Below are positions 1 through 64,000 of a stretch of DNA of 64,000 bases, piece by piece. The notes under the pieces were generated by a model. That model did no database searches. It was not told where the DNA came from and saw only the letters and a list, made by a program, of their open reading frames with translations. This stretch comes from Chitinophagales bacterium (lineage in GTDB: Bacteria > Bacteroidota > Bacteroidia > Chitinophagales > UBA10324): positions 73,720 to 137,719 of the forward strand of contig JAIBAY010000007.1 of assembly GCA_019694975.1 (NCBI GenBank), in the 5' to 3' direction. A program made the position numbers and the translations under genes. Positions within the stretch are counted from its first letter, which is position 1; each line of letters starts with the position of its first letter.

Positions 1-290
1 GAAATGTCAATGCCTTCATCCGCAATTGATTTATCAGCTATCTCCCCGTAGGCCTCTTCCACTTCATGCAGGTAGAATTGCGCAAGCGGGCCATTCTTAT
101 GCTGCAGGGACAAGCCGAGTTTCAAAGTATAATACTGAATGTCGCGCATGTGCTCGCCGAGATGAATGTCCGCAGCCGTAAATGTTTGCTGCTTTGCTGC
201 TGCCTGCTCTTTTTCAATTTGGGGAGAACAGGAGATAACCATTGTGCTGATTGCTATTGCAAATACAAAACAGCGCGCTACCTTTTTCAT
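1..290 (-). CDS. hypothetical lipoprotein (3' part lies outside the window)
   Basis: A minus-strand ATG at ~288-290 opens a frame that stays open to base 1: MKKVARCFVFAIAISTMVISCSPQIEKEQAAAKQQ... (signal peptide plus lipobox-like VISC). It is absent from the ORF track because it has no stop inside the window. The + ORF 66..341 is its antisense shadow. Confidence 0.45.
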   Translation of the reverse strand, partial: MKKVARCFVFAIAISTMVISCSPQIEKEQAAAKQQTFTAADIHLGEHMRDIQYYTLKLGLSLQHKNGPLAQFYLHEVEEAYGEIADKSIADEGIDI

Positions 291-414
291 TTGTTCTTCA
301 TTAACACTTTCATGCAATTTAGCGGTACATCCGTAACATGAAAAATAAAATTAAAATTGAACCAAACCACTGCCATGCAGCGTTACGTACATTCATTCAA
401 TTAATTTTCGCATC

Positions 415-912
415 ATGAAAAATTTGTTCATCATCGCCCTGTCTGTCAGTTTACTTTCTTTCAGTGCCTGTGCGCAAAATGAAAGCAAACCCGCCGTCAC
501 GCAAAAAACCACCTACCCTGTTATGAAATCAGATGCCGAATGGAAAAAGATCCTCACGCCGGAGCAATATCACATCCTCCGCGAGAAAGGAACGGAACGC
601 GCCTTTACCGGTGCCTACTACGATAATCACGAAAAAGGAATTTACTACTGCGCTGCCTGTCACCAGGCGCTTTTTAACTCCGACACCAAGTTTGAATCCG
701 GCACCGGATGGCCCAGCTTCTGGCAACCGGTCAGCAAGTCAGCCGTTGTGATTGGCGCCGATAACAGCTATGGCATGCAACGCGATGAAGTGCTGTGCAG
801 CAATTGCGGCGGCCACCTCGGACATGTCTTTGATGACGGGCCAAAACCAACCGGCCAGCGCTATTGTATGAATTCAGGCGCCATGAAATTTGAAAAAAGC
901 GCCGGTAAATAA
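415..912 (+). CDS. msrB: peptide-methionine (R)-S-oxide reductase MsrB with N-terminal signal/lipoprotein leader
   Basis: 165-aa ORF with SelR/MsrB hallmarks: CAAC and [16 protein letters not shown] Zn/catalytic Cys motifs, GTGWPSF and RYCMNS. It has a hydrophobic leader ending LLSFSAC. Confidence 0.93.
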
Positions 913-1014
913 ATAAGCTGCCACCGCTATCTCCGTCCTGCGCAGGTTTGAAAAAACGAAGTGCCATGCAGCATGAGATATATTCTGTGCTGCTGACCTA
1001 TCTTTGCCCCGTTT

Positions 1015-1713
1015 TTGAAAACCGCTTCCCCCATCGTTGACGTGATCATTCCCGCTTTTAATGAGCAGGAAGCCATCGGAAAGGTAATTGCCGGCATTGA
1101 CAAGCGCCTCGTGCGTGAAGTCGTGGTGGTAGATAACAATTCAACCGACAACACGGGCATCATGGCGGCGAAAGCCGGCGCAACGGTGCTGACAGAAAAA
1201 CGAAAGGGCTACGGTTCAGCCTGCCTGAAAGGGATAGATTATCTCAGCGGCAAGGCAGTGCCGCCGGGCATTGTGGTTTTCATTGACGGCGATTATTCAG
1301 ATTTCCCGCAGGAAATGGAAAAACTCATTACACCCATCATGCATCAGCAGGCCGATCTGGTGATCGGCTCACGTGTGCTGGGTAACAGGGAGAAAGGTGC
1401 CATGCAGCCTCAGCAGGTCTTCGGCAACTGGCTGGCCACGCGGTTGGTGTATCTGTTTTATGGCGTACGCTTCACCGATCTCGGGCCTTTCCGCGCTATA
1501 AAATGGCAGTCATTGCAACAACTTGCCATGCGTGATAAAGATTATGGCTGGACGGTGGAGATGCAGCTGAAGGCCGCGAAAAATAAACTCGCATGCACCG
1601 AAGTCGCCGTGAACTATAGGAAACGAATCGGCATTTCAAAAGTGTCGGGTACCGTGAAAGGAACTTTCATGGCCGGTTATAAAATCATCACTACTATTTT
1701 TAAATACCTGTGA
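1015..1713 (+). CDS. family-2 glycosyltransferase (small, soluble GT-A type)
   Basis: 232 aa with DVIIPAFNEQEAI, VVVDNNSTDNT and FIDGDYSD motifs typical of GT2 / polyprenol-phosphate sugar transferases. Its stop overlaps the next start (ATGA at 1710-1713). Confidence 0.85.
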   Translation: MKTASPIVDVIIPAFNEQEAIGKVIAGIDKRLVREVVVVDNNSTDNTGIMAAKAGATVLTEKRKGYGSACLKGIDYLSGKAVPPGIVVFIDGDYSDFPQEMEKLITPIMHQQADLVIGSRVLGNREKGAMQPQQVFGNWLATRLVYLFYGVRFTDLGPFRAIKWQSLQQLAMRDKDYGWTVEMQLKAAKNKLACTEVAVNYRKRIGISKVSGTVKGTFMAGYKIITTIFKYL

Positions 1714-3251
1714 ATATGGAAGGTTTGGCTGTTATTATCATTATCGTCTATGGACTCTCGCTGCTTTTCATTTTCTGCTATAGCCTCATTCAGCTAAGCC
1801 TGCTGCTCAGCTACCTGCGTCATAAACGCATCGCACGCCACAGCGCGGTTGCCGCACAGCCGCTGCCTTCTTCGGTTCCGCAGGTTACCGTACAGTTGCC
1901 TGTTTACAATGAGATATATGTGGTGGAAAGACTGCTGGATGCCGTGGCGCAGTTCCGCTATCCGAAAGATAAATTACAGATTCAGGTGCTCGATGATTCA
2001 ACAGATGAAACATCAGCGCTTATCAGGAAGAAAGCATTCGAGCTGCAGCAGGCCGGATTCACCGTGGAACATATTCAGCGTGAAAACAGGAAAGGCTTCA
2101 AGGCCGGCGCTTTGTCGCATGCACTGGACAGCGCCACCGGAACCTTTATCGCCATCTTCGATGCCGACTTCCTGCCGCGCCCCGATTTCCTGGTAAGTAC
2201 GCTTCCCGCATTCAGCGATCAACAGGTGGGCATGGTGCAGACACGGTGGGAACACCTCAACAAAAATCATTCGCTGATCACGCGGCTGCAGGCTTTTGCC
2301 CTTGATGCACATTTCACCATCGAGCAGGCAGGCAGAAATGCCGCCGGCCATTTCATCAACTTCAACGGCACAGCCGGCATCTGGCGGAAAAAATGCATTG
2401 AAGACGCCGGCGGATGGCAGTCTGATACACTGACGGAAGACCTTGACCTTAGCTATCGCGCTCAATTGCGCGGCTGGAAATTTGTGTACCGTGAAGATCT
2501 CGGAACGCCTGCCGAGCTACCGGTGGCCATGACGGCTTTAAAAAATCAGCAGTTCAGGTGGAACAAAGGAGCGGCGGAATGTGTGCGCAAAAACCTCGCT
2601 TCCGTCTTGCAAAAAACAGGCTTGTCGTCTTCCACTAAGTTGCAGGCAACTTTTCATCTGCTCAATTCCACCATCTTTCTATTCATCATGACGGCGGCTT
2701 TGCTCAGCATACCGATGCTGTTCATCAAAAACTACTTCCCGTCTTTTGAATTCCTGTTTCTGTATGCATCCTTCTTTCTCGTCAGCCTGCTGATTCTCGG
2801 TGCTTTCTACTTTGTATCGTATGCGCAGCAGGCAAAAAAATTCCCGCGTAACATCATCGGTTTCCTTTTCATCTTTCCGCTTTTTCTATCGGTCAGCATG
2901 GGGCTTGCGCTGCACAATGCCATCGCAGTGCTGCAGGGTTATTACGGGGTAAAAAGTCCCTTCAATCGAACCCCAAAGTTTAATGTGGAAAGCGGCCATA
3001 CAGGCTGGAAGCAGAACCGGTATCTCGAAAAAACAAAATCGATGATGGCCATAGCAGAAATGCTGCTCTCCGTCTATTTTGTTGCCGGCATCGTGATGTC
3101 ATTTGTCTTCCATGATTACGGATTGCTGCCTTTTCATGCAATGCTGGCATTCGGGTTTGGTTTTGTCAGCCTGTCGTCTCTGATACATTCACAACAGGGA
3201 ATAAAAAAATATGGTGCGCTGCGCGGAAGGTTCAAAATGGCCCGCGGCTGA
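1710..3251 (+). CDS. membrane-embedded processive family-2 glycosyltransferase (cellulose-synthase-like fold)
   Basis: 513 aa with an N-terminal TM helix, VQLPVYNE, LDDSTD, FDADF, TEDLDLSYR and QQFRWNKG (QxxRW) motifs, followed by several C-terminal TM helices. Confidence 0.85.
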   Translation: MNMEGLAVIIIIVYGLSLLFIFCYSLIQLSLLLSYLRHKRIARHSAVAAQPLPSSVPQVTVQLPVYNEIYVVERLLDAVAQFRYPKDKLQIQVLDDSTDETSALIRKKAFELQQAGFTVEHIQRENRKGFKAGALSHALDSATGTFIAIFDADFLPRPDFLVSTLPAFSDQQVGMVQTRWEHLNKNHSLITRLQAFALDAHFTIEQAGRNAAGHFINFNGTAGIWRKKCIEDAGGWQSDTLTEDLDLSYRAQLRGWKFVYREDLGTPAELPVAMTALKNQQFRWNKGAAECVRKNLASVLQKTGLSSSTKLQATFHLLNSTIFLFIMTAALLSIPMLFIKNYFPSFEFLFLYASFFLVSLLILGAFYFVSYAQQAKKFPRNIIGFLFIFPLFLSVSMGLALHNAIAVLQGYYGVKSPFNRTPKFNVESGHTGWKQNRYLEKTKSMMAIAEMLLSVYFVAGIVMSFVFHDYGLLPFHAMLAFGFGFVSLSSLIHSQQGIKKYGALRGRFKMARG

Positions 3252-3448
3252 TGACTTGACAGGCAATATGGATGATCACAGTTTCGCGTCCTCACCCAGA
3301 TTATAAGATGCCGGTCCATATTAATCGCGACGGCAGGACGGCATTGAAGAAATGTAGTATCCAATTTTCATCTTTGTCGCATCAATCATCCATGTCATAA
3401 AAAATCATATAAGCTACACCCTGCAAATACGTTATCGCTACATTAGAA

Positions 3449-3472
3449 GTCATCCCGAACTTGTTTCGGGAC
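3449..3472. repeat. solo copy of hairpin module H1 (GTCATCCCGAACTTGTTTCGGGAC) between convergent genes; possible bidirectional terminator
   Basis: A perfect 7-bp stem TCCCGAA/TTCGGGA with a 4-5-nt loop. It has the same sequence as the H1 module of the repeat arrays at 34.6-36.4 and 44.2-45.2 kb. It lies between the stop of the GT2 gene (3251) and the stop of the SDR gene (3492). Confidence 0.7.
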
Positions 3473-3491
3473 CTGATCCACATAAATAATC

Positions 3492-4277
3492 TCACAATGA
3501 TCCTGTCCTTCCGCCATCTACCGCTATACTGATACCTGTAATATAACCTGCCGCCGGCGAGGCCAGGAAGGCCGCCGCCGCGGCCACCTCCGCGGGGTCA
3601 GCAAAGCGGCCCATCGGAATTTCCGCCAGCATTTCTTCTTCAATATCTTCAGGGCTTCTTCCCGTTTTCTGCGATTTGCCGGATATTATTTCCCGCAACC
3701 TTTCCGTATTCGTGGCGCCGGGCAATACATTATTCACCGTGATGCCGGATGATGCAAGTTCATTCGACAGCGTCTTCGACCAGCTTGCCACGGCACCGCG
3801 TATGGTGTTGGATACACCGAGGCCGCGTAACGGAATCTTTACCGAGGTAGAAATGATATTGATGATGCGTCCATACTTGCTCTTCTTCATGCCGTGCAGC
3901 AGTGCCGTCGCCAGCAGGTGGTTGCAGATCAGGTGATTGCTGAAGGCTTTCTCAAACTGCTCCGGCGTTGCATCCACAATATTGCCTGCAGCCGGGCCGC
4001 CGGTATTGTTCACGAGGATCTGATACGTTGTATCCTTTAGCTGATGAAAGATCAGCTCCTTCAGTTCATCGGGTTTTGAAAAATCAGCCAGCATAAAATC
4101 ATGCTGTTGTCCCATCGTTGTGTCGAGTTCGCGGATAGCTGACAGCAACGAGTCTTCATTGCGCGCTGTGAGTGTGATGTTGGCTCCCTGTGCAGCGAGC
4201 GCAACCGCCACTGCCTTTCCAATGCCTTTGCTGCTGCCGCATACGAGGGCATTTCTGCCGGTGAGTGTTGTATTCAT
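3492..4277 (-). CDS. SDR-family oxidoreductase
   Basis: 261 aa with the Rossmann motif ALVCGSSKGIGKAVAVALA, NNTGG, and a C-terminal ...GYITGISIAVDGG typical of classical short-chain dehydrogenases. Confidence 0.88.
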   Translation of the reverse strand: MNTTLTGRNALVCGSSKGIGKAVAVALAAQGANITLTARNEDSLLSAIRELDTTMGQQHDFMLADFSKPDELKELIFHQLKDTTYQILVNNTGGPAAGNIVDATPEQFEKAFSNHLICNHLLATALLHGMKKSKYGRIINIISTSVKIPLRGLGVSNTIRGAVASWSKTLSNELASSGITVNNVLPGATNTERLREIISGKSQKTGRSPEDIEEEMLAEIPMGRFADPAEVAAAAAFLASPAAGYITGISIAVDGGRTGSL

Positions 4278-4459
4278 AAGATTTACTTTGAGAACGGTTG
4301 AAGATGCGATGCAGAATAAATTTCTAAATTTACTTAAGTTTGATGGTGATTGATGAGCTGTAAATGACTGATGCCGTGATGCCTTGATATTTCATCAGCT
4401 TTCCGCTGCTTCACTTTTCATTCCGTAACCTTGTGACCCTTTAACAACCAATTCCTCCA

Positions 4460-4972
4460 ATGATACAACGCGCCTTCAGCTTCAAGACATGGATAGATGA
4501 AAACAGGCACCTCCTCAAACCACCCGTCGGCAACCGGCAGGTGTATGTCGGCAACGACAACTTTATTGTGATGGTGGTAGGCGGTCCCAACTCCCGCAAA
4601 GATTATCATTACAATGAAACGGAAGAATTTTATTATCAGCTCGAAGGCGACGTAGTGGTGAAAATTGTGGAAGACGGAAAGTTTGTGGACATACCCATTA
4701 AAGAAGGCGAGATTTTCCTGCTACCGAAACAAACCCCGCATTCCCCGCGGCGCGGACCCAATACCATCGGCCTTGTGATGGAAGTGTACCGCCCCGATGC
4801 CAAAGACGGCTTTCAATGGTATTGTGAAAATTGCGGCAACATGCTGCATGAAGAAAAACTGCATGTGAGGGACATCGTGAAAGACCTTCCTGTAGTGATG
4901 AATAATTTCTACGCCTCTCAGGACCTGCGCACCTGTAAGAAATGTGGCCATGTGATGGAGCCGCCTAAATAG
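4460..4972 (+). CDS. nbaC: 3-hydroxyanthranilate 3,4-dioxygenase
   Basis: 170-aa cupin with LKPPVGN, KDYHYNETEEFYYQLEGD (His/Glu Fe ligands), QTPHSPRR, and a C-terminal CENCGN...CKKCGH rubredoxin-like site. This is the canonical HAAO pattern. Confidence 0.88.
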   Translation: MIQRAFSFKTWIDENRHLLKPPVGNRQVYVGNDNFIVMVVGGPNSRKDYHYNETEEFYYQLEGDVVVKIVEDGKFVDIPIKEGEIFLLPKQTPHSPRRGPNTIGLVMEVYRPDAKDGFQWYCENCGNMLHEEKLHVRDIVKDLPVVMNNFYASQDLRTCKKCGHVMEPPK

Positions 4973-5319
4973 CCGGCACTTACATTTTCAGGCAGAATCA
5001 TTTGCAGCAGCTTCGCTACCGGTAAATCAATGTACGTTCACTATGTTATTTCTTGCCGGTAAAATCCCGTTTGCGGTAAGCCAGAACACTTGCACAACAG
5101 ATTAATACACGCCTTCATTTTCGGTTAACGATTCCCTTTCCCGCTACATATTACTGATTTTTAACAGTAAGAAATTCACCTATTTTAGCGCGAAAAGAAT
5201 AGGAGCATGCCTTAATTTTGACAGGCGGCTGTAATTCCAAACAATTTGTCCTAAATTTGGTTGATAGACAGGGAATTGTGTGACCGGCAATCGTTCATTC
5301 GTACCAAAAAACATCGCAG

Positions 5320-7710
5320 ATGGGGATTTTTACAAACACTAACGATGGCGGTAAAATCAAAATCATACAATTGGTTGTATGGCTTTTATTGTTTCTGCCA
5401 TGCTTCAGTTATGGGCAGGCGCAGACTTTTACCATGGCCAATACCACTATCACCCTTAGTGGTACTTATCCTTCGACATATACTTTTTATGATCCGGGAG
5501 GAAGCGGTGGAACAAATTCCCCATGTGCCGGAACCGGTGTAGCACCCGATTATCCAAATAATGCTAATTATGTGGAGACATTTTATGTCGGTACCGGGCA
5601 AAGCATAGTCGTTGCATTCATCACCGGCGCCATTGCTGCAAATGACTATCTGTATATTTATGACGGACCTTCTACAGCTTCAACGCTTTTAGCCACCTAT
5701 ACGAATGTTTCGTCAATGACTTCGTCTGTAGGTTCATCTTCCAATTCAATTACTTTTAAATTTACGTCTGATGCAACGGTAACCTGCAAAGGCTGGCAAG
5801 CTACGTTTACCCGTAATTATTTCATGCAGCCCGGCACGTATTCTTTGGATTGCAATTCTGCCTATTTCTCTGATCCTTCCACCGCACATGTGACATCAAC
5901 CGGCAGTACCACTTGCAATACAGGTAGTACCAGCGGTGATTATCTCGACAGTCAGAATATGGTGCAAACCTTCTGCACCGGCGGTACGCAATACATTACG
6001 GCCACCTGGAACTCCGGGCTTAACCCGTTTTATATCTGCGCCAGTGATATCTTAAAAGTGTATGACGGTAACAGTACTTCCGCATCACTGATGCAGACGT
6101 ATACAAATCTCTCGGCAGCACCTGCAGCCGTGAGTTCTTCCGGCTCCTGCATCACCTTTGAATTTGTCTCTGATGGCAGCAGTCATGAGAAGGGATGGAA
6201 TGCGGCCCTGTCTTGCGGCACCATAGTGACGCCGGCAAATGATAACTGCACGGGTGCCATTTCTGTTACTGCCGGGTCACCCTGTACCTCAACACCAGGT
6301 ACTACGCAAAGTGCTACAGCATCAGGCTCGCCGACAGTGGCTTCCGGTACCCCGAATGATGATGTCTGGTATTCTTTTGTAGCCACCACATCAAATCCCA
6401 CTATCACCGTAACAGGTACCGGTGCCAGCATGCAGCCGGTGGCACAGTTATGCGTAGGGCCCAATACATCGCCCACACAATCTACCCTTGGCGGAACGGT
6501 GTTTATGAATTCCGGCGCAGCACTCGGCACGGCTACCTTAACACCTACCGGCCTTACCACAGGAACCACCTATTATGTAAGGGTTTTTGATGCCAGTGCA
6601 TCCAATGCAGCTTACACCTTTACCATCTGTATCACCGGTGCCACGCAGCAGGATTGCGCCGGTGCCCTTAATGTTAACAGTTACTTCTCCCTTTCCGGTA
6701 CTGCCACCAGTTACGGTGCGCAGGAGTACAATGCTACTTCCTTCGGCTGCCTTGTAGGCGGTGAGCACCGTTCACTCTGGTATAAGATGAAAGTAACGAG
6801 TGCCGGCAGTATTGCCTTCTCCTTAACGCCTGCCACGGGCCAGGATATTGATTTCGCCATCTGGGGGCCAACCACGCTGGCCAGCAGTTGCACGATCACG
6901 CAAAGTTCCGCTCCATTGCGTTGCACATTTGCGGCTAACGGCGGTTCTGTGGGCGGATTGAGTGACTCCTATACCGATGCAACAGAAGGGGCTGTCGGCG
7001 ACGGGTGGCTGCGGTCCATCGGCTGCCCGACCTGTACCTCTTCGTATGGAGAAACTGCAGTGGCAATCGGACAATACTACACCTTCCTCATTGACGGCTG
7101 GTCGTCGTTCAATGGCAACAGCCTGACGCTTACATGGACGGGTACTTCCTCGTTACCGATCATACTGTCTGATTTTCACGGTGAGAGTTTCTTCGATTAC
7201 AACCAGCTTGACTGGGCTACGGCTTCAGAGTATAACAATGATTTCTGGACGATTGAACGCTCGGCAGACGGTGAAGTGTTTGAACCGCTCACCGTGATGG
7301 AGGGTTATGATAACTCCACCACTTCCAGGACTTATCAATACTACGACCGCAGTCCGCTCAATGGTAATAACTATTACCGTTTAAAGCAGACGGATATCGG
7401 CGGCACCTATACATATTCCAACATTGTGTTGCTGAAAAATTTCGGCAAAGAAATTTCGGTGGAAGACATCTATCCAAATCCGACCAATGGATCTGTGACG
7501 CTTAATCTGTATGCCGGTGAAAACTACCAATGCATTGTGCGCGTACTGGATGAAACAGGAAAAGAGATGTTTCAATACAACGAAGAACTCATACAAGGGA
7601 ATAACTTCCTGCATCTTGATGTAAGCCAGTTGCATACAGGTATTTATTTCCTGCAACTGATGAATCCGCGGACGGGGAATGTGCAGACGAAGAAACTGGT
7701 TAAGATGTAA
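5320..7710 (+). CDS. secreted T9SS cargo protein with two CUB-like repeats and a type-A Por C-terminal sorting domain
   Basis: 796 aa with the leader IIQLVVWLLLFLPCFSYGQAQ. It has two ~120-aa repeats (YDPGGSGG...LYIYDG...ITFKFTSD...GWQA and GDYLDSQN...LKVYDG...ITFEFVSD...GWNA). The C-terminus IYPNPTNGSVTLNL...GIYFLQLMN...KKLVKM matches the T9SS CTD pattern. Confidence 0.85.
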   Translation: MGIFTNTNDGGKIKIIQLVVWLLLFLPCFSYGQAQTFTMANTTITLSGTYPSTYTFYDPGGSGGTNSPCAGTGVAPDYPNNANYVETFYVGTGQSIVVAFITGAIAANDYLYIYDGPSTASTLLATYTNVSSMTSSVGSSSNSITFKFTSDATVTCKGWQATFTRNYFMQPGTYSLDCNSAYFSDPSTAHVTSTGSTTCNTGSTSGDYLDSQNMVQTFCTGGTQYITATWNSGLNPFYICASDILKVYDGNSTSASLMQTYTNLSAAPAAVSSSGSCITFEFVSDGSSHEKGWNAALSCGTIVTPANDNCTGAISVTAGSPCTSTPGTTQSATASGSPTVASGTPNDDVWYSFVATTSNPTITVTGTGASMQPVAQLCVGPNTSPTQSTLGGTVFMNSGAALGTATLTPTGLTTGTTYYVRVFDASASNAAYTFTICITGATQQDCAGALNVNSYFSLSGTATSYGAQEYNATSFGCLVGGEHRSLWYKMKVTSAGSIAFSLTPATGQDIDFAIWGPTTLASSCTITQSSAPLRCTFAANGGSVGGLSDSYTDATEGAVGDGWLRSIGCPTCTSSYGETAVAIGQYYTFLIDGWSSFNGNSLTLTWTGTSSLPIILSDFHGESFFDYNQLDWATASEYNNDFWTIERSADGEVFEPLTVMEGYDNSTTSRTYQYYDRSPLNGNNYYRLKQTDIGGTYTYSNIVLLKNFGKEISVEDIYPNPTNGSVTLNLYAGENYQCIVRVLDETGKEMFQYNEELIQGNNFLHLDVSQLHTGIYFLQLMNPRTGNVQTKKLVKM

Positions 7711-7813
7711 CAGGCGGAAACAGATGTAGCGGGAAGCGGAAGATCTGTTATTTTGCAGTTGGATCTTTCCTGCAGGGAGCGGGTGAAATTGTTAAACAAC
7801 AATTTATGAAGAA

Positions 7814-7847
7814 GGGAAACCGGACGCTTGTTCCTGTTTCCCTTTTT
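7814..7847 (+). terminator. rho-independent terminator downstream of the 796-aa gene
   Basis: GGGAAACCGGAC-gcttg-TTCCTGTTTCCC hairpin (about 11 bp with one mismatch) followed by TTTTT. Confidence 0.6.
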
Positions 7848-7992
7848 ACTTTTCTAATCTTACCTCCTATGCTTACAAGCTTATCATCTGTGACAGCCTT
7901 CAAATAATGACATTCCCTAAAGACAACTCGTACCACCTATATTCATTCTGGAAGAACCTCCTTCCAATTCGCGACTCACCCCTTTAAAGGAA

Positions 7993-8328
7993 TCACGGAA
8001 TCAACTTCATCTTTCCCGGATTCTTTGATTTTATCAATGCAACCTTCCTGTCACGTTTAAACAGTTTAATCTCCTTCTCACGCCAGATCGCAGCAGTTAG
8101 GTACGGATAACATTCATAATATACCGGTTCATAACAAAAATATCTGCCGGCAAATGTTTTACGGTTTCCGCGGTTCTGCAAATGCTCTGACATCCTTCGC
8201 TTCAAATTATTTGTTACACCGGTGTAAAATGCAGTGCGGCCCGGATTAGATGTGATGTAAGTGCAATAGGGATTTATACAATCGCTTCTCATATACAAAA
8301 CCGATATGCAATTAATAAAATATAGCAA
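7993..8328 (-). CDS. stand-alone GIY-YIG nuclease family protein (likely start at Met13, ~8292)
   Basis: Motifs CTYITSN...FYTGVTNNLKRRMSEHLQ...REKEIK, i.e. the GIY-(x)-YIG / R / E core of the small UPF0213-type nucleases. Confidence 0.85.
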   Translation of the reverse strand: MLYFINCISVLYMRSDCINPYCTYITSNPGRTAFYTGVTNNLKRRMSEHLQNRGNRKTFAGRYFCYEPVYYECYPYLTAAIWREKEIKLFKRDRKVALIKSKNPGKMKLIP

Positions 8329-8692
8329 TCTGTAAAAACGATCAAAACCTCGGAAGATGACTTTGACCGGTGTAACCTATTAGATAGAAATTATGAAATC
8401 AGGCCGCATAGACTTTATACTGCCAGCGAGCGATTGCCCGTGCTATAGATCAGATAAGGTTTATGTAATGTTGTTCTGAAGTATTCGCGGTTATATTACC
8501 CTATCAATTCTTTATCTGAGTTGCAGGAAGTTTCCCTCAGCATCACAACATTGAGCGTTGTCACAAATGTCAGGCGGTCATTGCATCGTAACTCTTCTAT
8601 GGCAGAGTTTAAGATGGATAAAAAACGTTTTGGCATGGTGCGAACGATCATTCACTCTATCAATACAACCCTTTCCACAGAAAGTGATTTGC

Positions 8693-8727
8693 AAAAAAAA
8701 ACTCCCCCGAAATCGAGGGAGTTTTTT
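8693..8727. terminator. bidirectional rho-independent terminator after the 1,947-aa gene
   Basis: AAAAAAAA-ACTCCC-ccgaaatcga-GGGAGT-TTTTTT. An A-run and a T-run flank a GC-rich stem. It lies 20 nt downstream of the minus-strand stop at 8748. Confidence 0.6.
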
Positions 8728-8747
8728 CATCTGAATTTTATTCAGGA

Positions 8748-11700
8748 CTAATGCTGCACCACAATCTGACCCTGGTAAACCTGACCATCAAAGATCACGC
8801 GTACCATGTACATACCTGCTGCATCACCTTCCTGTAAATTGATTTCCTTCATCAGGTCACCGTTGGCAACAGGAACTGTTTCACCAACCACAGATTGGCC
8901 TAAGGCGTTAAACACCTGTACTATAGCATCACCATCTGACTTATTGGTGAGGGCGAGGTGAATTACAAAGTGCCCGTCAGTAGGATTCGGGTATGTTTCG
9001 AATACTGCCTGCTCCATGCTCGCAATACCGCTTTCTTTGCAGGTATTGATCACTGCCACCGGTGCTGAAAGTGTTTGACAACCTGTGTTAAGGTTGGTTA
9101 CGGTTACACGGTAGCTACCCACAACCAAAGCAATGTAATCCCTGTTGGTTGCGCCCGGAATGTCATTGCCATTATAATTCCACTGATATCCGAGTGGTAT
9201 GCCTGAAGCACCATTACCACGCAACTTCACTTTACCGTTGATACAAAGATCCGGGTTGTCAGCTGGATTCACAATGATAACATTGGCATTCGGCGTGGCA
9301 AGACGGTTGATTTCAACCACATTAGATGTGGTAGAACAACCTTCCGCACTAGTCACCACCACCTTGTACTTCTTCTTGGCATTAGGTCCTACCATGTAAG
9401 TGGAATTGGTTTCACCGGCAAGAATATTACCAAATGAGTACCACTGATAAGTAAGTCCTGCACCTGTATTAGCCTGGAGGAGGAAGGTAACACCTTCGCA
9501 GGCTGCAGCCGGATTGGCCGGCGTTACATTAGCGACAGGACTCACATTGATGGTCACGTTAGCCGTTACAACACTGTCGCAGCCTGCTGCATTCGTGTAG
9601 GTGTGGCTGTAAGGTCCACTTGCAGTCACCGTTCCGCCCCATGGCAATGTATAGCTGTCGCAAGCTACTGCATTGAATGAGGTAGGTGTACTGGAGTGGT
9701 TGATCGTCACATTCGCTGTTACCACACTGTCGCATCCTTCTGCATTCGTGTAAGTATGCGTGTATGGACCGGATGCTGTGGCGGTTCCACCCCATGGCAA
9801 TGCATAACTGTCGCAGGCTGTGGCATTGAACGAGGTTGGTGCGCTGGCGTGGTTAATCGTCACGTTCGCGGTTACCACACTGTCGCAGCCTTCAGCATTC
9901 GTGTAAGTATGTGTGTAAGGACCGGATGCTGTGGCTGTTCCACCCCATGGCAATGCATAACTGTCGCATGCTGTGGCATTGTATGAGGTTGGTGTGCTGG
10001 CGTGGTTAATCGTCACGTTCGCTGTTACCACACTGTCGCAGCCTTCAGCATTCGTGTAAGTATGCGTGTACGGACCGGACGCCGTGGCTGTTCCGCCCCA
10101 TGGCAAGGCATAGCTTTCGCAAGCTGTGGCATTGTAAGAGGTGGGCGTACTGGAGTGGTTGATCGTCACATTCGCGGTTACCACACTGTCGCATCCTTCA
10201 GCATTTGTGTAAGTATGTGTGTACGGACCGGACGCTGTGGCGGTTCCTCCCCATGGCAATGCATAACTGTCGCATGCTGTGGCATTGAACGAGGTTGGTG
10301 CGCTGGCGTGGTTAATCGTCACGTTCGCGGTTACCACACTGTCGCAGCCTTCAGCATTCGTGTAAGTATGTGTGTAAGGACCGGATGCCGTGGCTGTTCC
10401 GCCCCATGGCAAGGCATAGCTTTCGCAAGCTGTGGCATTGTAAGAGGTGGGCGTACTGGCGTGGTTAATCGTCACGTTCGCTGTTACCACACTGTCGCAT
10501 CCTTCAGCATTCGTGTAAGTATGTGTGTAAGGACCGGACGCCGTGGCTGTTCCACCCCATGGTAATGCATAACTGTCGCAAGCGGTAGCATTGTATGAAG
10601 TAGGTGTGCTGGAGTGATTGATCGTCACATTCGCGGTAACTACACTGTCGCAGCCTTCAGCATTTGTGTAAGTATGCGTGTACGGACCGGATGCTGTGGC
10701 GGTTCCACCCCATGGCAAGGCATAACTGTCGCATGCTGTGGCATTGTATGAGGTTGGTGTGCTGGAGTGATTGATGGTCACATTCGCTGTTACCACGCTA
10801 TCACATCCTTCTGCATTCGTGTAAGTATGCGTGTACGGACCCGACGCCGTGACTGTTCCACCCCATGGTAATGCATAACTGTCGCAAGCCGTGGCATTAT
10901 ATGAGGTTGGTGTGCTGGCGTGGTTGATCGTCACATTCGCTGTTACCACGCTATCACATCCTTCCGCATTCGTGTAAGTATGCGTATACGGGCCCGACGC
11001 CGTGGCTGTTCCACCCCATGGTAATGCATAACTGTCGCAAGCGGTAGCATTGAACGAAGTTGGCGTACTGGAGTGATTGATGGTGACATTCGCAGTTACC
11101 ACGCTGTCGCAACCGGTACCGTTAGTGTATGTATGTGTGTACGGACCCGATGCTGTGGCGGTTCCGCCCCATGGCAAGGCATAACTGTCGCATGCTGTTG
11201 CATCATAGGAAGTTGAAATGCTGGAGCTGTTAATCGTAACATTAGCGGTCACTACACTGTCACATCCTTCTGCATTCGTGTAAGTATGCGTGTACGGGCC
11301 GGACGCGGTGGCGGTTCCGCCCCATGGCAATGTATAGCTCTCACAGGCAGCAGCAGCAAATGATGTTGGTGTACTTGCATGGTTGATAGTTACATTGGCT
11401 GTTACCACACTATCGCAGCCTTCAGCATTCGTGTAAGTATGCGTGTATGGACCGGATACTGTGGCTGTTCCGCCCCATGGCAATGAATAGCTTTCACAAG
11501 CTGTGGCATTGTAAGAGGTGGGCGTACTGGAGTGGTTGATCGTCACATTCGCGGTTACCACACTGTCGCAGCCTTCAGCATTCGTGTAAGTATGCGTGTA
11601 TGGACCGGATGCTGTGGCTGTTCCTCCCCATGGTAATGCATAACTGTCGCAGGCGGTGGCATTATATGATGTTGGCGTGCTGGCGTGGTTAATCGTCACG

Positions 11701-14591
11701 TTCGCTGTTACCACACTGTCACATCCTTCTGCATTCGTGTAAGTATGCGTGTATGGACCCGACGCTATGGCTGTTCCACCCCATGGCAATGCATAACTGT
11801 CGCATGCTGTGGCATTGTATGAGGTTGGTGTGCTGGCATGGTTGATCGTCACATTCGCGGTTACTATACTGTCGCAGCCTTCAGCATTCGTGTAAGTATG
11901 CGTGTACGGACCGGATGCCGTGGCTGTTCCGCCCCATGGCAATGCATAGCTTTCACAAGCTGTGGCATTGTAAGAGGTGGGCGTACTGGAGTGGTTGATG
12001 GTCACATTTGCTGTTACCACACTGTCGCATCCTTCAGCATTTGTGTAAGTATGTGTGTACGGACCGGATGCAGTGGCTGTTCCGCCCCATGGTAATGCAT
12101 AACTGTCGCACGCTGTGGCATTATATGAGGTTGGCGTACTGGAGTGGTTGATCGTCACGTTCGCTGTTACTACACTGTCACATCCTTCAGCATTCGTGTA
12201 AGTATGCGTGTATGGACCGGATGCAGTGGCTGTTCCTCCCCATGGCAATGCATAACTGTCGCATGCTGTGGCATTGTATGATGTTGGTGTACTGGCATGG
12301 TTGATAGTTACATTGGCTGTTACCACACTGTCGCAGCCTTCAGCATTTGTGTAAGTATGTGTGTAAGGACCGGACGCCGTGGCTGTTCCACCCCATGGTA
12401 ATGCATAGCTTTCACAAGCTGTTGCATTGTAAGAGGTTGGTGTGCTGGAGTGATTGATGGTCACATTCGCGGTTACTACACTGTCGCATCCTTCAGCATT
12501 TGTGTAAGTATGCGTGTACGGACCGGACGCCGTGGCGGTTCCACCCCATGGCAATGCATAACTGTCGCACGCTGTGGCATTGTATGAGGTTGGCGTACTG
12601 GAGTGATTGATGGTCACATTCGCTGTTACCACGCTATCACATCCTTCTGCATTCGTGTAAGTATGCGTGTACGGACCGGACGCCGTGGCTGTTCCACCCC
12701 ATGGTAATGCATAACTGTCGCAAGCCGTGGCATTATATGAGGTTGGCGTACTAGCGTGGTTGATCGTCACGTTCGCTGTTACCACGCTATCACATCCTTC
12801 AGCATTCGTGTAAGTATGCGTGTATGGACCGGATGCCGTGGCTGTTCCACCCCATGGTAATGTATAGCTTTCACAAGCTGATGCATTGTAAGAAGAAGGC
12901 GCACTGGCGTGGTTGATGGTGACATTCGCCGTTACCACGCTGTCGCAACCGGATGCATTAAGGTAGGTGTGTGAATAGGGACCGGTGGCCGTAGCTGTTC
13001 CGCCCCATGGCAGGCTGTAGCTTTCACAAGCTGAGGCAGTGAAAGAAGAAGGCTCACTGGAATGGTTGATTGTTACATTCGCTGTTACGACGCTGTCGCA
13101 ACCAAGATGACTGATGTAAGTATGAACGTATGCACCATTGACAGCAGCAGTTCCACCCCATGGAAGTGCATAACTGTCACAGGCAGAAGTACTGTAAGAA
13201 GTAGCTATTGGGGCAGTATTTCCAACGGTAGCTACCACACTGTTGCTGCAACCGCTTGAGGTTACCCAGGCAATAGTGTGAGCACCGGCACTAAGACCGG
13301 TAACGGTAAACGGAGAAGAAACCGGAATCGGCTGGCCTACTCCATCCACGGTAAACTGTGTAAATGGGAATCCGGCACCACCGGTGAAAGTCATAGAAAC
13401 TGTTGCCGTACCGGTGTTTAACCCGAAACAGGTAACCGGTGTAGTGCCGGTAACCAGGCCGGTGCAGGTAGCTGCCGGGTTTAATGACGGATTGTTTGTA
13501 CAGGCACTGCTCCCACAAAACTGCAAAGAAACCCCAGTCTGTGCAGCGGTAGGAGCCGGTGAAACGGTAAGTGATGTTGCACTATTGATAGCAGTAATGT
13601 AAGTGTTGGCAGCTATGCCAGGACCGGTTATCGGCATGCCGGGTGACAGGCCAACCGTGCTGCTTAATCCTGTAATATTAATGGATGCACCAGTTCCGGT
13701 GTTACCGGTGAGGGTGACACAACTTGTAATATCCGAAAAGGTACCCGTTGAATTAACGTTAACTGCTATACCGCCAACGTAAGCTGAAACCAGGGTGGCA
13801 GTTTTACCGGATGCGGCAACAAAGTTGAAATCAACCAAGGGTTGTTGTCCAGAAGTGTAACATTGCGATGGTGCAGTTCCTCCACTAAATCCCCAGGAAG
13901 TAGAAGTACTAGATGCCAAGCCGGAAGGAATTGGTGCTGTCAACGTAAGTGATGTGTTAGACGAAATAGTTTGTATAACCCCAAGTGCTTGTCCCAACTG
14001 ATTATAAATGGTCATTCCGGCTTGTAATTGCGTGAGGAAAGAAGTCCCTACGCCGGAGATTGCAGAACTGCTGATCGTTTGCGAGATAGAGGTACCACTT
14101 CCCTTATTCACAATCTGCATGATAAAGGTCCCGTAACGGGTGCCGCCTTGTCCGCAAGGTTCAGAACCGTTGGAAATAACTGTGCCCGATCCCGCGCCCG
14201 GATTGGCACGTGCCGTAAAGTTTACGGTATTGGTACTGTTATTAAAAGTCGTGCTGGAAGTAACCGGAGACTCTGCAGCATTAAAACCCGAACTGCCGGA
14301 TACGTAGGAGATGGCTACGTGATTGGTACCTTTTGCGGAAGGATTAAAGTTGATACCAAAAGCGATGTTCGCAACTTCCATGGGCGTTGTGCCTGTGCGT
14401 TGCACCCATAGATCAAACTTATATTTGTCGCAACCAATACTGGAGTCATTGGTGATGTAGACATTGTAAGTTGGGTTTTGTGCCTTGCCTTGGCCTGCAA
14501 CCAAAAAAAGGACAGCGAACATCAGCAACTTGCCAATGTGTGATTTTAAAGCATTCATGCTTTTTTGATTTGGGGTTAGAAATTTATTCAT
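8748..14591 (-). CDS. T9SS-secreted repeat adhesin-like protein (1,947 aa) with ~24 tandem 51-aa Cys-containing modules
   Basis: Leader LLMFAVLFLVAGQGKAQ (alternative start Met12, ~14558). There is an SprB-repeat-like segment (CFGLNTGTATVSM). It has ~24 modules of the form CDSYALPWGGTATASGPYTHTYTNAEGCDSVVTANVTINH[AS]STPTSYNATA and two Ig-like modules. The type-A T9SS CTD is YPNPTDGHFVIHL...GMYMVRVIFDGQVYQGQIVVQH. Confidence 0.9.
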   Translation of the reverse strand: MNKFLTPNQKSMNALKSHIGKLLMFAVLFLVAGQGKAQNPTYNVYITNDSSIGCDKYKFDLWVQRTGTTPMEVANIAFGINFNPSAKGTNHVAISYVSGSSGFNAAESPVTSSTTFNNSTNTVNFTARANPGAGSGTVISNGSEPCGQGGTRYGTFIMQIVNKGSGTSISQTISSSAISGVGTSFLTQLQAGMTIYNQLGQALGVIQTISSNTSLTLTAPIPSGLASSTSTSWGFSGGTAPSQCYTSGQQPLVDFNFVAASGKTATLVSAYVGGIAVNVNSTGTFSDITSCVTLTGNTGTGASINITGLSSTVGLSPGMPITGPGIAANTYITAINSATSLTVSPAPTAAQTGVSLQFCGSSACTNNPSLNPAATCTGLVTGTTPVTCFGLNTGTATVSMTFTGGAGFPFTQFTVDGVGQPIPVSSPFTVTGLSAGAHTIAWVTSSGCSNSVVATVGNTAPIATSYSTSACDSYALPWGGTAAVNGAYVHTYISHLGCDSVVTANVTINHSSEPSSFTASACESYSLPWGGTATATGPYSHTYLNASGCDSVVTANVTINHASAPSSYNASACESYTLPWGGTATASGPYTHTYTNAEGCDSVVTANVTINHASTPTSYNATACDSYALPWGGTATASGPYTHTYTNAEGCDSVVTANVTINHSSTPTSYNATACDSYALPWGGTATASGPYTHTYTNAEGCDSVVTANVTINHSSTPTSYNATACESYALPWGGTATASGPYTHTYTNAEGCDSVVTANVTINHASTPTSYNATACDSYALPWGGTATASGPYTHTYTNAEGCDSVVTANVTINHSSTPTSYNATACDSYALPWGGTATASGPYTHTYTNAEGCDSVVTANVTINHSSTPTSYNATACESYALPWGGTATASGPYTHTYTNAEGCDSIVTANVTINHASTPTSYNATACDSYALPWGGTAIASGPYTHTYTNAEGCDSVVTANVTINHASTPTSYNATACDSYALPWGGTATASGPYTHTYTNAEGCDSVVTANVTINHSSTPTSYNATACESYSLPWGGTATVSGPYTHTYTNAEGCDSVVTANVTINHASTPTSFAAAACESYTLPWGGTATASGPYTHTYTNAEGCDSVVTANVTINSSSISTSYDATACDSYALPWGGTATASGPYTHTYTNGTGCDSVVTANVTINHSSTPTSFNATACDSYALPWGGTATASGPYTHTYTNAEGCDSVVTANVTINHASTPTSYNATACDSYALPWGGTVTASGPYTHTYTNAEGCDSVVTANVTINHSSTPTSYNATACDSYALPWGGTATASGPYTHTYTNAEGCDSVVTANVTINHSSTPTSYNATACDSYALPWGGTATASGPYTHTYTNAEGCDSVVTANVTINHASTPTSYNATACESYALPWGGTATASGPYTHTYTNAEGCDSVVTANVTINHASAPTSFNATACDSYALPWGGTATASGPYTHTYTNAEGCDSVVTANVTINHSSTPTSYNATACESYALPWGGTATASGPYTHTYTNAEGCDSVVTANVTINHASTPTSYNATACDSYALPWGGTATASGPYTHTYTNAEGCDSVVTANVTINHASAPTSFNATACDSYALPWGGTATASGPYTHTYTNAEGCDSVVTANVTINHSSTPTSFNAVACDSYTLPWGGTVTASGPYSHTYTNAAGCDSVVTANVTINVSPVANVTPANPAAACEGVTFLLQANTGAGLTYQWYSFGNILAGETNSTYMVGPNAKKKYKVVVTSAEGCSTTSNVVEINRLATPNANVIIVNPADNPDLCINGKVKLRGNGASGIPLGYQWNYNGNDIPGATNRDYIALVVGSYRVTVTNLNTGCQTLSAPVAVINTCKESGIASMEQAVFETYPNPTDGHFVIHLALTNKSDGDAIVQVFNALGQSVVGETVPVANGDLMKEINLQEGDAAGMYMVRVIFDGQVYQGQIVVQH
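9546..13210 (-). repeat. tandem array, ~24 units x 153 bp, in-frame (51 aa per unit)
   Basis: I counted 24 occurrences of GCDS[VI]VTANVTIN in the translation, and 3,665 bp / 153 = 24. Units are near-identical at the peptide level. Differences between DNA units are largely at third codon positions (e.g. CCT/CCG Pro, ACA/ACG Thr, GCA/GCG/GCT Ala). Confidence 0.9.
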
Positions 14592-14624
14592 TGGGACCGG
14601 GTTTTACAATTTGTTGAAATATGC

Positions 14625-14644
14625 AGGGAAGCCGGGCTTCCCCG
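14625..14644 (-). terminator. GC-rich hairpin between the giant gene and the 1,947-aa gene (weak or attenuating terminator?)
   Basis: GGGAAGCC-g-GGCTTCCC palindrome in the 122-bp spacer. No clear U-run follows on the minus strand. Confidence 0.3.
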
Positions 14645-14713
14645 CATAGGTACTACTTATTTTATTCAAAGCGTCACAATTACTCCGCGACACGCATTAA
14701 ATTCCAATTAAAT

Positions 14714-17700
14714 CTACGGATGCGCCACAAATAATCCAAAGCTCACATTTATTTCCAGCAGGTTGAAGTCTTCACCCGCCGTCGGGCCGTTGCCGGTGAT
14801 GTCGGTCACATTGTATCCAAAGGCCTGTCCTGTTACATCGAATTCTACAATGTTGAAGTCATCGCCTGCTATTTGTCCATCCTGATTCACGTCGCCGCTG
14901 TAAATCGTCCAGTGTCCATCCACATAAATCATTTGCGGATTCGGATTGTTTACGTCCGGATACGCCTGCGTAACATCGGTAGAGAAGTCATATGACGACA
15001 CACTCATCGGAACAGCCGCAGCACTCCACGTTTCCAGGGCATTCTTGTAATGGATGGAAATGTAGTAAGAGGCGCTGCCGGAAGCGTTATCGAATGTACA
15101 ACTGATCAGCCCATTGGTATGCAGTATCCCTTTGAAGGTATCCACCGGCGCATAGCTGCCTGCATCGTGTAACACAATCATGATGGTGTCTACCTCATTC
15201 GGATCGCTGGCTCCGGCGAGGCCTTGATTCACCATTACCGGTTTCATAAAGCCAGGATTAAATTCATCCATGTAACCCTGTATGTACAACGTTACATAGA
15301 AATTAACAGCACAGCTGTTGATCGTGATGTTGGCCGTCACCACACTGTCGCATCCCGATGCATTGGTGTAGGTGTGTACATATGCACCGGAGGAAGTAAC
15401 CGTTCCGCCCCAAGGCAAGGTGTAGCTGTCGCAGACCGTATCACTATACGCTGTTGGTGTGGATGGCAGGTTCACGGTAATGGAACCATTTACTGAACCG
15501 GAGCAGAATGATGAATTGGTATAGGTGTAGGTAACGAGGTGGCTACCCGAACTGTAATCAGCAGGATTAAAGATGTTTCCTGTCAGCGCTGCAGGGTTGT
15601 TGTCAATGTAATACAATCCGCCCGAAGGTGATCCGTACGTCAGCTCAAATGGGGCCGCATTCTGACAAACAGCCGGTATCGTGTCGAGCGTAGGAGTAGG
15701 ATCAGCCACCACGTTAATGGTATCATTGTAACTGGCACAGCCTAAGTAGGTTGTGTAAGTAATTACATGAGGCCCGGGGTCTACACTCGGAGCAGACGCA
15801 TCAAAGTAGAATGTTCCAAAGAACTCTACAATGGCGCCGGGAGCATCTGTTGTAAATACACCACCCGGTACATTGGGTACCAGGATAGCGCCACCAGCAT
15901 CAGACTTGCATATTTCAGGCTGCACTTCAAAGTAGGCATCAGCTTGTATCACTTCAACGGTTACAGAGTCTACTGCTGAGCAGCCACCACCATTCGTCAC
16001 AGTTACTGTATAAACAGAAGTTGCACTGATGCCGCTTGCACTGGCCGGATTAGCTGTTGTATCTACAATCGTTGCTGAAGGTGACCATGCATAAGTGAGC
16101 GAGGTAGGCGGAATCGGATTGAATCGGAATCCGTTACCATCGCCTGGCCATGCTGTGGACGTAGTGGTAGCATTACCGGTACCGGTCAATGCATTTATGT
16201 AATGGTCTGTGCCACCTGTTGCATCTTCTATACCTATGGCAGCAGCAAATGATGTGGTGCCGGCTGCAGGCCCGTATATCATCTCAATTCTGCCCGGGCT
16301 GGCGGATGCCGGTCCATAGATATTAACCTGGAAGGAAATCAGGTTGGTGGTAGTTACACTGAAGCTGGAACCTACTGCCTGATCCCACTGAAAGGCATAT
16401 ACATCTGTTCCGATCAATCCATGACGCATGCTGCCCGGGAACCCTGAACCAAGATTCGCTCCCATATCCTTAAACCAGGCAGCAATTGTATTGCTTGGCA
16501 GCGAAGATGTAAACAAGTTCCCGCTGGCGTGATCGAAGCTGGAAGTGATAGTTGAAATGTCTCCTGCAGCTACCCAGCCATTTGTTGACATAGACATCTG
16601 CGTGAAGGTATTTCCATTATAGGTGAAGGTAAACGGTAAAGTTATCAGAATACCTCCATCATCCTGGCTGCCTGTCGCAAAACCGGTCAACAATTGGGAA
16701 GCATCATTGATGATACTGATACCACCACCGGTCAGGGTACTGTAAGTTTGGCCTGTAAGGCTTGTTAACGAATAATTATTAACCATGGCACCTGCCTGGA
16801 ATGCATTGGCAGTAAGTGTGCTGGAACCTCCTGCACAGACGGAAGGCAGATTGGCTGTAACAGAGGAAATGGTTGGTGGTGTAAGCACGGTTATGGCAAC
16901 ACTTGCTGTATTCACACAACCATTGCCATTGGTTCCGGTTACGGTATAGGTGGTATTCGCAGTGGGATTCGCCGTTACGGTAGCACCTGTTGTTGGAGTC
17001 AGGTTAAGCGCTGGACTCCAGGTATATGTATTGGCACCGCCCACAGTCACTTCCACACTGCCACCTGTACAAATGGTCGGGCTGGCAGGAGTAACCACGA
17101 GTACCGGCAAAGTATCAACCAGCACTGTACCGGATGCATAAGCCGTATCTCCGCATAAATCAATTACCATAACACTATAGCTTGTAGTGGTGTCGAGTGA
17201 CACGGTGATAACGTCAGTAGTTGCTCCGCCCGGTGTCCATAAGTAAGTGTAAGGATATCCACCACCGGAGATACCGGCAGTTAAAGTTGCGGATTGACCT
17301 GCGCAAATGGTATCTGAATTCACAGCAACCAGCAACGGCTCACCTACATGTACCGTTATAGTATCAGTTGAACTGCAGGAGGTAATCGTATCCGAAGCAG
17401 TTACAGTATATGTTGTGGTAGCAGCCGGAGATACATTTACGGTACTGCCATTCAACGGGCCAGGAGTCCATACCCAATGATTTGAACCAGTGGAATTTAC
17501 CCCTGTAACAGCATTAAACTGGAAAACAGGACGCGTACCACTGGAAGTTGGGTTACTTCCGGTTGCAACAGAACACGTGGTATTGTTTGCTACGGTTGAC
17601 ATGAATGGTGTAGCATAAGTTTGCAATGTAGTACCACTGCCGCTACCTGCCACTGTTAAATCACCGCAGATGTTAATCACAATGTTTGACATACCATCCC

Positions 17701-20700
17701 AGTAGAATGGAGTAGAGAAAGGATGATTATTCAAACCGTTAACCGGTGTCCAGGTGGCAATCGAATAAACAGGGTTTACAGGATCGGTAAGGAAAGTGGT
17801 CGTCATGGCCGAAGCGCCTGTATAACCCATCGAAATCACCATGTTACTGATAAATCCGGTAGGCGTGTTGGTAACAAATAACCCTAAACTGGTAATATCC
17901 CCCGCCGTGATGCCGGCTGTTGTAAGCTCACTGCCCAAAATCAGGTATTGGCTTCTGATCGAGATACCGGTGGTTGTACCGGTCCGATAGGGTGTGCCCA
18001 CTGTGTTGATCTTGGTGGTGGCATTATCACTGCCCAGGATAACATCTGCATTGGCAAAATTACCGCTGGCCGCTGCGAGTGTTGTTGTTCCTCCGGAGCA
18101 GATATTCGAAGGTGTTGCAGTAACACTGCTGATGTTTGGATTCGGATTCACTGTTAAAGTGCCTGTCGTATCAATCGTGGCACAACCGGCTGCAGTATCA
18201 GTAGCAACTACAATGTAATGATAGCTGCCGGCAGCCGTGGGTGATATGCTCACTGACTGACCGCTTTCAGAACCGGTGATGCCACTTCCTGTTGCAGGAT
18301 ATGCTGTCCAGGAATATTGATAGTTATTGGTAGTACCTGTTTGCACGGCAGTCAGCACCGTACTTGCGCCAAGGCAAACCGGAGTCGGTGACACAGAGGC
18401 AGTAACAACATCAGGCTGGGTTACATTCGCAATCACCATCACCCTGTTGCTTTCGCACTGTCCGTTAGATTCAGTTACATAGAAAGTATCCGTGACATTG
18501 ATGGTATGCGCTGTAAGGTGATTCATATTTTCACCGGAAAGCGCTGTACCGCCTGATGGATTCAGATACCAATGGTAAGCAGGTGAAGGTAATCCGGATG
18601 TTGATGTTACATATACTCCGGGAACGCCTAAGCCACACTGTATTGAGTCATGACCTATCGGATCGGTTGGCACAGGTATCGAGATAACATTCACCGTATC
18701 CGAAATTGTACATCCTCCAGTACTGGTTGCTGTTACGGTATAGGTCGTACTGGTAGTTACATTGGTAGCTTCAGGGTTTTGCAGACTCGAATCATTCAGG
18801 AATGCAGCAGGTGACCATGCATAAGTGAATGAAATCGGTGATGCCGGGGCAAACCGGACTGCATCATTGGTAAGCGTCCAGGTAGTGTTGGCATTACGAG
18901 CGTTATCAACAACTGCTACTCCACCGCCTGCATTTTCAATTCCTTGTGTATGAGGATTCCATAGCACTCCATTCGGATTTTGCGGCATTGAGGTCGTATG
19001 AATCTCAATAATATTGCTTGACTCATACAGGACAATCTGTGTGGTAACCGGATCACCTCCACCGCCGGTAGTTGAATGGTGGCCTACCGCATTGTATCGT
19101 ACCACGAAAACATGGTTAATTCCACTTCCCTGGGTAAAGAAATCAATGTCGCCGTCAACGCCTGTGTCCAGATCTTCCCATGCAGCCGCTATCAGGTTGT
19201 TGGGAGCAGTGGCATTTGGCAGTGATTGTCCGCTGCAGCATCCTGAACCCGGAGAAGCATCAAAAGAAATAAATCCGTTAGTGGAAATGGTTACCGTAGA
19301 ATAAGTTGTGCCAAAGAAAGTAAAGTTGAAGCCTATCGGTACACCGGACAGGGTTGCATCATCACCCGAAGGACCCGGGGAGGTCGCTCCAGACGGAACC
19401 ACCGGAGCAAACGGTGTACTTGTCAATGAATAGCCTCCGGTAATCGGCACCGATGCCGAAGCACTCAGTTGCGAAGTTGCATTGGAACATACACTGCTGG
19501 GTGAGGCACTGGCTACTAATGAGAGTGTTGGCACAACGGTTACCGTTTGTGTAGCTGTCAGGCTGCAACCATTGGGCGTGGAACCGGTAACGGTATAGGT
19601 GGTGGTGATGAGCGGAGTTGCTACCACGTTGGTTCCGGTAGTAACATCCAATCCCGCTGCAGGTGCCCAGGTATAGGAGGTAGCTGTACCAGACGCTACC
19701 ATCGTAACACTTCCGCTGCCGCAAATTCCACCGGCTGCAGGAGAAGGCGATATGGATACGGTTGGTGTCGGTATAACAGTTACCGTTGCATAAGCGGTAT
19801 CCATTCCTGAACATCCGTCAGCAACCGTAATGGTGTACGATGTGGTAACCGTTGGGTTAGCGGTTACACTGGCTCCCGTGGTATCACTTAACCCATAAGC
19901 AGGATGCCAAGTGTAAACGAAAGGCGCACCGCCACCTGTTGTAACAGCCGTCAGGGTAGTGGAATATCCTTCACAGATCGTATCACTGTTCACCGTCAGG
20001 TCTGTCAAAGGATCAGCTACCACTGTTACGGATGCCGTATCGGAACATCCGCCGGCACCCGATGCTGTTACAATAAAGGTTGTAGTACCCCCTAAGGCAT
20101 TCGTCGCTGTGTTCTGGCTGTTGGCGCTTACAACATCTGCAACCGGTGTCCATGAATAGCTCAGTGAATTTGGAGTGAAACTATATCCGTTACCATTGCC
20201 CGGCCAGGCTGAAGAAGTAGTGGTAGCCGTACCATTACCTGTTAAAGCATTAATATAATGATTGGTACCACCTGTACCATCTTCAATACCAATTGCAGCA
20301 CCAGTAGCTGTTGTTCCTGCATTAGGTCCATAGATAATTTCAATCTTGCCCGGGTTTGAAGAAGCCGGACCATAGATATTAACCTGGAAGGAGATCAGGT
20401 TGGTTGTGGTAGTACTGAAGCTTGAACCAACTGCCTGATCCCATTGGAAGGCATATACGTCAGTTCCGATCAGCCCATGCCGCATGCTGCCCGGGAAACC
20501 GGATGCAATGTTTGCACCCATATCCTTAAACCAGGCGGCAATTGTATTATTAGGCAGTGAATTGGTGAATAAGTTACCGGCTGCATGATCGAATGTGCTG
20601 CTGATTGTTGATATGTCGCCTGCTGCTACCCATCCGTTAGTTGACATAGACATCTGGGTAAAACTATTACCCATGTAAGTGAAAGTGAACGGCAGGGTTA

Positions 20701-23700
20701 TCAGTACACCGCCGTCATCCTGCGTACCTGATGAAAAACCAGGCAGCAGCTGTGCAACAGTATTAATGACCGTGATGCCACCGCCTGTAAGCGTTGAATA
20801 GGTCTGACCTGAAAGGCTGGCTAACGAATAGCTCAACCCGGTCTGTGTTGCAGATGATGTAAGGCTTGTTGTATTCCCGGAGCATATTGCCGAAGGTGTC
20901 GCTGCAGCTGTAACGGTTACTGTTCCACCCACCTGTATGTTGGCCGTAGCAGTATTTGTACAGGTATTGCTGCCGGTTCCGGTTACCGTATAAGTAGTTG
21001 CCGCTGTCGGGTTGGCACTAACAGAGGCACCGGTTGTTGCACTGAGTCCTGTGGCAGGTGCCCAGGTATAAGACACTGAAGTGCCGCTTGCTGTAAGGAC
21101 TGCTGCCACGCCTCCACATGCTGAAGCATTGTCCGGCGTAACAATAACGGTAGGAAGTGAGTCGACCGTTACCGTACTGTAAGCGGTATCCGTCGCTCCA
21201 CAATTATCCGTTACGATTACCTGGTAAACGGTAGTTGTATCGGGATTGGCATTCACGCTTGCTCCTGTTGTCGCACTTAATCCCAATGCAGGTGACCATG
21301 CGTAACTGAATGGAGCACCACCGCCAAAAGATACTGCTGTGAGTGCAGTGGTTTGTCCAACACAAATGGCAGGTGAGTTAACATCCAGGCTCAAAGGTTC
21401 ACCCACGGTAACCGTTACCGTAGCTGTGGCAGTACATCCTGTGGATGCATCCAAAGCTGTTACGGTAAACGTAGTGGTAGTATCTAATGCATTCGTGGTA
21501 ACCGGTGAACCGGTGGTGCTGACTAAATCTGATGCAGGTGACCAGGTGAAGTTGGTTATCGCTGTTACAGGAGGTGTAAAGGTATACACCGTACCGCTTG
21601 GGAAATTGGCACTCGATGTAACACTGAACTCTGAAACATTGCTTGCTGTAGAGGTATTTGCGGGCAACAGCGGGGTAACACTTAAGAAGTTACCTGCGTT
21701 TCCGGATATACCAATGGAAGCTGTTGGGCTCGATAAAGCTGCGCTGGTAGCACCATAAACAAATTCAATCTTACCTGTTGCTTCATACAGGATTGCCTGC
21801 ATGGAAATGGTTGGATTTGAGCTTGAACCTGATCCGGCAACATGCATGTTTTTCCACTGTACGGTGAGCACATGGTTTCCAGTGCCACCGGTAGTCAGGT
21901 ATTGAATGTCACCACCGGTCATGTTATTATCATCCCAAAGCGGTGCGATAAAGTTGGCATTGGAAATTAAGGCGTTACTAAAGAATCCAGAGGTAGCCGA
22001 TGTGGTTTCACCCGGTTTCATCCAGCCATTTGGTGATACGGCAAATACGGTATGGCCGGTGCCGTTGTAATTGAAGGTAAAGCCGATTGGCAGGTTGCCG
22101 GTAAATCCGTCATCCTGGCTGCCTAATGTTACCGTAGTGCCGGTAATAAAACTAAATCCACTGCCTGCAGATCCTGCAAAAGTATAAGCACCCGGAGCAT
22201 TTGAGCCCGGTTTTGAAGCAGTGGCCGACAAGGAAGACGTTGCACCATTGCATACTGAAGCAGGTGTAGCCGTTGCTGTTGCAGTAACTGCACTGTTTAT
22301 TATGCTGAAGGTTGAAGGTGATGCCGGATCAGTGGTCACTGTATTTACATCTGTCGCTATTGCACCGCTTGCATTGGAACTGATATTCGGAGTCACCGGC
22401 ACCGTATCCTGTGCAATGATGTAATAGGATATCACATCCGAAAGTGTTGCGCCTCCGAAATCTGAACTCACGATGGTAAATGACCATGTTCCGCTCGTGC
22501 CGCTGCCTGAAGTCAGAACACCCGGCTGCGAGAAGTAGGATCCTGCTCCCTTTTTATAATAAATGCGCGGCACCAATGAACCGGTAGTCCATACACCAGT
22601 GGCATCTGTAATGGTAGCTGTCAAGGTACGGTCCGCCGTACATCCATTGGAAAGGGCTGTGTAGGTAATTACCGGACTGGTATGATCACTGATAATGCCC
22701 TGGAATTCATCGGCACCGATATCAGGTGCTGTGCCGCCTGAAGGATAGCCCGGATTACCGCCGGGGTAGCCGATATTGCCAAAACGGATATGGCCGTCCC
22801 AGTCATCTGTGATACCGGTGACGTTAGCAGCACCGCTCTCCATTTGCGTGGCAATGGAAGAACTGATATGCAGATAATCAGAAGCCAATGCTGCAGGTGA
22901 AGTACTGATGAAGGGTGGATCTTCCGTTACTGACTGCTGATCACGAGTTGCGGCCGCGCTCTTGTACTTGCTCAGTGACTGTGCAGAATCCGATGTGCTG
23001 GAGAAGTAGATCAACCTGTTGGCAGAAGGACCGCCTGCATAAAAATTATTCTGGTTGGAGGCTGTTGAATATCCTGAAAATCCCGACGCGGCACGGCGGT
23101 AGGCGACCGTAAAGCTGGTTCCTGCTGAACCTGGTGTGCTGAGGTTGTCTATAATATTATTTCGCATTTCAACAATCGGCGGAGTGGTGGAGCTGGAAAT
23201 ACTTACGCCCGATGAACCAAAGGTGGTTCCGCCACTTGCGGCAAGCCTGATGGTATTAAAGTATAATCCAACAGCCTGTGTGGCGGTTGTACTAGACAGG
23301 CTGATACCGATCACTGCATTGGTTCCCGTAGCGGCAGGTGCCAGAAGATCGCCGATATAGTTGTTGTAAACACCGGTCTGTGTGCCGGATGTTACCGAAA
23401 TACCGATTACAGTCGTGCTGGCTCCTGCACCAATCAGGTTAAAGACACGGTTCTTAGAGTAAAGCACAGTGCCGCCTGCTGAAGAGGTAATACCGGTAAT
23501 GGCCGCACTTCCGGCAGAATACAAGCTGTCAACCTGATTACCGCTCACCGTCCGTGTATTTCCACTGATGGTATTATTTAAAATACCGCGAATCGTATGC
23601 GTTCCGGTAGAGGCACCCGTAACGTACAATCTGCGAATACTGTTATTGCTAATGGTTTCAATGGTAGGTGAACCGGAATTAGAATAACCTGTCACCGTAG

Positions 23701-26700
23701 CAGTACTTGTTCCTGTCATGGTTGAAACACCATTGTTCCTGATAGTATTCCCACTGTACGTATATATGGAAGTGGTGGATTGCGAGCAGGTAAGCGTACA
23801 AGATCCTCCACCACCGGTCATGGTATTATTGGTGATGGTGTTGGTATTCATGGTAAAGTTGGTAGCGGAGCCGGTTGACACAAGTCCGTTCATGGTACCA
23901 ACCCCTGAATGCAGGTTATTGTTAATGGTATTATTGCTCATCGACAAGGTCGCCGGTGCGCCGCTGTTGGTAATCAGGGCCATCGTATGCCCAGTAGTGG
24001 ACACATTGCTTGCCGTGTTTCCGGAAACGGTATTACCATTGATATTCACGGTGCCGCCACTGGGTCCTGATGTAGAAGTGATACAGGTGATGGTACCCGT
24101 ACCGGCCACTGTATTGTTCTGCACCGTATTGGTATTGATGTTAATCACTGCTGATGTACCACCGGCACTGCAGGTGATGGCCGTGAAGGTGGCTGAAGTA
24201 GAAGTGGAATAGTTGATATTCTGCACCGTATTGCCGGTGATGTTGATCAGGTTCGGATTGGTGGCAGTACCGCCGCTGAATCCGCAGGTGATGCCGGTCA
24301 TCGTACTCGTAGTTGCTGCAGAAGCCAGGGTGATGGTATTGTTCCTGATATTTCCCCATACACCACTGCCCATGCTGATACCGGTTACTGTGCTGGTAGA
24401 GGCAGTACCGCCATTGATGGTGTTATTATCTACCGATAGGCCGCGCTGATTTGTTTCAATGATGGCGTTCACGGCAACTGAACCGCCGCCGAAGTTGGTG
24501 ATGGAGTTCGCTGCCTGCCCAATAGCACCTACCTGGTTCAGGGTATCATTCAGACTGGCGGAAGGCCCTGCAGTTGCATTACCATTCAGTGAAATACCGG
24601 TATAAGTGTTCGAAATAGTATTACCATAGAAAGTATTTCTTCCGTTACGGGAAGCATCTTCATTGCCTGCACCGTTTGAATAAGTAAGGCCGGTAGTATT
24701 CGCTGCTGTATGGTTGCCGGAATAGATCGCTACGGAAGCCGTATTTGCTTTGTTTAGCGTAATAGCGCAATTTTTAATGGTATTGCTGTTGGAACCGTTG
24801 TTGCCATCGCATTTCAGCAAGGCATAACCCCATTCCATCTGCAGCGTAGGCGTGGTATTGCTGATGATTTCCGCAACATCAATTCCATCGAAGGTGATGT
24901 AATCACCTCCCACAATTTTAACTATACCATCTACCGTGGTACTGGTGCCTGCATAGGCATTGATTTTCGGATTGGCGCCTACACCTGATTTCTGGAAGGT
25001 TACCGTACGGGTTGAACCGGATTGAATGCCAGCGGAAAGTGCGCACTGATTGTACACGACACCACCCACCGGTGCATTTTCACTGTGACCGGCTGCAACA
25101 TTAAAGACTACTGATCCGGAAACACCATTCGCGCTCATGTAATTAACTGCCGCATTAATGGTCTGGAATCCGCAGTTGGAAGGAATAGCATACATGCCGG
25201 CTGCCAATGCGCCGGAGAGTGTGGTTAATACCACTGGAGGTGTTGAAGTGGTGGAGCAGCCATTGGAGTTAGTCACCACCACCGTATAAGATTCCGCTGC
25301 ACTGGTAGTATAGGTTGAATTGGTAGCGCCCGCGATATTGCCAAGGCTGTTTTTCCATTGGTAACCGGTAATGGTGCCGCTGCCTGCTGTGGCATTAGCT
25401 GTCAGCGTTACACTGCCGCCCGGGAAGATGGTGCTACAGGTTGCAGTTACAGTTACAGAGGGTGATGCATTTTCATTGATCGTAGCGGTAGCCGTATCGA
25501 TACAACCATTTACATCAGTAACTATTACGGAGTAAGTTCCGGCACCGGCTGTAATGGTATTCGTAGTTTCTGAACCCGGTGACCAGAGGTAAGAAGCTGC
25601 GGCAGGGGTAGCTAATGCAGTAAGGGTAACCGTACCTCCGGTGCAAACTGTCGCAGAAGAAGGGGTGATGATGGCCGAAGCGCTGTTAATGGTCACCGTG
25701 GTGATGGCTGAGGTGGATGAGCAACCCCCTGCCGTAACCGTTACCGTGATGTTGGAAGTAGAGGTAACTGTGATCGTATCCGTCGTTTCACTGGTGCTCC
25801 ACAAAATGCCGGAACCACTGTATTGTGTCCAGAGTTTAACAGCTCCGGGACCGCAGAAAGTAAGCGGGCCATCGGCGCTGATAACAGGAATAGCAGGCGA
25901 CGGATTTACCGTCATGGTGATTGTATTGGAAGAAGCGGGATTAGGTGTGGCACAGGCAAAGTTGGCCGTGAATTCACAACTGATCACATCGCCGTTTGAC
26001 AGGCTATCGGTAGTATACGAAGCATTCGTTGCGCCGCTGATGGGTGAGGCGCCATTCATCCACTGATAGGTTCCTGCACCGCCGGTAGTAAGGCTGGTGA
26101 AGGTAACAGCCGTTCCTTCGCAGATGGTGGTAGGACTCACGGTGCTGATGGTGATACTGGCTGTAATTGCACCTGACACGGTCATGTGCAAATGGTTCGA
26201 AGTGGCAGGGCTTCCGGTAGCGCAGGTGGCATTGGAAGTCATCACTACCCACACAGAATCCTGATCAGCTATTGATGAAGTATTATACGTTGAATTGGTT
26301 TCACCACTTACCGGTGCACCATTCAGGTACCATTGGTAAGCCGGTGAACCGCCGCCGTTCGTTGGGTTAGCGGTAAAGGTAACCGCCGATCCCGCGCAGA
26401 TGCTGTCGCTTGGTGTAGTGGCCGTAACAGATGCCGGCAACAATGGATTCACCGTCATGTTAACGGTGGAAGAAGTATAGGGATTTCCGCTGTAGCATCC
26501 AGCATCTGTATTGGTCAGTACAACATATATTGCATCACCATTGGCTGGTGTGTAAGCGTAAGAATTGGAGCTTCCGTTCTGAACGGAAAGGCTGTTTTTG
26601 AAGAATTCATAGTTCGGTGCAGCCCCGCCATTGGTAGGCGTTGCAGTAAAGGTAACACCGGTTCCATCGCAAACCGGGTTGGCATCGGGAGCGAGTGATA

Positions 26701-29700
26701 CACTAACCGGCGTACTGGGTGTAACCGTTATGGCAGCACTGCCTGTTTTATCACCTGACTGAGCAGTGCATGATGTTCCGACATCCGTTAGCGTGGCAAT
26801 CGTATACGTATGACTGGATCCGGGTGTAACTGAAACACTGATCGGGCTGGATGATCCGCTGAAGGCTGTTCCATCATCTAAAGTTCCATTCCAGGGACCA
26901 GTTCCGGTAACCGCAATCGAAAGCATAGCGCTGCCGCCTGCACAAATGGTATCATCGCCGCTGATAACGCCGGTTACTATGTTCACATTAACCTTGGCGG
27001 TATCGCTGGCGGAACATAAGCCATTACCGATGCTCACACTGTAGATCGTAGTGGTGGTGGGACTAACGCCGGTTGGGTTTTGTGCTGAAGAAGTGAAACC
27101 TGAAGGCACAGCCGTCCATGCATAGGTTAAGGTGGCAGGATTCGGTGTAAATGTAATGCTTTGTCCATCTACAAGACTTGCCGTATTACAGGAAAACTGC
27201 AATGCTGATGATGCACTGTAATTCAGACCAATCGTGGCGCTTGCACCACCGTCAAAGCCCGATGCACCGTAGGTAATATCCGGATAGACAATGTTAATTT
27301 TATTAGTGGTTTGTTCCAGTTGAATCTGGAAGGTAATGGTGCCGGTTCCCGTGGCATTGAAATTATCTTCATTCGTCCATTGAATGATATACAGAGAGCC
27401 GACCTGCTGCGTTACGATGGAAGTAGTAACACTGCCTGATGTTGTCATATCATCCCAATTAGCACAGATCGCCGCGAGAGAATTGCCGGTTCCGGTTATG
27501 AGACCGACAGAACCTGTTGAACTTGGTGCGATATCCTGAGGAAGGCAGGAATTGGTGTAAATGATATCGCCTGTTGTTGTACCAAACACCAGCACACCAT
27601 TGTTTCCTATCCTGGCGGTGGTATAGTCAACTCCGTTAAATTTAAAAGTGAATGGTAAGGTAAGATTATGCTCGCTGTCATCAGAAGGGGTGCCCACAGA
27701 AGTACCGGTTCCACTAATGTCCGTGAAAGCAACACCGCTGTTACCATTTAAGCTGTAGCCTACGCCGGCGAGTGCGGTGGTACCGGTGGAAGTTAAATCA
27801 ACCGTGCCACCATTGCAAATAGTGGAAGCGCTTGCCGATGCTACCACACCGGTTACCGCCGGATTAACAGTTACAGATACGGCAGCGGAAGTATTGCTGC
27901 AACCTGATTTGGTTACAACCACTGTATAACTGCCTGTTGTGGAAGGTGTATACGTGGAATTAGTTGCTCCGGAAATATCCGTGCCGCCCGATTTCCATTG
28001 GTAGGTTGGTGAAACAGCATCAGAGGTAGCGGTAAGCGTTTGCAATGCATCACTGCAAACCGTTATCGGACCGGCAGGTGTGATCCCTGCAGTAGGTATC
28101 GGGTTGACTGATACGGAGGCAATATTGGAAGTGTCGCTTGCTGAAGCAGCAGGGCATGTTACAACGAGGCGATAATAGGTAGTGGAAGAAATGGTACCTG
28201 TGCTGTAGGTGGCAGTGTTGTTTACACCGGCAGCGGCAGAGAACGTACCAGCATTACCGGTAGCTGACGACTGCCATAAGTAACCGATTCCTGTTCCGGA
28301 ATTAACTGCAGAGGTTGATAAAACGGATGAGCCGGAAGTTCCGCAAATATTGGACGGCGCAGCAGAAACGGTGCTTGCAGACGCGCCTGAACAGGCCGGT
28401 GGTGTGAATTCATCGGCACCGATATCTGTTGAACGGGTGTTGCAATCAATATCATCGGTTATTGACACAGTGATTGCACCGTCATTCAGCGGGGCATTGG
28501 TGGCATTAGCAGCAACCAGGTGAAGGTCAGCTGGCAAAGAAGTAAATACAGGGTCAACCTGTAGCGTTGTTTGACTTGCATTAGGAGCCGAACCGGCACC
28601 ATCGCGGCCCGTCTCAGAAGTCCAGTTGGCAAGTGATGTTCTTGATGTGCCAGACACTGTTCCACCGGTTATACCTATCTGGTAAGTTCCTGGACCAGCA
28701 CCGGCACAAATAAAGTTGTTGTGATCAGAGGTAAGTCCCGCATAATTACCAACAGTAGAAGAATAGTTAAGTGTTACACAGGCAAACTTTACAGACGCAC
28801 CCGCATTACCAATTTGTTTATTTACGAGAATATTATTCCGCATCTCTACAGATGTAGGAGCAGTTGAAGCAGTAATGGCAACGCATGGTTCAGATTGTGT
28901 AGCAGCAGTTGAGCCGGCAATCGTACCCTGCATCATAACCGTGTTGTAATATAGCTGCGTAGTAGATCCTGTTCCTCCGCCAAGAATAATACCGGCTCCA
29001 AAATCACCGGTGGTGCCATTCGCCGACACGCCGCTAATCATATTATTGGCAATCAGGTTTGTTCCGGAGGTGGCTGCTGAAACAGCAATACCAACTGCTG
29101 AGAATGTTCCTGAATTCACCACCGTACCGATCGTGTTTTTAGTAACCGTCGCATTCGTTACTTCATTCCCGGTAGCAGTTGTGGCACTCACTGAAGTTCC
29201 TATTCCAAGGGTAATCCCAAACACATCGGGACTGCTTGCCTGGGCAATATTGGAAACATTGTTTCGCGAAATTGTGATGTTGTTTTCAAACCCTACCCAG
29301 ATACCGCCCTTGGTATTGGCGCTTGTATTGATGATGTTTTGATTGATAACCGTTCCCTGATTTTTGTTCCCGGCACTTGCCCCCTGTGAATAGATACCAT
29401 ATTGCACACCGGAAATGTTATTATTGATATAAGAATTGCTATTGTTACCGGTTCCCAAGCTGGAAGTACTGATAGTGCTTGAACCACAACCAACACCAAA
29501 GAGTGTTTGAGTGACGCCACTTCCTGTAATATTGCAGTTCCTGATAGTATTGCCGGTTGCGCCATCTGAACCAGATGTCTGCAGCCATACCACAGCACTG
29601 GAAGTGCCTGTATTGGTGTTCGTAATGGTCAAATCGCGTGATGCCGCCACATCGGGACAAACTGTATTCGAAGTGGCCGATGTAGATCCGTCTATCACCA

Positions 29701-32700
29701 CGTTATCAGCACCATTGATGGTGATCAGTGCCCCGGCACTCGAACCGGTTAACGTGGAGGTTACTGTGGGCTTAATGATGAGTGTATATGGGCCGGAACT
29801 GCAACCATTGTAGTTAATAGCATTCAGTGTCACGGCATTGGTCTCCGTTACACTTGCGTCAATAATATTGGCTGTTACGTTGCCTGACATACCGCTTGTG
29901 TTGATCGCAAGGAAAAGGCTGCTTGCCGCACCGGTAAGACTCGTGTAGGTACCGGATGCGCCAATGGTTACCGTGCCACTCAATCCTGCAGCCACAATCG
30001 TATAACTGCTGGGAGTACCGCCGATAGAAGTGACACCCTGTGCCTGTAAATCAACCGTAGTGGGTGTGGCACCTACAAACGATCCTGCATTGATACCAAC
30101 ATTCGGTGAAGCGGCACTGTCTGATGCCACCACGAAATATTGAATGACATCACCTGCGGCTACTGCTGCCTGCAGCAAAGTGTAATCCGTGGTGAAGCTG
30201 AAGGGAGAAGCGGAATTAGCTGCTTCAACAAACTTCCATCCGTTGTTCGCCGATGTATTGCCTGCAAATGCATTCGCATCCGTAGATTTTTTGAAGTATA
30301 ATCTTGGGCGGCTGCCGGTTGCGGTTTTCACACTGCTGGCATCGGTAATGGTGGATGACAATGTTCTGTCGTTTGTGCATGATGTGCTCCCCAATGTAGT
30401 GTATGATATAGCCGGTGGCACAAGGTCTAAACCAATTCCGCATAATTCCCAGGCTCCAACATCAGGCGCACTACCTGCAGGGGTACAAGCGACATAACTC
30501 GGATTACCAAACCGAACCGTTCCAGAATAATCATCTGTGTATGTTGCAATGTTCACCGCACCACTTTCAATCTGTTTTGCAGATGACACTTTATATTTCA
30601 GGAAATCAGCACTTGAACCGGTAGTACTTTGAAATTCAGGGTCTTCAGAAAATGAAGAACCATCTCTTGGGGCAATTGTACCTGCTGTAAACACCCCATT
30701 CTTATAGGCAGTCATCGTTTGTGCCGTAGAAGTTCCATCTGAATAGATCAGGCGGGTGGCAGATGGAGTTCCCGCATAAAAATCATTGTTATTGGAAGTG
30801 CTGGCGTAGTTGGCAAGATTGTTCGATGCACCACCACTGCGCCTGTAAGCAACAGTTAAGCCTGTTCCTGCAGGCGTGGAAATATTAATTACAATGTTAT
30901 TCCTCAGATTGAGCGTGGAAGTTGTAGATACGGTAGAGATTGTGTGGAAGATACCGGTAGTACCAAAGTTGGCACCTGTGGAAGAAGCATTTAGGTTGAT
31001 GGTATTGTAATAGACATTATGCGTAGTTGAAGTTGATGTAGACGTAATATTTATCCCCCTGATAGCATCCGTAGAGGCAGCCGCAGCGGCTGTTAAATTG
31101 CCGATGAGATTGTTATAAATATTATTAGGATTGGTTGAACCACCACCTGAAATACGAATTCCACTCACGATGGTTGATGTACCGGTAGCAAGTGTAGACA
31201 AGCCATGAATCCTATTTTTATACACATTGATACCGCTACCACCCGAAATCAGAATTCCGTCAATAACAGGGCTGGCAGTACTGGTAGCAGCACCGATTGA
31301 AATATTCGTAATGGTATTGTTGAATACATTAGCCAATGTTCCACCACTTATAGCAATACCGCTAACCGTTGGAGAAGCAGTAATAATGCCGGTGAAATTC
31401 ATTGCTGAGAATGTATTATTTGTTATTGAATGAACACCGGAACCTGATTCATTTATACCAGTCATAGCTGTAGGTGAAGTGGTACTGGAAGAAAGTGACA
31501 GGGTATTTCCCGTAATAGTCATGGCTGTGCCCGTAGTAGTAATACCAGTTACTGTTGGTGCAGCACAAGAAATGGTAACTGAATTATTCTTGATAAAACC
31601 AGTATTTGTAAAACTACAAGTAATACCAATGGTTGTACCACTATGTGTGCCGGAAATATTGATTGTATTATTGTTCACATTTTTATTGCCGGCTGCTGGA
31701 GAACTGGGTCCACCAAGTGATGAAATTGCTGTCGCCGTTGTAGTTCCTGCAAGATTGGTAAACGTGATCGTATTGGCTGAAATGGTATCAGCAACTTCGG
31801 AAGGTGAGCCTGATGTAGATTGAAATATGATAGAACCTGATGCAGCCACCCTGTCAACATTCATTGTATTGCTCTTTATGTTCACCAGCACCGTTGCGGT
31901 TGCATCCTGGAAAACCCCAATGAGTGCGCCAGTACTCCGGATAGTAGATCCCGTTGTATTCAAATTGTTACCCGTAACATTAATAGTTCCGGAAGCTGCA
32001 CTTACGTTAATGTAGGTAATTGCACCGGATCCATATGTACCTGAACCTGTTTGTGCTTGCTTAATAGTAATTGCATTAGTCGTGGTAACATTTACGGTGG
32101 TTGCGACAGCATTAGCTGCAATTCCAGTAACTGGACTTGTAACAGCACTAGTGGAAGAAGTTGTTTGATTAATTGTTATCGTATTTGTGAGCGCATTCAA
32201 AGTTGTTGAGGTACCGGCAATAGTAAGGCCGGTTATCGCACTTGATGTTGCTCCTGTACCCGAAGTCGTCTGGTTAATAACAATTATGTTTGTATTACAG
32301 GTATTCGTTGCGGATGAATAATTAGCTTTAATACCAATCACAGCAGCTGAAACTACAGCAGAAACTGTTTGATTAACCGTAACATTATTATTGCTTCCTG
32401 TAATTGTTCCTGTACTGATACCATGTCCAAAATCAATACCTGTCATTAATGCAACTCCCGTACTGGTAATGTTAACTGTATTGTCACTGATGGTGGAGGT
32501 ATAGGTAACACCCGTTGGAGCTGTGCCACTGCTGATCATAATACCATTCAAGCCGCCTGATCCTACATAAGCTAAACTGGTAGAAGTAACAGAATTAAAT
32601 CTGATGGTATTTCCGGCACCATTCCTAAAATAGATACCTGCCTGTACGGTTGATTGTGATCTGTTCCAGACACCTGAACTGGCTACTGCATTTCCAAAGG

Positions 32701-34129
32701 TAATCGTATTGGCAGTTGCTGCGGAGGATCCTCCAATATCATTACCTGTTTCAAAAACTGTAGCAGTAATAGGCGGACAGATAAATACAATACCCTGGGC
32801 CACGTTTGAAATAGTATTCTTATAAATTTTGTTGTTTGAATTGGTACCCGCCGTGCTGGTTGCGTCCAACGCTCCAAACGGAGATGATCCGTCGCTTGAG
32901 GAAGTTGAAAATATACCGACGCTATTTGTGTATGAAGCGTTCAAAGAAATGGTACAATTCTGAATAGTATTGTTCTGTGCTCCGTTAGTTGCAGTAGCAT
33001 GAATAAGTAAGACACCAAATTCCGTCATTGTATTCGTGGCTCCTGTAGTTAGTACAGTATTACCCGCATTTTCCTGCATTGTAAGTCCGTCAATAGTTAT
33101 ATAATCACCACCAGTTATTTTAAAAACCGCATCAAATGACGCAAGTGCCGCAGTTCCTGCAGCTACCTGTAAGCCAGCAGTAATGGTAGAAGCAGCACCT
33201 GCTGCTTTTACAAACTTAATTCCGAGAGTCGATGTACCGGTTGCAGTAATATTGTAACCACCTACCGGCGCAGTTTCCGTATACCCTGCGGCAATATCAA
33301 ATTGAACATCGCCGGTACCGGTTACACCATTAGTATTTATGTAATTGACGGCAGAAGCAATTGTCGCAAAGCAACCCGGTATAGCATAATTACCAACCGG
33401 CAAAGCACCCGACAATGATCCGCAATAGTTAAAAGTCGCTTTATAGTTACTGCCGCTGTTATTGAGGAACTGAGTGCCTAAGGTGGTGGCTTCCTGGGAA
33501 AAAATTTCAATGGTATAATTAGCAGGTGTCAAGCCGGAGAGTACGTTGATGCCGAGCGTGATATCCTTCCACTGCTGATCTTCCCCGCCGCAACCATTGG
33601 CACCGCCGCTGGAATAACCGATATTGCTTTGCGTGAAAGAGCCGGGCGTAGTGCCGGTCTTATAAATCCTGTAATTGAGGGTGGTACTCGTGATATCCGC
33701 TCCGCCGCATTTGTACACGTTGTGCTCCGCGCCTTTCAGCACGAGTGTATTCGCCCCGCTGAAGTTACCGAGGTTGGCACCGTTTAAGGACGGGTTGGCA
33801 CCGCAACTGGTATTGCTCGGCATGCAGTAATAGCTGTCGCCACCACCGTTGATGCTGAATACGGCATACGAGCTGTTGAAGCCCGCCGACTGCGCAAAGC
33901 CCGGTTGCACCCCTGCTCCCAGCAGCATGGCCAAAACAAAAAAAGCAGCCACTACGAAGGAGACTGCTTTGCTCATCTTGCTTCCCGAAGAAGCGTTGGA
34001 AACGTTTGTCGTAGCAACAGGCATCGCCGGCATAACATTGACTGCCGCGTTGGTGTAGATATTTCTCATGGTCTGGTGGTTTTTACCGGTAGAAGTAGCG
34101 TGGGAAAGGGAGGAGTAACAATGCTTCAT
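14714..34129 (-). CDS. giant modular cell-surface protein, 6,471 aa (probable true start at Met52, ~33976)
   Basis: The frame is open for 19,416 nt. It has a Sec leader, MSKAVSFVVAAFFVLAMLLGAGVQPGFAQ, and three beta-helix-like super-modules ending in D[IV]GA[DW]E[FL]. It also has dozens of Ig-like modules, five ~220-aa DD..LPF.F.F.G....NG modules, one copy of the neighbour's 51-aa module, and a dockerin-like C-terminus. Confidence 0.9.
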   Translation of the reverse strand: MKHCYSSLSHATSTGKNHQTMRNIYTNAAVNVMPAMPVATTNVSNASSGSKMSKAVSFVVAAFFVLAMLLGAGVQPGFAQSAGFNSSYAVFSINGGGDSYYCMPSNTSCGANPSLNGANLGNFSGANTLVLKGAEHNVYKCGGADITSTTLNYRIYKTGTTPGSFTQSNIGYSSGGANGCGGEDQQWKDITLGINVLSGLTPANYTIEIFSQEATTLGTQFLNNSGSNYKATFNYCGSLSGALPVGNYAIPGCFATIASAVNYINTNGVTGTGDVQFDIAAGYTETAPVGGYNITATGTSTLGIKFVKAAGAASTITAGLQVAAGTAALASFDAVFKITGGDYITIDGLTMQENAGNTVLTTGATNTMTEFGVLLIHATATNGAQNNTIQNCTISLNASYTNSVGIFSTSSSDGSSPFGALDATSTAGTNSNNKIYKNTISNVAQGIVFICPPITATVFETGNDIGGSSAATANTITFGNAVASSGVWNRSQSTVQAGIYFRNGAGNTIRFNSVTSTSLAYVGSGGLNGIMISSGTAPTGVTYTSTISDNTVNITSTGVALMTGIDFGHGISTGTITGSNNNVTVNQTVSAVVSAAVIGIKANYSSATNTCNTNIIVINQTTSGTGATSSAITGLTIAGTSTTLNALTNTITINQTTSSTSAVTSPVTGIAANAVATTVNVTTTNAITIKQAQTGSGTYGSGAITYINVSAASGTINVTGNNLNTTGSTIRSTGALIGVFQDATATVLVNIKSNTMNVDRVAASGSIIFQSTSGSPSEVADTISANTITFTNLAGTTTATAISSLGGPSSPAAGNKNVNNNTINISGTHSGTTIGITCSFTNTGFIKNNSVTISCAAPTVTGITTTGTAMTITGNTLSLSSSTTSPTAMTGINESGSGVHSITNNTFSAMNFTGIITASPTVSGIAISGGTLANVFNNTITNISIGAATSTASPVIDGILISGGSGINVYKNRIHGLSTLATGTSTIVSGIRISGGGSTNPNNIYNNLIGNLTAAAAASTDAIRGINITSTSTSTTHNVYYNTINLNASSTGANFGTTGIFHTISTVSTTSTLNLRNNIVINISTPAGTGLTVAYRRSGGASNNLANYASTSNNNDFYAGTPSATRLIYSDGTSTAQTMTAYKNGVFTAGTIAPRDGSSFSEDPEFQSTTGSSADFLKYKVSSAKQIESGAVNIATYTDDYSGTVRFGNPSYVACTPAGSAPDVGAWELCGIGLDLVPPAISYTTLGSTSCTNDRTLSSTITDASSVKTATGSRPRLYFKKSTDANAFAGNTSANNGWKFVEAANSASPFSFTTDYTLLQAAVAAGDVIQYFVVASDSAASPNVGINAGSFVGATPTTVDLQAQGVTSIGGTPSSYTIVAAGLSGTVTIGASGTYTSLTGAASSLFLAINTSGMSGNVTANIIDASVTETNAVTLNAINYNGCSSGPYTLIIKPTVTSTLTGSSAGALITINGADNVVIDGSTSATSNTVCPDVAASRDLTITNTNTGTSSAVVWLQTSGSDGATGNTIRNCNITGSGVTQTLFGVGCGSSTISTSSLGTGNNSNSYINNNISGVQYGIYSQGASAGNKNQGTVINQNIINTSANTKGGIWVGFENNITISRNNVSNIAQASSPDVFGITLGIGTSVSATTATGNEVTNATVTKNTIGTVVNSGTFSAVGIAVSAATSGTNLIANNMISGVSANGTTGDFGAGIILGGGTGSTTQLYYNTVMMQGTIAGSTAATQSEPCVAITASTAPTSVEMRNNILVNKQIGNAGASVKFACVTLNYSSTVGNYAGLTSDHNNFICAGAGPGTYQIGITGGTVSGTSRTSLANWTSETGRDGAGSAPNASQTTLQVDPVFTSLPADLHLVAANATNAPLNDGAITVSITDDIDCNTRSTDIGADEFTPPACSGASASTVSAAPSNICGTSGSSVLSTSAVNSGTGIGYLWQSSATGNAGTFSAAAGVNNTATYSTGTISSTTYYRLVVTCPAASASDTSNIASVSVNPIPTAGITPAGPITVCSDALQTLTATSDAVSPTYQWKSGGTDISGATNSTYTPSTTGSYTVVVTKSGCSNTSAAVSVTVNPAVTGVVASASASTICNGGTVDLTSTGTTALAGVGYSLNGNSGVAFTDISGTGTSVGTPSDDSEHNLTLPFTFKFNGVDYTTARIGNNGVLVFGTTTGDIIYTNSCLPQDIAPSSTGSVGLITGTGNSLAAICANWDDMTTSGSVTTSIVTQQVGSLYIIQWTNEDNFNATGTGTITFQIQLEQTTNKINIVYPDITYGASGFDGGASATIGLNYSASSALQFSCNTASLVDGQSITFTPNPATLTYAWTAVPSGFTSSAQNPTGVSPTTTTIYSVSIGNGLCSASDTAKVNVNIVTGVISGDDTICAGGSAMLSIAVTGTGPWNGTLDDGTAFSGSSSPISVSVTPGSSHTYTIATLTDVGTSCTAQSGDKTGSAAITVTPSTPVSVSLAPDANPVCDGTGVTFTATPTNGGAAPNYEFFKNSLSVQNGSSNSYAYTPANGDAIYVVLTNTDAGCYSGNPYTSSTVNMTVNPLLPASVTATTPSDSICAGSAVTFTANPTNGGGSPAYQWYLNGAPVSGETNSTYNTSSIADQDSVWVVMTSNATCATGSPATSNHLHMTVSGAITASITISTVSPTTICEGTAVTFTSLTTGGAGTYQWMNGASPISGATNASYTTDSLSNGDVISCEFTANFACATPNPASSNTITMTVNPSPAIPVISADGPLTFCGPGAVKLWTQYSGSGILWSTSETTDTITVTSTSNITVTVTAGGCSSTSAITTVTINSASAIITPSSATVCTGGTVTLTALATPAAASYLWSPGSETTNTITAGAGTYSVIVTDVNGCIDTATATINENASPSVTVTATCSTIFPGGSVTLTANATAGSGTITGYQWKNSLGNIAGATNSTYTTSAAESYTVVVTNSNGCSTTSTPPVVLTTLSGALAAGMYAIPSNCGFQTINAAVNYMSANGVSGSVVFNVAAGHSENAPVGGVVYNQCALSAGIQSGSTRTVTFQKSGVGANPKINAYAGTSTTVDGIVKIVGGDYITFDGIDVAEIISNTTPTLQMEWGYALLKCDGNNGSNSNTIKNCAITLNKANTASVAIYSGNHTAANTTGLTYSNGAGNEDASRNGRNTFYGNTISNTYTGISLNGNATAGPSASLNDTLNQVGAIGQAANSITNFGGGSVAVNAIIETNQRGLSVDNNTINGGTASTSTVTGISMGSGVWGNIRNNTITLASAATTSTMTGITCGFSGGTATNPNLINITGNTVQNINYSTSTSATFTAITCSAGGTSAVININTNTVQNNTVAGTGTITCITSTSGPSGGTVNINGNTVSGNTASNVSTTGHTMALITNSGAPATLSMSNNTINNNLHSGVGTMNGLVSTGSATNFTMNTNTITNNTMTGGGGSCTLTCSQSTTSIYTYSGNTIRNNGVSTMTGTSTATVTGYSNSGSPTIETISNNSIRRLYVTGASTGTHTIRGILNNTISGNTRTVSGNQVDSLYSAGSAAITGITSSAGGTVLYSKNRVFNLIGAGASTTVIGISVTSGTQTGVYNNYIGDLLAPAATGTNAVIGISLSSTTATQAVGLYFNTIRLAASGGTTFGSSGVSISSSTTPPIVEMRNNIIDNLSTPGSAGTSFTVAYRRAASGFSGYSTASNQNNFYAGGPSANRLIYFSSTSDSAQSLSKYKSAAATRDQQSVTEDPPFISTSPAALASDYLHISSSIATQMESGAANVTGITDDWDGHIRFGNIGYPGGNPGYPSGGTAPDIGADEFQGIISDHTSPVITYTALSNGCTADRTLTATITDATGVWTTGSLVPRIYYKKGAGSYFSQPGVLTSGSGTSGTWSFTIVSSDFGGATLSDVISYYIIAQDTVPVTPNISSNASGAIATDVNTVTTDPASPSTFSIINSAVTATATATPASVCNGATSSLSATASKPGSNAPGAYTFAGSAGSGFSFITGTTVTLGSQDDGFTGNLPIGFTFNYNGTGHTVFAVSPNGWMKPGETTSATSGFFSNALISNANFIAPLWDDNNMTGGDIQYLTTGGTGNHVLTVQWKNMHVAGSGSSSNPTISMQAILYEATGKIEFVYGATSAALSSPTASIGISGNAGNFLSVTPLLPANTSTASNVSEFSVTSSANFPSGTVYTFTPPVTAITNFTWSPASDLVSTTGSPVTTNALDTTTTFTVTALDASTGCTATATVTVTVGEPLSLDVNSPAICVGQTTALTAVSFGGGAPFSYAWSPALGLSATTGASVNANPDTTTVYQVIVTDNCGATDTAYSTVTVDSLPTVIVTPDNASACGGVAAVLTASGTSVSYTWAPATGLSATTGASVSANPTAATTYTVTGTGSNTCTNTATANIQVGGTVTVTAAATPSAICSGNTTSLTSSATQTGLSYSLASLSGQTYSTLTGGGITVINTVAQLLPGFSSGTQDDGGVLITLPFTFTYMGNSFTQMSMSTNGWVAAGDISTISSTFDHAAGNLFTNSLPNNTIAAWFKDMGANIASGFPGSMRHGLIGTDVYAFQWDQAVGSSFSTTTTNLISFQVNIYGPASSNPGKIEIIYGPNAGTTATGAAIGIEDGTGGTNHYINALTGNGTATTTSSAWPGNGNGYSFTPNSLSYSWTPVADVVSANSQNTATNALGGTTTFIVTASGAGGCSDTASVTVVADPLTDLTVNSDTICEGYSTTLTAVTTGGGAPFVYTWHPAYGLSDTTGASVTANPTVTTSYTITVADGCSGMDTAYATVTVIPTPTVSISPSPAAGGICGSGSVTMVASGTATSYTWAPAAGLDVTTGTNVVATPLITTTYTVTGSTPNGCSLTATQTVTVVPTLSLVASASPSSVCSNATSQLSASASVPITGGYSLTSTPFAPVVPSGATSPGPSGDDATLSGVPIGFNFTFFGTTYSTVTISTNGFISFDASPGSGCCSGQSLPNATAPNNLIAAAWEDLDTGVDGDIDFFTQGSGINHVFVVRYNAVGHHSTTGGGGDPVTTQIVLYESSNIIEIHTTSMPQNPNGVLWNPHTQGIENAGGGVAVVDNARNANTTWTLTNDAVRFAPASPISFTYAWSPAAFLNDSSLQNPEATNVTTSTTYTVTATSTGGCTISDTVNVISIPVPTDPIGHDSIQCGLGVPGVYVTSTSGLPSPAYHWYLNPSGGTALSGENMNHLTAHTINVTDTFYVTESNGQCESNRVMVIANVTQPDVVTASVSPTPVCLGASTVLTAVQTGTTNNYQYSWTAYPATGSGITGSESGQSVSISPTAAGSYHYIVVATDTAAGCATIDTTGTLTVNPNPNISSVTATPSNICSGGTTTLAAASGNFANADVILGSDNATTKINTVGTPYRTGTTTGISIRSQYLILGSELTTAGITAGDITSLGLFVTNTPTGFISNMVISMGYTGASAMTTTFLTDPVNPVYSIATWTPVNGLNNHPFSTPFYWDGMSNIVINICGDLTVAGSGSGTTLQTYATPFMSTVANNTTCSVATGSNPTSSGTRPVFQFNAVTGVNSTGSNHWVWTPGPLNGSTVNVSPAATTTYTVTASDTITSCSSTDTITVHVGEPLLVAVNSDTICAGQSATLTAGISGGGYPYTYLWTPGGATTDVITVSLDTTTSYSVMVIDLCGDTAYASGTVLVDTLPVLVVTPASPTICTGGSVEVTVGGANTYTWSPALNLTPTTGATVTANPTANTTYTVTGTNGNGCVNTASVAITVLTPPTISSVTANLPSVCAGGSSTLTANAFQAGAMVNNYSLTSLTGQTYSTLTGGGISIINDASQLLTGFATGSQDDGGILITLPFTFTYNGNTFTQMSMSTNGWVAAGDISTITSSFDHASGNLFTSSLPSNTIAAWFKDMGANLGSGFPGSMRHGLIGTDVYAFQWDQAVGSSFSVTTTNLISFQVNIYGPASASPGRIEMIYGPAAGTTSFAAAIGIEDATGGTDHYINALTGTGNATTTSTAWPGDGNGFRFNPIPPTSLTYAWSPSATIVDTTANPASASGISATSVYTVTVTNGGGCSAVDSVTVEVIQADAYFEVQPEICKSDAGGAILVPNVPGGVFTTDAPGAIVEFFGTFYFDASAPSVDPGPHVITYTTYLGCASYNDTINVVADPTPTLDTIPAVCQNAAPFELTYGSPSGGLYYIDNNPAALTGNIFNPADYSSGSHLVTYTYTNSSFCSGSVNGSITVNLPSTPTAYSDTVCDSYTLPWGGTVTSSGAYVHTYTNASGCDSVVTANITINSCAVNFYVTLYIQGYMDEFNPGFMKPVMVNQGLAGASDPNEVDTIMIVLHDAGSYAPVDTFKGILHTNGLISCTFDNASGSASYYISIHYKNALETWSAAAVPMSVSSYDFSTDVTQAYPDVNNPNPQMIYVDGHWTIYSGDVNQDGQIAGDDFNIVEFDVTGQAFGYNVTDITGNGPTAGEDFNLLEINVSFGLFVAHP
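14717..14900 (-). other. dockerin-like duplicated Ca-binding segment at the C-terminus of the giant protein
   Basis: GDVNQDGQIAGDDFNIVEFDV and TDITGNGPTAGEDFNLLEINV are two ~21-aa segments with the D-x-[ND]-x-[DN]-G-x-[IT]-x-x-x-D EF-hand/dockerin pattern. No YPNP...type-A or SprB-type T9SS CTD is visible. Confidence 0.55.
15313..15450 (-). repeat. single copy of the 51-aa module of the neighbouring gene inside the giant gene
   Basis: The translation VCDSYTLPWGGTVTSSGAYVHTYTNASGCDSVVTANITINS follows the same pattern as the 24 tandem units at 9546-13210. Confidence 0.8.
16083..16785 (-). repeat. paralogous ~230-aa module, copy 5 (nearly identical to the copy at 20145-20835)
   Basis: YSLTSLTGQTYSTLTGGGISIIN...SQDDGGILITLPFTFTYNGNTFTQMSMSTNGWVAAGDIS...GFPGSMRHGLIGTDVYAFQWDQAVGSSF...ISFQVNIYGPAS... 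Confidence 0.85.
20145..20835 (-). repeat. paralogous ~230-aa module, copy 3
   Basis: YSLASLSGQTYSTLTGGGITVIN...TQDDGGVLITLPFTFTYMGNSFTQMSMSTNGWVAAGDIS...GFPGSMRHGLIGTDVYAFQWDQAVGSSF...ISFQVNIYGPAS... Long identical peptide runs are shared with the copy at 16083-16785. Confidence 0.85.
22703..25225 (-). other. beta-helix-like super-module C of the giant protein
   Basis: It starts LSGALAAGMYAIPSNCGFQTINAAVNYMSANG. It has many N-x-I-x-N / NNT[IV] rungs and ends ...TAPDIGADEF. Confidence 0.5.
28406..29900 (-). other. beta-helix-like super-module B of the giant protein
   Basis: NTIRNCNITG..., NNNISGVQYGI..., NNMISGV... rungs, ending ...CNTRSTDIGADEF. Confidence 0.45.
30440..33420 (-). other. 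beta-helix-like super-module A of the giant protein
   Basis: It starts LSGALPVGNYAIPGCFATIASAVNYINTNG (a paralogue of the start of module C). It has long runs of T/S/N-rich rungs and ends ...GSAPDVGAWEL. Confidence 0.5.
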
Positions 34130-34620
34130 GTAATAAAAATTAAAGGATTGAAATGTAAAGTGGATGGTTGAAAGAAGGCGGGAAAGCAGCAGCGCATGAT
34201 GAAAGGCGGGAAAGCGTTACAGCAGCACTGCAACGATGCAGGCGGCTAAAACACGCAGATGACCATGCATGAAGAGGAGTAAAGGTTAACTTCATTGAAC
34301 TGTTTTACCTGGCTGTGATTGCTTGAAAAATGCATTCGTTAATGAATGCCGGTGTTTTAAAAGCCATCAAACGTAAACCTTTATTATGCTAAAAAAAATA
34401 CAATTCGGTGACACTTTCTTACCAATTCATGAATTAAAATGCTATGAATTTTGCATCATTTCATAGCTATAGAATAAAAAATGCGAATAATATGAGTTGC
34501 CAGCCATGGCTTACGGCGGATACGGAGCATGAGGGAATATTGTTATAGGAAGGGCGTGTGTCGTGGGTGGCTGTAATTGTAGATTGGTTGTTGATGGTGG
34601 ACTATGGATTGTTGAAAAAA
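34130..34620 (-). promoter_or_regulatory. ~490-bp A+T-rich upstream region of the giant gene with direct repeats and palindromes
   Basis: The direct repeat [AG]AAGGCGGGAAAGC occurs at ~34174 and ~34202. Palindromes are GCATTC-gttaat-GAATGC (~34332-34349), AATTCATGAATT (~34423-34434) and GCTATGAA-N11-TTCATAGC (~34441-34467). No promoter element could be assigned with confidence. Confidence 0.35.
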
Positions 34621-35262
34621 CTTACAATCAAGCGAATGACCTCAACAACCAACAAGTCATCCCGAACTTGTTTCGGGATCTTAATCTTAAAGATGCCGAA
34701 ATAAATTCGGCATGACGCTTCCTGCTGGTATAACGATGCTCACTGTTAACAGCGTCCTAAAACATTATCCAGTCTATCAAATGGTAATTGCAAAAGCTAC
34801 AGTCAGGCGAAAGACCTCCACCACCCATAAGTCATCCCGAACTTGTTTCGGGATCTTATATTGAAAGATGCCGAAATAAATCCGGCATGACGCTTCCTGC
34901 TGGTATAACGATGCTCACTGTTAACAGCGTTCTAAAACATTATCCAGTCTATCAAATGGAAATTGCAAAAGCTACAATCAGGCGAATGACCTCCACCACC
35001 CATAAGTCATCCCGAACTTGTTTCGGGATCTTATATTGAAAGATGCCGAAATAAATTCGGCATGACGCTTCCTGCTGGTATGACGATGCTCACTGTTAAC
35101 AGCGTCCTAAAACATTATCCAGTCTATCAAATGGTCATTGCAAAAGCTACAATCAAGCGAATGACCTCAACTACCTATAAGTCATCCCGAACTTGGTTCG
35201 GGATCTTTATACTGAAGATGCCGAAATAAATTCGGCATGACGCTACTTACTAGTACGACGCC
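34620..35262 (+). repeat. tandem array of 4 units (175-bp period) of a double-hairpin intergenic repeat (type A units)
   Basis: GTCATCCCGAACTTGTTTCGGGATC starts at ~34656, 34831, 35006 and 35181. Each is followed ~12-15 nt later by GATGCCGAAATAAATTCGGCATGAC and a conserved ~110-nt tail. Confidence 0.9.
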
Positions 35263-35306
35263 TAAAATTGATACTGATGCCATCTTAAATATATTTTAAC
35301 ATCTAA

Positions 35307-35645
35307 TCACAAATACTCGCTTTCCATATCGATCCTGAATTGCTCGATTTCATTAACACTAAACCAATCAAAAGCCAAGTCAGCTAAATCCTTATTAGTC
35401 TCTCTCACCAGGTTCCATTTCCATTCCGCATGCCAGTTTTTCAATTGCTTTTCCCTTCGTATTGCATCAGTCATGTTTTCGAATTTTTCAAAATGAACAA
35501 GGTCCGTAAGTTGGTACTGCGAGGCAAATACGGAACCAATGCCTGCCTTGTGTTCAAGCATCCTTCTTTCAAGATTATTGGTGACGCCGATGTAAAGCGT
35601 AGTTCTCTTGTAGTTGCTGATTATATAAACAGCAGGATATTTCAT
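35307..35645 (-). CDS. stand-alone GIY-YIG nuclease family protein embedded in the repeat array
   Basis: 112 aa with AVYIISNYKRTTLYIGVTNNLERRMLEHK...REKQLKNW, the GIY-YIG core. Confidence 0.88.
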   Translation of the reverse strand: MKYPAVYIISNYKRTTLYIGVTNNLERRMLEHKAGIGSVFASQYQLTDLVHFEKFENMTDAIRREKQLKNWHAEWKWNLVRETNKDLADLAFDWFSVNEIEQFRIDMESEYL

Positions 35646-35734
35646 AGAAAATATTGATGAATATTGAATGAAGATACAACTTAGTTTTTAGCATTTATTT
35701 GATGCGGGGCAATAGATCAAAAAGTTATTGAAGA

Positions 35735-36445
35735 TGCCGAAATAAATTCGGCATGACCACGGCCAGCGATACAATGACTTCCATCGGTATGACGACCGCC
35801 AGCGGTGTGACATTGTTCAATGGTAACACAGCCTTTAACTATCATAATCGCAATTCAAGAGTAATAGCTAAAACTGCAATCATGCGAATGACTTCAACAA
35901 CCTATAAGTCATCCCGAACTTGTTTCGGGATCTTTATACTAAAGATGCCGAAATAAATTCGGCATGACGCTTCTTGCTGGTATGACGACCGCCAGCGGTG
36001 TGACATTGTTCAATGGTAACACAGCCTTTAACCATCATAAGCGCAATTCAAGAGCAATAACTAAAACTGCAATCATGCGAATGACTTCAACAACCAACAA
36101 GTCATCCCGAACTTGTTTCGGGATCTTTTATTGAAGATGCCGAAATAAATCCGGCATGACCACGGCCAGCGATACAATGACTTCCAGCGGTATGACGACC
36201 GCCAGCAGTATGAAGCTGTTCACTGGTAACACAGCCTCAGACCATCATAATCGCAATTCAAGAGCAATAACTAAAACTGCAATCATGCGAATGAACTCAA
36301 CAACCAACAAGTCATCCCGAACTTGTTTCGGGATCTTTATACTGAAGATGCCGAAATAAATTCGGCATGACGGCCTCCATTAGCCTGACGGCCTCCATTG
36401 ACATTACGGCCTCCATTAGCATAACGGCCTTCACAGGCATGTTCG
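35735..36445 (+). repeat. array of 3 double-hairpin units (193-210-bp period, type B units) ending in an 18-bp micro-tandem tail
   Basis: H1 copies lie at ~35908, 36101 and 36311, and H2 copies at ~35733, 35943, 36134 and 36347. The tail at 36361-36440 is (GACGGCCTCCATTAGCCT)-like x4. Confidence 0.9.
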
Positions 36446-36545
36446 CAATAAGGCTTCCCTTGCGATTGAATTTATTCAACGGCTGAAGAAAGCATAAAAA
36501 ACATCAGATAACATCTGCCGGATGATGAGTGCCGAAAAAGCAAGC

Positions 36546-37532
36546 TTACCTTCCTTCGAGGATGCGAATGTAATTCGCCCGCTCATAGGCCGTCGGGTCG
36601 GCGATATACTGTTGACTCATAATACCCTTAAAGGAATGGATAGTGGGAAAGCCGCTTTCCTGCATCCAGGCATCAAGTGCATTATTGATGGTGCTGATGG
36701 AATCAATGCCGTTTTTGTATAAGGCCGATGCTGTCATGGCGACATCGGCGCCGGCCAGCAGGTATTTGATCACTTCCACAGCGCTCTGCACTCCGGTGGT
36801 CGCGGCCAGGGAAACAGGCACCCTTCCATACAGCATGCCCAGCCATAGCAGCGGCAGCCTTATCTCATTAGGTTCGCTGTATTGCAGGTTGTGCCGGATC
36901 TTGAGTTCGGAGATGTCGAAGTCGGGCTGGTAGAAGCGGTTAAAGAGCACAAGCGCATTGGCGCCGGCCTGCTGCAGCTTCATGGCCATGTGTCCCATGG
37001 AGCTGAAATAAGGGTTCAGCTTCACCGCCACCGGAATCCTCACCGCCGTTTTCACCATTTCCACAATATGCAGGTAACGGTGTTCCACCGAAGCCGCGGC
37101 CATGTTCACATCGCCTGGAATGAAGAAGATATTGATCTCCAGCGCATCAGCGCCGGCCTGTTCCATGTCGCGGGCATAGGTGATCCATCCTTCCGGCGTG
37201 ATGCCGTTGAGGCTGCCGATGACGGGTATGTCCACGCGCTCCTTCGCCTTGCGGATATGCTCCAGGTACTGATCGGTGCCGAAGTGGTATTCATCGAGAT
37301 CAGGGAAGAAGCCGGAGGCCTCGGCAAACGGATGGGTGGTGGCGCCTTTGATGGAATGATAATGCGCTGTTTCCTTTTTGATCTGTTCTTCGAACAGGGA
37401 AAACAGTACTACGGCCCCGGCGCCGGCATCTTCCATCTGCACGATGTTGCCGATCTCTTCCGAAAGGCTGCAAGCCGACACCACTACCGGTGAGGAGAGG
37501 GTCAGGCCCATGTAGTTTGTTAACAGGTTCAT
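36546..37532 (-). CDS. dihydroorotate dehydrogenase-like FMN (TIM-barrel) protein
   Basis: 328 aa with YMGLTLSSPVVVSAC, GAGAVVLFSLFEEQ, VIGSLNG and VAVKLNP, the class-1 DHOD / dihydropyrimidine-dehydrogenase domain-IV pattern. It lies 23 nt downstream of PFOR. Confidence 0.75.
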   Translation of the reverse strand: MNLLTNYMGLTLSSPVVVSACSLSEEIGNIVQMEDAGAGAVVLFSLFEEQIKKETAHYHSIKGATTHPFAEASGFFPDLDEYHFGTDQYLEHIRKAKERVDIPVIGSLNGITPEGWITYARDMEQAGADALEINIFFIPGDVNMAAASVEHRYLHIVEMVKTAVRIPVAVKLNPYFSSMGHMAMKLQQAGANALVLFNRFYQPDFDISELKIRHNLQYSEPNEIRLPLLWLGMLYGRVPVSLAATTGVQSAVEVIKYLLAGADVAMTASALYKNGIDSISTINNALDAWMQESGFPTIHSFKGIMSQQYIADPTAYERANYIRILEGR

Positions 37533-37555
37533 GGTGGTGTGTTATATGTTTTTGT

Positions 37556-40500
37556 TCAGGCTACAGGCACAAAATCACTGGCGCTCTTGGTGGCCAGCTC
37601 TTCATAATTCTTCCAGCGCAGGTTCACCATTTCCTGTGCCAGCGACATCAGCGAGGCCGCTTCTTCAGGGTTGGTGTGGGTGAGTACTTTGTAGCGTAAT
37701 TCGTTATAGGCAAATTCCTTCAGCGGTATCAGGGGCCGTGTGGAATCAAGTATGAAGGGGTTTTGCTTTTTTGTTCGCAGCACAGGATTATAGCGGAGCA
37801 ACGGCCAATAGCCGCTCGACACCGCCTTGCTTTGCTGCGACAAGCCATCTTTCAGATCATATCCATGGGCGATGCAATGGCTGTAGGCAAGTATCAGCGA
37901 AGGGCCATCGTAGGCCTCGGCTTCCCGCATGGCCAGCAGTGCCTGCTGCGGGTTGGCACCAAATGCAATGCGGGCCACGTATACATTGCCGTAAGAAATA
38001 GCCTGCAAGGCCAGATCCTTCTTGCCTCCCCGTTTGCCGGCAGCGGCAAACTTGGCCGTGGCGGCGGTAGGTGTGGCCTTTGAGCTTTGGCCACCCGTAT
38101 TGCTGTAAACCTCCGTATCCAGCACCAGGATGTTGATGTTTCTGCCGGTGGCCAGTGCATGATCGAGGCCGCCATAGCCGATATCATAAGCCCAGCCATC
38201 GCCGCCGACGAGCCACACGCTCCGGCGTACCAGCTGATCGGCCACCGAGAGCAGGTGGCTGGCGGTACTGCCTGGAATAGCAGCCAGCTTCACTTTCAAC
38301 TCCTGCACCCTGCTACGTTGCGCCACGATCTCCGACTCCTGCAATTGCGGAGCGCTGAGGAGGTCGTGTACCATGGTGGCACCGAGCTCAGGCTCGAGCT
38401 GTTTCAGCAGTTGCTCTGCCATCACCAGCTGCTGATCGGCTGTGATGCGCATGCCAAGCCCGAACTCCGCATTGTCTTCGAAAAGAGAGTTAGACCAGGC
38501 CGGCCCTTGCCCCTGGCTGTTGGTGGTCCATGGCGTGGTGGGCAGGTTACCACCATAGATGGAAGAGCAGCCGGTGGCATTGGCAACCAGCAGCCGGTCG
38601 CCAAACAATTGCGACAGCAGCTTCAGGTAAGGTGTTTCGCCGCAGCCGGCACAGGCACCGGAGAATTCAAAGAGCGGCTCCAAGAATTGCGCGCCATGCA
38701 CGGTGGAGAAATTGATGGTGGAGCGGTTGTTCCAGGGCAGCTTGTCAAAGAAGGCAATGTTCTCTTTCACCTGGCTGATGACCGGTTCTTTCTCCGCCAT
38801 GTTGATGGCTTTCAGTGAATGGTTGCCGGGTGCAGTGGCCGGACATACCTCCACGCAGAGGTTGCATCCGGTGCAATCTTCCGCATATACCTGCAGCGTA
38901 TATTTTGTTTCCGGGAAGCCGCGCGCATTGATCGGCGCCGACTGAAAAGATGCCGGTGAGCCTTCCAGTAAATCTGCATGATAGAACTTGGCGCGAATCA
39001 CGCTGTGCGGGCAGACATAGGCGCAGTTGCCGCACTGTATGCAGATGCCGGGCTCCCACACCGGAACAAGGTCGGAGATGTTTCTCTTTTCCCACCGCGT
39101 GGTGCCGCTTGGATAGGTTCCGTCGTGCGGCATCTTGCTGACGGGTAGGTCATCACCGTGACCCGACATCATCACAGCTGTAACCTCTTTCACAAAGTCC
39201 GGCGCATCGGCGGAAACCACAGCGTGCAGGCCGGCAGTAGCCGTGACCTTGTCAGGAACCGTCACCTCATAGAGATGCGCCAACGTGGCATCTACCGCCG
39301 CGAAATTCTGCTCTACCACGGCTTTTCCCTTTTTTGAATAGGTCTTTTCAATGGCATGTTTGATCTGCGCGATGGCTTCTTCCCTCGGCAGTACACCACT
39401 CAGCGCGAAGAAACAGGTTTGCATGATGGTATTGATCCGGCCACTCATGCCGGTGTCTCTTGCCACGGCGGTGGCATCTATTACGTAACATTTCAGTTTT
39501 TTGGTGATGATCTGCGACTGCACATTAGCCGGCAGGTAGTTCCAGACAGCTGCGGCATCATAAGGACTGTTCAGCAGAAAAGTGCCGCCGGACTTAATCA
39601 TCTCCAGCATCTCCACCTTCTCTACGAAGTTGAACTGATGGCAGGCGATGAAATCCGCTTTGCCGATGAGGTAAGGCGCTCGTATCGGCCGCGGCCCGAA
39701 GCGCAGATGGGAAACAGTGCGGGCGCCTGACTTCTTGGAGTCGTACACGAAATAGCCCTGTGCATACAGCGCGGTGTTTTCCCCGATGATTTTGATGGTA
39801 TTTTTGTTAGCCCCTACGGTTCCATCGGCGCCAAGACCAAAAAACAAAGCCTGCCGCCATTGCGACTCATCGAGTGAGAAGGCGGGATCATACGGCAGAC
39901 TCGTATGGGTGACATCGTCGTTGATGCCAATGGTAAAATGATTTTTAAGCAGGGCATTGCCGGTTGACTGTGCGGCTTTCTTCAATTCATCAAATACACC
40001 TTTCGCCATGGCCGGTGTGAACTCTTTGGATGACAACCCATAACGGCCGCCAATAACCTGCGGTATCTTTTTCAGCTTCCCTTGCTGCAGCCCTTCCACG
40101 AATGCCGACAGCACATCCTGGTACATCGGCTCGCCCGAGGCACCTGACTCCTTGGTACGGTCGAGCACGGCTACGGCTTCAACAGATGCCGGGAGCGCAT
40201 TTAAGAGGTGCGTTACGGAGAAAGGCCGGTATAACCGTACCTGGATGACACCGGTTTTTTCGCCGGAAGCGTTCAGTGCATCCACGGTCTCCGCCACCGT
40301 TTCACCACCCGAACCCATGATGATGATGACCTGCTTTGCATCAGCGGCACCGCTGTATTGAAAGAGTTCATAATGCCGTCCCGCCACTTTTTCAAAATCA
40401 CGCATCACCGCTTCCACTATAGCAGGCGTGCTGTCGTAGTAGCCGTTGACCGTTTCGCGGCTCTGAAAATATACATCGGGATTCTGTGCGGTGCCGCGGA

Positions 40501-41152
40501 TAAAAGGATGGTCGGGGTTGAGTGCGCGGCTGCGGTGTGCCAGAACGAACTCATCGTCAATCATCGACCTGATTGCTTCATCGGGCAGCAACTCCACCTT
40601 ATTCACCTCATGCGAGGTGCGGAAGCCGTCAAAAAAATGAATGAAAGGAATCCTCGAACGCAAAGTTGCCGCCTGCGCAATTAGCGCGAAATCATGTGCT
40701 TCCTGCACGCCGGCAGCAGCCAGCATGGCAAAGCCCGTGGTGCGTGCCGCCATCACATCCTGATGGTCGCCGAAGATGGACAAGCCCTGCGCCGCGAGCG
40801 AACGTGCCGCCACATGAAAAACACAGGCAGTGAGTTCTCCGGCAATCTTATACATGTTGGGCAACATCAGCATCAGCCCCTGTGAAGCCGTGAAAGTGGT
40901 GGTGAGCGATCCTGTCTGCAGGGCGCCATGCACCGTGCCGGCAGCACCGCCTTCACTCTGCATCTCGATGATATCAGGGACATTGCCCCAAATATTTTTA
41001 ATGCCTCTGGCGCTCCATTCATCAGCCAGCTCGGCCATGGTGGAAGAGGGTGTGATGGGATAGATGGCGCAAACCTCATTCACACGATACGCCACGTACG
41101 CCGCGGCTTCATTGCCATCAATCATGGCTATATTTTTATTACTTGCTGACAT
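37556..41152 (-). CDS. nifJ: pyruvate:ferredoxin (flavodoxin) oxidoreductase, single-chain type
   Basis: 1,198 aa with an N-terminal MIDGNEAAAYVAYRVNEVCAIYPITPSS and an internal 2x[4Fe-4S] motif pair (CIQCGNCAYVCP, CTGCNLCVEVCP). It also has the TPP-binding GGDGWAYDIGYGGLDH and LVLDTEVYSNTGGQ motifs. Confidence 0.95.
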   Translation of the reverse strand: MSASNKNIAMIDGNEAAAYVAYRVNEVCAIYPITPSSTMAELADEWSARGIKNIWGNVPDIIEMQSEGGAAGTVHGALQTGSLTTTFTASQGLMLMLPNMYKIAGELTACVFHVAARSLAAQGLSIFGDHQDVMAARTTGFAMLAAAGVQEAHDFALIAQAATLRSRIPFIHFFDGFRTSHEVNKVELLPDEAIRSMIDDEFVLAHRSRALNPDHPFIRGTAQNPDVYFQSRETVNGYYDSTPAIVEAVMRDFEKVAGRHYELFQYSGAADAKQVIIIMGSGGETVAETVDALNASGEKTGVIQVRLYRPFSVTHLLNALPASVEAVAVLDRTKESGASGEPMYQDVLSAFVEGLQQGKLKKIPQVIGGRYGLSSKEFTPAMAKGVFDELKKAAQSTGNALLKNHFTIGINDDVTHTSLPYDPAFSLDESQWRQALFFGLGADGTVGANKNTIKIIGENTALYAQGYFVYDSKKSGARTVSHLRFGPRPIRAPYLIGKADFIACHQFNFVEKVEMLEMIKSGGTFLLNSPYDAAAVWNYLPANVQSQIITKKLKCYVIDATAVARDTGMSGRINTIMQTCFFALSGVLPREEAIAQIKHAIEKTYSKKGKAVVEQNFAAVDATLAHLYEVTVPDKVTATAGLHAVVSADAPDFVKEVTAVMMSGHGDDLPVSKMPHDGTYPSGTTRWEKRNISDLVPVWEPGICIQCGNCAYVCPHSVIRAKFYHADLLEGSPASFQSAPINARGFPETKYTLQVYAEDCTGCNLCVEVCPATAPGNHSLKAINMAEKEPVISQVKENIAFFDKLPWNNRSTINFSTVHGAQFLEPLFEFSGACAGCGETPYLKLLSQLFGDRLLVANATGCSSIYGGNLPTTPWTTNSQGQGPAWSNSLFEDNAEFGLGMRITADQQLVMAEQLLKQLEPELGATMVHDLLSAPQLQESEIVAQRSRVQELKVKLAAIPGSTASHLLSVADQLVRRSVWLVGGDGWAYDIGYGGLDHALATGRNINILVLDTEVYSNTGGQSSKATPTAATAKFAAAGKRGGKKDLALQAISYGNVYVARIAFGANPQQALLAMREAEAYDGPSLILAYSHCIAHGYDLKDGLSQQSKAVSSGYWPLLRYNPVLRTKKQNPFILDSTRPLIPLKEFAYNELRYKVLTHTNPEEAASLMSLAQEMVNLRWKNYEELATKSASDFVPVA

Positions 41153-41156
41153 GGTT

Positions 41157-42899
41157 TCAGAGTTTGACTGGTTCCGGGATCATTTCAATCGCATGACATG
41201 GGCATTGTTCGTAGCAAACGGCACAGCCGGTACAGAGGCTGTAGTTGAATTTATACCGCTTGCCGGCGCCGAGTTTGATAATGGCATCTTCCGGACAGGC
41301 GCCAAAGCATCCATCGCACTCGAAGCAATTGCCGCAGCTCAGGCATCGTTGCGCTTCATAACGGGCTTCCGGCTCAGTGAGCCCGCTGATGACCTCATCG
41401 AAATTCCTCACCGCCACTTTTGGCGGCAGTTTTTGCTGTGCGATCAGCGGCGCCTCCGTTTTGTACCACATCTGCAGCTTGCGATAGCCGGCCGTCGGGT
41501 GCTTCTCCCCTTTCACGAAGGTTTCGTTGCGCAGGTAAGCATCCAGGTACTTCGCCGCCTTTTTTCCATGGCCAATGGCAATAGTGGCGCTGCGCGTTTC
41601 ACCCGGCAGCATATCACCGCCGGCAAAAATTCCGCGGTAGCCGGTCATCCTTTCCGCATCAATCACCACGGTTCCGTCTTCTCTCAGCTGAATGCCATTC
41701 AAAGGCTGCAGATAGCCGGTTTCAGCTTCCTGCCCCATGGCAACAATGACCAGGTCGGCCGGCAAGGTTTCCATTTCACCGGTGCCCACCGCTTTTCCCT
41801 TTTCAACCTTCATCTGTTCAAGGGTAAGCTTCTTCTTTTCGATATTGGAAATACTCCTCAGCAGTTGCACTTCAACCCCTTCGGCTAGTGCGTCGTCGGT
41901 TTCATAGTCATAGGCCGGCATCAGTTTTTTATCGCCCGGAAACAGGACCATCGCCTCCGAATGAAACCGTTTGAGGATACGGGCGAGATAGAGTGCCAGC
42001 TTTCCGCCGCCATAGACAGCGATCTTTTTATTATGAAAAGGCAGGCTGTCCGTTGCTGCTTCCTGAAAGAAGGAGAAGGCATCCGTTATGCGGACCGATC
42101 CGTCTGTCGGGATGCGTGCCCCATTGATATGTTGCGCGCCGGTGGAAAGGTAAACAGCATCAAAACGGCCGTCCTGTTTTTCCTTCAGCAGGTCTTTTAT
42201 TTCATGATTCAGGTGGAATTTCACACCCAGCTTTTCAATGCGTTCAGTTTCCGCATCGAGTATATTTTTAGGCAACCGGTATTCGGGAATTCCTGTTCTC
42301 AGCAATCCGCCCAACAGCGGACCGCGCTCAAAAACTTCTACTTCATAACCCATGCGGGCGAGGTGATAGGCAGCAGATAATCCGCCCGGACCGGAACCAA
42401 CCACCATCACACGTTTGCCCGCAGGAACAGACAGTGTATTGATCGGCCATTGCAGCCGGATCGCTTCATCGCCGATGAACCGCTCTACGGCATGAATATT
42501 CACGGTAGTATCGATATGGTTGCGATTACAACCGGTTTCGCAGGGCTTCACACAAATACGGCCCATGATGGCAGGAAAAGGATTGTCGGCTACGAGGCTT
42601 TGAAAAGCCGCGAAGTAATCACCGGACTGCGCGAGGGAAAGCCATGCCTGAATGTTTTCACCGGCCGGACAGGCGCTGTTGCAGGGTGGCATGAAGTCGA
42701 GGTAAATGGGCCGGCGGTTTCGCAATGGCCCGGTTCCCTGTGGATGACCGGCCATGTCGATGGGTTTCGTGATATCGGTGGTCGACACGATGGTATTATT
42801 TATGGATACTGATGAATGAATGCGAACGAAACTGAAAATTCCCGGTTTTGGCCAGAAAATAGCTTGACAATTGTCATACGACGCATTGATTGTAATCAT
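41157..42899 (-). CDS. GltD-like NAD(P)H-dependent Fe-S flavoprotein with a C-terminal 2x[4Fe-4S] ferredoxin domain (start possibly at Met49, ~42755)
   Basis: PPCNSACPAGENIQ...GRICVKPCETGCNR (GltD-type clusters), VVGSGPGGLSAAYHLARMG (FAD), and C-terminal CLSCGNCFECDGCFGACP plus CTGCAVCYEQCP. Its stop is 4 nt upstream of the PFOR start. Confidence 0.85.
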   Translation of the reverse strand: MITINASYDNCQAIFWPKPGIFSFVRIHSSVSINNTIVSTTDITKPIDMAGHPQGTGPLRNRRPIYLDFMPPCNSACPAGENIQAWLSLAQSGDYFAAFQSLVADNPFPAIMGRICVKPCETGCNRNHIDTTVNIHAVERFIGDEAIRLQWPINTLSVPAGKRVMVVGSGPGGLSAAYHLARMGYEVEVFERGPLLGGLLRTGIPEYRLPKNILDAETERIEKLGVKFHLNHEIKDLLKEKQDGRFDAVYLSTGAQHINGARIPTDGSVRITDAFSFFQEAATDSLPFHNKKIAVYGGGKLALYLARILKRFHSEAMVLFPGDKKLMPAYDYETDDALAEGVEVQLLRSISNIEKKKLTLEQMKVEKGKAVGTGEMETLPADLVIVAMGQEAETGYLQPLNGIQLREDGTVVIDAERMTGYRGIFAGGDMLPGETRSATIAIGHGKKAAKYLDAYLRNETFVKGEKHPTAGYRKLQMWYKTEAPLIAQQKLPPKVAVRNFDEVISGLTEPEARYEAQRCLSCGNCFECDGCFGACPEDAIIKLGAGKRYKFNYSLCTGCAVCYEQCPCHAIEMIPEPVKL

Positions 42900-43248
42900 G
42901 TTTCTTTTTCAAATACGGAAAGACTGCAACAGCTGATAGCAAGGCAGTGCCCATCATTTCCCGGCTGCCATAATCCTGCTATTATTATATTTAAAGCAGG
43001 AGACCGGTGATGCATGATAACTGAGTAAGAGCTGTATCCTTTTTCCCCGGCAAACTTCAGATGACCTCGTTACACATTTTTTCACCTGCACCACTGACAC
43101 TGGCCCCGGTTATTAATCCTGCAGGCTTCATCCAACCTGAGAGGAAGGTGATGGAAGCAGTACAAGCAGTTGCCGGCGAAGATTCATGTGCTCCGGTTGC
43201 ATGGCGTCAGCCTGCGTTCAGGCACAGCAGACACGATAGAACCACACT

Positions 43249-44094
43249 ATGAAATACGAGATTTCCAAAACCGCCCGTGCATTAATATTTTTTCCCGTGC
43301 TGCTGCTGAGCATGCCGCATGTAATGGCACTAATGGCAAGCGGACACGATGCAGCAAAGCCGGCTAGAAAAATAACCGTCACCTTTAAGATTGATCTGAC
43401 GGGAGAAATGAAAAACGTGAAAGACCCTGCTTCCGCAGGCATCCGTGGTAATGTGGCGCCATTGTCGTGGGATAAAACTTATGCGATGACAGATGCTGAC
43501 CATGATAATATGTATGAAGCCACCATAACATTTGAATCCGGTGCGAATGCATTGCAACTGGAATACAAATTCATACATGATCAGTCGGTTTGGGAAACCA
43601 GTGATAACCGCATCCTGTCAACAACAGCTGTCAGCATTATATTACCTGTTGCAAAATGGAATGACGGGCCCGCTGTGGTGATGAGTGAGCATGCGAAGGA
43701 TTCTATCGCACAAAGTAAACTGTATCATGAAATCGCTGCTATGGATAGTGTGTTGTTCGCGGCTTATAACAGGCAGGATATCGAAAAGATCAAAACCATG
43801 TTTGATGAAGACCTTGAATTTTATCATGATCAGGGAGGCCTGACTACTTATGATCAGAATATCGAAAGTTTACAAACCCTGTTCGCGAAGGGATACAACG
43901 TACAACGCAGGCTTTTGAAAGAAACGCTGGAAGTTTTCCCGGTGAAAGACTATGGTGCGATGGAGATCGGGGCGCATGAGTTTTGCCATGTTGAAAACGG
44001 CAAGATGGACTGCGGCACTTTTAAATTCCTCATGATATGGCGTTGGAAAGACGGAGCATGGAAAATTACCAGGGTGGCGAGTTATGATCACTGA
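43249..44094 (+). CDS. secreted protein with an N-terminal CBM20-like module and a C-terminal SnoaL/DUF4440-like (NTF2-fold) domain
   Basis: Signal peptide ALIFFPVLLLSMPHVMA. ITVTFKIDL...GNVAPLSWDK...EYKFIHDQSVWETSDNR resembles starch-binding CBM20. LYHEIAAMDSVLFAAYN...MIWRWKDGAWKITRVASYDH resembles DUF4440. Confidence 0.55.
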   Translation: MKYEISKTARALIFFPVLLLSMPHVMALMASGHDAAKPARKITVTFKIDLTGEMKNVKDPASAGIRGNVAPLSWDKTYAMTDADHDNMYEATITFESGANALQLEYKFIHDQSVWETSDNRILSTTAVSIILPVAKWNDGPAVVMSEHAKDSIAQSKLYHEIAAMDSVLFAAYNRQDIEKIKTMFDEDLEFYHDQGGLTTYDQNIESLQTLFAKGYNVQRRLLKETLEVFPVKDYGAMEIGAHEFCHVENGKMDCGTFKFLMIWRWKDGAWKITRVASYDH

Positions 44095-44197
44095 TTGTAG
44101 GTTGTGTTGATGGCATTATTGCAGCCGAAATTGAAATTTTGTTGGCTAACTGCTTCCGCTGCATAAAATCAACGGCGATTGAAGTCCATTTGTTGAC

Positions 44198-45170
44198 ATG
44201 CGTGCGAAAGACGTCATGGCTGTGAAGGGTGTAATGCCAATGAATGGCGTCCTGCCATTGAATGGCGTCATCCCGGTGAATGACGTCATGCCAATGAATG
44301 GCGTTATGCCGGTAAAGGCGTCATGCCGAATTTATTTCGGCATCTTTCAATATAAGATCCCGAAACAAGTTCGGGATGACTTATAGGTTGTTGAAGTCAT
44401 TAGCTTGATTGTAGCTTTTGCAATTACCACTTGATAGACTGGATAATGTTTTAGGACGCTGTTAACAGTGTTCATCGTTATACCAGCAGAAAGCGTCATG
44501 CCGAATTTATTTCGGCATCTTTCAATATAAAATCCCGAAACAAGTTCGGGATGACTTATCGGTTGTTGAAGTCATTAGCTTGATTGCAGTTTTAGTTATT
44601 GCTCTTGAATTGCGATTATGATGGTCTAAGGCTGTGTTACCAGTGAACAGCTTCATACTGCTGGCGGTCGTTATACCAGCAGGAAGCGTCATGCCGAATT
44701 TATTTCGGCATCTTAATACTAAAGATCCCGAAACAAGTTCGGGATGACTTATTGGTGGTTGAAGTCATTAGCTTGATTGCAGTTTTAGTTATTGCTCTTG
44801 AATTGCGATTATGATGGTCTAAGGCTGTGTTACCAGTGAACAGCGTCACACCGCTGGCGGTCGTCATACCAGCAGGAAGCGTCATGCCGAATTTATTTCG
44901 GCATCTTTAGTATAAAGATCCCGAAACAAGTTCGGGATGACTTATAGGTTGTTGAAGTCATTAGCTTGATTGCAGTTTTAGTTATTGCTCTTGAATCGCG
45001 ATTATGATGGTCTAAGGCTGTGTTACCATTGAACAATGTTACACCGCTGGCGGTCGTCATACCAGCAGGAAGCGTCATGCCGAATTTATTTCGGCATCTT
45101 TCAATATAAGATCCCGAAACAAGTTCGGGATGACTTATTGGTGGTAGAGGTCATTCTCCTGATTGCAATA
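44198..45170 (-). repeat. array of 5 double-hairpin units in inverted orientation relative to 34620-36445, preceded by an 18-bp micro-tandem tail
   Basis: GTCATGCCGAATTTATTTCGGCATC...GATCCCGAAACAAGTTCGGGATGAC (reverse complement of the left-array unit) starts at ~44320, 44495, 44698, 44881 and 45074. The tail at 44198-44320 is ~6 x 18 bp (ATGCCAATGAATGGCGTC-like). The ORF-track peptides at 44700..44885(-) and 44893..45078(-) nearly equal those at 35753..35956(+) and 36156..36359(+). Confidence 0.9.
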
Positions 45171-45333
45171 TTTGTTAATGCATTGGAATAGCAACTATGC
45201 CCGCAAAACGCAGTTACGCCGTTATCCATTGCCACAGGCTTCTACCAACGGCAATTGATGCCATACAGACGAAAAGAAGTATGTTATCCTGCAATCATCA
45301 ACCACAGACTTCGATTTTTCCCTTCTCTCCAGG

Positions 45334-47682
45334 TCACTCCAGATATTCCACCACAATCGCGATATCACTGTTACGGCCCTTATCATCCGTGCAGGAAATC
45401 TTCACCCTTCCGGCCTCGGGCGTGAAAAAGATTTTATCATGCACTCCGGCTGTGGCATAAAACCTGTTATTAATATACCAATACACCGTTTTCACTTCAT
45501 TGTCGGCGTGGCAGGTAAGCTGCAGCTGTTGCTGTTCATCTTTCTCCAGCAGGTATTGCAGCCCGTCAGTGGGCGATGTGATGACCGGTGCATTCTGCGT
45601 GTAGATGCGGCTGCAGGCCGGATTATGCGGCGGCACCTTTTCATAGGGCAGTTTCTGAAACTCGTAGTAGGCAACCACTTCGGGCAGCAGGTTCGGGTAC
45701 CATTTTTTCTTATAGCCGTTCTCAGGCAGGCAGTTCCTGCAGTAGGAAATCGCTGAATCTGCGGAAACAAAAACCTCTTTCAGGTGATTGCATTTTTGCA
45801 TCGTGGATATGCCGGGCATAAAATAATCCATCACCTGTTCGTTGCAAAACTCATTGGGCGGCAAACCCGACTCAGCGCAGACATACCGGAAATCAAGTGA
45901 TGACGGCATCTTAAACCAATCATTGGCGGAGTTATACGATAAGGTGTTAAATAAATCAAAGAGCAACGGAGTCGCAATGTCGGCACCGGTCAGTTCGGGA
46001 ATACCATTGCCGGAAAAATTACCAACCCAAACTCCGATCGTGAATTCCTTATTGTAACCAATGCTCCATGCATCACGCCTGCCGTACGAGGTGCCGGTTT
46101 TCCATGCCACTTTTGGCAGGTGCATGCTGCTTTCATAATTGTTGGGCAAATCAGGACGAAGGTGTTGCGTCAGGATTTCTGTTGTCATGTATGCCGATGC
46201 ACCGGTCAGCAACCGGAAGGAATCCGCCCTTGCGTTTTGCTGTGTCCATACAAGTTTTCTCCAGATACCCTGATTGGCGAAGCAGGCATAGAGGTTTGTC
46301 AACTCTTCCAGTTTCACGCCACAGCCACCCAATATCACCGACAGGCCGAGTTTATCTTTGTCTGCTGCAACCTGCCTGAATCCGGCCAGCTTCAGCTGCG
46401 CGATGAATGACTGCACACCGAGCAACTCCAGCATTTTCACCGAAGGCACATTCAGCGAATTGGCCAGTGCCGTTTCCACTGTGATGTTGCCGCGAAACTG
46501 CTTGTCGTAATTCTGCGGCAGGTATCCATGAAAGTTCACCGGCACATCGGCGATCACTGAATGCGGCGTAATGATTCCCCTGTCAAACCCTAATGCATAG
46601 AGCAATGGTTTCAGTGTGCTGCCCGGCGACCGTATGGCACGCACGCCATCCACCTGTCCGTGATCACTGCTGTTGTTAAAATCCGCAGAGCCAACATAAG
46701 CTTCCACACTGTTGTCTTTGTTGTTTATCACCAGCACGGCACAATTGGTGATGCCCATGTAATGAATGCGCTGCACATAATTGAAGGCTATGTTCTCCGC
46801 CTTTTCCTGCTTCTTCTGATCGATGCAGGAATGTATGATCGGTTTATCGTGGTACATCTGCGCCAGGCGAAGCGACAGGTGCGGCGCCAGCGATGGCACA
46901 TTATGACGCACATCATTCATGGGTTCGAGCAAGGCATCTTCAATTTCTGCCTGCGGAAAAATCTTATCCTTCGCGAAGCGGCGCAGCCATTTATTCCTTT
47001 CCTCAATGATTAACGCATTGTCTCTGCCGATGATGAGCGATGAAGGCCGGTTGGGAATGATGGTGAGTACTACGGTTTGTGCAAGACTCATGTAATCGGG
47101 CGACTGCTGAAAGTAAATCAAGGACGCACTCTTTACGCCTTCGATGTTACTGCCATAAGGAACAAGATTGAGATAGAGTTGCAGTATTTCATCTTTGCTG
47201 AACTGCCACTCGAGTTGAAATGCCCTGCCTATCTCCACCAGTTTATTTGAATAGGTCCGCTCTTTGGGCTCCAGCATGCGTGCCACCTGCATCGTAATGG
47301 TTGATGCGCCTGATGTTTTTTTTGATTGCAGCAGGTTGTTGAACATCGCCCGCACAATAGCCACGGGATTAATACCAGGATGATAGTAGAAATATTTATC
47401 CTCTTTGTAAATGATGGCTTTCTTCAAAACGGGTGTTATTTCCTGCAGCTCGGTTTTCATCCGCCATTTCTCGTCGCTGCTCAGATATGCATGTAACACA
47501 CTGCCATCGGCGGCGGTGATGATCTGCGAATAGTGCAGTTTAATACGCAACGGGAATAACGCATTCAAGAGCAGGAATAGCAACAACAATCCGCATGCTG
47601 TATAAACCGAACGGCGCATCCAATTTTTATGGAAGTACCGGTGAAACAGCTTTTTTATCCAGTCAAATGAACGCTCCAACAT
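45334..47682 (-). CDS. pbpC: penicillin-binding protein 1C (bifunctional GT51 transglycosylase / transpeptidase)
   Basis: 782 aa with GT51 motifs EDKYFYYHPGINP and GASTITMQVAR. Transpeptidase motifs are SPGSTLKP (SxxK), SLN and KTGTS. It has a C-terminal PBP1C-type beta domain. Confidence 0.9.
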   Translation of the reverse strand: MLERSFDWIKKLFHRYFHKNWMRRSVYTACGLLLLFLLLNALFPLRIKLHYSQIITAADGSVLHAYLSSDEKWRMKTELQEITPVLKKAIIYKEDKYFYYHPGINPVAIVRAMFNNLLQSKKTSGASTITMQVARMLEPKERTYSNKLVEIGRAFQLEWQFSKDEILQLYLNLVPYGSNIEGVKSASLIYFQQSPDYMSLAQTVVLTIIPNRPSSLIIGRDNALIIEERNKWLRRFAKDKIFPQAEIEDALLEPMNDVRHNVPSLAPHLSLRLAQMYHDKPIIHSCIDQKKQEKAENIAFNYVQRIHYMGITNCAVLVINNKDNSVEAYVGSADFNNSSDHGQVDGVRAIRSPGSTLKPLLYALGFDRGIITPHSVIADVPVNFHGYLPQNYDKQFRGNITVETALANSLNVPSVKMLELLGVQSFIAQLKLAGFRQVAADKDKLGLSVILGGCGVKLEELTNLYACFANQGIWRKLVWTQQNARADSFRLLTGASAYMTTEILTQHLRPDLPNNYESSMHLPKVAWKTGTSYGRRDAWSIGYNKEFTIGVWVGNFSGNGIPELTGADIATPLLFDLFNTLSYNSANDWFKMPSSLDFRYVCAESGLPPNEFCNEQVMDYFMPGISTMQKCNHLKEVFVSADSAISYCRNCLPENGYKKKWYPNLLPEVVAYYEFQKLPYEKVPPHNPACSRIYTQNAPVITSPTDGLQYLLEKDEQQQLQLTCHADNEVKTVYWYINNRFYATAGVHDKIFFTPEAGRVKISCTDDKGRNSDIAIVVEYLE

Positions 47683-47833
47683 GCGAGGCAGAAAAACTTC
47701 AGGTGAAATTAGTAATTAACACATTGGCGATGGCGGAGGTCTTGCTGCCACAGGCAAACGAAGTGCTCAGGACAGGAGACTGGCACGTTGTATTGTAACC
47801 GTAATCAACGGCACCGCTATCAGAAAAAATACG

Positions 47834-50428
47834 TTGCGTAGTGGCTGCTGTTTTCCGGGTTTGTCTTCACCCGAAGCGATGGTGTGCTACAAAAATGCTT
47901 TGAATGAAAGTGAGGCTGCGTCCATTCAATGTATGTTACACCGTAGTAGTATCTTTGCCGCTACCCCGCGTTTTGATTGCCGGCAATTATTACGGCGTAA
48001 AATTTTGAAAAAAGGTTTCTTCATACTGCTGCTGTTGTTGCCCGTTATGGTGCGGGCACAGCCTATATCTTTGCAGGGTATCGTGATGGATTCGGCAAGC
48101 GGCGGCGGCATTTCCTACGCCACAATCATTATCAACGACAACAATACAACCGGCACAAGGGCTGATTCATCAGGGCATTTTGTAATCAGGTCTGCTAAAC
48201 CTCTCACCTCCCTCACCTTCAGCATGGTTGGTTACCGGTCGCAGCGATTAACATTTTCCGCTGCAGACGCAAGTAACTGGCTGAATGTCTATCTCGTGCA
48301 CAAAGAATCAGAACTGGATAATATTACAGTGCTGGCCGGCGAAAATCCGGCAAACAGGATCATAAAGGCCGCTGTAAAAAACCGCGAAAAAAATAACTAT
48401 GCAAACCTGCGGTCTTATGCCTACACGGCGTATGAAAAATTTGTATTGACGGGCATACCCAATGCGGAGGCGCTGCGTGATTCGTCGCACACGAAGTTAT
48501 TCAGGTATGTTGATCAGCATCACCTGCTGGTGATGGAGTCGGTGGTGAAACGCATACACCTCGAGCCCGACCTCACCAAAGAAACAGTGATGGCGCAAAA
48601 GGTTTCCGGATTGCAAAATCCAAACTTCACGGTACTCACTTCTGAGTTTCAGACCACCAACTTTTACAAACCATTCATCAATATCACCACCACTGATTTC
48701 GTGAATCCCATCAGCCCCAACAGCTGGAACAATTACTTCTTCAACATTATTGATACCGTGTACTCCGGCCAGGATACTGTTTTTGTGATGACCTATAATC
48801 CTGCCAAAGGAAAACATTTCTCCTCCCTGAAAGGCATCATTGAAATCAATTCCGATGGCTATGCCATTCAGCATGTGGTGGCTGAACCTTCGGATACTTC
48901 ACTGGCTACACTGTTCGTAAAAATTGAACAGCGGTATGCAAAGGCAGACAGCACGCATTGGTTCCTTTCGCAGATCAATACGAACATCGGCTTCAAGAAA
49001 TTTTTCATTGATGGGCTGCAAGTGAGCATGACCGGCACTACCCATGTAACGGAAGTAACGATCAATCCGCCGCTTACGCGGAAAGATTTTGACGGTGTGG
49101 GTATAGACATACTGGAAGATGCGGCGAAGAAGAGCGACGACTACTGGAATACACAGCGGGCAGTCACGCTGACAGAACGCGAGAAGACCACCTACAGCCT
49201 GCTCGACAGCGTGGGCAGTAAAAACAACTTCGACAATAAGATCAATATGCTGAGTTCGCTGCAGGATGGAAACCTTAAGTTAAATTATGTAAGCATTCAG
49301 CTCTATAATGTGATTAAATATAACCGGCAGGAAGGCATCCGCCTTGGCATGGGGCTGGAAACAAACAGCGACCTGATGCGCAAATACAAGGTCGGCGGAT
49401 TCGCGGGTTACGGGCTCCATGATCATGTTTGGAAATACGGTGGCTTTTTTGAATGGAAAGTATATTATCCGAAAAACATCAAGCTCCTTTTCAACTACTC
49501 GATGAGTTATGAAGAAAGCGGAGGCACGGAATATTACCAGGGCAGCTACTGGGGCAACAATGAAAATTCCAGAAACTACACCATCACCAATTTTGATTTT
49601 GCCGAACGTAAAGAAATTGCATTCACCTCGCGGATCAGAAAATATGTGAACCTGGAGCTTACGGCATTTGATGTACATAAAGATCCGACGAGCTCTTATG
49701 CCTTCGTCAATTCACATTCCGGTGAACCGGTGGTGCAGGATCAGTTTGATTTTGCAGGGTTTAAGGCGGCGGCCCGTTTCTCCTATAAAGAACGCATCGT
49801 GGAATCACTCGATCGGTATTACTGGATTAACATGGGTTACCCGACGGTATGGCTGCAGGTAACACAAGGCATCAATGGGTTTATCAATGGTGAATTCACT
49901 TACACGAAGTATGAAACCAAATTCAGCTATGCCTTTCCGACAAAATCAATCGGTATTACCAACATCACCCTCGAAGGCGGATGGGTGAATACCGACATGC
50001 CGGCCACAGATCTGTTCAGCGGCCGGTCAAGTTACTCGCTGCTGGGCTTGTTTTCCGCCAACAGTTTTCAGACCATGCGTTCCAATGAATTTGTGAGTAA
50101 TGGTTTCGCCTCGGTATTTTTCCGGCAGGATTTCCAAAGCAATATTATCCGCTGGGGAAAATTTCAACCCAACTTTGTTTTTGTCACCAACATTGGCTGG
50201 GGAAAATTATCACATCCGGAAGATCACCTGAATACAAGGATCAGAAGCATGGAGAAAGGTTATTTTGAATCCGGGTTGATGATTAATAACCTGGCCGGGA
50301 AGAAATTCTTCGGCATTGCGCGGCTGAGTATCGGCGGAGGTGTCTTTTACCGTTACGGGCCTTATGCTTTCAGTAACGTGTTCGATAATCTTGCCATGAA
50401 GCTGAGCTGGTCCTATAACTTTAAATAG
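47834..50428 (+). CDS. CarboxypepD_reg-domain outer-membrane protein (DUF5686-like); real start probably Met34 (~47933) or later
   Basis: Leader KKGFFILLLLLPVMVRAQ, then LQGIVMDSASGGGISYATIII...SGHFVI (carboxypeptidase-regulatory-like fold). The long C-terminal beta-rich region ends in an aromatic residue (...SWSYNFK). Confidence 0.6.
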   Translation: MRSGCCFPGLSSPEAMVCYKNALNESEAASIQCMLHRSSIFAATPRFDCRQLLRRKILKKGFFILLLLLPVMVRAQPISLQGIVMDSASGGGISYATIIINDNNTTGTRADSSGHFVIRSAKPLTSLTFSMVGYRSQRLTFSAADASNWLNVYLVHKESELDNITVLAGENPANRIIKAAVKNREKNNYANLRSYAYTAYEKFVLTGIPNAEALRDSSHTKLFRYVDQHHLLVMESVVKRIHLEPDLTKETVMAQKVSGLQNPNFTVLTSEFQTTNFYKPFINITTTDFVNPISPNSWNNYFFNIIDTVYSGQDTVFVMTYNPAKGKHFSSLKGIIEINSDGYAIQHVVAEPSDTSLATLFVKIEQRYAKADSTHWFLSQINTNIGFKKFFIDGLQVSMTGTTHVTEVTINPPLTRKDFDGVGIDILEDAAKKSDDYWNTQRAVTLTEREKTTYSLLDSVGSKNNFDNKINMLSSLQDGNLKLNYVSIQLYNVIKYNRQEGIRLGMGLETNSDLMRKYKVGGFAGYGLHDHVWKYGGFFEWKVYYPKNIKLLFNYSMSYEESGGTEYYQGSYWGNNENSRNYTITNFDFAERKEIAFTSRIRKYVNLELTAFDVHKDPTSSYAFVNSHSGEPVVQDQFDFAGFKAAARFSYKERIVESLDRYYWINMGYPTVWLQVTQGINGFINGEFTYTKYETKFSYAFPTKSIGITNITLEGGWVNTDMPATDLFSGRSSYSLLGLFSANSFQTMRSNEFVSNGFASVFFRQDFQSNIIRWGKFQPNFVFVTNIGWGKLSHPEDHLNTRIRSMEKGYFESGLMINNLAGKKFFGIARLSIGGGVFYRYGPYAFSNVFDNLAMKLSWSYNFK

Positions 50429-50578
50429 GAACACTGACAGACGCGTACTTCTTTCCCTTTGCGTTTCAATAATCTTCACCCCTGTACGTTATTCAGCCGG
50501 TATCGTCAAACGTATAGTGACAGCGTATACTGCAAGCAACCGGGCCAGTTTTCTGCTTTAACAAAAAAACAAACAATC

Positions 50579-51685
50579 ATGCAGACAGACAGAAGGAAAT
50601 AGTTGCGGCAGGTTGGCTTAGGTGTTGCAGGGCTGAGTTTAACGCAACTGAAATCATTTGGCTTACCGGCAACCCAGCTGCTGTCACCACGCCCGGCAGT
50701 CGACAACGTGATTCGTTTGAGTTCAAATGAAAATCCTTACGGGCCTTCTCCGCTGGCAAGAGAGGCAATGACTGACAGCATCCTTAACAGCAACAGGTAT
50801 AACTGGAACATTACAGGAGATCTGATTGCAGCAATAGCGATAAAAAACAATGTTACCGACGATAATATCTTAATTGCTGCCGGTTCAACCGAAATATTAG
50901 ACACCCTCGTTCACCATTTTGCCATGCAGCAAGGCAGCTTTGTTGTCGCAGCACCTTCCTATACCAATTGGTCAAAGGCCGGAGAAAAAGCGGGATTGAA
51001 AAAAATAACCGTTCCGCTTACCGCAGATAAAAAACACAATCTGCAAGCCATGCTGGCAGCGATTACCGCGCACACAAAATTTATTTATGTGTGCAATCCA
51101 AACAACCCGACCTGAACAATCTGCGATCGCGAAGCACTTGTTTCATTCATCAGCTAAGCGACAAAAAAAACAACCGTATTGATTGATGAAGCATACCTCG
51201 ACTTTACAGACCAGGCTTCCGTCAGCAACCTTGTTACTGAAAATAATAACCTGGTTGTTGTAAAAACCTTTTCAAAAATTTACGGATTAGCAGGTGCCCG
51301 CATCGGCTATGCCATTGCACACAGCAGCATGATAGAAAAAATCAGTGCACTGCAAACCTGGTCATGCGGAGATGTAAGTGTGGTATCAAGAGTTGGTGCC
51401 ATAGCATCTTTAAACGATGATGCATTCTTGCAACAGTGCTACACAAAAAATGAGGCAGCAAGAAAATATACCATTGGCCAACTGACACAACGCAACATTG
51501 CCTGCATACCATCTCACACCAACTTCATCTATTTTTCACTGACAAATTACCAGAAAGACTTTTTTGCATTGCTTAAAAGCAATAACATTCAAGGGACAAA
51601 TATCTTCGAAGAAGACGGCAGGTGGACACGAATAACAGTGGGAACTATGGACGAAATGCAAAAGTTCATATATGCAATAACATAG
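50579..51685 (+). pseudogene. Tat-signal class I/II (HisC-like) aminotransferase interrupted by three in-frame stop codons
   Basis: One frame reads ATG(50579) MQTDRRK-TAG(50600)-LRQVGLGVAGLSL...SSNENPYGPSP...CNPNNPT-TGA(51113)-TICDREALVSFIS-TAA(~51155)-ATKKTTVLIDEAYLDF...FSKIYGLAGARIGYAI... Track ORFs 50603..51115 and 51179..51685 are in the same frame (576 nt apart). Confidence 0.8.
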
Positions 51686-51820
51686 GTAATATGGAAACGC
51701 TGTGTTTTGCCCACTGATGATCCGGAAAAATTCTGAAACCTTCACACGACTGTTTGCAGTCAACCTTTGAGGGAAGAAAATGAATGCGGATTGATAAAAC
51801 GATGTACCAGTCTGTTATCA

Positions 51821-51948
51821 GAAGCTATCTCAAAATACCCGGAGTCATCCTGTCCCGATTGATCAGGATCAGGATCTGTTCAATTCATTGACAGATGCCG
51901 AAATAAATCCGGCATGACCGCTTTGATTGCCTGTTTTGAGATAGCTTC
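51821..51948. mobile_element. 128-bp MITE-like element: perfect 15-bp terminal inverted repeats enclosing variant H1 and H2 hairpins
   Basis: GAAGCTATCTCAAAA (51821-51835) and TTTTGAGATAGCTTC (51934-51948). Inside are GTCATCCTG...CAGGATC (H1 variant) and GATGCCGAAATAAATCCGGCATGAC (H2). Confidence 0.5.
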
Positions 51949-52024
51949 AAAATTAACCCGGATAAATTAATGCGACAGTCAATAGGCCGCGTAAAAACAT
52001 CAATTAGCCATTCAAACCAATAAG

Positions 52025-52066
52025 TGTCCTCGTAGGGACTCGAACCCTAGACCCGCTGATTAAGAG
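52025..52066 (-). tRNA. 3' fragment (anticodon loop to discriminator, ~42 nt) of tRNA-Lys(CTT); putative att site, not a complete tRNA
   Basis: The minus strand reads CTCTTAA-TCAGC-GGGTC-TAGGG-TTCGAGT-CCCTA-CGAGGAC-A. That is the anticodon loop with CTT, the 3' anticodon stem, the variable loop, the T arm and the 3' acceptor strand. The sequence 5' of it (CCTGTGT...) cannot pair with TCAGC. No GTCCTCG acceptor or D arm is present. Confidence 0.7.
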
Positions 52067-52176
52067 ACACAGGATTAACGTATTTATCTGGTTTGATTTG
52101 ATGCAAACCCTCTCTCATCTCATAGCTAAACGTTACATCGTTGATTCATTTTGAAACATAAAAAATCAGATTTTGT

Positions 52177-53436
52177 GTGCAAGTGGTGTGCAAATTTTTC
52201 TTAGCTTTACACTCTATGAATACCAATATTGTGCTCTCACTTGACACCCGGCGCAGCAAAAAAGACGGTTCATTTCCGTTGGTGATGCGTCTTGGCCACA
52301 ATCGCAGAACCACATCCATTCCTACCGGCATCAGCCTGAAAGAAAAAGATTGGGACGAAAAAAATCGACTCGTTCGAAAATCTTATCAAGGGGTTGATAC
52401 TGTCGCAAGGTTAAATAACCTTCTGCAAAAAAAGAAATCGGAAGCCATGGATGTGATTATGAAGCTAGATGAGGACGGCGACCTGAATGCAATTTCAGTG
52501 GCTGATCTCAAAAATCGGCTTCATCAGGCCAGCGAAAGCCAATCCTTTTTTACGTTTACTGAACAACTAATTGAGGAATTAAAAAAGGCTGGTCGATTTG
52601 GGACAGCACGCTCTTACAATTGCGTTTATAACGTTGTCCGGCAGTTTAATCAAGACCGGGACTTGCCTTTTAAGGGCATCACCTATTCTTTTCTCAGTAA
52701 CTTTGAAACAAGTCATACCAGCAAAGGAAATACTGCAAATGGACTGGGCGTATATATGCGCACCATTCGCGCCATTTATAATAAGGCTATCAAATCTGCA
52801 CTTGTTGAAAAGGATCTCTATCCTTTTCAGGTTTACAAAATCAAATCCATTCCAACGGAAAAACGCGCACTTGAATGGGAGTCGCTAAAAAAAATCATAG
52901 AACTGGAGTTGGGCCCGGAGCATCCCTGTTTTAATGCTAGGAATTATTTTGTAGCCAGTTACATGATGTATGGGATGAATTTCAGCGATCTTGCTTATCT
53001 GAAGAAAACTGACCTTCAATTGGGCCGGATTCTTTATCGCCGCAGAAAAACCGGAAAGCTTTACGATATAAAAGTCTCAGATCAATTAAAGGCTATACTT
53101 GATCACTATCTTGCCTCATCAAGGGAAACAGAATATATCTTTCCCATCCTCAAAAGAGAGAAACCTGAACAACAGGATAAGGATATTCAATGGGCGCGGA
53201 AACGCTATAATAAAAAATTAAAAAGATTAGCAACATCCTGTAGTATTGAGAAAAATCTAACGAGTTACGTTAGCCGACATTCATTCGCTACACAGGCAAT
53301 GCTCCAACAAGTGCCCATTAATGCCATTAGTTCAATGCTTGGGCATTCAAGTTTAAAAACAACCGAGATTTACTTGAAGGCATTACCCAATAATATTCTT
53401 GATGACTACAATGCTAAGATCATGGAAGGAACTTGA
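52177..53436 (+). CDS. tyrosine site-specific integrase, Bacteroidetes type (likely start Met14, 52216)
   Basis: The N-terminus MNTNIVLSLDTRRSKKDGSFPLVMRL is an arm-binding domain typical of Bacteroidetes integrases. The catalytic C-terminus is SYVSRHSFATQAM...LGHSSLKTTEIYLK (R...HxxR...Y). Confidence 0.9.
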   Translation: MQVVCKFFLALHSMNTNIVLSLDTRRSKKDGSFPLVMRLGHNRRTTSIPTGISLKEKDWDEKNRLVRKSYQGVDTVARLNNLLQKKKSEAMDVIMKLDEDGDLNAISVADLKNRLHQASESQSFFTFTEQLIEELKKAGRFGTARSYNCVYNVVRQFNQDRDLPFKGITYSFLSNFETSHTSKGNTANGLGVYMRTIRAIYNKAIKSALVEKDLYPFQVYKIKSIPTEKRALEWESLKKIIELELGPEHPCFNARNYFVASYMMYGMNFSDLAYLKKTDLQLGRILYRRRKTGKLYDIKVSDQLKAILDHYLASSRETEYIFPILKREKPEQQDKDIQWARKRYNKKLKRLATSCSIEKNLTSYVSRHSFATQAMLQQVPINAISSMLGHSSLKTTEIYLKALPNNILDDYNAKIMEGT

Positions 53437-53467
53437 TTTCTGAATAGAACTTGTCCAAGTAATACAA

Positions 53468-55525
53468 TTAATTCAAGTTTTTTCGTAATAATTGTGCGTT
53501 AATGGCGACTATGATTGTGCTCAAACTCATGAAAACTGCGCCTATTGCCGGACCTAAGACAAAACCCGATGCATAAAGCACCCCTGCTGCCAAGGGGATT
53601 GCAAAGGCATTGTATCCTGTAGCCCAAACAAGATTCTGAATCATCTTTTTGTAAGTCGCTTTGCCAAATAGAATTAAATTGAGAATATCCTGCGGATTGC
53701 TATTCACTAAAATAATGTCAGCTGTTTCTGCAGCTACGTCGGTACCAGAACCAACTGCAATTCCAACATCTGCTTGAGCAAGCGCCGGTGCATCATTCAC
53801 TCCGTCACCGGTCATAGCCACAAACTCTCCTTTATCCTGTAAATCTTTTATGATCTTTACTTTTTGGTGCGGTAATACTTCCGAGAAATATCCATCAAGT
53901 TTGAGCTGCTGACTTACTGATTTTGCAACCACCTCATTATCTCCAGTTGCCATGTACACTTTGATGTTGTTATCTTTGAATTTCTGAATTGCCTCTGCTG
54001 ATTCAGGTCTTATTTCATCAGCGAGCGCAATAAAACCTGTGAGTTGATTATCGATTAAAAGAAAGACTATAGTTTCGGCTTCAGAACTAAAAGTGTTATC
54101 GGGAACCGAAATTTTTTGGTCCTTTAAGTATCCAGGACTAACAACTTTTACCTCTTTACCTTCGACCATTGCTTCCACTCCTTTGCCGGGAATAGCCTTG
54201 AAGTATTCCGGTTTTGGAATAGAGATTTTCTTCTCCTTTATTTTTCTCATAATACCGCTTGCAACAGGATGTTCGGATGACAATTCCAAAGCGCCTGCAA
54301 TTCGTAACACTTCATCTGAAGTATAGTTTTTTGACAGCGATTCAATTCTCGTCACACCAAATTCACCCTTAGTCAGTGTTCCTGTTTTATCAAAAACGAT
54401 GGCGGAAATTTTTCTGGATTCTTCAAATGCTGTTCTGTTTCGAATAAGTAACCCATGTTGTGCTGATATCGCAGTGGAGATGGCAACAACCAAAGGCACA
54501 GCCAATCCTAAAGCGTGTGGGCATGAAATCACCATTACTGTTACCATTCTTTCCAATGCAAATACAAATGGAAAACCAAGCAGTAGCCAAACCGCAAGCG
54601 TTCCGAATCCGGCCGAGAGGGCGATGTACGTCAGCCATTTTGCAGCACGGTCAGAAAGATTTTGCATTTTCGACTTTGACTTTTGTGCTTCTTCAACCAT
54701 CGTAATCACTTTATTCAGATAGCTGTCTTTGCCTGTATGCTCCACCCTTACTTTAACTGAACCATTTCCGTTGACGGAGCCGCCAATCACTTTACTATTC
54801 ACTTCTTTCTTCACGGGTTTAGATTCACCGGTGAGCATGGATTCATTCAGGTAACTTTCGCCTTCAACCACAATGCCATCAGCGGGGACTTTTTCTCCGG
54901 GCTTTACTACGATCACATCGTCTTTTTGTAATTCTTCCAAATTCACATCCATGACGTGTTCACCGTGAACCTTGTGCGCAACTGAAGGCATCATACTGAC
55001 GAGCAGTTGTAATGCTTTTGATGCACCAAGAACTGATTTCATTTCAATCCAATGACCAATGAGCATAATATCTATCAATGTGGCAAGCTCCCAGAAGAAA
55101 TCCATTCCTTGCAAGCCAAAAACAGTCGCACTGCTATAGAAGTAGGCGACTGAAATTGCCATTGCGATCAATGTCATCATCCCAGGATTCTTTGCTTTGA
55201 TCTCGGAAATGAACCCTTTCAGAAACGGCAATCCTCCATAGAAGAAAATAATGGAGGAAAGAATAAAAAGCACATACTTATCTCCAGCAAAAGTAAAATT
55301 GAAACCCAAGAACTTTTGAATCATCTCTGAGATCAACAGTACAGGAATGGTTAAAATCAAAGAGACCCAAAATCTTTTTTTAAAGTCTTCAATCATCATT
55401 TTATGATGATTGTGGCCTTCCATTCCCATTGGAATAGCTCCGTGTCCGGAGTGATCCATCTGTGAATGATCCATTTTACTGTGATCCATTTTGGGCATGC
55501 CCGGTTGTTGATGTTCCATTTTCAA
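53468..55525 (-). CDS. copB: heavy-metal P1B-type ATPase, CopB-like (CPH motif, His/Met-rich N-terminus)
   Basis: 685 aa with MPKMDHSKMDHSQMDHSGHG...HNHH at the N-terminus. The TM6 motif is SCPHALGLA. It has the FDKTGTLT phosphorylation site and GDGVNDAPAL. Confidence 0.88.
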   Translation of the reverse strand: MKMEHQQPGMPKMDHSKMDHSQMDHSGHGAIPMGMEGHNHHKMMIEDFKKRFWVSLILTIPVLLISEMIQKFLGFNFTFAGDKYVLFILSSIIFFYGGLPFLKGFISEIKAKNPGMMTLIAMAISVAYFYSSATVFGLQGMDFFWELATLIDIMLIGHWIEMKSVLGASKALQLLVSMMPSVAHKVHGEHVMDVNLEELQKDDVIVVKPGEKVPADGIVVEGESYLNESMLTGESKPVKKEVNSKVIGGSVNGNGSVKVRVEHTGKDSYLNKVITMVEEAQKSKSKMQNLSDRAAKWLTYIALSAGFGTLAVWLLLGFPFVFALERMVTVMVISCPHALGLAVPLVVAISTAISAQHGLLIRNRTAFEESRKISAIVFDKTGTLTKGEFGVTRIESLSKNYTSDEVLRIAGALELSSEHPVASGIMRKIKEKKISIPKPEYFKAIPGKGVEAMVEGKEVKVVSPGYLKDQKISVPDNTFSSEAETIVFLLIDNQLTGFIALADEIRPESAEAIQKFKDNNIKVYMATGDNEVVAKSVSQQLKLDGYFSEVLPHQKVKIIKDLQDKGEFVAMTGDGVNDAPALAQADVGIAVGSGTDVAAETADIILVNSNPQDILNLILFGKATYKKMIQNLVWATGYNAFAIPLAAGVLYASGFVLGPAIGAVFMSLSTIIVAINAQLLRKNLN

Positions 55526-55530
55526 TTTTA

Positions 55531-55950
55531 TTACTTATGAAGACGATAAAGAATTAGCGCAATTACCCAGGGTAATGTAAAAGCCAGCAATACCCATTTG
55601 AAATCTGATCCTATCATGAAGTTTAGAGCTGTCATAGAGACAATTGAAAAAAGTCCTGCAATGACAACAACGACAAATGCTCCGCGCGCTCGTGTTCGAA
55701 ACGATGTAAAGGCTATGAAAACGGTCAGCAATCCGGCTGTGAAAATGTAACCTCCCATTACCCAAAATACTTTGGATAACCAATTCAAAAGACCGGGAAT
55801 CTGCTCTTGTGTGCTTTCCAAAGTTGATTTCATATATCGCAAATCTTCTGGCAATAAGGGGGGCCGAAGAAAAATGAAGTATAATCCCACACAAATGAGA
55901 AGAAATCCTCCGAATGCCAAAATTATTGCCGAATAGGGTTTATAATTCAT
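55531..55950 (-). CDS. small 4-TM membrane protein of unknown function
   Basis: 139 aa with four hydrophobic segments. Its start overlaps the preceding stop by 1 nt (TAATG), and it ends 5 nt before the ATPase start, so it is part of the operon. Confidence 0.6.
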   Translation of the reverse strand: MNYKPYSAIILAFGGFLLICVGLYFIFLRPPLLPEDLRYMKSTLESTQEQIPGLLNWLSKVFWVMGGYIFTAGLLTVFIAFTSFRTRARGAFVVVVIAGLFSIVSMTALNFMIGSDFKWVLLAFTLPWVIALILYRLHK

Positions 55951-56438
55951 TACAGAGAATTTACCTCAAATTGTTTTTTAGTGTCATTAAGCATGTTGTT
56001 CAAACACCATTTACAATACCAGTGCGCCAGTAAGAAGTAAAGAACGCTATGAAACCATCCACCCGGCGGCGTGTAGTCAATTTGCAGCGAGGCCAGGGTT
56101 CCTTCTTTTGATGGTTCAGTTTTCAAAATCATGCGATACCATCCGAGCAAAATGATTTTTGGTGCTCCGATAGTTTCTCAAACCTTCTCCTGGCTTTCAA
56201 TCCACTTTGTCACTGTTTCAATTATTTCAATCGGCATTCCCATCACTTTCCCCTCCCAATGAAATGTTGCTCCAACACCCTTCGATGGTCCCGGCAATTG
56301 TTCAAGAACCAGTTTGCTGCCCATCATCATCATTGAATTTTCGCGCATGTGCATTCCTGTCTTCGACAAATCATCCATGAATGCGAAAACTTTTTCAGGA
56401 GAAGCGTGAATGCTGATTTGCTTTTGCATTGTTTTCAT
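55950..56438 (-). pseudogene. SRPBCC/START-like protein with a single in-frame TGA (56178-56180)
   Basis: Track ORFs 56178..56438 and 55950..56150 are in the same frame (288 nt apart). The joined reading is ...VTKWIESQEKV-TGA-ETIGAPKIILLGWYRMILKTEPS... Confidence 0.6.
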
Positions 56439-56504
56439 TTCTTCTGATTTTAGATTTTCAGTTTGGCTGAAAAGGACTGAGCATCGATGATGGGATATTC
56501 GACC

Positions 56505-57077
56505 TTATTCATGGGTGGCCTCTTTAATATTTAAAAAATCTATTTCCAACCTGGTCATTTTAGAATAGAAACTCAATTCCATTTTAGTGTCTTTGGAGAG
56601 ATACACTAAGTGGTCAAGTCCGGCCCACAACAAAAACCATCCTGCCGGTTCAAATAATACAAGTAAAAAATGAAGATGGTATTTTTCAGGTTTCATGTAA
56701 GACAGATAACTTGCTGTTAGCATTAAAGCTATGCCTATAACAGTAAATGTGATCCCTTTCCTGTTTGTATTCCTTATATCACTTTTTACGTGCTGATAAG
56801 CATCTTTGAAATGTGAATGAAGTCTTTTAATGATTACTTTTTCGTCCTGCTCCTTTCTTGCCGAAGCCGGTAATAATAGTTTTAAAGACATTTTATTTCC
56901 ATCCTTTGTTTTGGAAAATTTTTGAGCCTGTAGGACAAAATCATCTGATAATGTTCTTTCTGAATATTCGCTTGGGTCAAAAGCAGAAAATATATCGCTA
57001 TAAGAATTAAGCAATATGCTTATCTCCGCATGTTTGAGTAGAGATTGCTTTAGAACGGGATTTATTTCTTTTTTCAT
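56505..57077 (-). CDS. hypothetical protein with a C-terminal 2-TM hairpin
   Basis: 190 aa with a charged N-terminal half, then ITFTVIGIALMLTASYLSY and LLVLFEPAGWFLLWAGL. It lies inside the efflux operon. I did not recognise a family. Confidence 0.5.
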   Translation of the reverse strand: MKKEINPVLKQSLLKHAEISILLNSYSDIFSAFDPSEYSERTLSDDFVLQAQKFSKTKDGNKMSLKLLLPASARKEQDEKVIIKRLHSHFKDAYQHVKSDIRNTNRKGITFTVIGIALMLTASYLSYMKPEKYHLHFLLVLFEPAGWFLLWAGLDHLVYLSKDTKMELSFYSKMTRLEIDFLNIKEATHE

Positions 57078-57084
57078 GATGCAA

Positions 57085-58188
57085 TCACATTTTCATACCG
57101 CCCATCGCGTTGGCTCCATTCTTTAAAACAAAACCGCTGTTTAACAGATAAGCACCGGAAGAAACAACAAGAGCACCTTCTTCGATGCCCGACAGTATTT
57201 CCACTTCCGTTTTATTTTCAATTCCGGTTTTAACCATCCTGCTTTCATACATGCCTGGCTTTGTTTCTATCCAGACTGAAATCTCTTTCGATAGCACCAA
57301 AGCCGATTTAGGAATCACCAATGCTTTTTTCTGATTGCGTTTTACAGAAATCGTTGCCATCATCCCCGGTTTTATTCTACTTGCATTGTTTTGGACAACA
57401 ATTATAACTGCAGCAACTTGTTTGCCGGCATCGAGGATAGGCGGATTCTGAATGATTTGTCCTTTAAAAAGTTCGTCAGGCAATGCTTCAAACTCCAATT
57501 CAATTTCAGGGTTTTGAAGGAGATACGAAATTTCATTCTGATAAATTCCGGCATTCACCCAAATGGTCTCTAATGAAGCAATTTTGAAAAGAGGAGTTCC
57601 TGTTGAAACATATTCGCCCTCGCTGATATTCAATGCTGATAAGTATCCGCTTACATTGCTGAAAAAGGTTAGTGTTGGAGAGGATTTTTTATTCTTTGCC
57701 AATTCATTTATTTGTGTTTCGCTTAAACCCCACAGCAAAAGTTTTTTATGTGATGCCTCCAACAAAGCGTCCACGGTATTCTTTTGCTCTGTAAAATTTG
57801 ATTGCTGTTCAATTGAAAGAAGAAACTCATTTTCATCGGATAGGAGTTCTTCGCTGTAAACAGAGTAAAGTGGCTGCCCCTTTTTTACCTCCTCACCCGG
57901 ATTACGCACAAACAATTTTTCTATTCTTCCATTCACACGCGAATTGATGCTGCTGATACTATTTTCATCAACGGCGGCACTGCCGGTGAATGCTGCTGTT
58001 TCAAAAATGGTTTTGATTTGCGCGGTGTCAATTGCAAGCTGGATTAAATCCTGTTCCTGTGCTGTGAGGTGCATCATGTTATCCATCATGTCCATTCCTG
58101 CATGTTCATCCGTTTCTTGTTTTGGCTTATTGCATCCAAAGAGCAAAAACAGAAGTATTACAGATGATAATTTTACTGATGTACACAT
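57085..58188 (-). CDS. efflux RND periplasmic adaptor subunit (CusB/CzcB-like lipoprotein)
   Basis: Lipoprotein leader VILLFLLFGCNK. VNGRIEKLFVRNPGEEVKKGQPLYSVYSEELL (lipoyl/HlyD_D23 pattern). A beta-barrel and MP domain follow at the C-terminus. Confidence 0.85.
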   Translation of the reverse strand: MCTSVKLSSVILLFLLFGCNKPKQETDEHAGMDMMDNMMHLTAQEQDLIQLAIDTAQIKTIFETAAFTGSAAVDENSISSINSRVNGRIEKLFVRNPGEEVKKGQPLYSVYSEELLSDENEFLLSIEQQSNFTEQKNTVDALLEASHKKLLLWGLSETQINELAKNKKSSPTLTFFSNVSGYLSALNISEGEYVSTGTPLFKIASLETIWVNAGIYQNEISYLLQNPEIELEFEALPDELFKGQIIQNPPILDAGKQVAAVIIVVQNNASRIKPGMMATISVKRNQKKALVIPKSALVLSKEISVWIETKPGMYESRMVKTGIENKTEVEILSGIEEGALVVSSGAYLLNSGFVLKNGANAMGGMKM

Positions 58189-58190
58189 TT

Positions 58191-59471
58191 CTATTCGGGT
58201 TTAATCAAACTTTCGCTGTCGAGCAGGTAACCGGCATCTTTTGCAATTTCGTCCTGTGCAGTAATTCCTGAAATTACCTGCATGTATCCGCCTGTTTCTT
58301 TTCCGACTTTAATTTCTTTTGCCTGTAACATTTTACTTCCCTGCTGCGAACTTTCTTTTTTGAGCCAGACAAATTTTCTGTTGCCAAGAGACAATACAGA
58401 AGAAGAAGGAACTACAAGATATTTTCCGGTTTCTGCAAATTCAATGCTTACGATTGAGTTGACTTTTAAGTTCAACGATTCATTTTTTAGATATACTCTT
58501 GCCTGTAGAAATTTTTGTCCTTCTTTAAATGAAGGTTCCATAAAACTGATGCTTGCATTTATCGTTTCGCCCGGCAGCAATTGACTTTTTATTTTCACCG
58601 GAAGGTTTGGTTTTATTTCCGCGCCTTCATTTGCATCAAAGGCAACAATGGCATACACTTCTTTGCAATCGTTCAGCACAAACAATGTTTGTCCTTTGCT
58701 TACATAATCGCCTTCACTGATTTTTGCACCTGATTGCATTTGATTTGCGGCTATAGATTGTTGTGCACCCTCACCACCGTTCATTCCGTTCATGCCTGAT
58801 GATACAGAAGAAGCATTTTGGGATGAACTATTTTGCTGCTGCGGAAGATCATAAAGAATAAATCCGTCATAGAGACTGTAAATGGTAATTGATTTCAGCG
58901 GTTGTCCGCTTGCTTCAATTTCATTTAATTGCATTACGGAAAGTCCGAGTAATTTTAATTTCTTTTTAGTTGCATCAATTAGATTTGAATCACTTTTTGT
59001 TTTCAGGTGATGCAGGAATTCTTCCTGATAAGTATTTAATTCAGGGCTGTACAACTCCAGCACTTTATCGCCTTTATACACATACTGATAATTGTATTTC
59101 AGATACAGTTTTTCGATTCTTCCGGCCACACGCATTGCAACTTTGTTATTTCTTCTTTCATCAAATGCAATGTATCCGGCAGCATAGATAGTGTCAGAAA
59201 TATTCTTAACTATTGGATGAATGGTTTGCGCATTGGAAATTATCATTTTGTTTGCAGGAGCTAAAACATTCTGAAACCCGGTGTCTGATTTATCTGATTG
59301 ATGATTCATTCCTGACATCTCCTCCGTTTTCATTTCAGGCATGTCCTGCATCGAATTATTTTCATCGCTCTCCTGCTTTTTATTGCTGCTGCAACCGGCA
59401 ATTAAAAAAAGAATGATGATAATATGCAGAACCGTCTTGTCCATTTTATTTTCTTTCAGTTTCAAATTCAT
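58191..59471 (-). CDS. second efflux RND periplasmic adaptor subunit, Met-rich (likely start Met10, ~59444)
   Basis: Lipoprotein leader IIIILFLIAGCSS. Met-rich stretch MQDMPEMKTEEMSGMNH. VAGRIEKLYLKYNYQYVYKGDKVLELYSPEL. An internal low-complexity insert reads SSGMNGMNGGEGAQQ. Confidence 0.85.
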   Translation of the reverse strand: MNLKLKENKMDKTVLHIIIILFLIAGCSSNKKQESDENNSMQDMPEMKTEEMSGMNHQSDKSDTGFQNVLAPANKMIISNAQTIHPIVKNISDTIYAAGYIAFDERRNNKVAMRVAGRIEKLYLKYNYQYVYKGDKVLELYSPELNTYQEEFLHHLKTKSDSNLIDATKKKLKLLGLSVMQLNEIEASGQPLKSITIYSLYDGFILYDLPQQQNSSSQNASSVSSGMNGMNGGEGAQQSIAANQMQSGAKISEGDYVSKGQTLFVLNDCKEVYAIVAFDANEGAEIKPNLPVKIKSQLLPGETINASISFMEPSFKEGQKFLQARVYLKNESLNLKVNSIVSIEFAETGKYLVVPSSSVLSLGNRKFVWLKKESSQQGSKMLQAKEIKVGKETGGYMQVISGITAQDEIAKDAGYLLDSESLIKPE

Positions 59472-60705
59472 ATTCTGCCTGCAGCTTCAATACGCTGTTC
59501 AGCTTATCAAGGTATTCCATTTGCTTCATCAATGTCATATCCCATGCATCGAGCAGTATGAAAAAGCTTCCTGTATTTTGCTTGTAAGCCAATAAGGATG
59601 TTTCCAGATTTTTCTGATACGAGGGAATGATTTCGCTCTCGTAATTTCTCAGTTGTTCTTTTTCATATCTCAGCATGGTAATTTTTTCTGAAATCATTTT
59701 TTCTGCCATCAATTGCATGGTTTCTTTTTCTTTCTGCATGGCTAAAATTTCAAAACCCATTGATTTCACCTCCGACTTATACATTTTTGAAGACCAGGGA
59801 GCAATCGGAATGGTCATCATTCCCATCACAGAAAACTGATTCGGCATTCCGAACATCTGCATATGCTGAGCTTTTAGGCCGAAGTCCGGTCTTTTAAAAG
59901 AGGACATGTAATTCTGATTCAAAGCCATTGATGTGATGAAGCTTTCAATTGAAAGAATATCGCTTCGCTTTAGAGCTGAAGTATCATCAAAAAGGAGTGT
60001 TTCATAATTATTTAATGCTATGCCTGTGTCAATGCTGAATGAAGTATTGATGGCGCGGTTCATCAAAATATTCAATCCGATATTGCTCTCGGCAATTTGT
60101 GATTGCAACATCAATTGCATGTTTTTCAAATCGGCGGTTTTTGCCTGCGCTTTGTAAATGGTGCTCAAGTCGGATTGATTGTATTTGTACCGTTCATTAG
60201 CAGTGGCAATAAAAAGATTAAGCAATTGAACACTCTCATTCACTGTTTTTATTTTTTTCTCTGCTACATATCGCTGGTAATAGAGCAGCTTTGCATTACT
60301 GCGAAGAATATTTTTTGTCCACTCGGCATCATTCTGCTGGACACTTGCAAGAGAACTGATGTAATTTCTTTTGGCATTCAGCTTTCCGCTATTCGGGATC
60401 ATTTGCTCAACGGAAAACATCAACCCTGCCTGGTTCATAGGGTCATCCTTTGAATCGAGCATATTAAAATCATAAGGAAACCTGTCAAGTCCGAATGAAG
60501 CGGTTGGCGGCATCCAGCTTTTTGCACCTTCTGCCTGAGCCTGTATGGATTTTATTTTTGAATCATACATCAGGATTTCAGGATACGATGATTCAATTCT
60601 TTGAAAAATGATTTGCAAACTCAGATGTGTAGTATCCTGAGCAATCAATGATGCAGAAGGAAGCATCAGCAAAACAGCGATAATATGTTGAATTAGTTTT
60701 CTCAT
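59446..60705 (-). CDS. TolC-family outer-membrane efflux protein (CusC/CzcC-like)
   Basis: 419 aa with a signal peptide and two coiled-coil/beta repeats typical of OEP proteins. There is a 4-nt ATGA overlap with the upstream pump ORF. Confidence 0.85.
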   Translation of the reverse strand: MRKLIQHIIAVLLMLPSASLIAQDTTHLSLQIIFQRIESSYPEILMYDSKIKSIQAQAEGAKSWMPPTASFGLDRFPYDFNMLDSKDDPMNQAGLMFSVEQMIPNSGKLNAKRNYISSLASVQQNDAEWTKNILRSNAKLLYYQRYVAEKKIKTVNESVQLLNLFIATANERYKYNQSDLSTIYKAQAKTADLKNMQLMLQSQIAESNIGLNILMNRAINTSFSIDTGIALNNYETLLFDDTSALKRSDILSIESFITSMALNQNYMSSFKRPDFGLKAQHMQMFGMPNQFSVMGMMTIPIAPWSSKMYKSEVKSMGFEILAMQKEKETMQLMAEKMISEKITMLRYEKEQLRNYESEIIPSYQKNLETSLLAYKQNTGSFFILLDAWDMTLMKQMEYLDKLNSVLKLQAEYEFETERK

Positions 60706-62612
60706 TCTTTAATGTCTAACACTTTCAGCTTTCCGTATTTTTTGAGTTCTCTTTCTTTCACTATTTCGTAGATCAGGGGCAGAATTATCAGGGTGAAAAA
60801 GATGGCGGTAATCAACCCGAATACAAATGGAATGGCAATTGGTTTCATTACATCGCTGCCAACTCCTGTTGATGCAAGTATAGGGATCAAGCCAAGAATA
60901 TTTGCAAGGTTTGTCATCAGAATGGGTCGTACGCGTGGGGTAGCTCCGTTGAAAATTGCTGTTCTGAGATCACCGGAAGTGATGCCTGAATTACTATGAA
61001 CCAACTCACCAACCGAATGATTCAGGTAAGCAATCATAAGCACACCTGTCTCCACTGCAACACCGAATAGCGCTATGAAACCAACAGCAACGGCAACAGA
61101 AAAATTTACATCATAGAAATAGAGTGAATAAACACCGCCAACGAGCGCAACCGGAATACCCATGAAAACCATGAATACTTCTTTCGGAGAACGAAAAGTG
61201 AAATAAAGGATGAAACCAATAACGAGAATTACAATGGGGATAATAATCTTTAACCTGTTTTCCGCACGCACCTGGTTTTCATACTGCCCACTCCATTCAA
61301 TAAAATAACCTTTAGGGAGTTTTTTGAACGCTTCATCAATTTTTTCCTTCGCGTCCTTTACTACGCTTCCCATATCCCTTCCTCTCACATTAAATAAAAC
61401 TGTTCCGCGCAATAAAGCATTTTCGGAATTTATCATAGGTGGTCCTTCGTTGATGGAAATATCGGCCACTGCTGAAAGCGGAACCGGACCATACTGTGAA
61501 GTTTGAATCGGAATCCGTTTTATTTCAGAAATATCGTTCCTGAAATCCTGCGCTAAGCGAATGCTTACATTGAATCGTTGTCTGCCTTCGACTGTTGTTG
61601 TTACAATCATTCCGCCAAGGGCGGATTCTATCAGCATGTTTACATCATCTATACTCAATCCATACCGCGCAATTTCCCTGCGGTTGATTTTTATGCTTAG
61701 GTATTTTCCGCCGGTAAGTTGTTCCACATACAAATCAGCAAGACCTTCAACACCCTTTAATGCTTTCTCTACGCGCAATGAAAGGTCATAGATACTGTCG
61801 AGACTTTGGCCGTAAATTTTTACGCCCACATCGGTGCGGATGCCCGTGGAAAGCATGTTGATACGATTGATAATCGGTTGCGTCCATCCGACAGTTACTC
61901 CGGGAATCTGAACTTTCTCATTCATTTCAGCAATGAGCTTTTCCTTTGTCATTTTTTTTCGCCACTGTGATTTTGGTTTGAGGATGACAATAGTTTCAAT
62001 CATGCTGATGGGTGCATTATCTGTGGCTGTGTAAGCTCTTCCGGCTTTCCCTAAAACATTTTCTACTTCAGGAAAACTTTTTAATATTTTATCCTGCACC
62101 TGCAAAATCCGTTTTGCTTCTGAGTTGGAAACATCTGGAAGTGTTACCGGCATCATCAGTAACGAACCCTCATCAAGCGGAGGCATAAACTCTGTACCGA
62201 GATTTATAATCAGTGGAATGCTGCCTATAACAATTGCAGCGCAGATGATGAGAATTGTTTTTTTCCAGTTGAGACAGAAGAGAAGAACCGGAGTGTAGAG
62301 GCGAACGAAAAAATTAGAAATGGGATTACGGCTCTCCGGTATCAGTTTTCCCTTTACCAGGCTCCTTGTCAGCATGGGAGACACTGTGAGGGCAAGAATG
62401 GCAGCGCCAATAAGTGAAAATGTTTTGGTGAGGACTAATGGAGAAAATAATTTACTTTCCTGTCCGGTCAGAAACAGAATCGGTGAAAAAGAAATGATCA
62501 TTATGATTACAGAAAAGAAAACAGAACGGCCAAGGGAAGTGGTCGCCTTCTCCACAACTTTTATCCTTTCCTCGTCTGAAAGCTCCCTAGTATTTGCAAT
62601 TCTCTCCTTCAT
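60702..62612 (-). CDS. CusA/CzcA-family RND pump, C-terminal ~60% (TM5-TM12) as a separate ORF
   Basis: 636 aa, starting MKERIANTRELSDEERIKVVEKATTSLGRSVFFSVIIMIISFSPILF. It is in a different frame from the upstream ORF, with a 4-nt ATGA overlap at 62609-62612. Confidence 0.8.
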   Translation of the reverse strand: MKERIANTRELSDEERIKVVEKATTSLGRSVFFSVIIMIISFSPILFLTGQESKLFSPLVLTKTFSLIGAAILALTVSPMLTRSLVKGKLIPESRNPISNFFVRLYTPVLLFCLNWKKTILIICAAIVIGSIPLIINLGTEFMPPLDEGSLLMMPVTLPDVSNSEAKRILQVQDKILKSFPEVENVLGKAGRAYTATDNAPISMIETIVILKPKSQWRKKMTKEKLIAEMNEKVQIPGVTVGWTQPIINRINMLSTGIRTDVGVKIYGQSLDSIYDLSLRVEKALKGVEGLADLYVEQLTGGKYLSIKINRREIARYGLSIDDVNMLIESALGGMIVTTTVEGRQRFNVSIRLAQDFRNDISEIKRIPIQTSQYGPVPLSAVADISINEGPPMINSENALLRGTVLFNVRGRDMGSVVKDAKEKIDEAFKKLPKGYFIEWSGQYENQVRAENRLKIIIPIVILVIGFILYFTFRSPKEVFMVFMGIPVALVGGVYSLYFYDVNFSVAVAVGFIALFGVAVETGVLMIAYLNHSVGELVHSNSGITSGDLRTAIFNGATPRVRPILMTNLANILGLIPILASTGVGSDVMKPIAIPFVFGLITAIFFTLIILPLIYEIVKERELKKYGKLKVLDIKE

Positions 62613-63889
62613 TCTGCTTTCTTTTTAAGGGCATAATCGGTCAGTGAGCGATATGCATTCTCTGTCATCACAATTGCTGGGTCAACTACATCACCGATTG
62701 CAAGCGCAATTCCACCCAGCGACATGATGTTTGAAGTAATTCCAAAAAGAGACATTAGGATAAAGCCAATCAAAACAGATAGAATGATGGAGATGATGGC
62801 AACTAATCCGCTTCTAAGGTGGAACAGGAAAATGATAACAATGAACGATACAATCAGAATTTCCTGCCATAATGCGCCTTTCAGAGTATCAATGGCTGCA
62901 AGAATAAGATTGCTGCGGTCGTAAACGATTTTGAACTTCACTCCTTCCGGCAAACCTTTTTCCACATCCTTCATTTTTATTTTCACGCGTTCAATCACAT
63001 CTTTTGCATTTTCCCCGTAACGCGACACGACAATTCCCCCCACCACTTCTCCTTCTCCATTCTCTTCTGTAATTCCCAAACGCAAATCACTGCTCATTTG
63101 TACTGTGGCAATATCACTCAATTTGACTGGAATAGATTTGTAGCTTCCCACAGCAATCTCTTTGATGTCCTCAATGTTTTCAATATAACCAAGTCCCTGC
63201 ACCATCAATCCGGCATCATTGAATTCATATAAACTTCCACCCACATCTTTGTTATTTGCTGAAACAGCTTTGGCAACATCCATCATGGGAATGTTGTAAT
63301 ACAAAAGTTTGTAAGGGTTAATTGAAACCTGGTACTGTTTCTGAAAACCTCCGAACGAAGCCACTTCGCTCACACCTTCTACGTGCTGCAAAGCAAATTT
63401 TATATACCAGTCCTGCAAGGCTCTCAGCTCACCAAGATTGTAATTGGGTGCATCAAGGGTGTACCAGAACACATGACCAACCCCTGTTCCGTCAGGACCA
63501 AGTGACGGAGTGATTCCGGGAGGTAAAAACTTCTGCGCATAATTCAATCGTTCCAAAACACGGGTGCGTGCCCAGTAAATATCCACATCATCATTAAACA
63601 CAACGAAAATGAAGCTCATGCCAAACATGGATGCTGCGCGAATCGATTTTATTTTTGGAATGCCCTGCAGGTTCGATACCAGCGGATAGGTAACCTGGTT
63701 CTCCATGATTTGAGGATTGCGTCCCATCCACTCTGTAAAAACTATCACCTGGTTCTCCGATAAATCAGGGAGTGCATCCACCGGAGTTGTATAAATTGAA
63801 TAAACGCCACCCACAATAATCATGACTATTCCTACCCACACAAGAAAGCGGTTATGAATTGACCAGGAAATTATTTTTTCAATCATCAT
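62609..63889 (-). CDS. CusA/CzcA-family RND pump, N-terminal ~40% (TM1-TM4) as a separate ORF
   Basis: 426 aa with MIEKIISWSIHNRFLVWVGIV... and GGIALAIGDVVDPAIVMTENAYRSL (TM4 proton-relay region). 426 + 636 = 1,062 aa, the normal size of one CusA/CzcA chain. Confidence 0.8.
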   Translation of the reverse strand: MMIEKIISWSIHNRFLVWVGIVMIIVGGVYSIYTTPVDALPDLSENQVIVFTEWMGRNPQIMENQVTYPLVSNLQGIPKIKSIRAASMFGMSFIFVVFNDDVDIYWARTRVLERLNYAQKFLPPGITPSLGPDGTGVGHVFWYTLDAPNYNLGELRALQDWYIKFALQHVEGVSEVASFGGFQKQYQVSINPYKLLYYNIPMMDVAKAVSANNKDVGGSLYEFNDAGLMVQGLGYIENIEDIKEIAVGSYKSIPVKLSDIATVQMSSDLRLGITEENGEGEVVGGIVVSRYGENAKDVIERVKIKMKDVEKGLPEGVKFKIVYDRSNLILAAIDTLKGALWQEILIVSFIVIIFLFHLRSGLVAIISIILSVLIGFILMSLFGITSNIMSLGGIALAIGDVVDPAIVMTENAYRSLTDYALKKKAE

Positions 63890-64000
63890 TCTATGAGTAA
63901 AATGTTATAAAAACAACCACTCCTGCATTCACAGCGTGAATTGATGTGAAATTATTCGATTGAATTTTTTCAGCGTATGATGTTTATCATAGTCTTGGTT

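Follow-up and report, generated by a model that had tools for sequence, protein, structure and literature searches.

On balance, we favour the view that the window (the whole 64-kb stretch of DNA analysed here) carries an intact gene of a T9SS-bearing Bacteroidota of the Chitinophagales type, encoding a giant rod-shaped protein that is exported by Sec and probably serves, without catalytic activity, as a fibre or adhesin on the cell surface, where a dockerin would tether it. The protein consists of a signal peptide followed by a chain of three beta-helix rods, about 25 Ig-like spacers, five NIDO-like modules and a terminal X-module plus dockerin (X-dockerin). These are common parts of Bacteroidota adhesins, and the one unusual trait is the X-dockerin that stands in place of the usual T9SS tail. 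We infer a surface location for the protein. The features are listed below with window coordinates, all on the minus strand (-), together with the evidence for each.

14714..34129 (-): whole open frame, 6,471 codons plus stop (ORF list and translation)
14714..33976 (-): most likely CDS, Met52 to stop, 6,420 codons (homologue N-termini)
33893..33976 (-): Sec signal peptide, aa 52-79, predicted cleavage GFA/QSAGF (sequence and homologue junctions)
33422..33892 (-): conserved N-terminal domain, aa 80-236 (homologue comparison)
30443..33421 (-): beta-helix super-module 1, aa 237-1229, closing with DVGAWEL (AF2, Foldseek, foreign-homologue profile)
29999..30442 (-): post-helix Ig-like domain, aa 1230-1377 (Foldseek)
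28406..29998 (-): beta-helix super-module 2, aa 1378-1908, a shortened paralogue closing with DIGADEF (profile)
27824..28339 (-): two Ig_7/PKD-like modules, aa 1931-2102 (self-trained HMM and Pfam)
27137..27775 (-): NIDO-like (RemA-N-terminal-like) module copy 1, aa 2119-2331 (self-comparison and family profile)
25226..27172 (-): seven Ig_7/PKD-like modules and one divergent, aa 2320-2968 (self-trained HMM and Pfam)
22703..25225 (-): beta-helix super-module 3, aa 2969-3809, closing with DIGADEF (profile and motif)
22250..22702 (-): post-helix Ig-like domain 2, aa 3810-3960, paralogue of aa 1230-1377 (self-comparison)
21569..22201 (-): NIDO-like module copy 2, aa 3977-4187 (self-comparison)
20888..21601 (-): three Ig-like modules, aa 4177-4414 (self-trained HMM)
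20168..20848 (-): NIDO-like module copy 3, aa 4428-4654 (self-comparison and family profile)
19493..20200 (-): three Ig-like modules, aa 4644-4879 (self-trained HMM)
18842..19447 (-): NIDO-like module copy 4, aa 4895-5096 (self-comparison)
18104..18874 (-): three Ig-like modules, aa 5086-5342 (self-trained HMM and Pfam)
17540..18103 (-): orphan module X, 188 aa, aa 5343-5530 (no match in the libraries tried)
16841..17539 (-): three Ig-like modules, aa 5531-5763 (self-trained HMM)
16112..16789 (-): NIDO-like module copy 5, aa 5781-6006 (self-comparison)
15386..16144 (-): one Ig-like module, aa 5996-6074 (self-trained HMM), then a 174-aa stretch, aa 6075-6248 (by eye)
14717..15385 (-): C-terminal X-module and dockerin dyad, aa 6249-6471, last residue Pro (AF2, Foldseek, homologues)
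8748..14591 (-): downstream T9SS type A cargo, 1,947 aa, with ~27 copies of a 51-aa YTLPWGG repeat (Pfam, repeat comparison, synteny)

Open frame, start codon and signal peptide

Translation of the 19.4-kb frame showed 0 internal stops, and the chance of an open frame spanning 6,471 codons is about e^-310 when ~3 stops per 64 codons are assumed. The initial annotation of this DNA had described a minus-strand ORF of 19,416 nt and 6,471 aa dominated by T, S, G, A and N; the ORF list and the stop-free translation agree with this, and the five residues make up 58% of the protein. It had also placed the start of a Sec leader at Met52 (33976). We adopt this start, because at least 38 homologues begin the conserved N-terminal domain at residue ~22-28, right after a signal peptide ending in an A/Q junction (the slash marks the cleavage site). 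The giant protein has such a junction itself, PGFA/QSAGFN, and it recurs in the homologues P0029, P0037, P0001, L003 and L007. The signal peptide would be cleaved on Sec export, and the mature protein computed from the Met52 start comprises aa 80-6471 (6,392 aa, 642 kDa) with an acidic pI of 4.3. The N-terminal domain had no match in Pfam, NCBIfam or the PDB, a profile search of the PDB included. No promoter was found in a sigma-70 scan upstream of the gene, a result that is uninformative because Bacteroidota promoters deviate from that consensus and the scan covers no other promoter type. A TAnnTTTG box was observed at 34375 as a regular-expression match only, and an Rfam scan gave 0 matches anywhere in the window.

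Assembly and orthologues

The gene is highly repetitive at the level of modules, and its product has no recognised outer-membrane export signal. Both points would fit a long frame created by faulty assembly, through chimerism or repeat collapse, or else a periplasmic or non-functional relic. We regard this explanation as highly improbable. Exact repeats within the gene do not exceed 22 bp, the paralogous modules are only 22-80% identical at the protein level, 19.4 kb are free of stops, and every module is of an extracellular type. Colinear orthologues are present in two independent assemblies, the nearest relatives. In a contig of GCA_964600605.1 (L001), the C-terminal 2,760 aa are colinear with ~77-87% amino acid identity, interrupted only by a gap of 100 N, which falls inside a duplicated NIDO module and in that respect suits an artefact; in a Chitinophagales MAG (L003), colinearity extends over 2,010 aa with 52% identity. 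The short exact repeats together with the orthologues in two other assemblies make a chimeric assembly appear very unlikely, and the locus can be regarded as a clean, chimera-free reference architecture.

Proteins of this size had been called rare in bacteria. That is true of bacteria generally, but relatives of 4,000-6,300 aa occur in other genomes of the phylum, and therefore such giants recur in this lineage. The open frames of relatives at genome loci have 6,204, at least 5,356, at least 4,678 and 4,325 codons, and proteins of the X-dockerin family are as long as 6,310 and 5,012 aa. The homologue listing covered proteins of up to ~1.75 times the query length, and the giant relatives were taken from genome loci. 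Giant repetitive adhesins are expected in Bacteroidota, and therefore the size alone is no news.

Beta-helix super-modules

The three super-modules were recovered by a profile made of foreign homologues only, the second one by profile positions 11-211 and 627-926, and the motif D[IV]GA[DW]E[FL] was found exactly three times in the protein, at aa 1223, 1902 and 3803. Three beta-helix super-modules with a common closing motif had been recognised by the initial annotation, and the motif count and the profile support them; the limits given there match the mapped ones, apart from the start of the second. The openings of super-modules 1 and 3, described there as paralogous, are both of the LSGAL type (aa 239 and 2971) and 44% identical over ~160 aa. 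In a self-comparison of the protein, aa 1201-1379 and aa 3777-3944, around the two post-helix domains, were 36% identical.

The AF2 model of super-module 1 (pLDDT 88, pTM 0.80) contains only beta structure, its short strands recurring roughly three at a time, and the family alignment contains an invariant Asn ladder with one Asn per ~35 residues. All recognised Foldseek matches were right-handed beta-helix proteins, bar a group that matched the post-helix Ig-like domain. They included a PL6 lyase as the best match, phage tailspikes, the PfbA adhesin, GH136 and pectin enzymes, and all were weak (E≥3e-3, identity 8-12%). The post-helix domain at aa 1230-1377 matched P. gingivalis PPAD (4ytg and other entries) with a Foldseek probability of 1.0, and we take the matched part of PPAD to be its Ig-like domain. 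A single-sequence PDB search with helix 1 and the post-helix segment gave nothing significant. More than 547 beta-helix homologues were found, and 66 of the best 120 of these end in a type A CTD.

Since the best match, weak as it is, was a PL6 alginate lyase, a catalytic role is conceivable, in which the super-modules would be polysaccharide lyases or hydrolases, making the protein a huge enzyme bound to the surface and not simply a fibre for adhesion. The further matches to GH136, pectin methylesterase, pectate lyase and tailspike depolymerases point in the same direction, as do the invariant acidic residues D106, E134, D964 and D987 of the family alignment. However, PfbA-like non-enzymatic beta-helix adhesins match equally well at these low identities and poor E values, no catalytic motif could be assigned in the super-modules, and neither the lyase and hydrolase families that use the beta-helix fold nor any other enzyme family was matched in the Pfam and NCBIfam scans. 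An enzymatic function seems improbable to us, and we prefer a non-catalytic fibre. PfbA of S. pneumoniae, the tailspikes and the PL6 lyases share the right-handed parallel beta-helix with the giant protein as a fold-level likeness only; the helices of the giant protein are far longer (~27 rungs) and are set within a multi-module chain.

Ig-like and NIDO-like modules

A self-trained HMM (i-E≤1e-3) detected 22 Ig_7/PKD-like modules of ~78 aa each, with a few divergent ones in addition. The Ig-like spacers proposed earlier are real, but the count is about two dozen rather than the "dozens" then suggested. Pfam Ig_7 matched them with a best E of 1.5e-13, and matches of the Ig_7/PKD type were the only ones that Pfam and NCBIfam gave, whether the entire protein or its individual modules were scanned. 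By eye, two divergent ~75-aa modules were made out in aa 6075-6248, together with the beginning of a single 51-aa YTLPWGG..CDSVVTANITIN repeat, which extends into the X-dockerin part. Orphan module X had 0 matches in Pfam and NCBIfam, and nothing significant in a single-sequence PDB search.

Five copies of a ~220-aa module had been described, and five were mapped. They measure 202-227 aa (~215) and are 22-31% identical among divergent copies and 80% identical between copies 3 and 5. The family profile matched residues 18-265 of PDB entry 8gl6_D, deposited as "RemA", with an E of 2.9e-32; the substrate trapped in 8gl6-type complexes has been described as RemZ, Fjoh_0803 (PMC10994853). Pfam NIDO (PF06119) was matched by 7 of 36 family members, whereas no copy in the window reaches Pfam alone, and a single-sequence PDB search with one copy gave nothing significant. 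The profile match makes it clear that the ~215-aa module shares homology with the NIDO-like domain at the N-terminus of RemA/RemZ, the Flavobacterium adhesins.

RemA and RemZ are mobile surface lectin adhesins of F. johnsoniae, and they share with the giant protein an adhesin-type nature and an origin in T9SS organisms. SprB, the gliding adhesin of the same species, is a protein of ~6,500 aa that resembles the giant protein in being huge, Sec-exported, repetitive and rich in Ig-like modules, including CHU_C-associated Ig_7. The comparable size, the homology of five modules with the N-terminal domain of the 8gl6 chain from the RemA/RemZ family and the shared Ig_7 type would suit a gliding-motility adhesin of the SprB/RemA kind, moved over the cell surface by the gliding track. 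In contrast to SprB (PMC12618676), the giant protein has no SprB repeats (PF13573, absent from all Pfam scans) and no type B CTD (PF13585/TIGR04131, none in the Pfam and NCBIfam scans), no porP/sprF-like shuttle gene was found directly downstream, and there are beta-helix and NIDO-like modules and an X-dockerin end. RemA-type proteins, ~1,400 aa long, carry a single domain of this kind together with a lectin domain and a type A CTD (PMC12618676), whereas the giant protein has five internal copies, no CTD and, in Pfam scans of all its segments, neither a lectin domain (SUEL included) nor a Por_Secre_tail. We therefore give little credence to a gliding function and retain the tethered fibre. The initial annotation could name no characterised adhesin with such an order of modules, and our analysis did not find one either.

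C-terminal X-module and dockerin

In the AF2 model of the C-terminal dyad (pLDDT 92), the X part is Ig-like and packed against a two-loop dockerin, in which the Ca-loop-like DVNQDGQIAGDD is followed by a helix at 174-185, and DITGNGPTAGED by a helix at 204-215. The second loop is degenerate and reads T and N where N and D would stand. The best Foldseek matches were the scaffoldin XDoc dyads 4fl4_C, 4wi0_B and 4u3s_B, aligned over 195-211 columns with E of 3e-4 to 1.5e-3, TMq of 0.43-0.50 and a Foldseek probability of 1.0. Pfam Dockerin_1 was matched by 18 of 32 aligned homologues (best E 1e-8), and the PDB dockerin 6kge weakly matched the C-terminus of the giant protein (E 0.1). A single-sequence PDB search with the C-terminal 417 aa gave nothing significant, and the X part has no model in Pfam or NCBIfam. 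The dockerin-like C-terminus noted earlier is thus upheld by homology and fold, although Pfam misses the copy of the giant protein itself.

The XDoc dyads of C. thermocellum CipA/ScaA (4fl4) and Coh3ScaB-XDocScaA (4wi0, 4u3s) have the same Ig-like X-module followed by a dockerin of two Ca-loop/helix segments, and are known to fasten a scaffold protein of very large size to the cell surface. They differ in that sequence identity is ~13%, the present host is a diderm Bacteroidota and not a Firmicute, and the giant protein itself contains no cohesins. By analogy with the type II X-dockerins that fix cellulosomal scaffoldins, the exported X-dockerin would hold the giant protein on the cell surface or in the matrix in a Ca2+-dependent manner, via a cohesin-type or other receptor. 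The chain, which would measure more than 100 nm, would point its NIDO-like modules and beta-helices away from the cell, where they could bind polysaccharide, particles or other cells.

A profile search with the X-dockerin returned thousands of representative clusters, with S8 peptidases, GH18, arylsulfotransferases and CHRD proteins among the passengers. A taxonomy look-up of clusters gave "hypothetical protein" as the only label. There is a precedent in the Cloacimonadota, FCB diderms, for which genomes have led to the inference of enzymes with C-terminal dockerins alongside a cohesin scaffoldin that bears a T9SS CTD (PMC8542988). GH18 and S8 peptidase proteins with a signal peptide end in dockerins there, the same passengers as in the X-dockerin family; here, however, the dockerin is on a 6,400-aa fibre and not an enzyme, and the Cloacimonadota system is itself genome-inferred. 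Our literature searches found no paper describing the X-dockerin end domain in Bacteroidota or Ignavibacteria.

Export and anchoring

A T9SS in the host was indicated by Por_Secre_tail domains in two genes neighbouring the giant gene, and an in-house CTD HMM matched both of these but not the giant protein. No type A CTD (PF18962/TIGR04183) was detected in its last 417 aa with Pfam at E≤1 or in its last 150 aa with NCBIfam at E≤10, and type C T9SS models gave 0 matches. Judged by sequence, the X-dockerin takes the place of the type A CTD in the giant protein and many relatives.

The X-dockerin might itself be an unrecognised T9SS export or sorting signal, which would do the work of a CTD in moving the protein across the outer membrane and attaching it, and not a cohesin-binding anchor that acts after secretion. 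It lies strictly at the C-terminus in 117 of the 137 representatives examined, with a conserved Pro as the last or second-last residue, and homologous passengers alternate between the two kinds of end (among those related to the beta-helices, 7 open frames end in an X-dockerin and 6 in a type A CTD). The named sources all belong to the FCB group (Bacteroidota, Chitinophagales, Ignavibacteria), and members with complete N-termini were read as starting in a signal-peptide-like manner. The X-dockerin also includes an Ig-like beta-sandwich, as type A CTDs do according to PMC11285876. On the other hand, about 6 of the 137 representatives and P0136 extend at least 31 residues beyond the X-dockerin, and the extension of P0136 is a bona fide Por_Secre_tail, so that the X-dockerin is no substitute for it in that protein. 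The best structural matches are cohesin-binding XDoc dyads, no T9SS CTD was recognised in the top 50 of Foldseek, and TIGR04183, TIGR04131 and the type C models all failed to match. We consider a T9SS signal unlikely and continue to favour a dockerin anchor.

The X-dockerin in place of a canonical T9SS tail raises two questions, how a 640-kDa protein crosses the outer membrane and what the ligand of the dockerin is. The sole cohesin within the X-dockerin family, that of P0141, is a weak Pfam match, and tblastn with it found no cohesin in the window or in 38 related loci. The neighbourhoods of the X-dockerin genes P0141 and P0340 had no conserved partner. The N-terminal region of the downstream cargo resembled a cohesin by eye, but this found no support from Pfam, PDB or BLASTP.

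About 70% of the length of the giant protein is invisible to Pfam and NCBIfam, and the beta-helix, NIDO-like and X-module families merit curated models. Tentatively, and with considerable reserve, we suggest that the X-dockerin may mark an extensive, so far unannotated system by which T9SS-bearing FCB bacteria (Bacteroidota and Ignavibacteria) anchor or sort proteins through their C-termini, parallel to the type A and B CTDs. If so, giant fibres and many enzymes would be displayed via a cohesin-dockerin-like interaction or a new mode of T9SS recognition, and the receptor might then be the T9SS-anchored repeat protein encoded by the syntenic gene downstream, as a candidate. The gene for this cargo has the same orientation as the giant gene, the synteny is kept in L001, and its 51-aa repeat also begins near the C-terminus of the giant protein, before the X-dockerin; a functional link between the two genes is possible.

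The giant gene and its start

The initial annotation described a single 19.4-kb ORF encoding 6,471 aa, with Met52 near 33976 as the likely start, and both points held. Translation of the minus strand across 14714-34129 gave 6,471 aa with zero internal stops. Since stop codons are about 3/64 of all codons, a chance origin of an open frame of 6,471 codons is effectively impossible. A conserved domain of ~155 aa (aa 80-236 of the giant protein) is shared by at least 38 relatives, where it starts at residue ~22-28 and immediately follows a signal peptide that ends in ..A/Q (the slash marks the boundary). The matching junction, ..PGFA/QSAGFN, lies 28 residues past Met52, and judging from this shared boundary the CDS most likely runs from Met52 at 33976 to 14714. 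An N-terminal Gln left after cleavage is a habit of Bacteroidetes, which the A/Q junction fits. The mature protein was computed to have 6,392 aa, 642 kDa and a pI of 4.3. T, S, G, A and N make up 58% of the residues of the giant protein.

Modular architecture

Three beta-helix super-modules were located on this minus-strand frame with a profile built from foreign homologues only:

aa 237-1229, beta-helix super-module 1
aa 1378-1908, beta-helix super-module 2, a shortened copy
aa 2969-3809, beta-helix super-module 3

Each super-module ends in the motif D[IV]GA[DW]E[FL], as had been claimed from the sequence, and the giant protein has no further copy of it. The family alignment showed an invariant Asn every ~35 residues, and the AlphaFold2 model of aa 237-1410 (pLDDT 88, pTM 0.80) was all-beta, with short strands in groups of about three. 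The recognised Foldseek matches of this model (PL6 lyase, tailspikes, GH136, the PfbA adhesin and pectin enzymes) are right-handed beta-helix proteins, with weak scores (E of at least 3e-3). A domain of ~150 aa behind the helix matched P. gingivalis PPAD with a Foldseek probability of 1.0, in a stretch that we take to be the Ig-like domain of PPAD.

A self-trained HMM found 22 Ig-like modules of ~78 aa each, several of them Ig_7 or PKD-like by Pfam. The five copies of a ~220-aa module noted initially were all recovered, at ~215 aa. Pfam NIDO was matched by 7 of the 36 family members of this module, and the family profile matched residues 18-265 of PDB 8gl6 chain D (E 2.9e-32), deposited as 'RemA'. 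In these complexes of the translocon, the trapped substrate is RemZ (Fjoh_0803), a RemA homologue of which the CTD alone was resolved (PMC10994853). By length, the beta-helices account for 37% of the giant protein, the 22 Ig-like modules for 27%, the NIDO-like modules for 17% and the two post-helix Ig-like domains for ~5%. Neither the N-terminal domain (aa 80-236) nor the 188-aa orphan module X (aa 5343-5530) had any match in the library searches tried.

Assembly integrity

Chimeric assembly, which the initial annotation had asked to exclude, is very unlikely on sequence grounds, because the longest exact repeat within the gene is 22 bp, its paralogous modules have diverged (22-80% protein identity to one another), and two related loci are colinear with it. 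L001, a contig of GCA_964600605.1, is colinear with aa 3709-6471 at ~77-87% amino-acid identity, its sole break being a 100-N scaffold gap. In L003, from a Chitinophagales MAG, the open frame spans at least 4,678 codons, and 2,010 aa are colinear at 52% identity. The L001 gap (6288-6387) falls exactly within a duplicated NIDO-like module of the orthologue, and the source annotation of GCA_964600605.1 calls only the last 571 aa of this orthologue as a gene.

The C-terminal X-dockerin

A word-indexed search with aa 6249-6471 returned 71 homologues, whose passengers include S8 peptidase, GH18, CHRD and arylsulfotransferases. Pfam Dockerin_1 was matched by 18 of 32 aligned members. The AlphaFold2 model (pLDDT 92) consisted of a beta-sandwich and, C-terminal to it, two loop-helix segments. 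The PDB entries closest to this model were X-module-dockerin dyads from cellulosomal scaffoldins (4fl4_C, 4wi0_B and 4u3s_B; E 3e-4 to 1.5e-3, ~200 columns), and no T9SS CTD entry was recognised among the top 50 structural matches. The giant protein also lacked a type A, B or C T9SS tail by Pfam/NCBIfam and an in-house CTD HMM.

At E<=1e-3, a full HMMER scan with the X-dockerin profile picked up 16,964 representative proteins; since upstream Ig-like columns are part of the profile, this count is too high. The domain ended within 3 residues of the C-terminus in 117 of the 137 top representatives, with Pro last or second-last. The X-module part (consensus KHRNxLETWS...YDFS..QAYG; 14717-15385, and homologous proteins P0121-P0366) has no Pfam or NCBIfam model; it is carried by thousands of representative proteins, nearly all terminating in Pro or Pro plus one residue. 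Beta-helix homologue frames in other genomes ended in an X-dockerin (n=7) or a type A CTD (n=6), and the homologue P0136 has an X-dockerin followed by Por_Secre_tail.

Proposed role and candidate partner

The Sec-type leader, the extracellular-type modules throughout and the XDoc-like end suggest a long surface fibre or adhesin. The dockerin would tether it in the way that scaffoldins are anchored; a second parallel is the dockerin/cohesin system of Cloacimonadota, itself inferred (PMC8542988).

A candidate partner, by sequence and synteny, is encoded by the downstream gene:

8748-14591 (-), 1,947-aa T9SS type A cargo with ~27 near-identical 51-aa tandem repeats (YALPWGG..CDSVVTANVTINH)

The two genes are syntenic in L001, their proteins have the 51-aa repeat in common, and no terminator-like hairpin was found ahead of the downstream gene. 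Sequence methods gave no cohesin signal in the downstream protein, and tblastn with the P0141 cohesin found none in the window or 38 related loci. The repeat copy number may be mis-assembled, since the gene contains exact repeats 112 bp or longer. Pfam assignments of HPTransfase, Ribonuclease and PHR had no single significant stretch and were read as repeat artefacts.

Comparison with known systems

Unlike SprB, the giant protein has no SprB repeats, type B CTD or sprF-like gene; with RemA it shares the NIDO-like domain only; and, unlike scaffoldins, it lacks cohesins. It is none of these three. In other Bacteroidota genomes, the same beta-helix module and X-dockerin end were found in open frames of 6,204 codons (locus L007, 3554-22165) and at least 5,356 codons (locus L011, 3-16070), and further frames of 4,325 and 3,943 codons in the phylum have the same parts. 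As read from these frames, giants so built recur in this phylum. The giant protein probably belongs with the giant surface adhesins of Bacteroidota, an already-known kind. The greater novelty lies in its X-dockerin end domain, which is widespread and unmodelled.

Host and neighbouring genes

The host is a T9SS-bearing Bacteroidota. Among the genes flanking the giant gene are two for T9SS type A cargo proteins (Por_Secre_tail) and others for DUF5686 and CarboxypepD_reg proteins, PFOR and PBP1, and the best genomic relatives are from Chitinophagales and other Bacteroidota. Features noted in the window were as follows:

5320-7710 (+), 796-aa protein with CUB domains, which are uncommon in bacteria, and a T9SS type A tail
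34617-36372, direct repeats of ~175-245 bp forming two sets with four copies apiece, within the 2.4-kb upstream spacer of the giant gene
35307-35645 (-), 112-aa GIY-YIG nuclease-family ORF flanked by these repeats
50603-51115 and 51179-51685 (+), adjacent ORFs, one matching the N-terminal and the other the C-terminal half of a single class I/II aminotransferase
52177-53436, tyrosine integrase
60702-62612 and 62609-63889 (-), RND pump (AcrB family) in two ORFs with a 4-nt overlap

The aminotransferase gene (50603-51685), just upstream of the integrase, may be frameshifted or interrupted. The RND pump pair covers profile positions 1-420 and 413-1020 and adjoins an OEP gene and two HlyD-type genes.

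Follow-up and report, generated by a model that had tools for sequence, protein, structure and literature searches.

Inverted tandem arrays of hairpin-bearing units, one holding an SsnA-like GIY-YIG nuclease gene, on both sides of a PFOR gene cluster in a Chitinophagaceae genome

The window, that is, the whole stretch of DNA analysed, comprises 64,000 nucleotides of a Chitinophagales bacterium (GCA_019694975.1, JAIBAY010000007.1:73720-137719), and positions are counted from its first letter. Two tandem arrays with common unit lengths of 175, 193, and 211 nt lie in this window, inverted with respect to each other, on either side of the PFOR gene cluster. The features are as follows.

34617-36437, + strand: left tandem array (inverted-repeat search, TRF, and unit dissection)
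34617-35241, + strand: left array, outer part; degenerate partial unit L1, then three type-A units of 175 nt (L2-L4)
35242-35757, - strand: nuclease cassette in the left array; truncated type-A unit start, SsnA-like gene, and closing hairpin 35733-35757
35307-35645, - strand: SsnA-like GIY-YIG nuclease, 112 aa, single-domain (Pfam GIY-YIG, 2.1e-15)
35758-36371, + strand: left array, inner part; type-B units L6 (211 nt), L7 (192 nt), and L8 (211 nt)
36372-36437 (TRF 36365-36430), + strand: left inner tail; about four 18-nt micro-repeats, GGCCTCCATTAGCMTRAC-like
36546-37532, - strand: DHOD-like gene, last of the PFOR transcription unit (Pfam DHO_dh; 89% identical in the closest relative, G003)
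37556-41152, - strand: PFOR, pyruvate:ferredoxin/flavodoxin oxidoreductase, 1198 aa (Pfam POR_N, POR, EKR, TPP_enzyme_C; 90% identical in G003)
41157-42899, - strand: GltD-like flavoprotein with Fe-S domain, first gene of the unit (Pfam Pyr_redox_2, Fer4_20)
42900-43248, within the bracketed segment: divergent promoter region, predicted from gene layout
43249-44094, + strand: DUF4440-domain protein (Pfam DUF4440)
44206-45236, - strand: right tandem array (inverted-repeat search, TRF, and unit dissection)
44206-44319 (TRF 44212-44327), - strand: right inner tail; about 6.5 18-nt micro-repeats
44320-45073, - strand: right array, main part; from outer to inner, type-B R2, R3, and R4 (193 nt each) and type-A R5 (175 nt)
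45074-45236, - strand: outermost, degenerate type-B unit R1 of the right array; hairpin doublet intact

The inverted similarity of the two arrays is far above chance. The inverted-repeat search of the window gave 33 inverted pairs, between 34612-36372 and 44318-45236; one arm pair (35786-36128 and 44721-45063) extends over 343 nt at 94% identity and another (35786-36135 and 44521-44870) over 350 nt at 91%. The longest perfect inverted matches between the arrays are 87, 85, and 67 nt, and 44 exact matches are at least 30 nt long. The longest exact inverted match in a shuffle control (n = 200) was 6.9 nt on average and 13 nt at most. This agrees with the initial annotation, which described one inverted family with long near-identical stretches: its 79-nt example lies in L8, and exact runs of 47 and 43 nt were found for the reverse complement on the right. 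When the window was compared with itself, the arrays came out inverted, not direct. TRF detected a period of 175 nt in the left outer part (34623-35244; 3.6 copies, 93%) and of 193 nt both in the left inner part (35777-36372) and on the right (44475-45181; 3.7 copies, 93%). The inward 18-bp micro-tandem tails already proposed for both arrays were also recovered by TRF.

Each unit combines a fast-evolving spacer body with degenerate 18-nt micro-repeats and with two REP-like hairpins placed tail to tail. According to unit dissection and alignment, the order is partial A, A, A, A, GIY-YIG cassette, B', B, B', and tail in the left array, and degenerate B, B, B, B, A, and tail in the right array, read as the reverse complement. 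Tandem units are 90-97% identical, and R2-R3 are collinear with L6-L7 (343 nt, 94%). Each unit of the left outer part closes with the hairpin doublet GTCATCCCGAACTTGTTTCGGGATC...GATGCCGAAATAAATTCGGCATGAC. The left inner tail prolongs the 3' tail of the last hairpin, and folding predicted no secondary structure for it (z = 0.44). The right inner tail is homologous to the left one as far as the common end CCTTCACAGSCATG...TTCGCA. The lengths of the units differ in steps of 18 nt. The variant AAGCTAATGACTTC is common to all four full right-hand units, of both types, which points to homogenisation within the right array. A search of the own genome confined full units to these two loci. The spacer bodies had no match in 40 relatives and are not conserved even within the genus.

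The hairpins have the form (N)GTC-AT-S-CCGAA-N5-TTCGG-S-AT-C, with an 8-bp stem (AT-S-CCGAA / TTCGG-S-AT), a 5-nt loop, and a 3-nt tail, CTT; in the dimer, the GTC tags point outward. The doublet folds at -14.8 kcal/mol (z = -5.0). About 126 such hairpins are present genome-wide, on 11 contigs. NGTC stands upstream of the palindrome in 116 of the 126, and the tag is divided among CGTC (35), GGTC (38), AGTC (34), and TGTC (9), only GTC being fixed. C follows the palindrome directly in about 106 of 115 scored, in tails CTT, CTG, or CTC. These features recall the SsnA/NTS (SRM) system, in which single-domain GIY-YIG ssDNA nucleases (CDD cd10448) are accompanied by hairpin repeats (Chenal et al. 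2025, Nat Commun, PMC11893778). Cleavage by SsnA depends critically on the three bases that precede the palindrome, and binding on the C that follows it (Chenal et al. 2025, PMC11893778); the upstream GTC and the downstream C are just the positions conserved in the present hairpins. The published SRM pattern, HGTCWYN(0-2)YYVSBRHN(0-5)WNVSBRGN(0-2)RNCYNB, gave 13 matches genome-wide and none in the arrays; contig C11 had none, versus 0.8 in shuffles. Since the pattern misses this hairpin variant, surveys based on it undercount the family. It should be mentioned that the genome has three Y1_Tnp-like genes, which are RAYT candidates, and that none of them has these hairpins within 3 kb. An assignment to REP/RAYT systems (REPtron, REPIN) was rejected, as the hairpins do not flank any of the RAYT genes in this 3-kb search.

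The only ORF inside the arrays is the nuclease gene at 35307-35645, with a family hairpin on either side (35217-35241 and 35733-35757). The Pfam GIY-YIG domain spans residues 5-76, and the only other Pfam match is the overlapping, related T5orf172. Tyr7, Tyr18, and Glu65 are invariant in an alignment of 13 sequences. The catalytic residues mutated in N. meningitidis SsnA are Tyr6, Tyr17, and Glu64 (PMC11893778), one residue off in each case when compared by the mutant numbering of that paper instead of an aligned SsnA sequence. An NCBIfam search gave no match above the cut-off, and the best solved structure in a PDB search was a weak UPF0213 match (1ywl, E = 1.9e-4). By analogy, the 112-aa protein may be an active nuclease. 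Its gene is associated with the hairpins in other places as well: a homologue in G001 (64% identical) sits within a 1.6-kb cluster of 18 such hairpins, and four further homologues on unrelated contigs (59-64% identity) have GTCA-YCCTGAA...TTCAGGRT hairpins 15-150 nt from the gene. Hairpins of like kind are found beside homologues in all five other contexts examined, a non-random set picked for long contigs. The congeners G004, G006, and G007 have the hairpins, and a close homologue of the nuclease was not found in them, where G004 and G006 are incomplete, fragmented drafts and G007 consists of 10 contigs with 93% completeness.

As for the enclosed genes, Pfam supports the DHOD-like, PFOR, GltD-like, and DUF4440 assignments of the initial annotation; the CBM20 domain it gave to the last of these was not detected at E<=0.001. 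In the closest relative, G003, the giant gene, DHOD, PFOR, GltD, DUF4440, PBP1C, and DUF5686 follow one another in identical order and orientation. The G003 spacers at the two array sites, of 650 and 245 nt, contain neither arrays nor hairpins. The order and orientation of DUF4440, GltD, PFOR, and DHOD relative to PBP1C are also kept in G001 and G006, with no hairpins there; DUF5686 is kept in G001 too. The protein identity to G003 is 71-90% for the bracketed genes and 84-87% for the flanking genes. Judging from these sequence comparisons, the PFOR cluster is an ancestral, vertically inherited one that was not brought in by the arrays. The present orientation of the segment is the ancestral one.

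This result bears on the proposal, made in the initial annotation, of a composite or mobilisable element, whose terminal repeats, the arrays, would have moved the PFOR cluster into its site. Such an element is very improbable. The layout alone, inverted repeats around a block of genes, speaks for it, as does the nuclease gene in one arm; but in G003 the cluster has these neighbours and this orientation with no arrays present, and in the synteny check it was not absent, moved, or inverted in G003, G001, or G006, the latter two retaining the four-gene order relative to PBP1C. The initial annotation had itself given such a finding as one that would speak against a composite element. The identities of the bracketed genes to G003 are within the range of those of the flanking genes, and the full-unit family occurs nowhere else in the genome. 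Nor did the ORF and Pfam search find a transposase or integrase in or beside the arrays; none of their ORFs of 100 aa or more has a transposase domain, and they are non-coding except for the GIY-YIG gene. It is equally hard to believe that an assembler duplicated or misplaced one array and that the cell has no bracket. Repeats of 1-1.8 kb are error-prone, and related arrays stand at the ends of other contigs of this assembly (C9 end, C11 start), but each of the five junctions between unique and array sequence is found again, free of mismatches, in independent metagenome contigs, from four runs of two studies, four of the five in both studies. The cassette junction (35213-35783) is covered by independent contigs of 569-571 nt from three runs of one study, and an 8005-nt contig corresponds exactly to 36343-44347. 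In addition, the gene order agrees with that of G003, and the arrays differ in unit order, in tails, and at about 6% of positions, so that they are not one collapsed sequence. The short-read contigs end at 34670, 36343, 44347, and 45116, that is, at the arrays, and for the orientation of the segment between them only long reads should be trusted. The arrays probably also explain the C9/C11 contig break.

Inversion of the segment by homologous recombination, suggested in the initial annotation, is physically plausible. RecA recombination is usually quoted as needing roughly 25-30 bp of identity, and the perfect tracts between the arrays (87, 85, and 67 nt, besides the 44 runs mentioned above) are sufficient and far above this. 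It is possible, but less than an even chance, that the 8-kb PFOR segment flip-flops in this way, with both orientations kept and units shuffled between the arrays. The composition is reciprocal, A outside and B inside on the left, B outside and A inside on the right, and at the outer ends the decayed units are of type A in the left array and of type B in the right. This pattern is expected from a crossover of an ancestral A array with an ancestral B array, and the between-array identity (88-94%) equals the within-array identity. The orientation, however, is as in G003, G001, and G006, so that fixed inversions, if any, must have been even in number. The alternative junctions were seen in no read or contig, though none of these was able to reveal them. 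Gene conversion without crossover would account for the mosaic just as well, and the change from A to B is patchy at L4 and L5 instead of one clean breakpoint. A programmed switch was rejected, as no recombinase gene was found between 32 and 48 kb (ORF and Pfam search) and both promoters probably lie inside the segment. If the gene layout is a guide, the segment holds the two transcription units together with the divergent promoter region that they share; an inversion would thus not work as a switch. The arrays might instead be functional transcription elements, such as stacked bidirectional terminators, mRNA-stabilising 3' structures, or tandem small-RNA genes, but this seems unlikely. They do lie downstream of two outward-facing units, just 3' of the DHOD end (36546) and the DUF4440 end (44094), with the same polarity relative to the adjoining gene. 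Their hairpins score as terminator-like on both strands (10 and 6 sites versus 2.2 and 1.2 expected), and REPs are often transcribed 3' elements (PMC3733652). Against this, the T tracts are weak (CTTATATT), the Rfam search gave no match at E<=1, the spacer bodies lack conservation within the genus, G003 has no arrays at either site, a further array of this family borders a gene at its 5' end, and the RNA runs found contain none of the sampled words of the stretch.

Taken together, we consider it likely that the arrays are lineage-specific intergenic mosaic arrays and not the ends of a mobile element, that the hairpins are the Chitinophagaceae counterpart of the NTS/SRM motifs recognised by SsnA-type single-domain GIY-YIG ssDNA nucleases, and that the PFOR cluster is ancestral. 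The arrays would have grown by slippage or unequal exchange, as the 18-nt length steps and the homogenisation of some variants within one array suggest. A block of several units would then have been copied, inverted, to another intergenic spacer at a distance of about 8 kb, and later sequence exchange between the copies would have left A and B units in a mosaic. Growth, copying, and exchange would all have taken place after the split from the nearest relative, and the PFOR cluster would merely have ended up between the arrays. No observed intermediate explains the inverted copying of a multi-unit block. The 8.0-kb segment might be inverted by RecA-type recombination of the arrays. Both transcription units within it would turn as well, leaving the promoter-gene linkage unchanged if the promoters lie as the layout suggests, so that an inversion would be a by-product and not a switch. 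Active inversion is compatible with the mosaic-array explanation.

A bolder version, which we regard as rather improbable, is that ssDNA cleavage at the hairpins during replication or repair drives template switching and thereby gives rise to micro-repeats, unit expansion, and inverted copying of whole array blocks into spacers close by; for the locus they enclose, the resulting brackets would then serve as recombination insulators or inversion modules. If this were true, the nuclease would be a hairpin-repeat-propagating enzyme, RAYT-like but with GIY-YIG chemistry, and such array-genes-array brackets would not have been described before in this phylum.

With the mosaic-array explanation, a repeat structure that was hard to interpret finds its place in the system of Ssn nucleases and hairpin motifs, which was defined only recently. 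This system would thereby also reach into a Chitinophagaceae genome from activated sludge, where the hairpin variant escapes the published pattern. The locus is a compact natural test case, having a nuclease gene in its own repeat array, an inverted second array 8 kb off, and a close relative with neither. It may be used to see how such arrays grow, spread, and promote or restrain recombination.

When compared with the SsnA/NTS system, the present one has a similar single-domain GIY-YIG protein of about 100 aa with equally spaced catalytic Tyr, Tyr, and Glu. The hairpin repeats on both sides of the gene correspond to the published NTS-ssnA-NTS layout, and GTC(AT) directly precedes the palindrome and C directly follows it. 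Copies number a hundred-odd in both, intergenic here in the arrays and their neighbours, the part of the roughly 126 examined for location, and clusters flank genes, several of them surface-protein genes. The differences are in the stem sequence, which the degenerate SRM pattern does not match, in the tail-to-tail doublets within 175-211-nt tandem units with 18-nt micro-repeats, and in the host, a Chitinophagaceae member that is not known to be naturally competent. In the genome paper of N. meningitidis Z2491, NIMEs are reportedly RS units separated by dRS3/NTS repeats. The dRS3 repeat is both the CGTC-1 REP and NTS (PMC3733652, PMC11893778). Like NIMEs and the BIMEs of E. coli (REP clusters), the arrays are intergenic, alternate variable spacer units with short conserved palindromes, are lineage-specific in number and position, often stand beside surface-protein genes, and are proposed recombination substrates. 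Their units, however, are longer and more regular, form true tandem arrays at 90-97% identity, and each contain a hairpin pair; moreover, the two arrays have their spacer bodies in common and enclose one gene cluster as an inverted pair.

The description of CGTC-tagged REPs in Bacteroidetes, with 8-9-bp stems starting with AT, 4-5-nt loops, a 3-nt tail, and no flanking RAYT (Di Nocera et al. 2013, PMC3733652), also fits. The 8-bp stem beginning with AT, the 5-nt loop, the unpaired 3-nt tail, the dimers, the phylum, and the presence of RAYT genes unflanked by repeats are all in common. In contrast to these REPs, GTC alone is conserved here (CGTC in 35 of 126), the tags of the dimers point outward, and long-period tandem arrays occur, which are described as rare for CGTC-REPs (PMC3733652). 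Finally, two homologous sequences in inverted orientation, separated by a few kb and with long perfect matches, are also typical of inverted-repeat chromosomal inversions (for example at rRNA operons or IS copies) and of programmed invertible segments. The present pair differs in that there is no site-specific recombinase nearby and that the repeats, going by gene layout, split no promoter or coding segment.

The source genome is 4.3 Mb in 14 contigs, and the window covers positions 73720-137719 of contig C11. The best matches of its PFOR are from Chitinophagaceae, and the metagenome runs containing the sequence come from wastewater and activated sludge. A repeat search of the window returned 33 inverted pairs between 34612-36372 and 44318-45236, the longest being 343 nt at 94% (35786-36128 against 44721-45063) and 350 nt at 91%. 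Exact inverted matches reached 87, 85 and 67 nt, and 44 of them were at least 30 nt long, whereas the longest inverted match in 200 shuffled controls had a mean of 6.9 nt and a maximum of 13. Tandem Repeats Finder detected a period of 175 at 34623-35244 followed by one of 193 at 35777-36372 on the left, and a period-193 array at 44475-45181 on the right. It also placed 18-nt micro-tandems at the inner edges of both arrays (36365-36430 and 44212-44327). The initial annotation had proposed that two inverted arrays of one family, each with such an inner tail, enclose the PFOR cluster; both the inverted relationship and the tails were borne out. As to the enclosed genes, Pfam supported the DHO_dh-like gene, PFOR, the GltD-like flavoprotein and DUF4440, but it reported no CBM20 in the DUF4440 protein, and this part of the assignment was not confirmed. 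Rfam gave no family match at E<=1 in 33.5-46 kb. The regions 33000-34670, 36343-40882, 40853-44347 and 45116-47000, which include the array junctions, were mismatch-free in contigs of four metagenome runs from two studies, as was 35213-35783 in contigs of three runs from a single study.

Units were delimited by cutting after every second hairpin, with the right array taken in reverse complement.

Organization of the two arrays, from outer flank to inner tail
34617-36437, left array: decayed partial type-A unit; three type-A units (175 nt); cassette; three type-B units (211, 192 and 211 nt); four micro-repeats (18 nt)
35307-35645, minus strand: 112-aa ORF carried by the 516-nt cassette of the left array
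44206-45236, right array: decayed type-B unit; three type-B units (193 nt); one type-A unit (175 nt); about 6.5 micro-repeats

Both arrays start at the outer flank and finish with the inner tail. Each lies directly 3' of an outward-facing gene end, and its polarity relative to that gene is identical in both cases. Every unit is terminated by a hairpin pair, GTCAT-CCCGAA-CTTGT-TTCGGG-ATC and GAT-GCCGAA-ATAAA-TTCGGC-ATGAC, joined by an A+T-rich linker of 11-13 nt; these are two 8-bp hairpins, mutually inverted, with their GTC tags outward. As single-stranded DNA, the pair is predicted to fold with -14.8 kcal/mol (z = -5.0), and no structure is predicted for the micro-repeat tail (z = 0.44). The 5' body of the unit is a degenerate 18-nt periodic sequence that extends the ATGAC tail of the hairpin, and the unit lengths therefore step by multiples of 18 nt. 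A reading of the units as coding sequence was rejected, since each of the three unit lengths (175, 193 and 211 nt) equals 3n+1 and the arrays contain no ORF of at least 100 aa besides the nuclease gene.

Two local sequence features of the arrays hint at rearrangement. In the third right-hand unit (R3), the A+T-rich linker CTTTAGTATTAAG (44713-44725) matches, except at one position, the reverse complement of CTTTATACTAAAG, the linker in R2 (44906-44918) and in the sixth left-hand unit, L6 (35932-35944), which suggests a micro-inversion of the linker between the two inverted hairpins. In the left array, the cassette is preceded by a truncated type-A unit start (GCTACTTACTAGTACGACG..CCTAAAA..ATACTGATGCC; 35242-35306) and closed by a full hairpin with TTATTGAAGATGCC before it (35646-35757). 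This means that GATGCC is found at both cassette borders, and the arrangement is compatible with insertion of the nuclease cassette into a hairpin.

In G003, the closest congener (PFOR 90% identical), the giant gene, DHOD, PFOR, GltD, DUF4440, PBP1C and DUF5686 are ordered and oriented as in the window. The spacers at the two sites are 650 and 245 nt in G003 versus 2417 and 1240 nt in the window, and neither G003 spacer contains a hairpin or an array. On the left, homology to G003 ends at 34552 and restarts at 36550; on the right, it ends at the DUF4440 stop codon and restarts at the PBP1C stop codon. Two further congeners, G001 and G006, keep the order and orientation of DUF4440, GltD, PFOR and DHOD relative to PBP1C, without hairpins. 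The synteny of these three genomes shows that the present orientation of the segment is ancestral. Full units occur in the source genome only at the two array loci, and among 40 relatives the hairpin core alone matches, the unit bodies never. These sequence comparisons show recent arrays around an old gene cluster. The proposal of a composite or mobilisable element was thereby refuted: presence of the cluster in its place without arrays, as found in G003, had been named beforehand as counter-evidence, and G001 and G006 likewise keep the cluster without hairpins. In a further congener, G007, the PFOR orthologue (C11:382500-385943) lies 39 kb from PBP1C, matches residues 1-1149 only and has three in-frame stops (TGA, TAG and TAA); it may be a pseudogene.

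Type-B units from opposite sides are 85-93% identical, similar to units within one array (88-94%), and type-A units are 90-93% identical across sides. Since L6-L7 are collinear with R2-R3, a multi-unit block, not a single unit, is common to both arrays. The inner tails have their last bases in common (CCTTCACAGSCATG...TTCGCA), and the outermost units are decayed copies, a type-A unit in the left array and a type-B unit in the right. Where the left-hand units have GCG, the four full units of the right array all have AAGCTAATGACTTC, whichever their type, which shows homogenisation inside that array. Other variants tie specific left and right units, such as CAGCAGTATGAAGCTGTTCACTGG in L8 and R4. 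Homogenised and cross-linked variants together mean that the arrays are a mosaic, which needs sequence exchange between them. One crossover between inverted arrays would give the reciprocal order of types seen here, with A followed by B on the left and B followed by A on the right. Gene conversion can yield an identical layout, and the A-to-B transition is patchy in L4 and L5. Origin from a single array split by one inversion was rejected, because the inner tails and inner boundaries are homologous in both arrays and the segment orientation is ancestral.

The initial annotation had also regarded the segment as potentially invertible. The inverted homology is indeed an adequate substrate for homologous recombination, given the exact matches. 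The short-read contigs of the four metagenome runs stop inside the arrays, at 34670, 36343, 44347 and 45116 (33-47 kb). Contigs with the DHOD-like or DUF4440 proteins were array-bounded only, the longest (8005 nt) being exactly 36343-44347, and exact-pattern scans of JGI metagenome contigs gave no match. It seems rather unlikely that both isomers exist at detectable frequency. The two enclosed transcription units share a predicted divergent promoter region (42900-43248), which would move with both of them, so that inversion would change strand orientation only and would not switch a gene on or off. No recombinase gene is present in 32-48 kb. With an adequate substrate, a recombinase-free neighbourhood and predicted internal promoters, inversion is therefore rated as a plausible by-product of the structure and not as its purpose.

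The hairpin core is dispersed in about 126 copies over 11 contigs of the source genome. NGTC is directly upstream in 116 of the 126, and C directly follows the palindrome in about 106 of 115 scored hairpins. The core is also found in the congeners G001, G004, G006 and G007 and is absent from G003. One form is MITE-like, about 125 nt long, with perfect 16-bp terminal inverted repeats (AGAAGCTATCTCAAAA...TTTTGAGATAGCTTCT) and the same hairpin doublet inside; at least nine copies lie outside the window (C10:539210, C10:348674, C10:343150, C5:578620, C5:204262, C3:781588, C1:5246, C7:140079 and C5:567757). The arrays use only the hairpin core of this element, without its terminal repeats.

Other hairpin arrays of the source genome, with other bodies and the same doublet and micro-repeat logic
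C5:22278-23704
C9:73257-74766
C9:87741 to contig end

The last of these, C9:87741-89440, has a 332-nt period, and C11:1-200 (some 73.7 kb before the window begins) lies in the same array; the end of C9 and the start of C11 are therefore probably adjacent. Its 21-nt micro-repeats copy one hairpin arm, and the array is next to a T9SS surface-protein gene, at the 5' end of that gene.

CGTC-tagged REPs combine an 8-9-bp stem that opens with AT, a loop of 4-5 nt and a 3-nt tail; they occur in Bacteroidetes among other phyla, include the Neisseria dRS3 repeats (family CGTC-1), and no dedicated transposase was found for them (Di Nocera et al. 2013, PMC3733652). A RAYT/REPIN reading was rejected here, since none of the three RAYT-like (Y1 transposase-like) genes in the genome is near the hairpins. 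Two identical 180-aa RAYT/IS200-like Y1 transposase genes, 4.8 kb apart (C14:456082-456309 and C14:460854-461081), have the palindrome CGGGTTTACTGACAAACCCG nearby, which is unrelated to the GTC-tagged hairpins. An sRNA or terminator reading was likewise rejected, since the T tracts are weak and the spacer bodies are not conserved. Sampled words of the stretch were absent from the metatranscriptome runs.

The nuclease encoded in the left array consists of one GIY-YIG domain only. In G001, its best homologue (64% identity) is embedded among 18 hairpins of the array family, which are clustered in 1.6 kb and approach either end of the gene to about 20 nt or less. At E<=1e-15, 1110 homologues were retrieved from the database, and many of the top-scoring ones are on very short contigs, as expected of repeat-embedded genes. 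All four inspected homologues (59-64% identity), taken from longer contigs, have GTCA-YCCTGAA-N5-TTCAGGRT hairpins 15-150 nt from the gene. One of the four, P0020, on a 6.2-Mb genome contig (L127:2350-3260), has a hairpin doublet upstream and, downstream, an array of about 50-nt period with at least six ATCCTGAATCAGGTTCAGGATGAC hairpins and another doublet. Here too, independently of the window, the nuclease gene sits within a hairpin array of its own. P0009 and its upstream hairpin (L131:2463-2848; JBPNOV010000023.1) lie between hsdR-like and hsdM-like genes of a type I restriction-modification operon. A general association of GIY-YIG genes with hairpins was rejected, because the two other paralogues of the source genome (31-41% identity) have no such hairpins nearby; the association is thus specific to the clade of the array-embedded gene. 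Around one of them, at 8011-8262 of the window on the minus strand (41% identity), neither a family hairpin nor another strong palindrome occurs within about 400 nt.

SsnA, a single-domain GIY-YIG protein of 94 aa (CDD cd10448), binds the NTS hairpin CGTCAT-TCCCGCG...CGCGGGA-ATC as single-stranded DNA only and cleaves a few nucleotides upstream (Chenal et al. 2025, PMC11893778). Cleavage depends most on the three bases that precede the palindrome, and binding depends most on the C that follows it. At least one such motif is found in 71% of the regions around SsnA homologues; NTS clusters are found around genes, in many cases those of surface proteins, and reduce transformation with NTS-containing DNA (PMC11893778). 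The layout of a nuclease gene within hairpins, in the window and around the homologues, is the one published for SsnA. Tyr7, Tyr18 and Glu65 of the nuclease, invariant among 13 homologues, are offset by one residue from Tyr6, Tyr17 and Glu64, which were mutated in Neisseria SsnA. Membership of the nuclease in the Ssn family is, by context and residues, well supported, though not proven. A giant adhesin, two T9SS-tailed surface proteins and a porin are encoded next to four hairpin arrays of the source genome, and this adjacency, in a small sample, echoes the Neisseria NTS pattern. The published degenerate SRM pattern gave no match to the array hairpins. The structure is best classed among the Ssn-nuclease/hairpin-repeat systems, as a representative from Bacteroidota with NIME/BIME-like mosaic arrays. 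It differs from the published systems in its long regular units, its 18-nt micro-repeats, a hairpin variant that escapes the published pattern, and the pairing of two inverted arrays on either side of a cluster of housekeeping genes.
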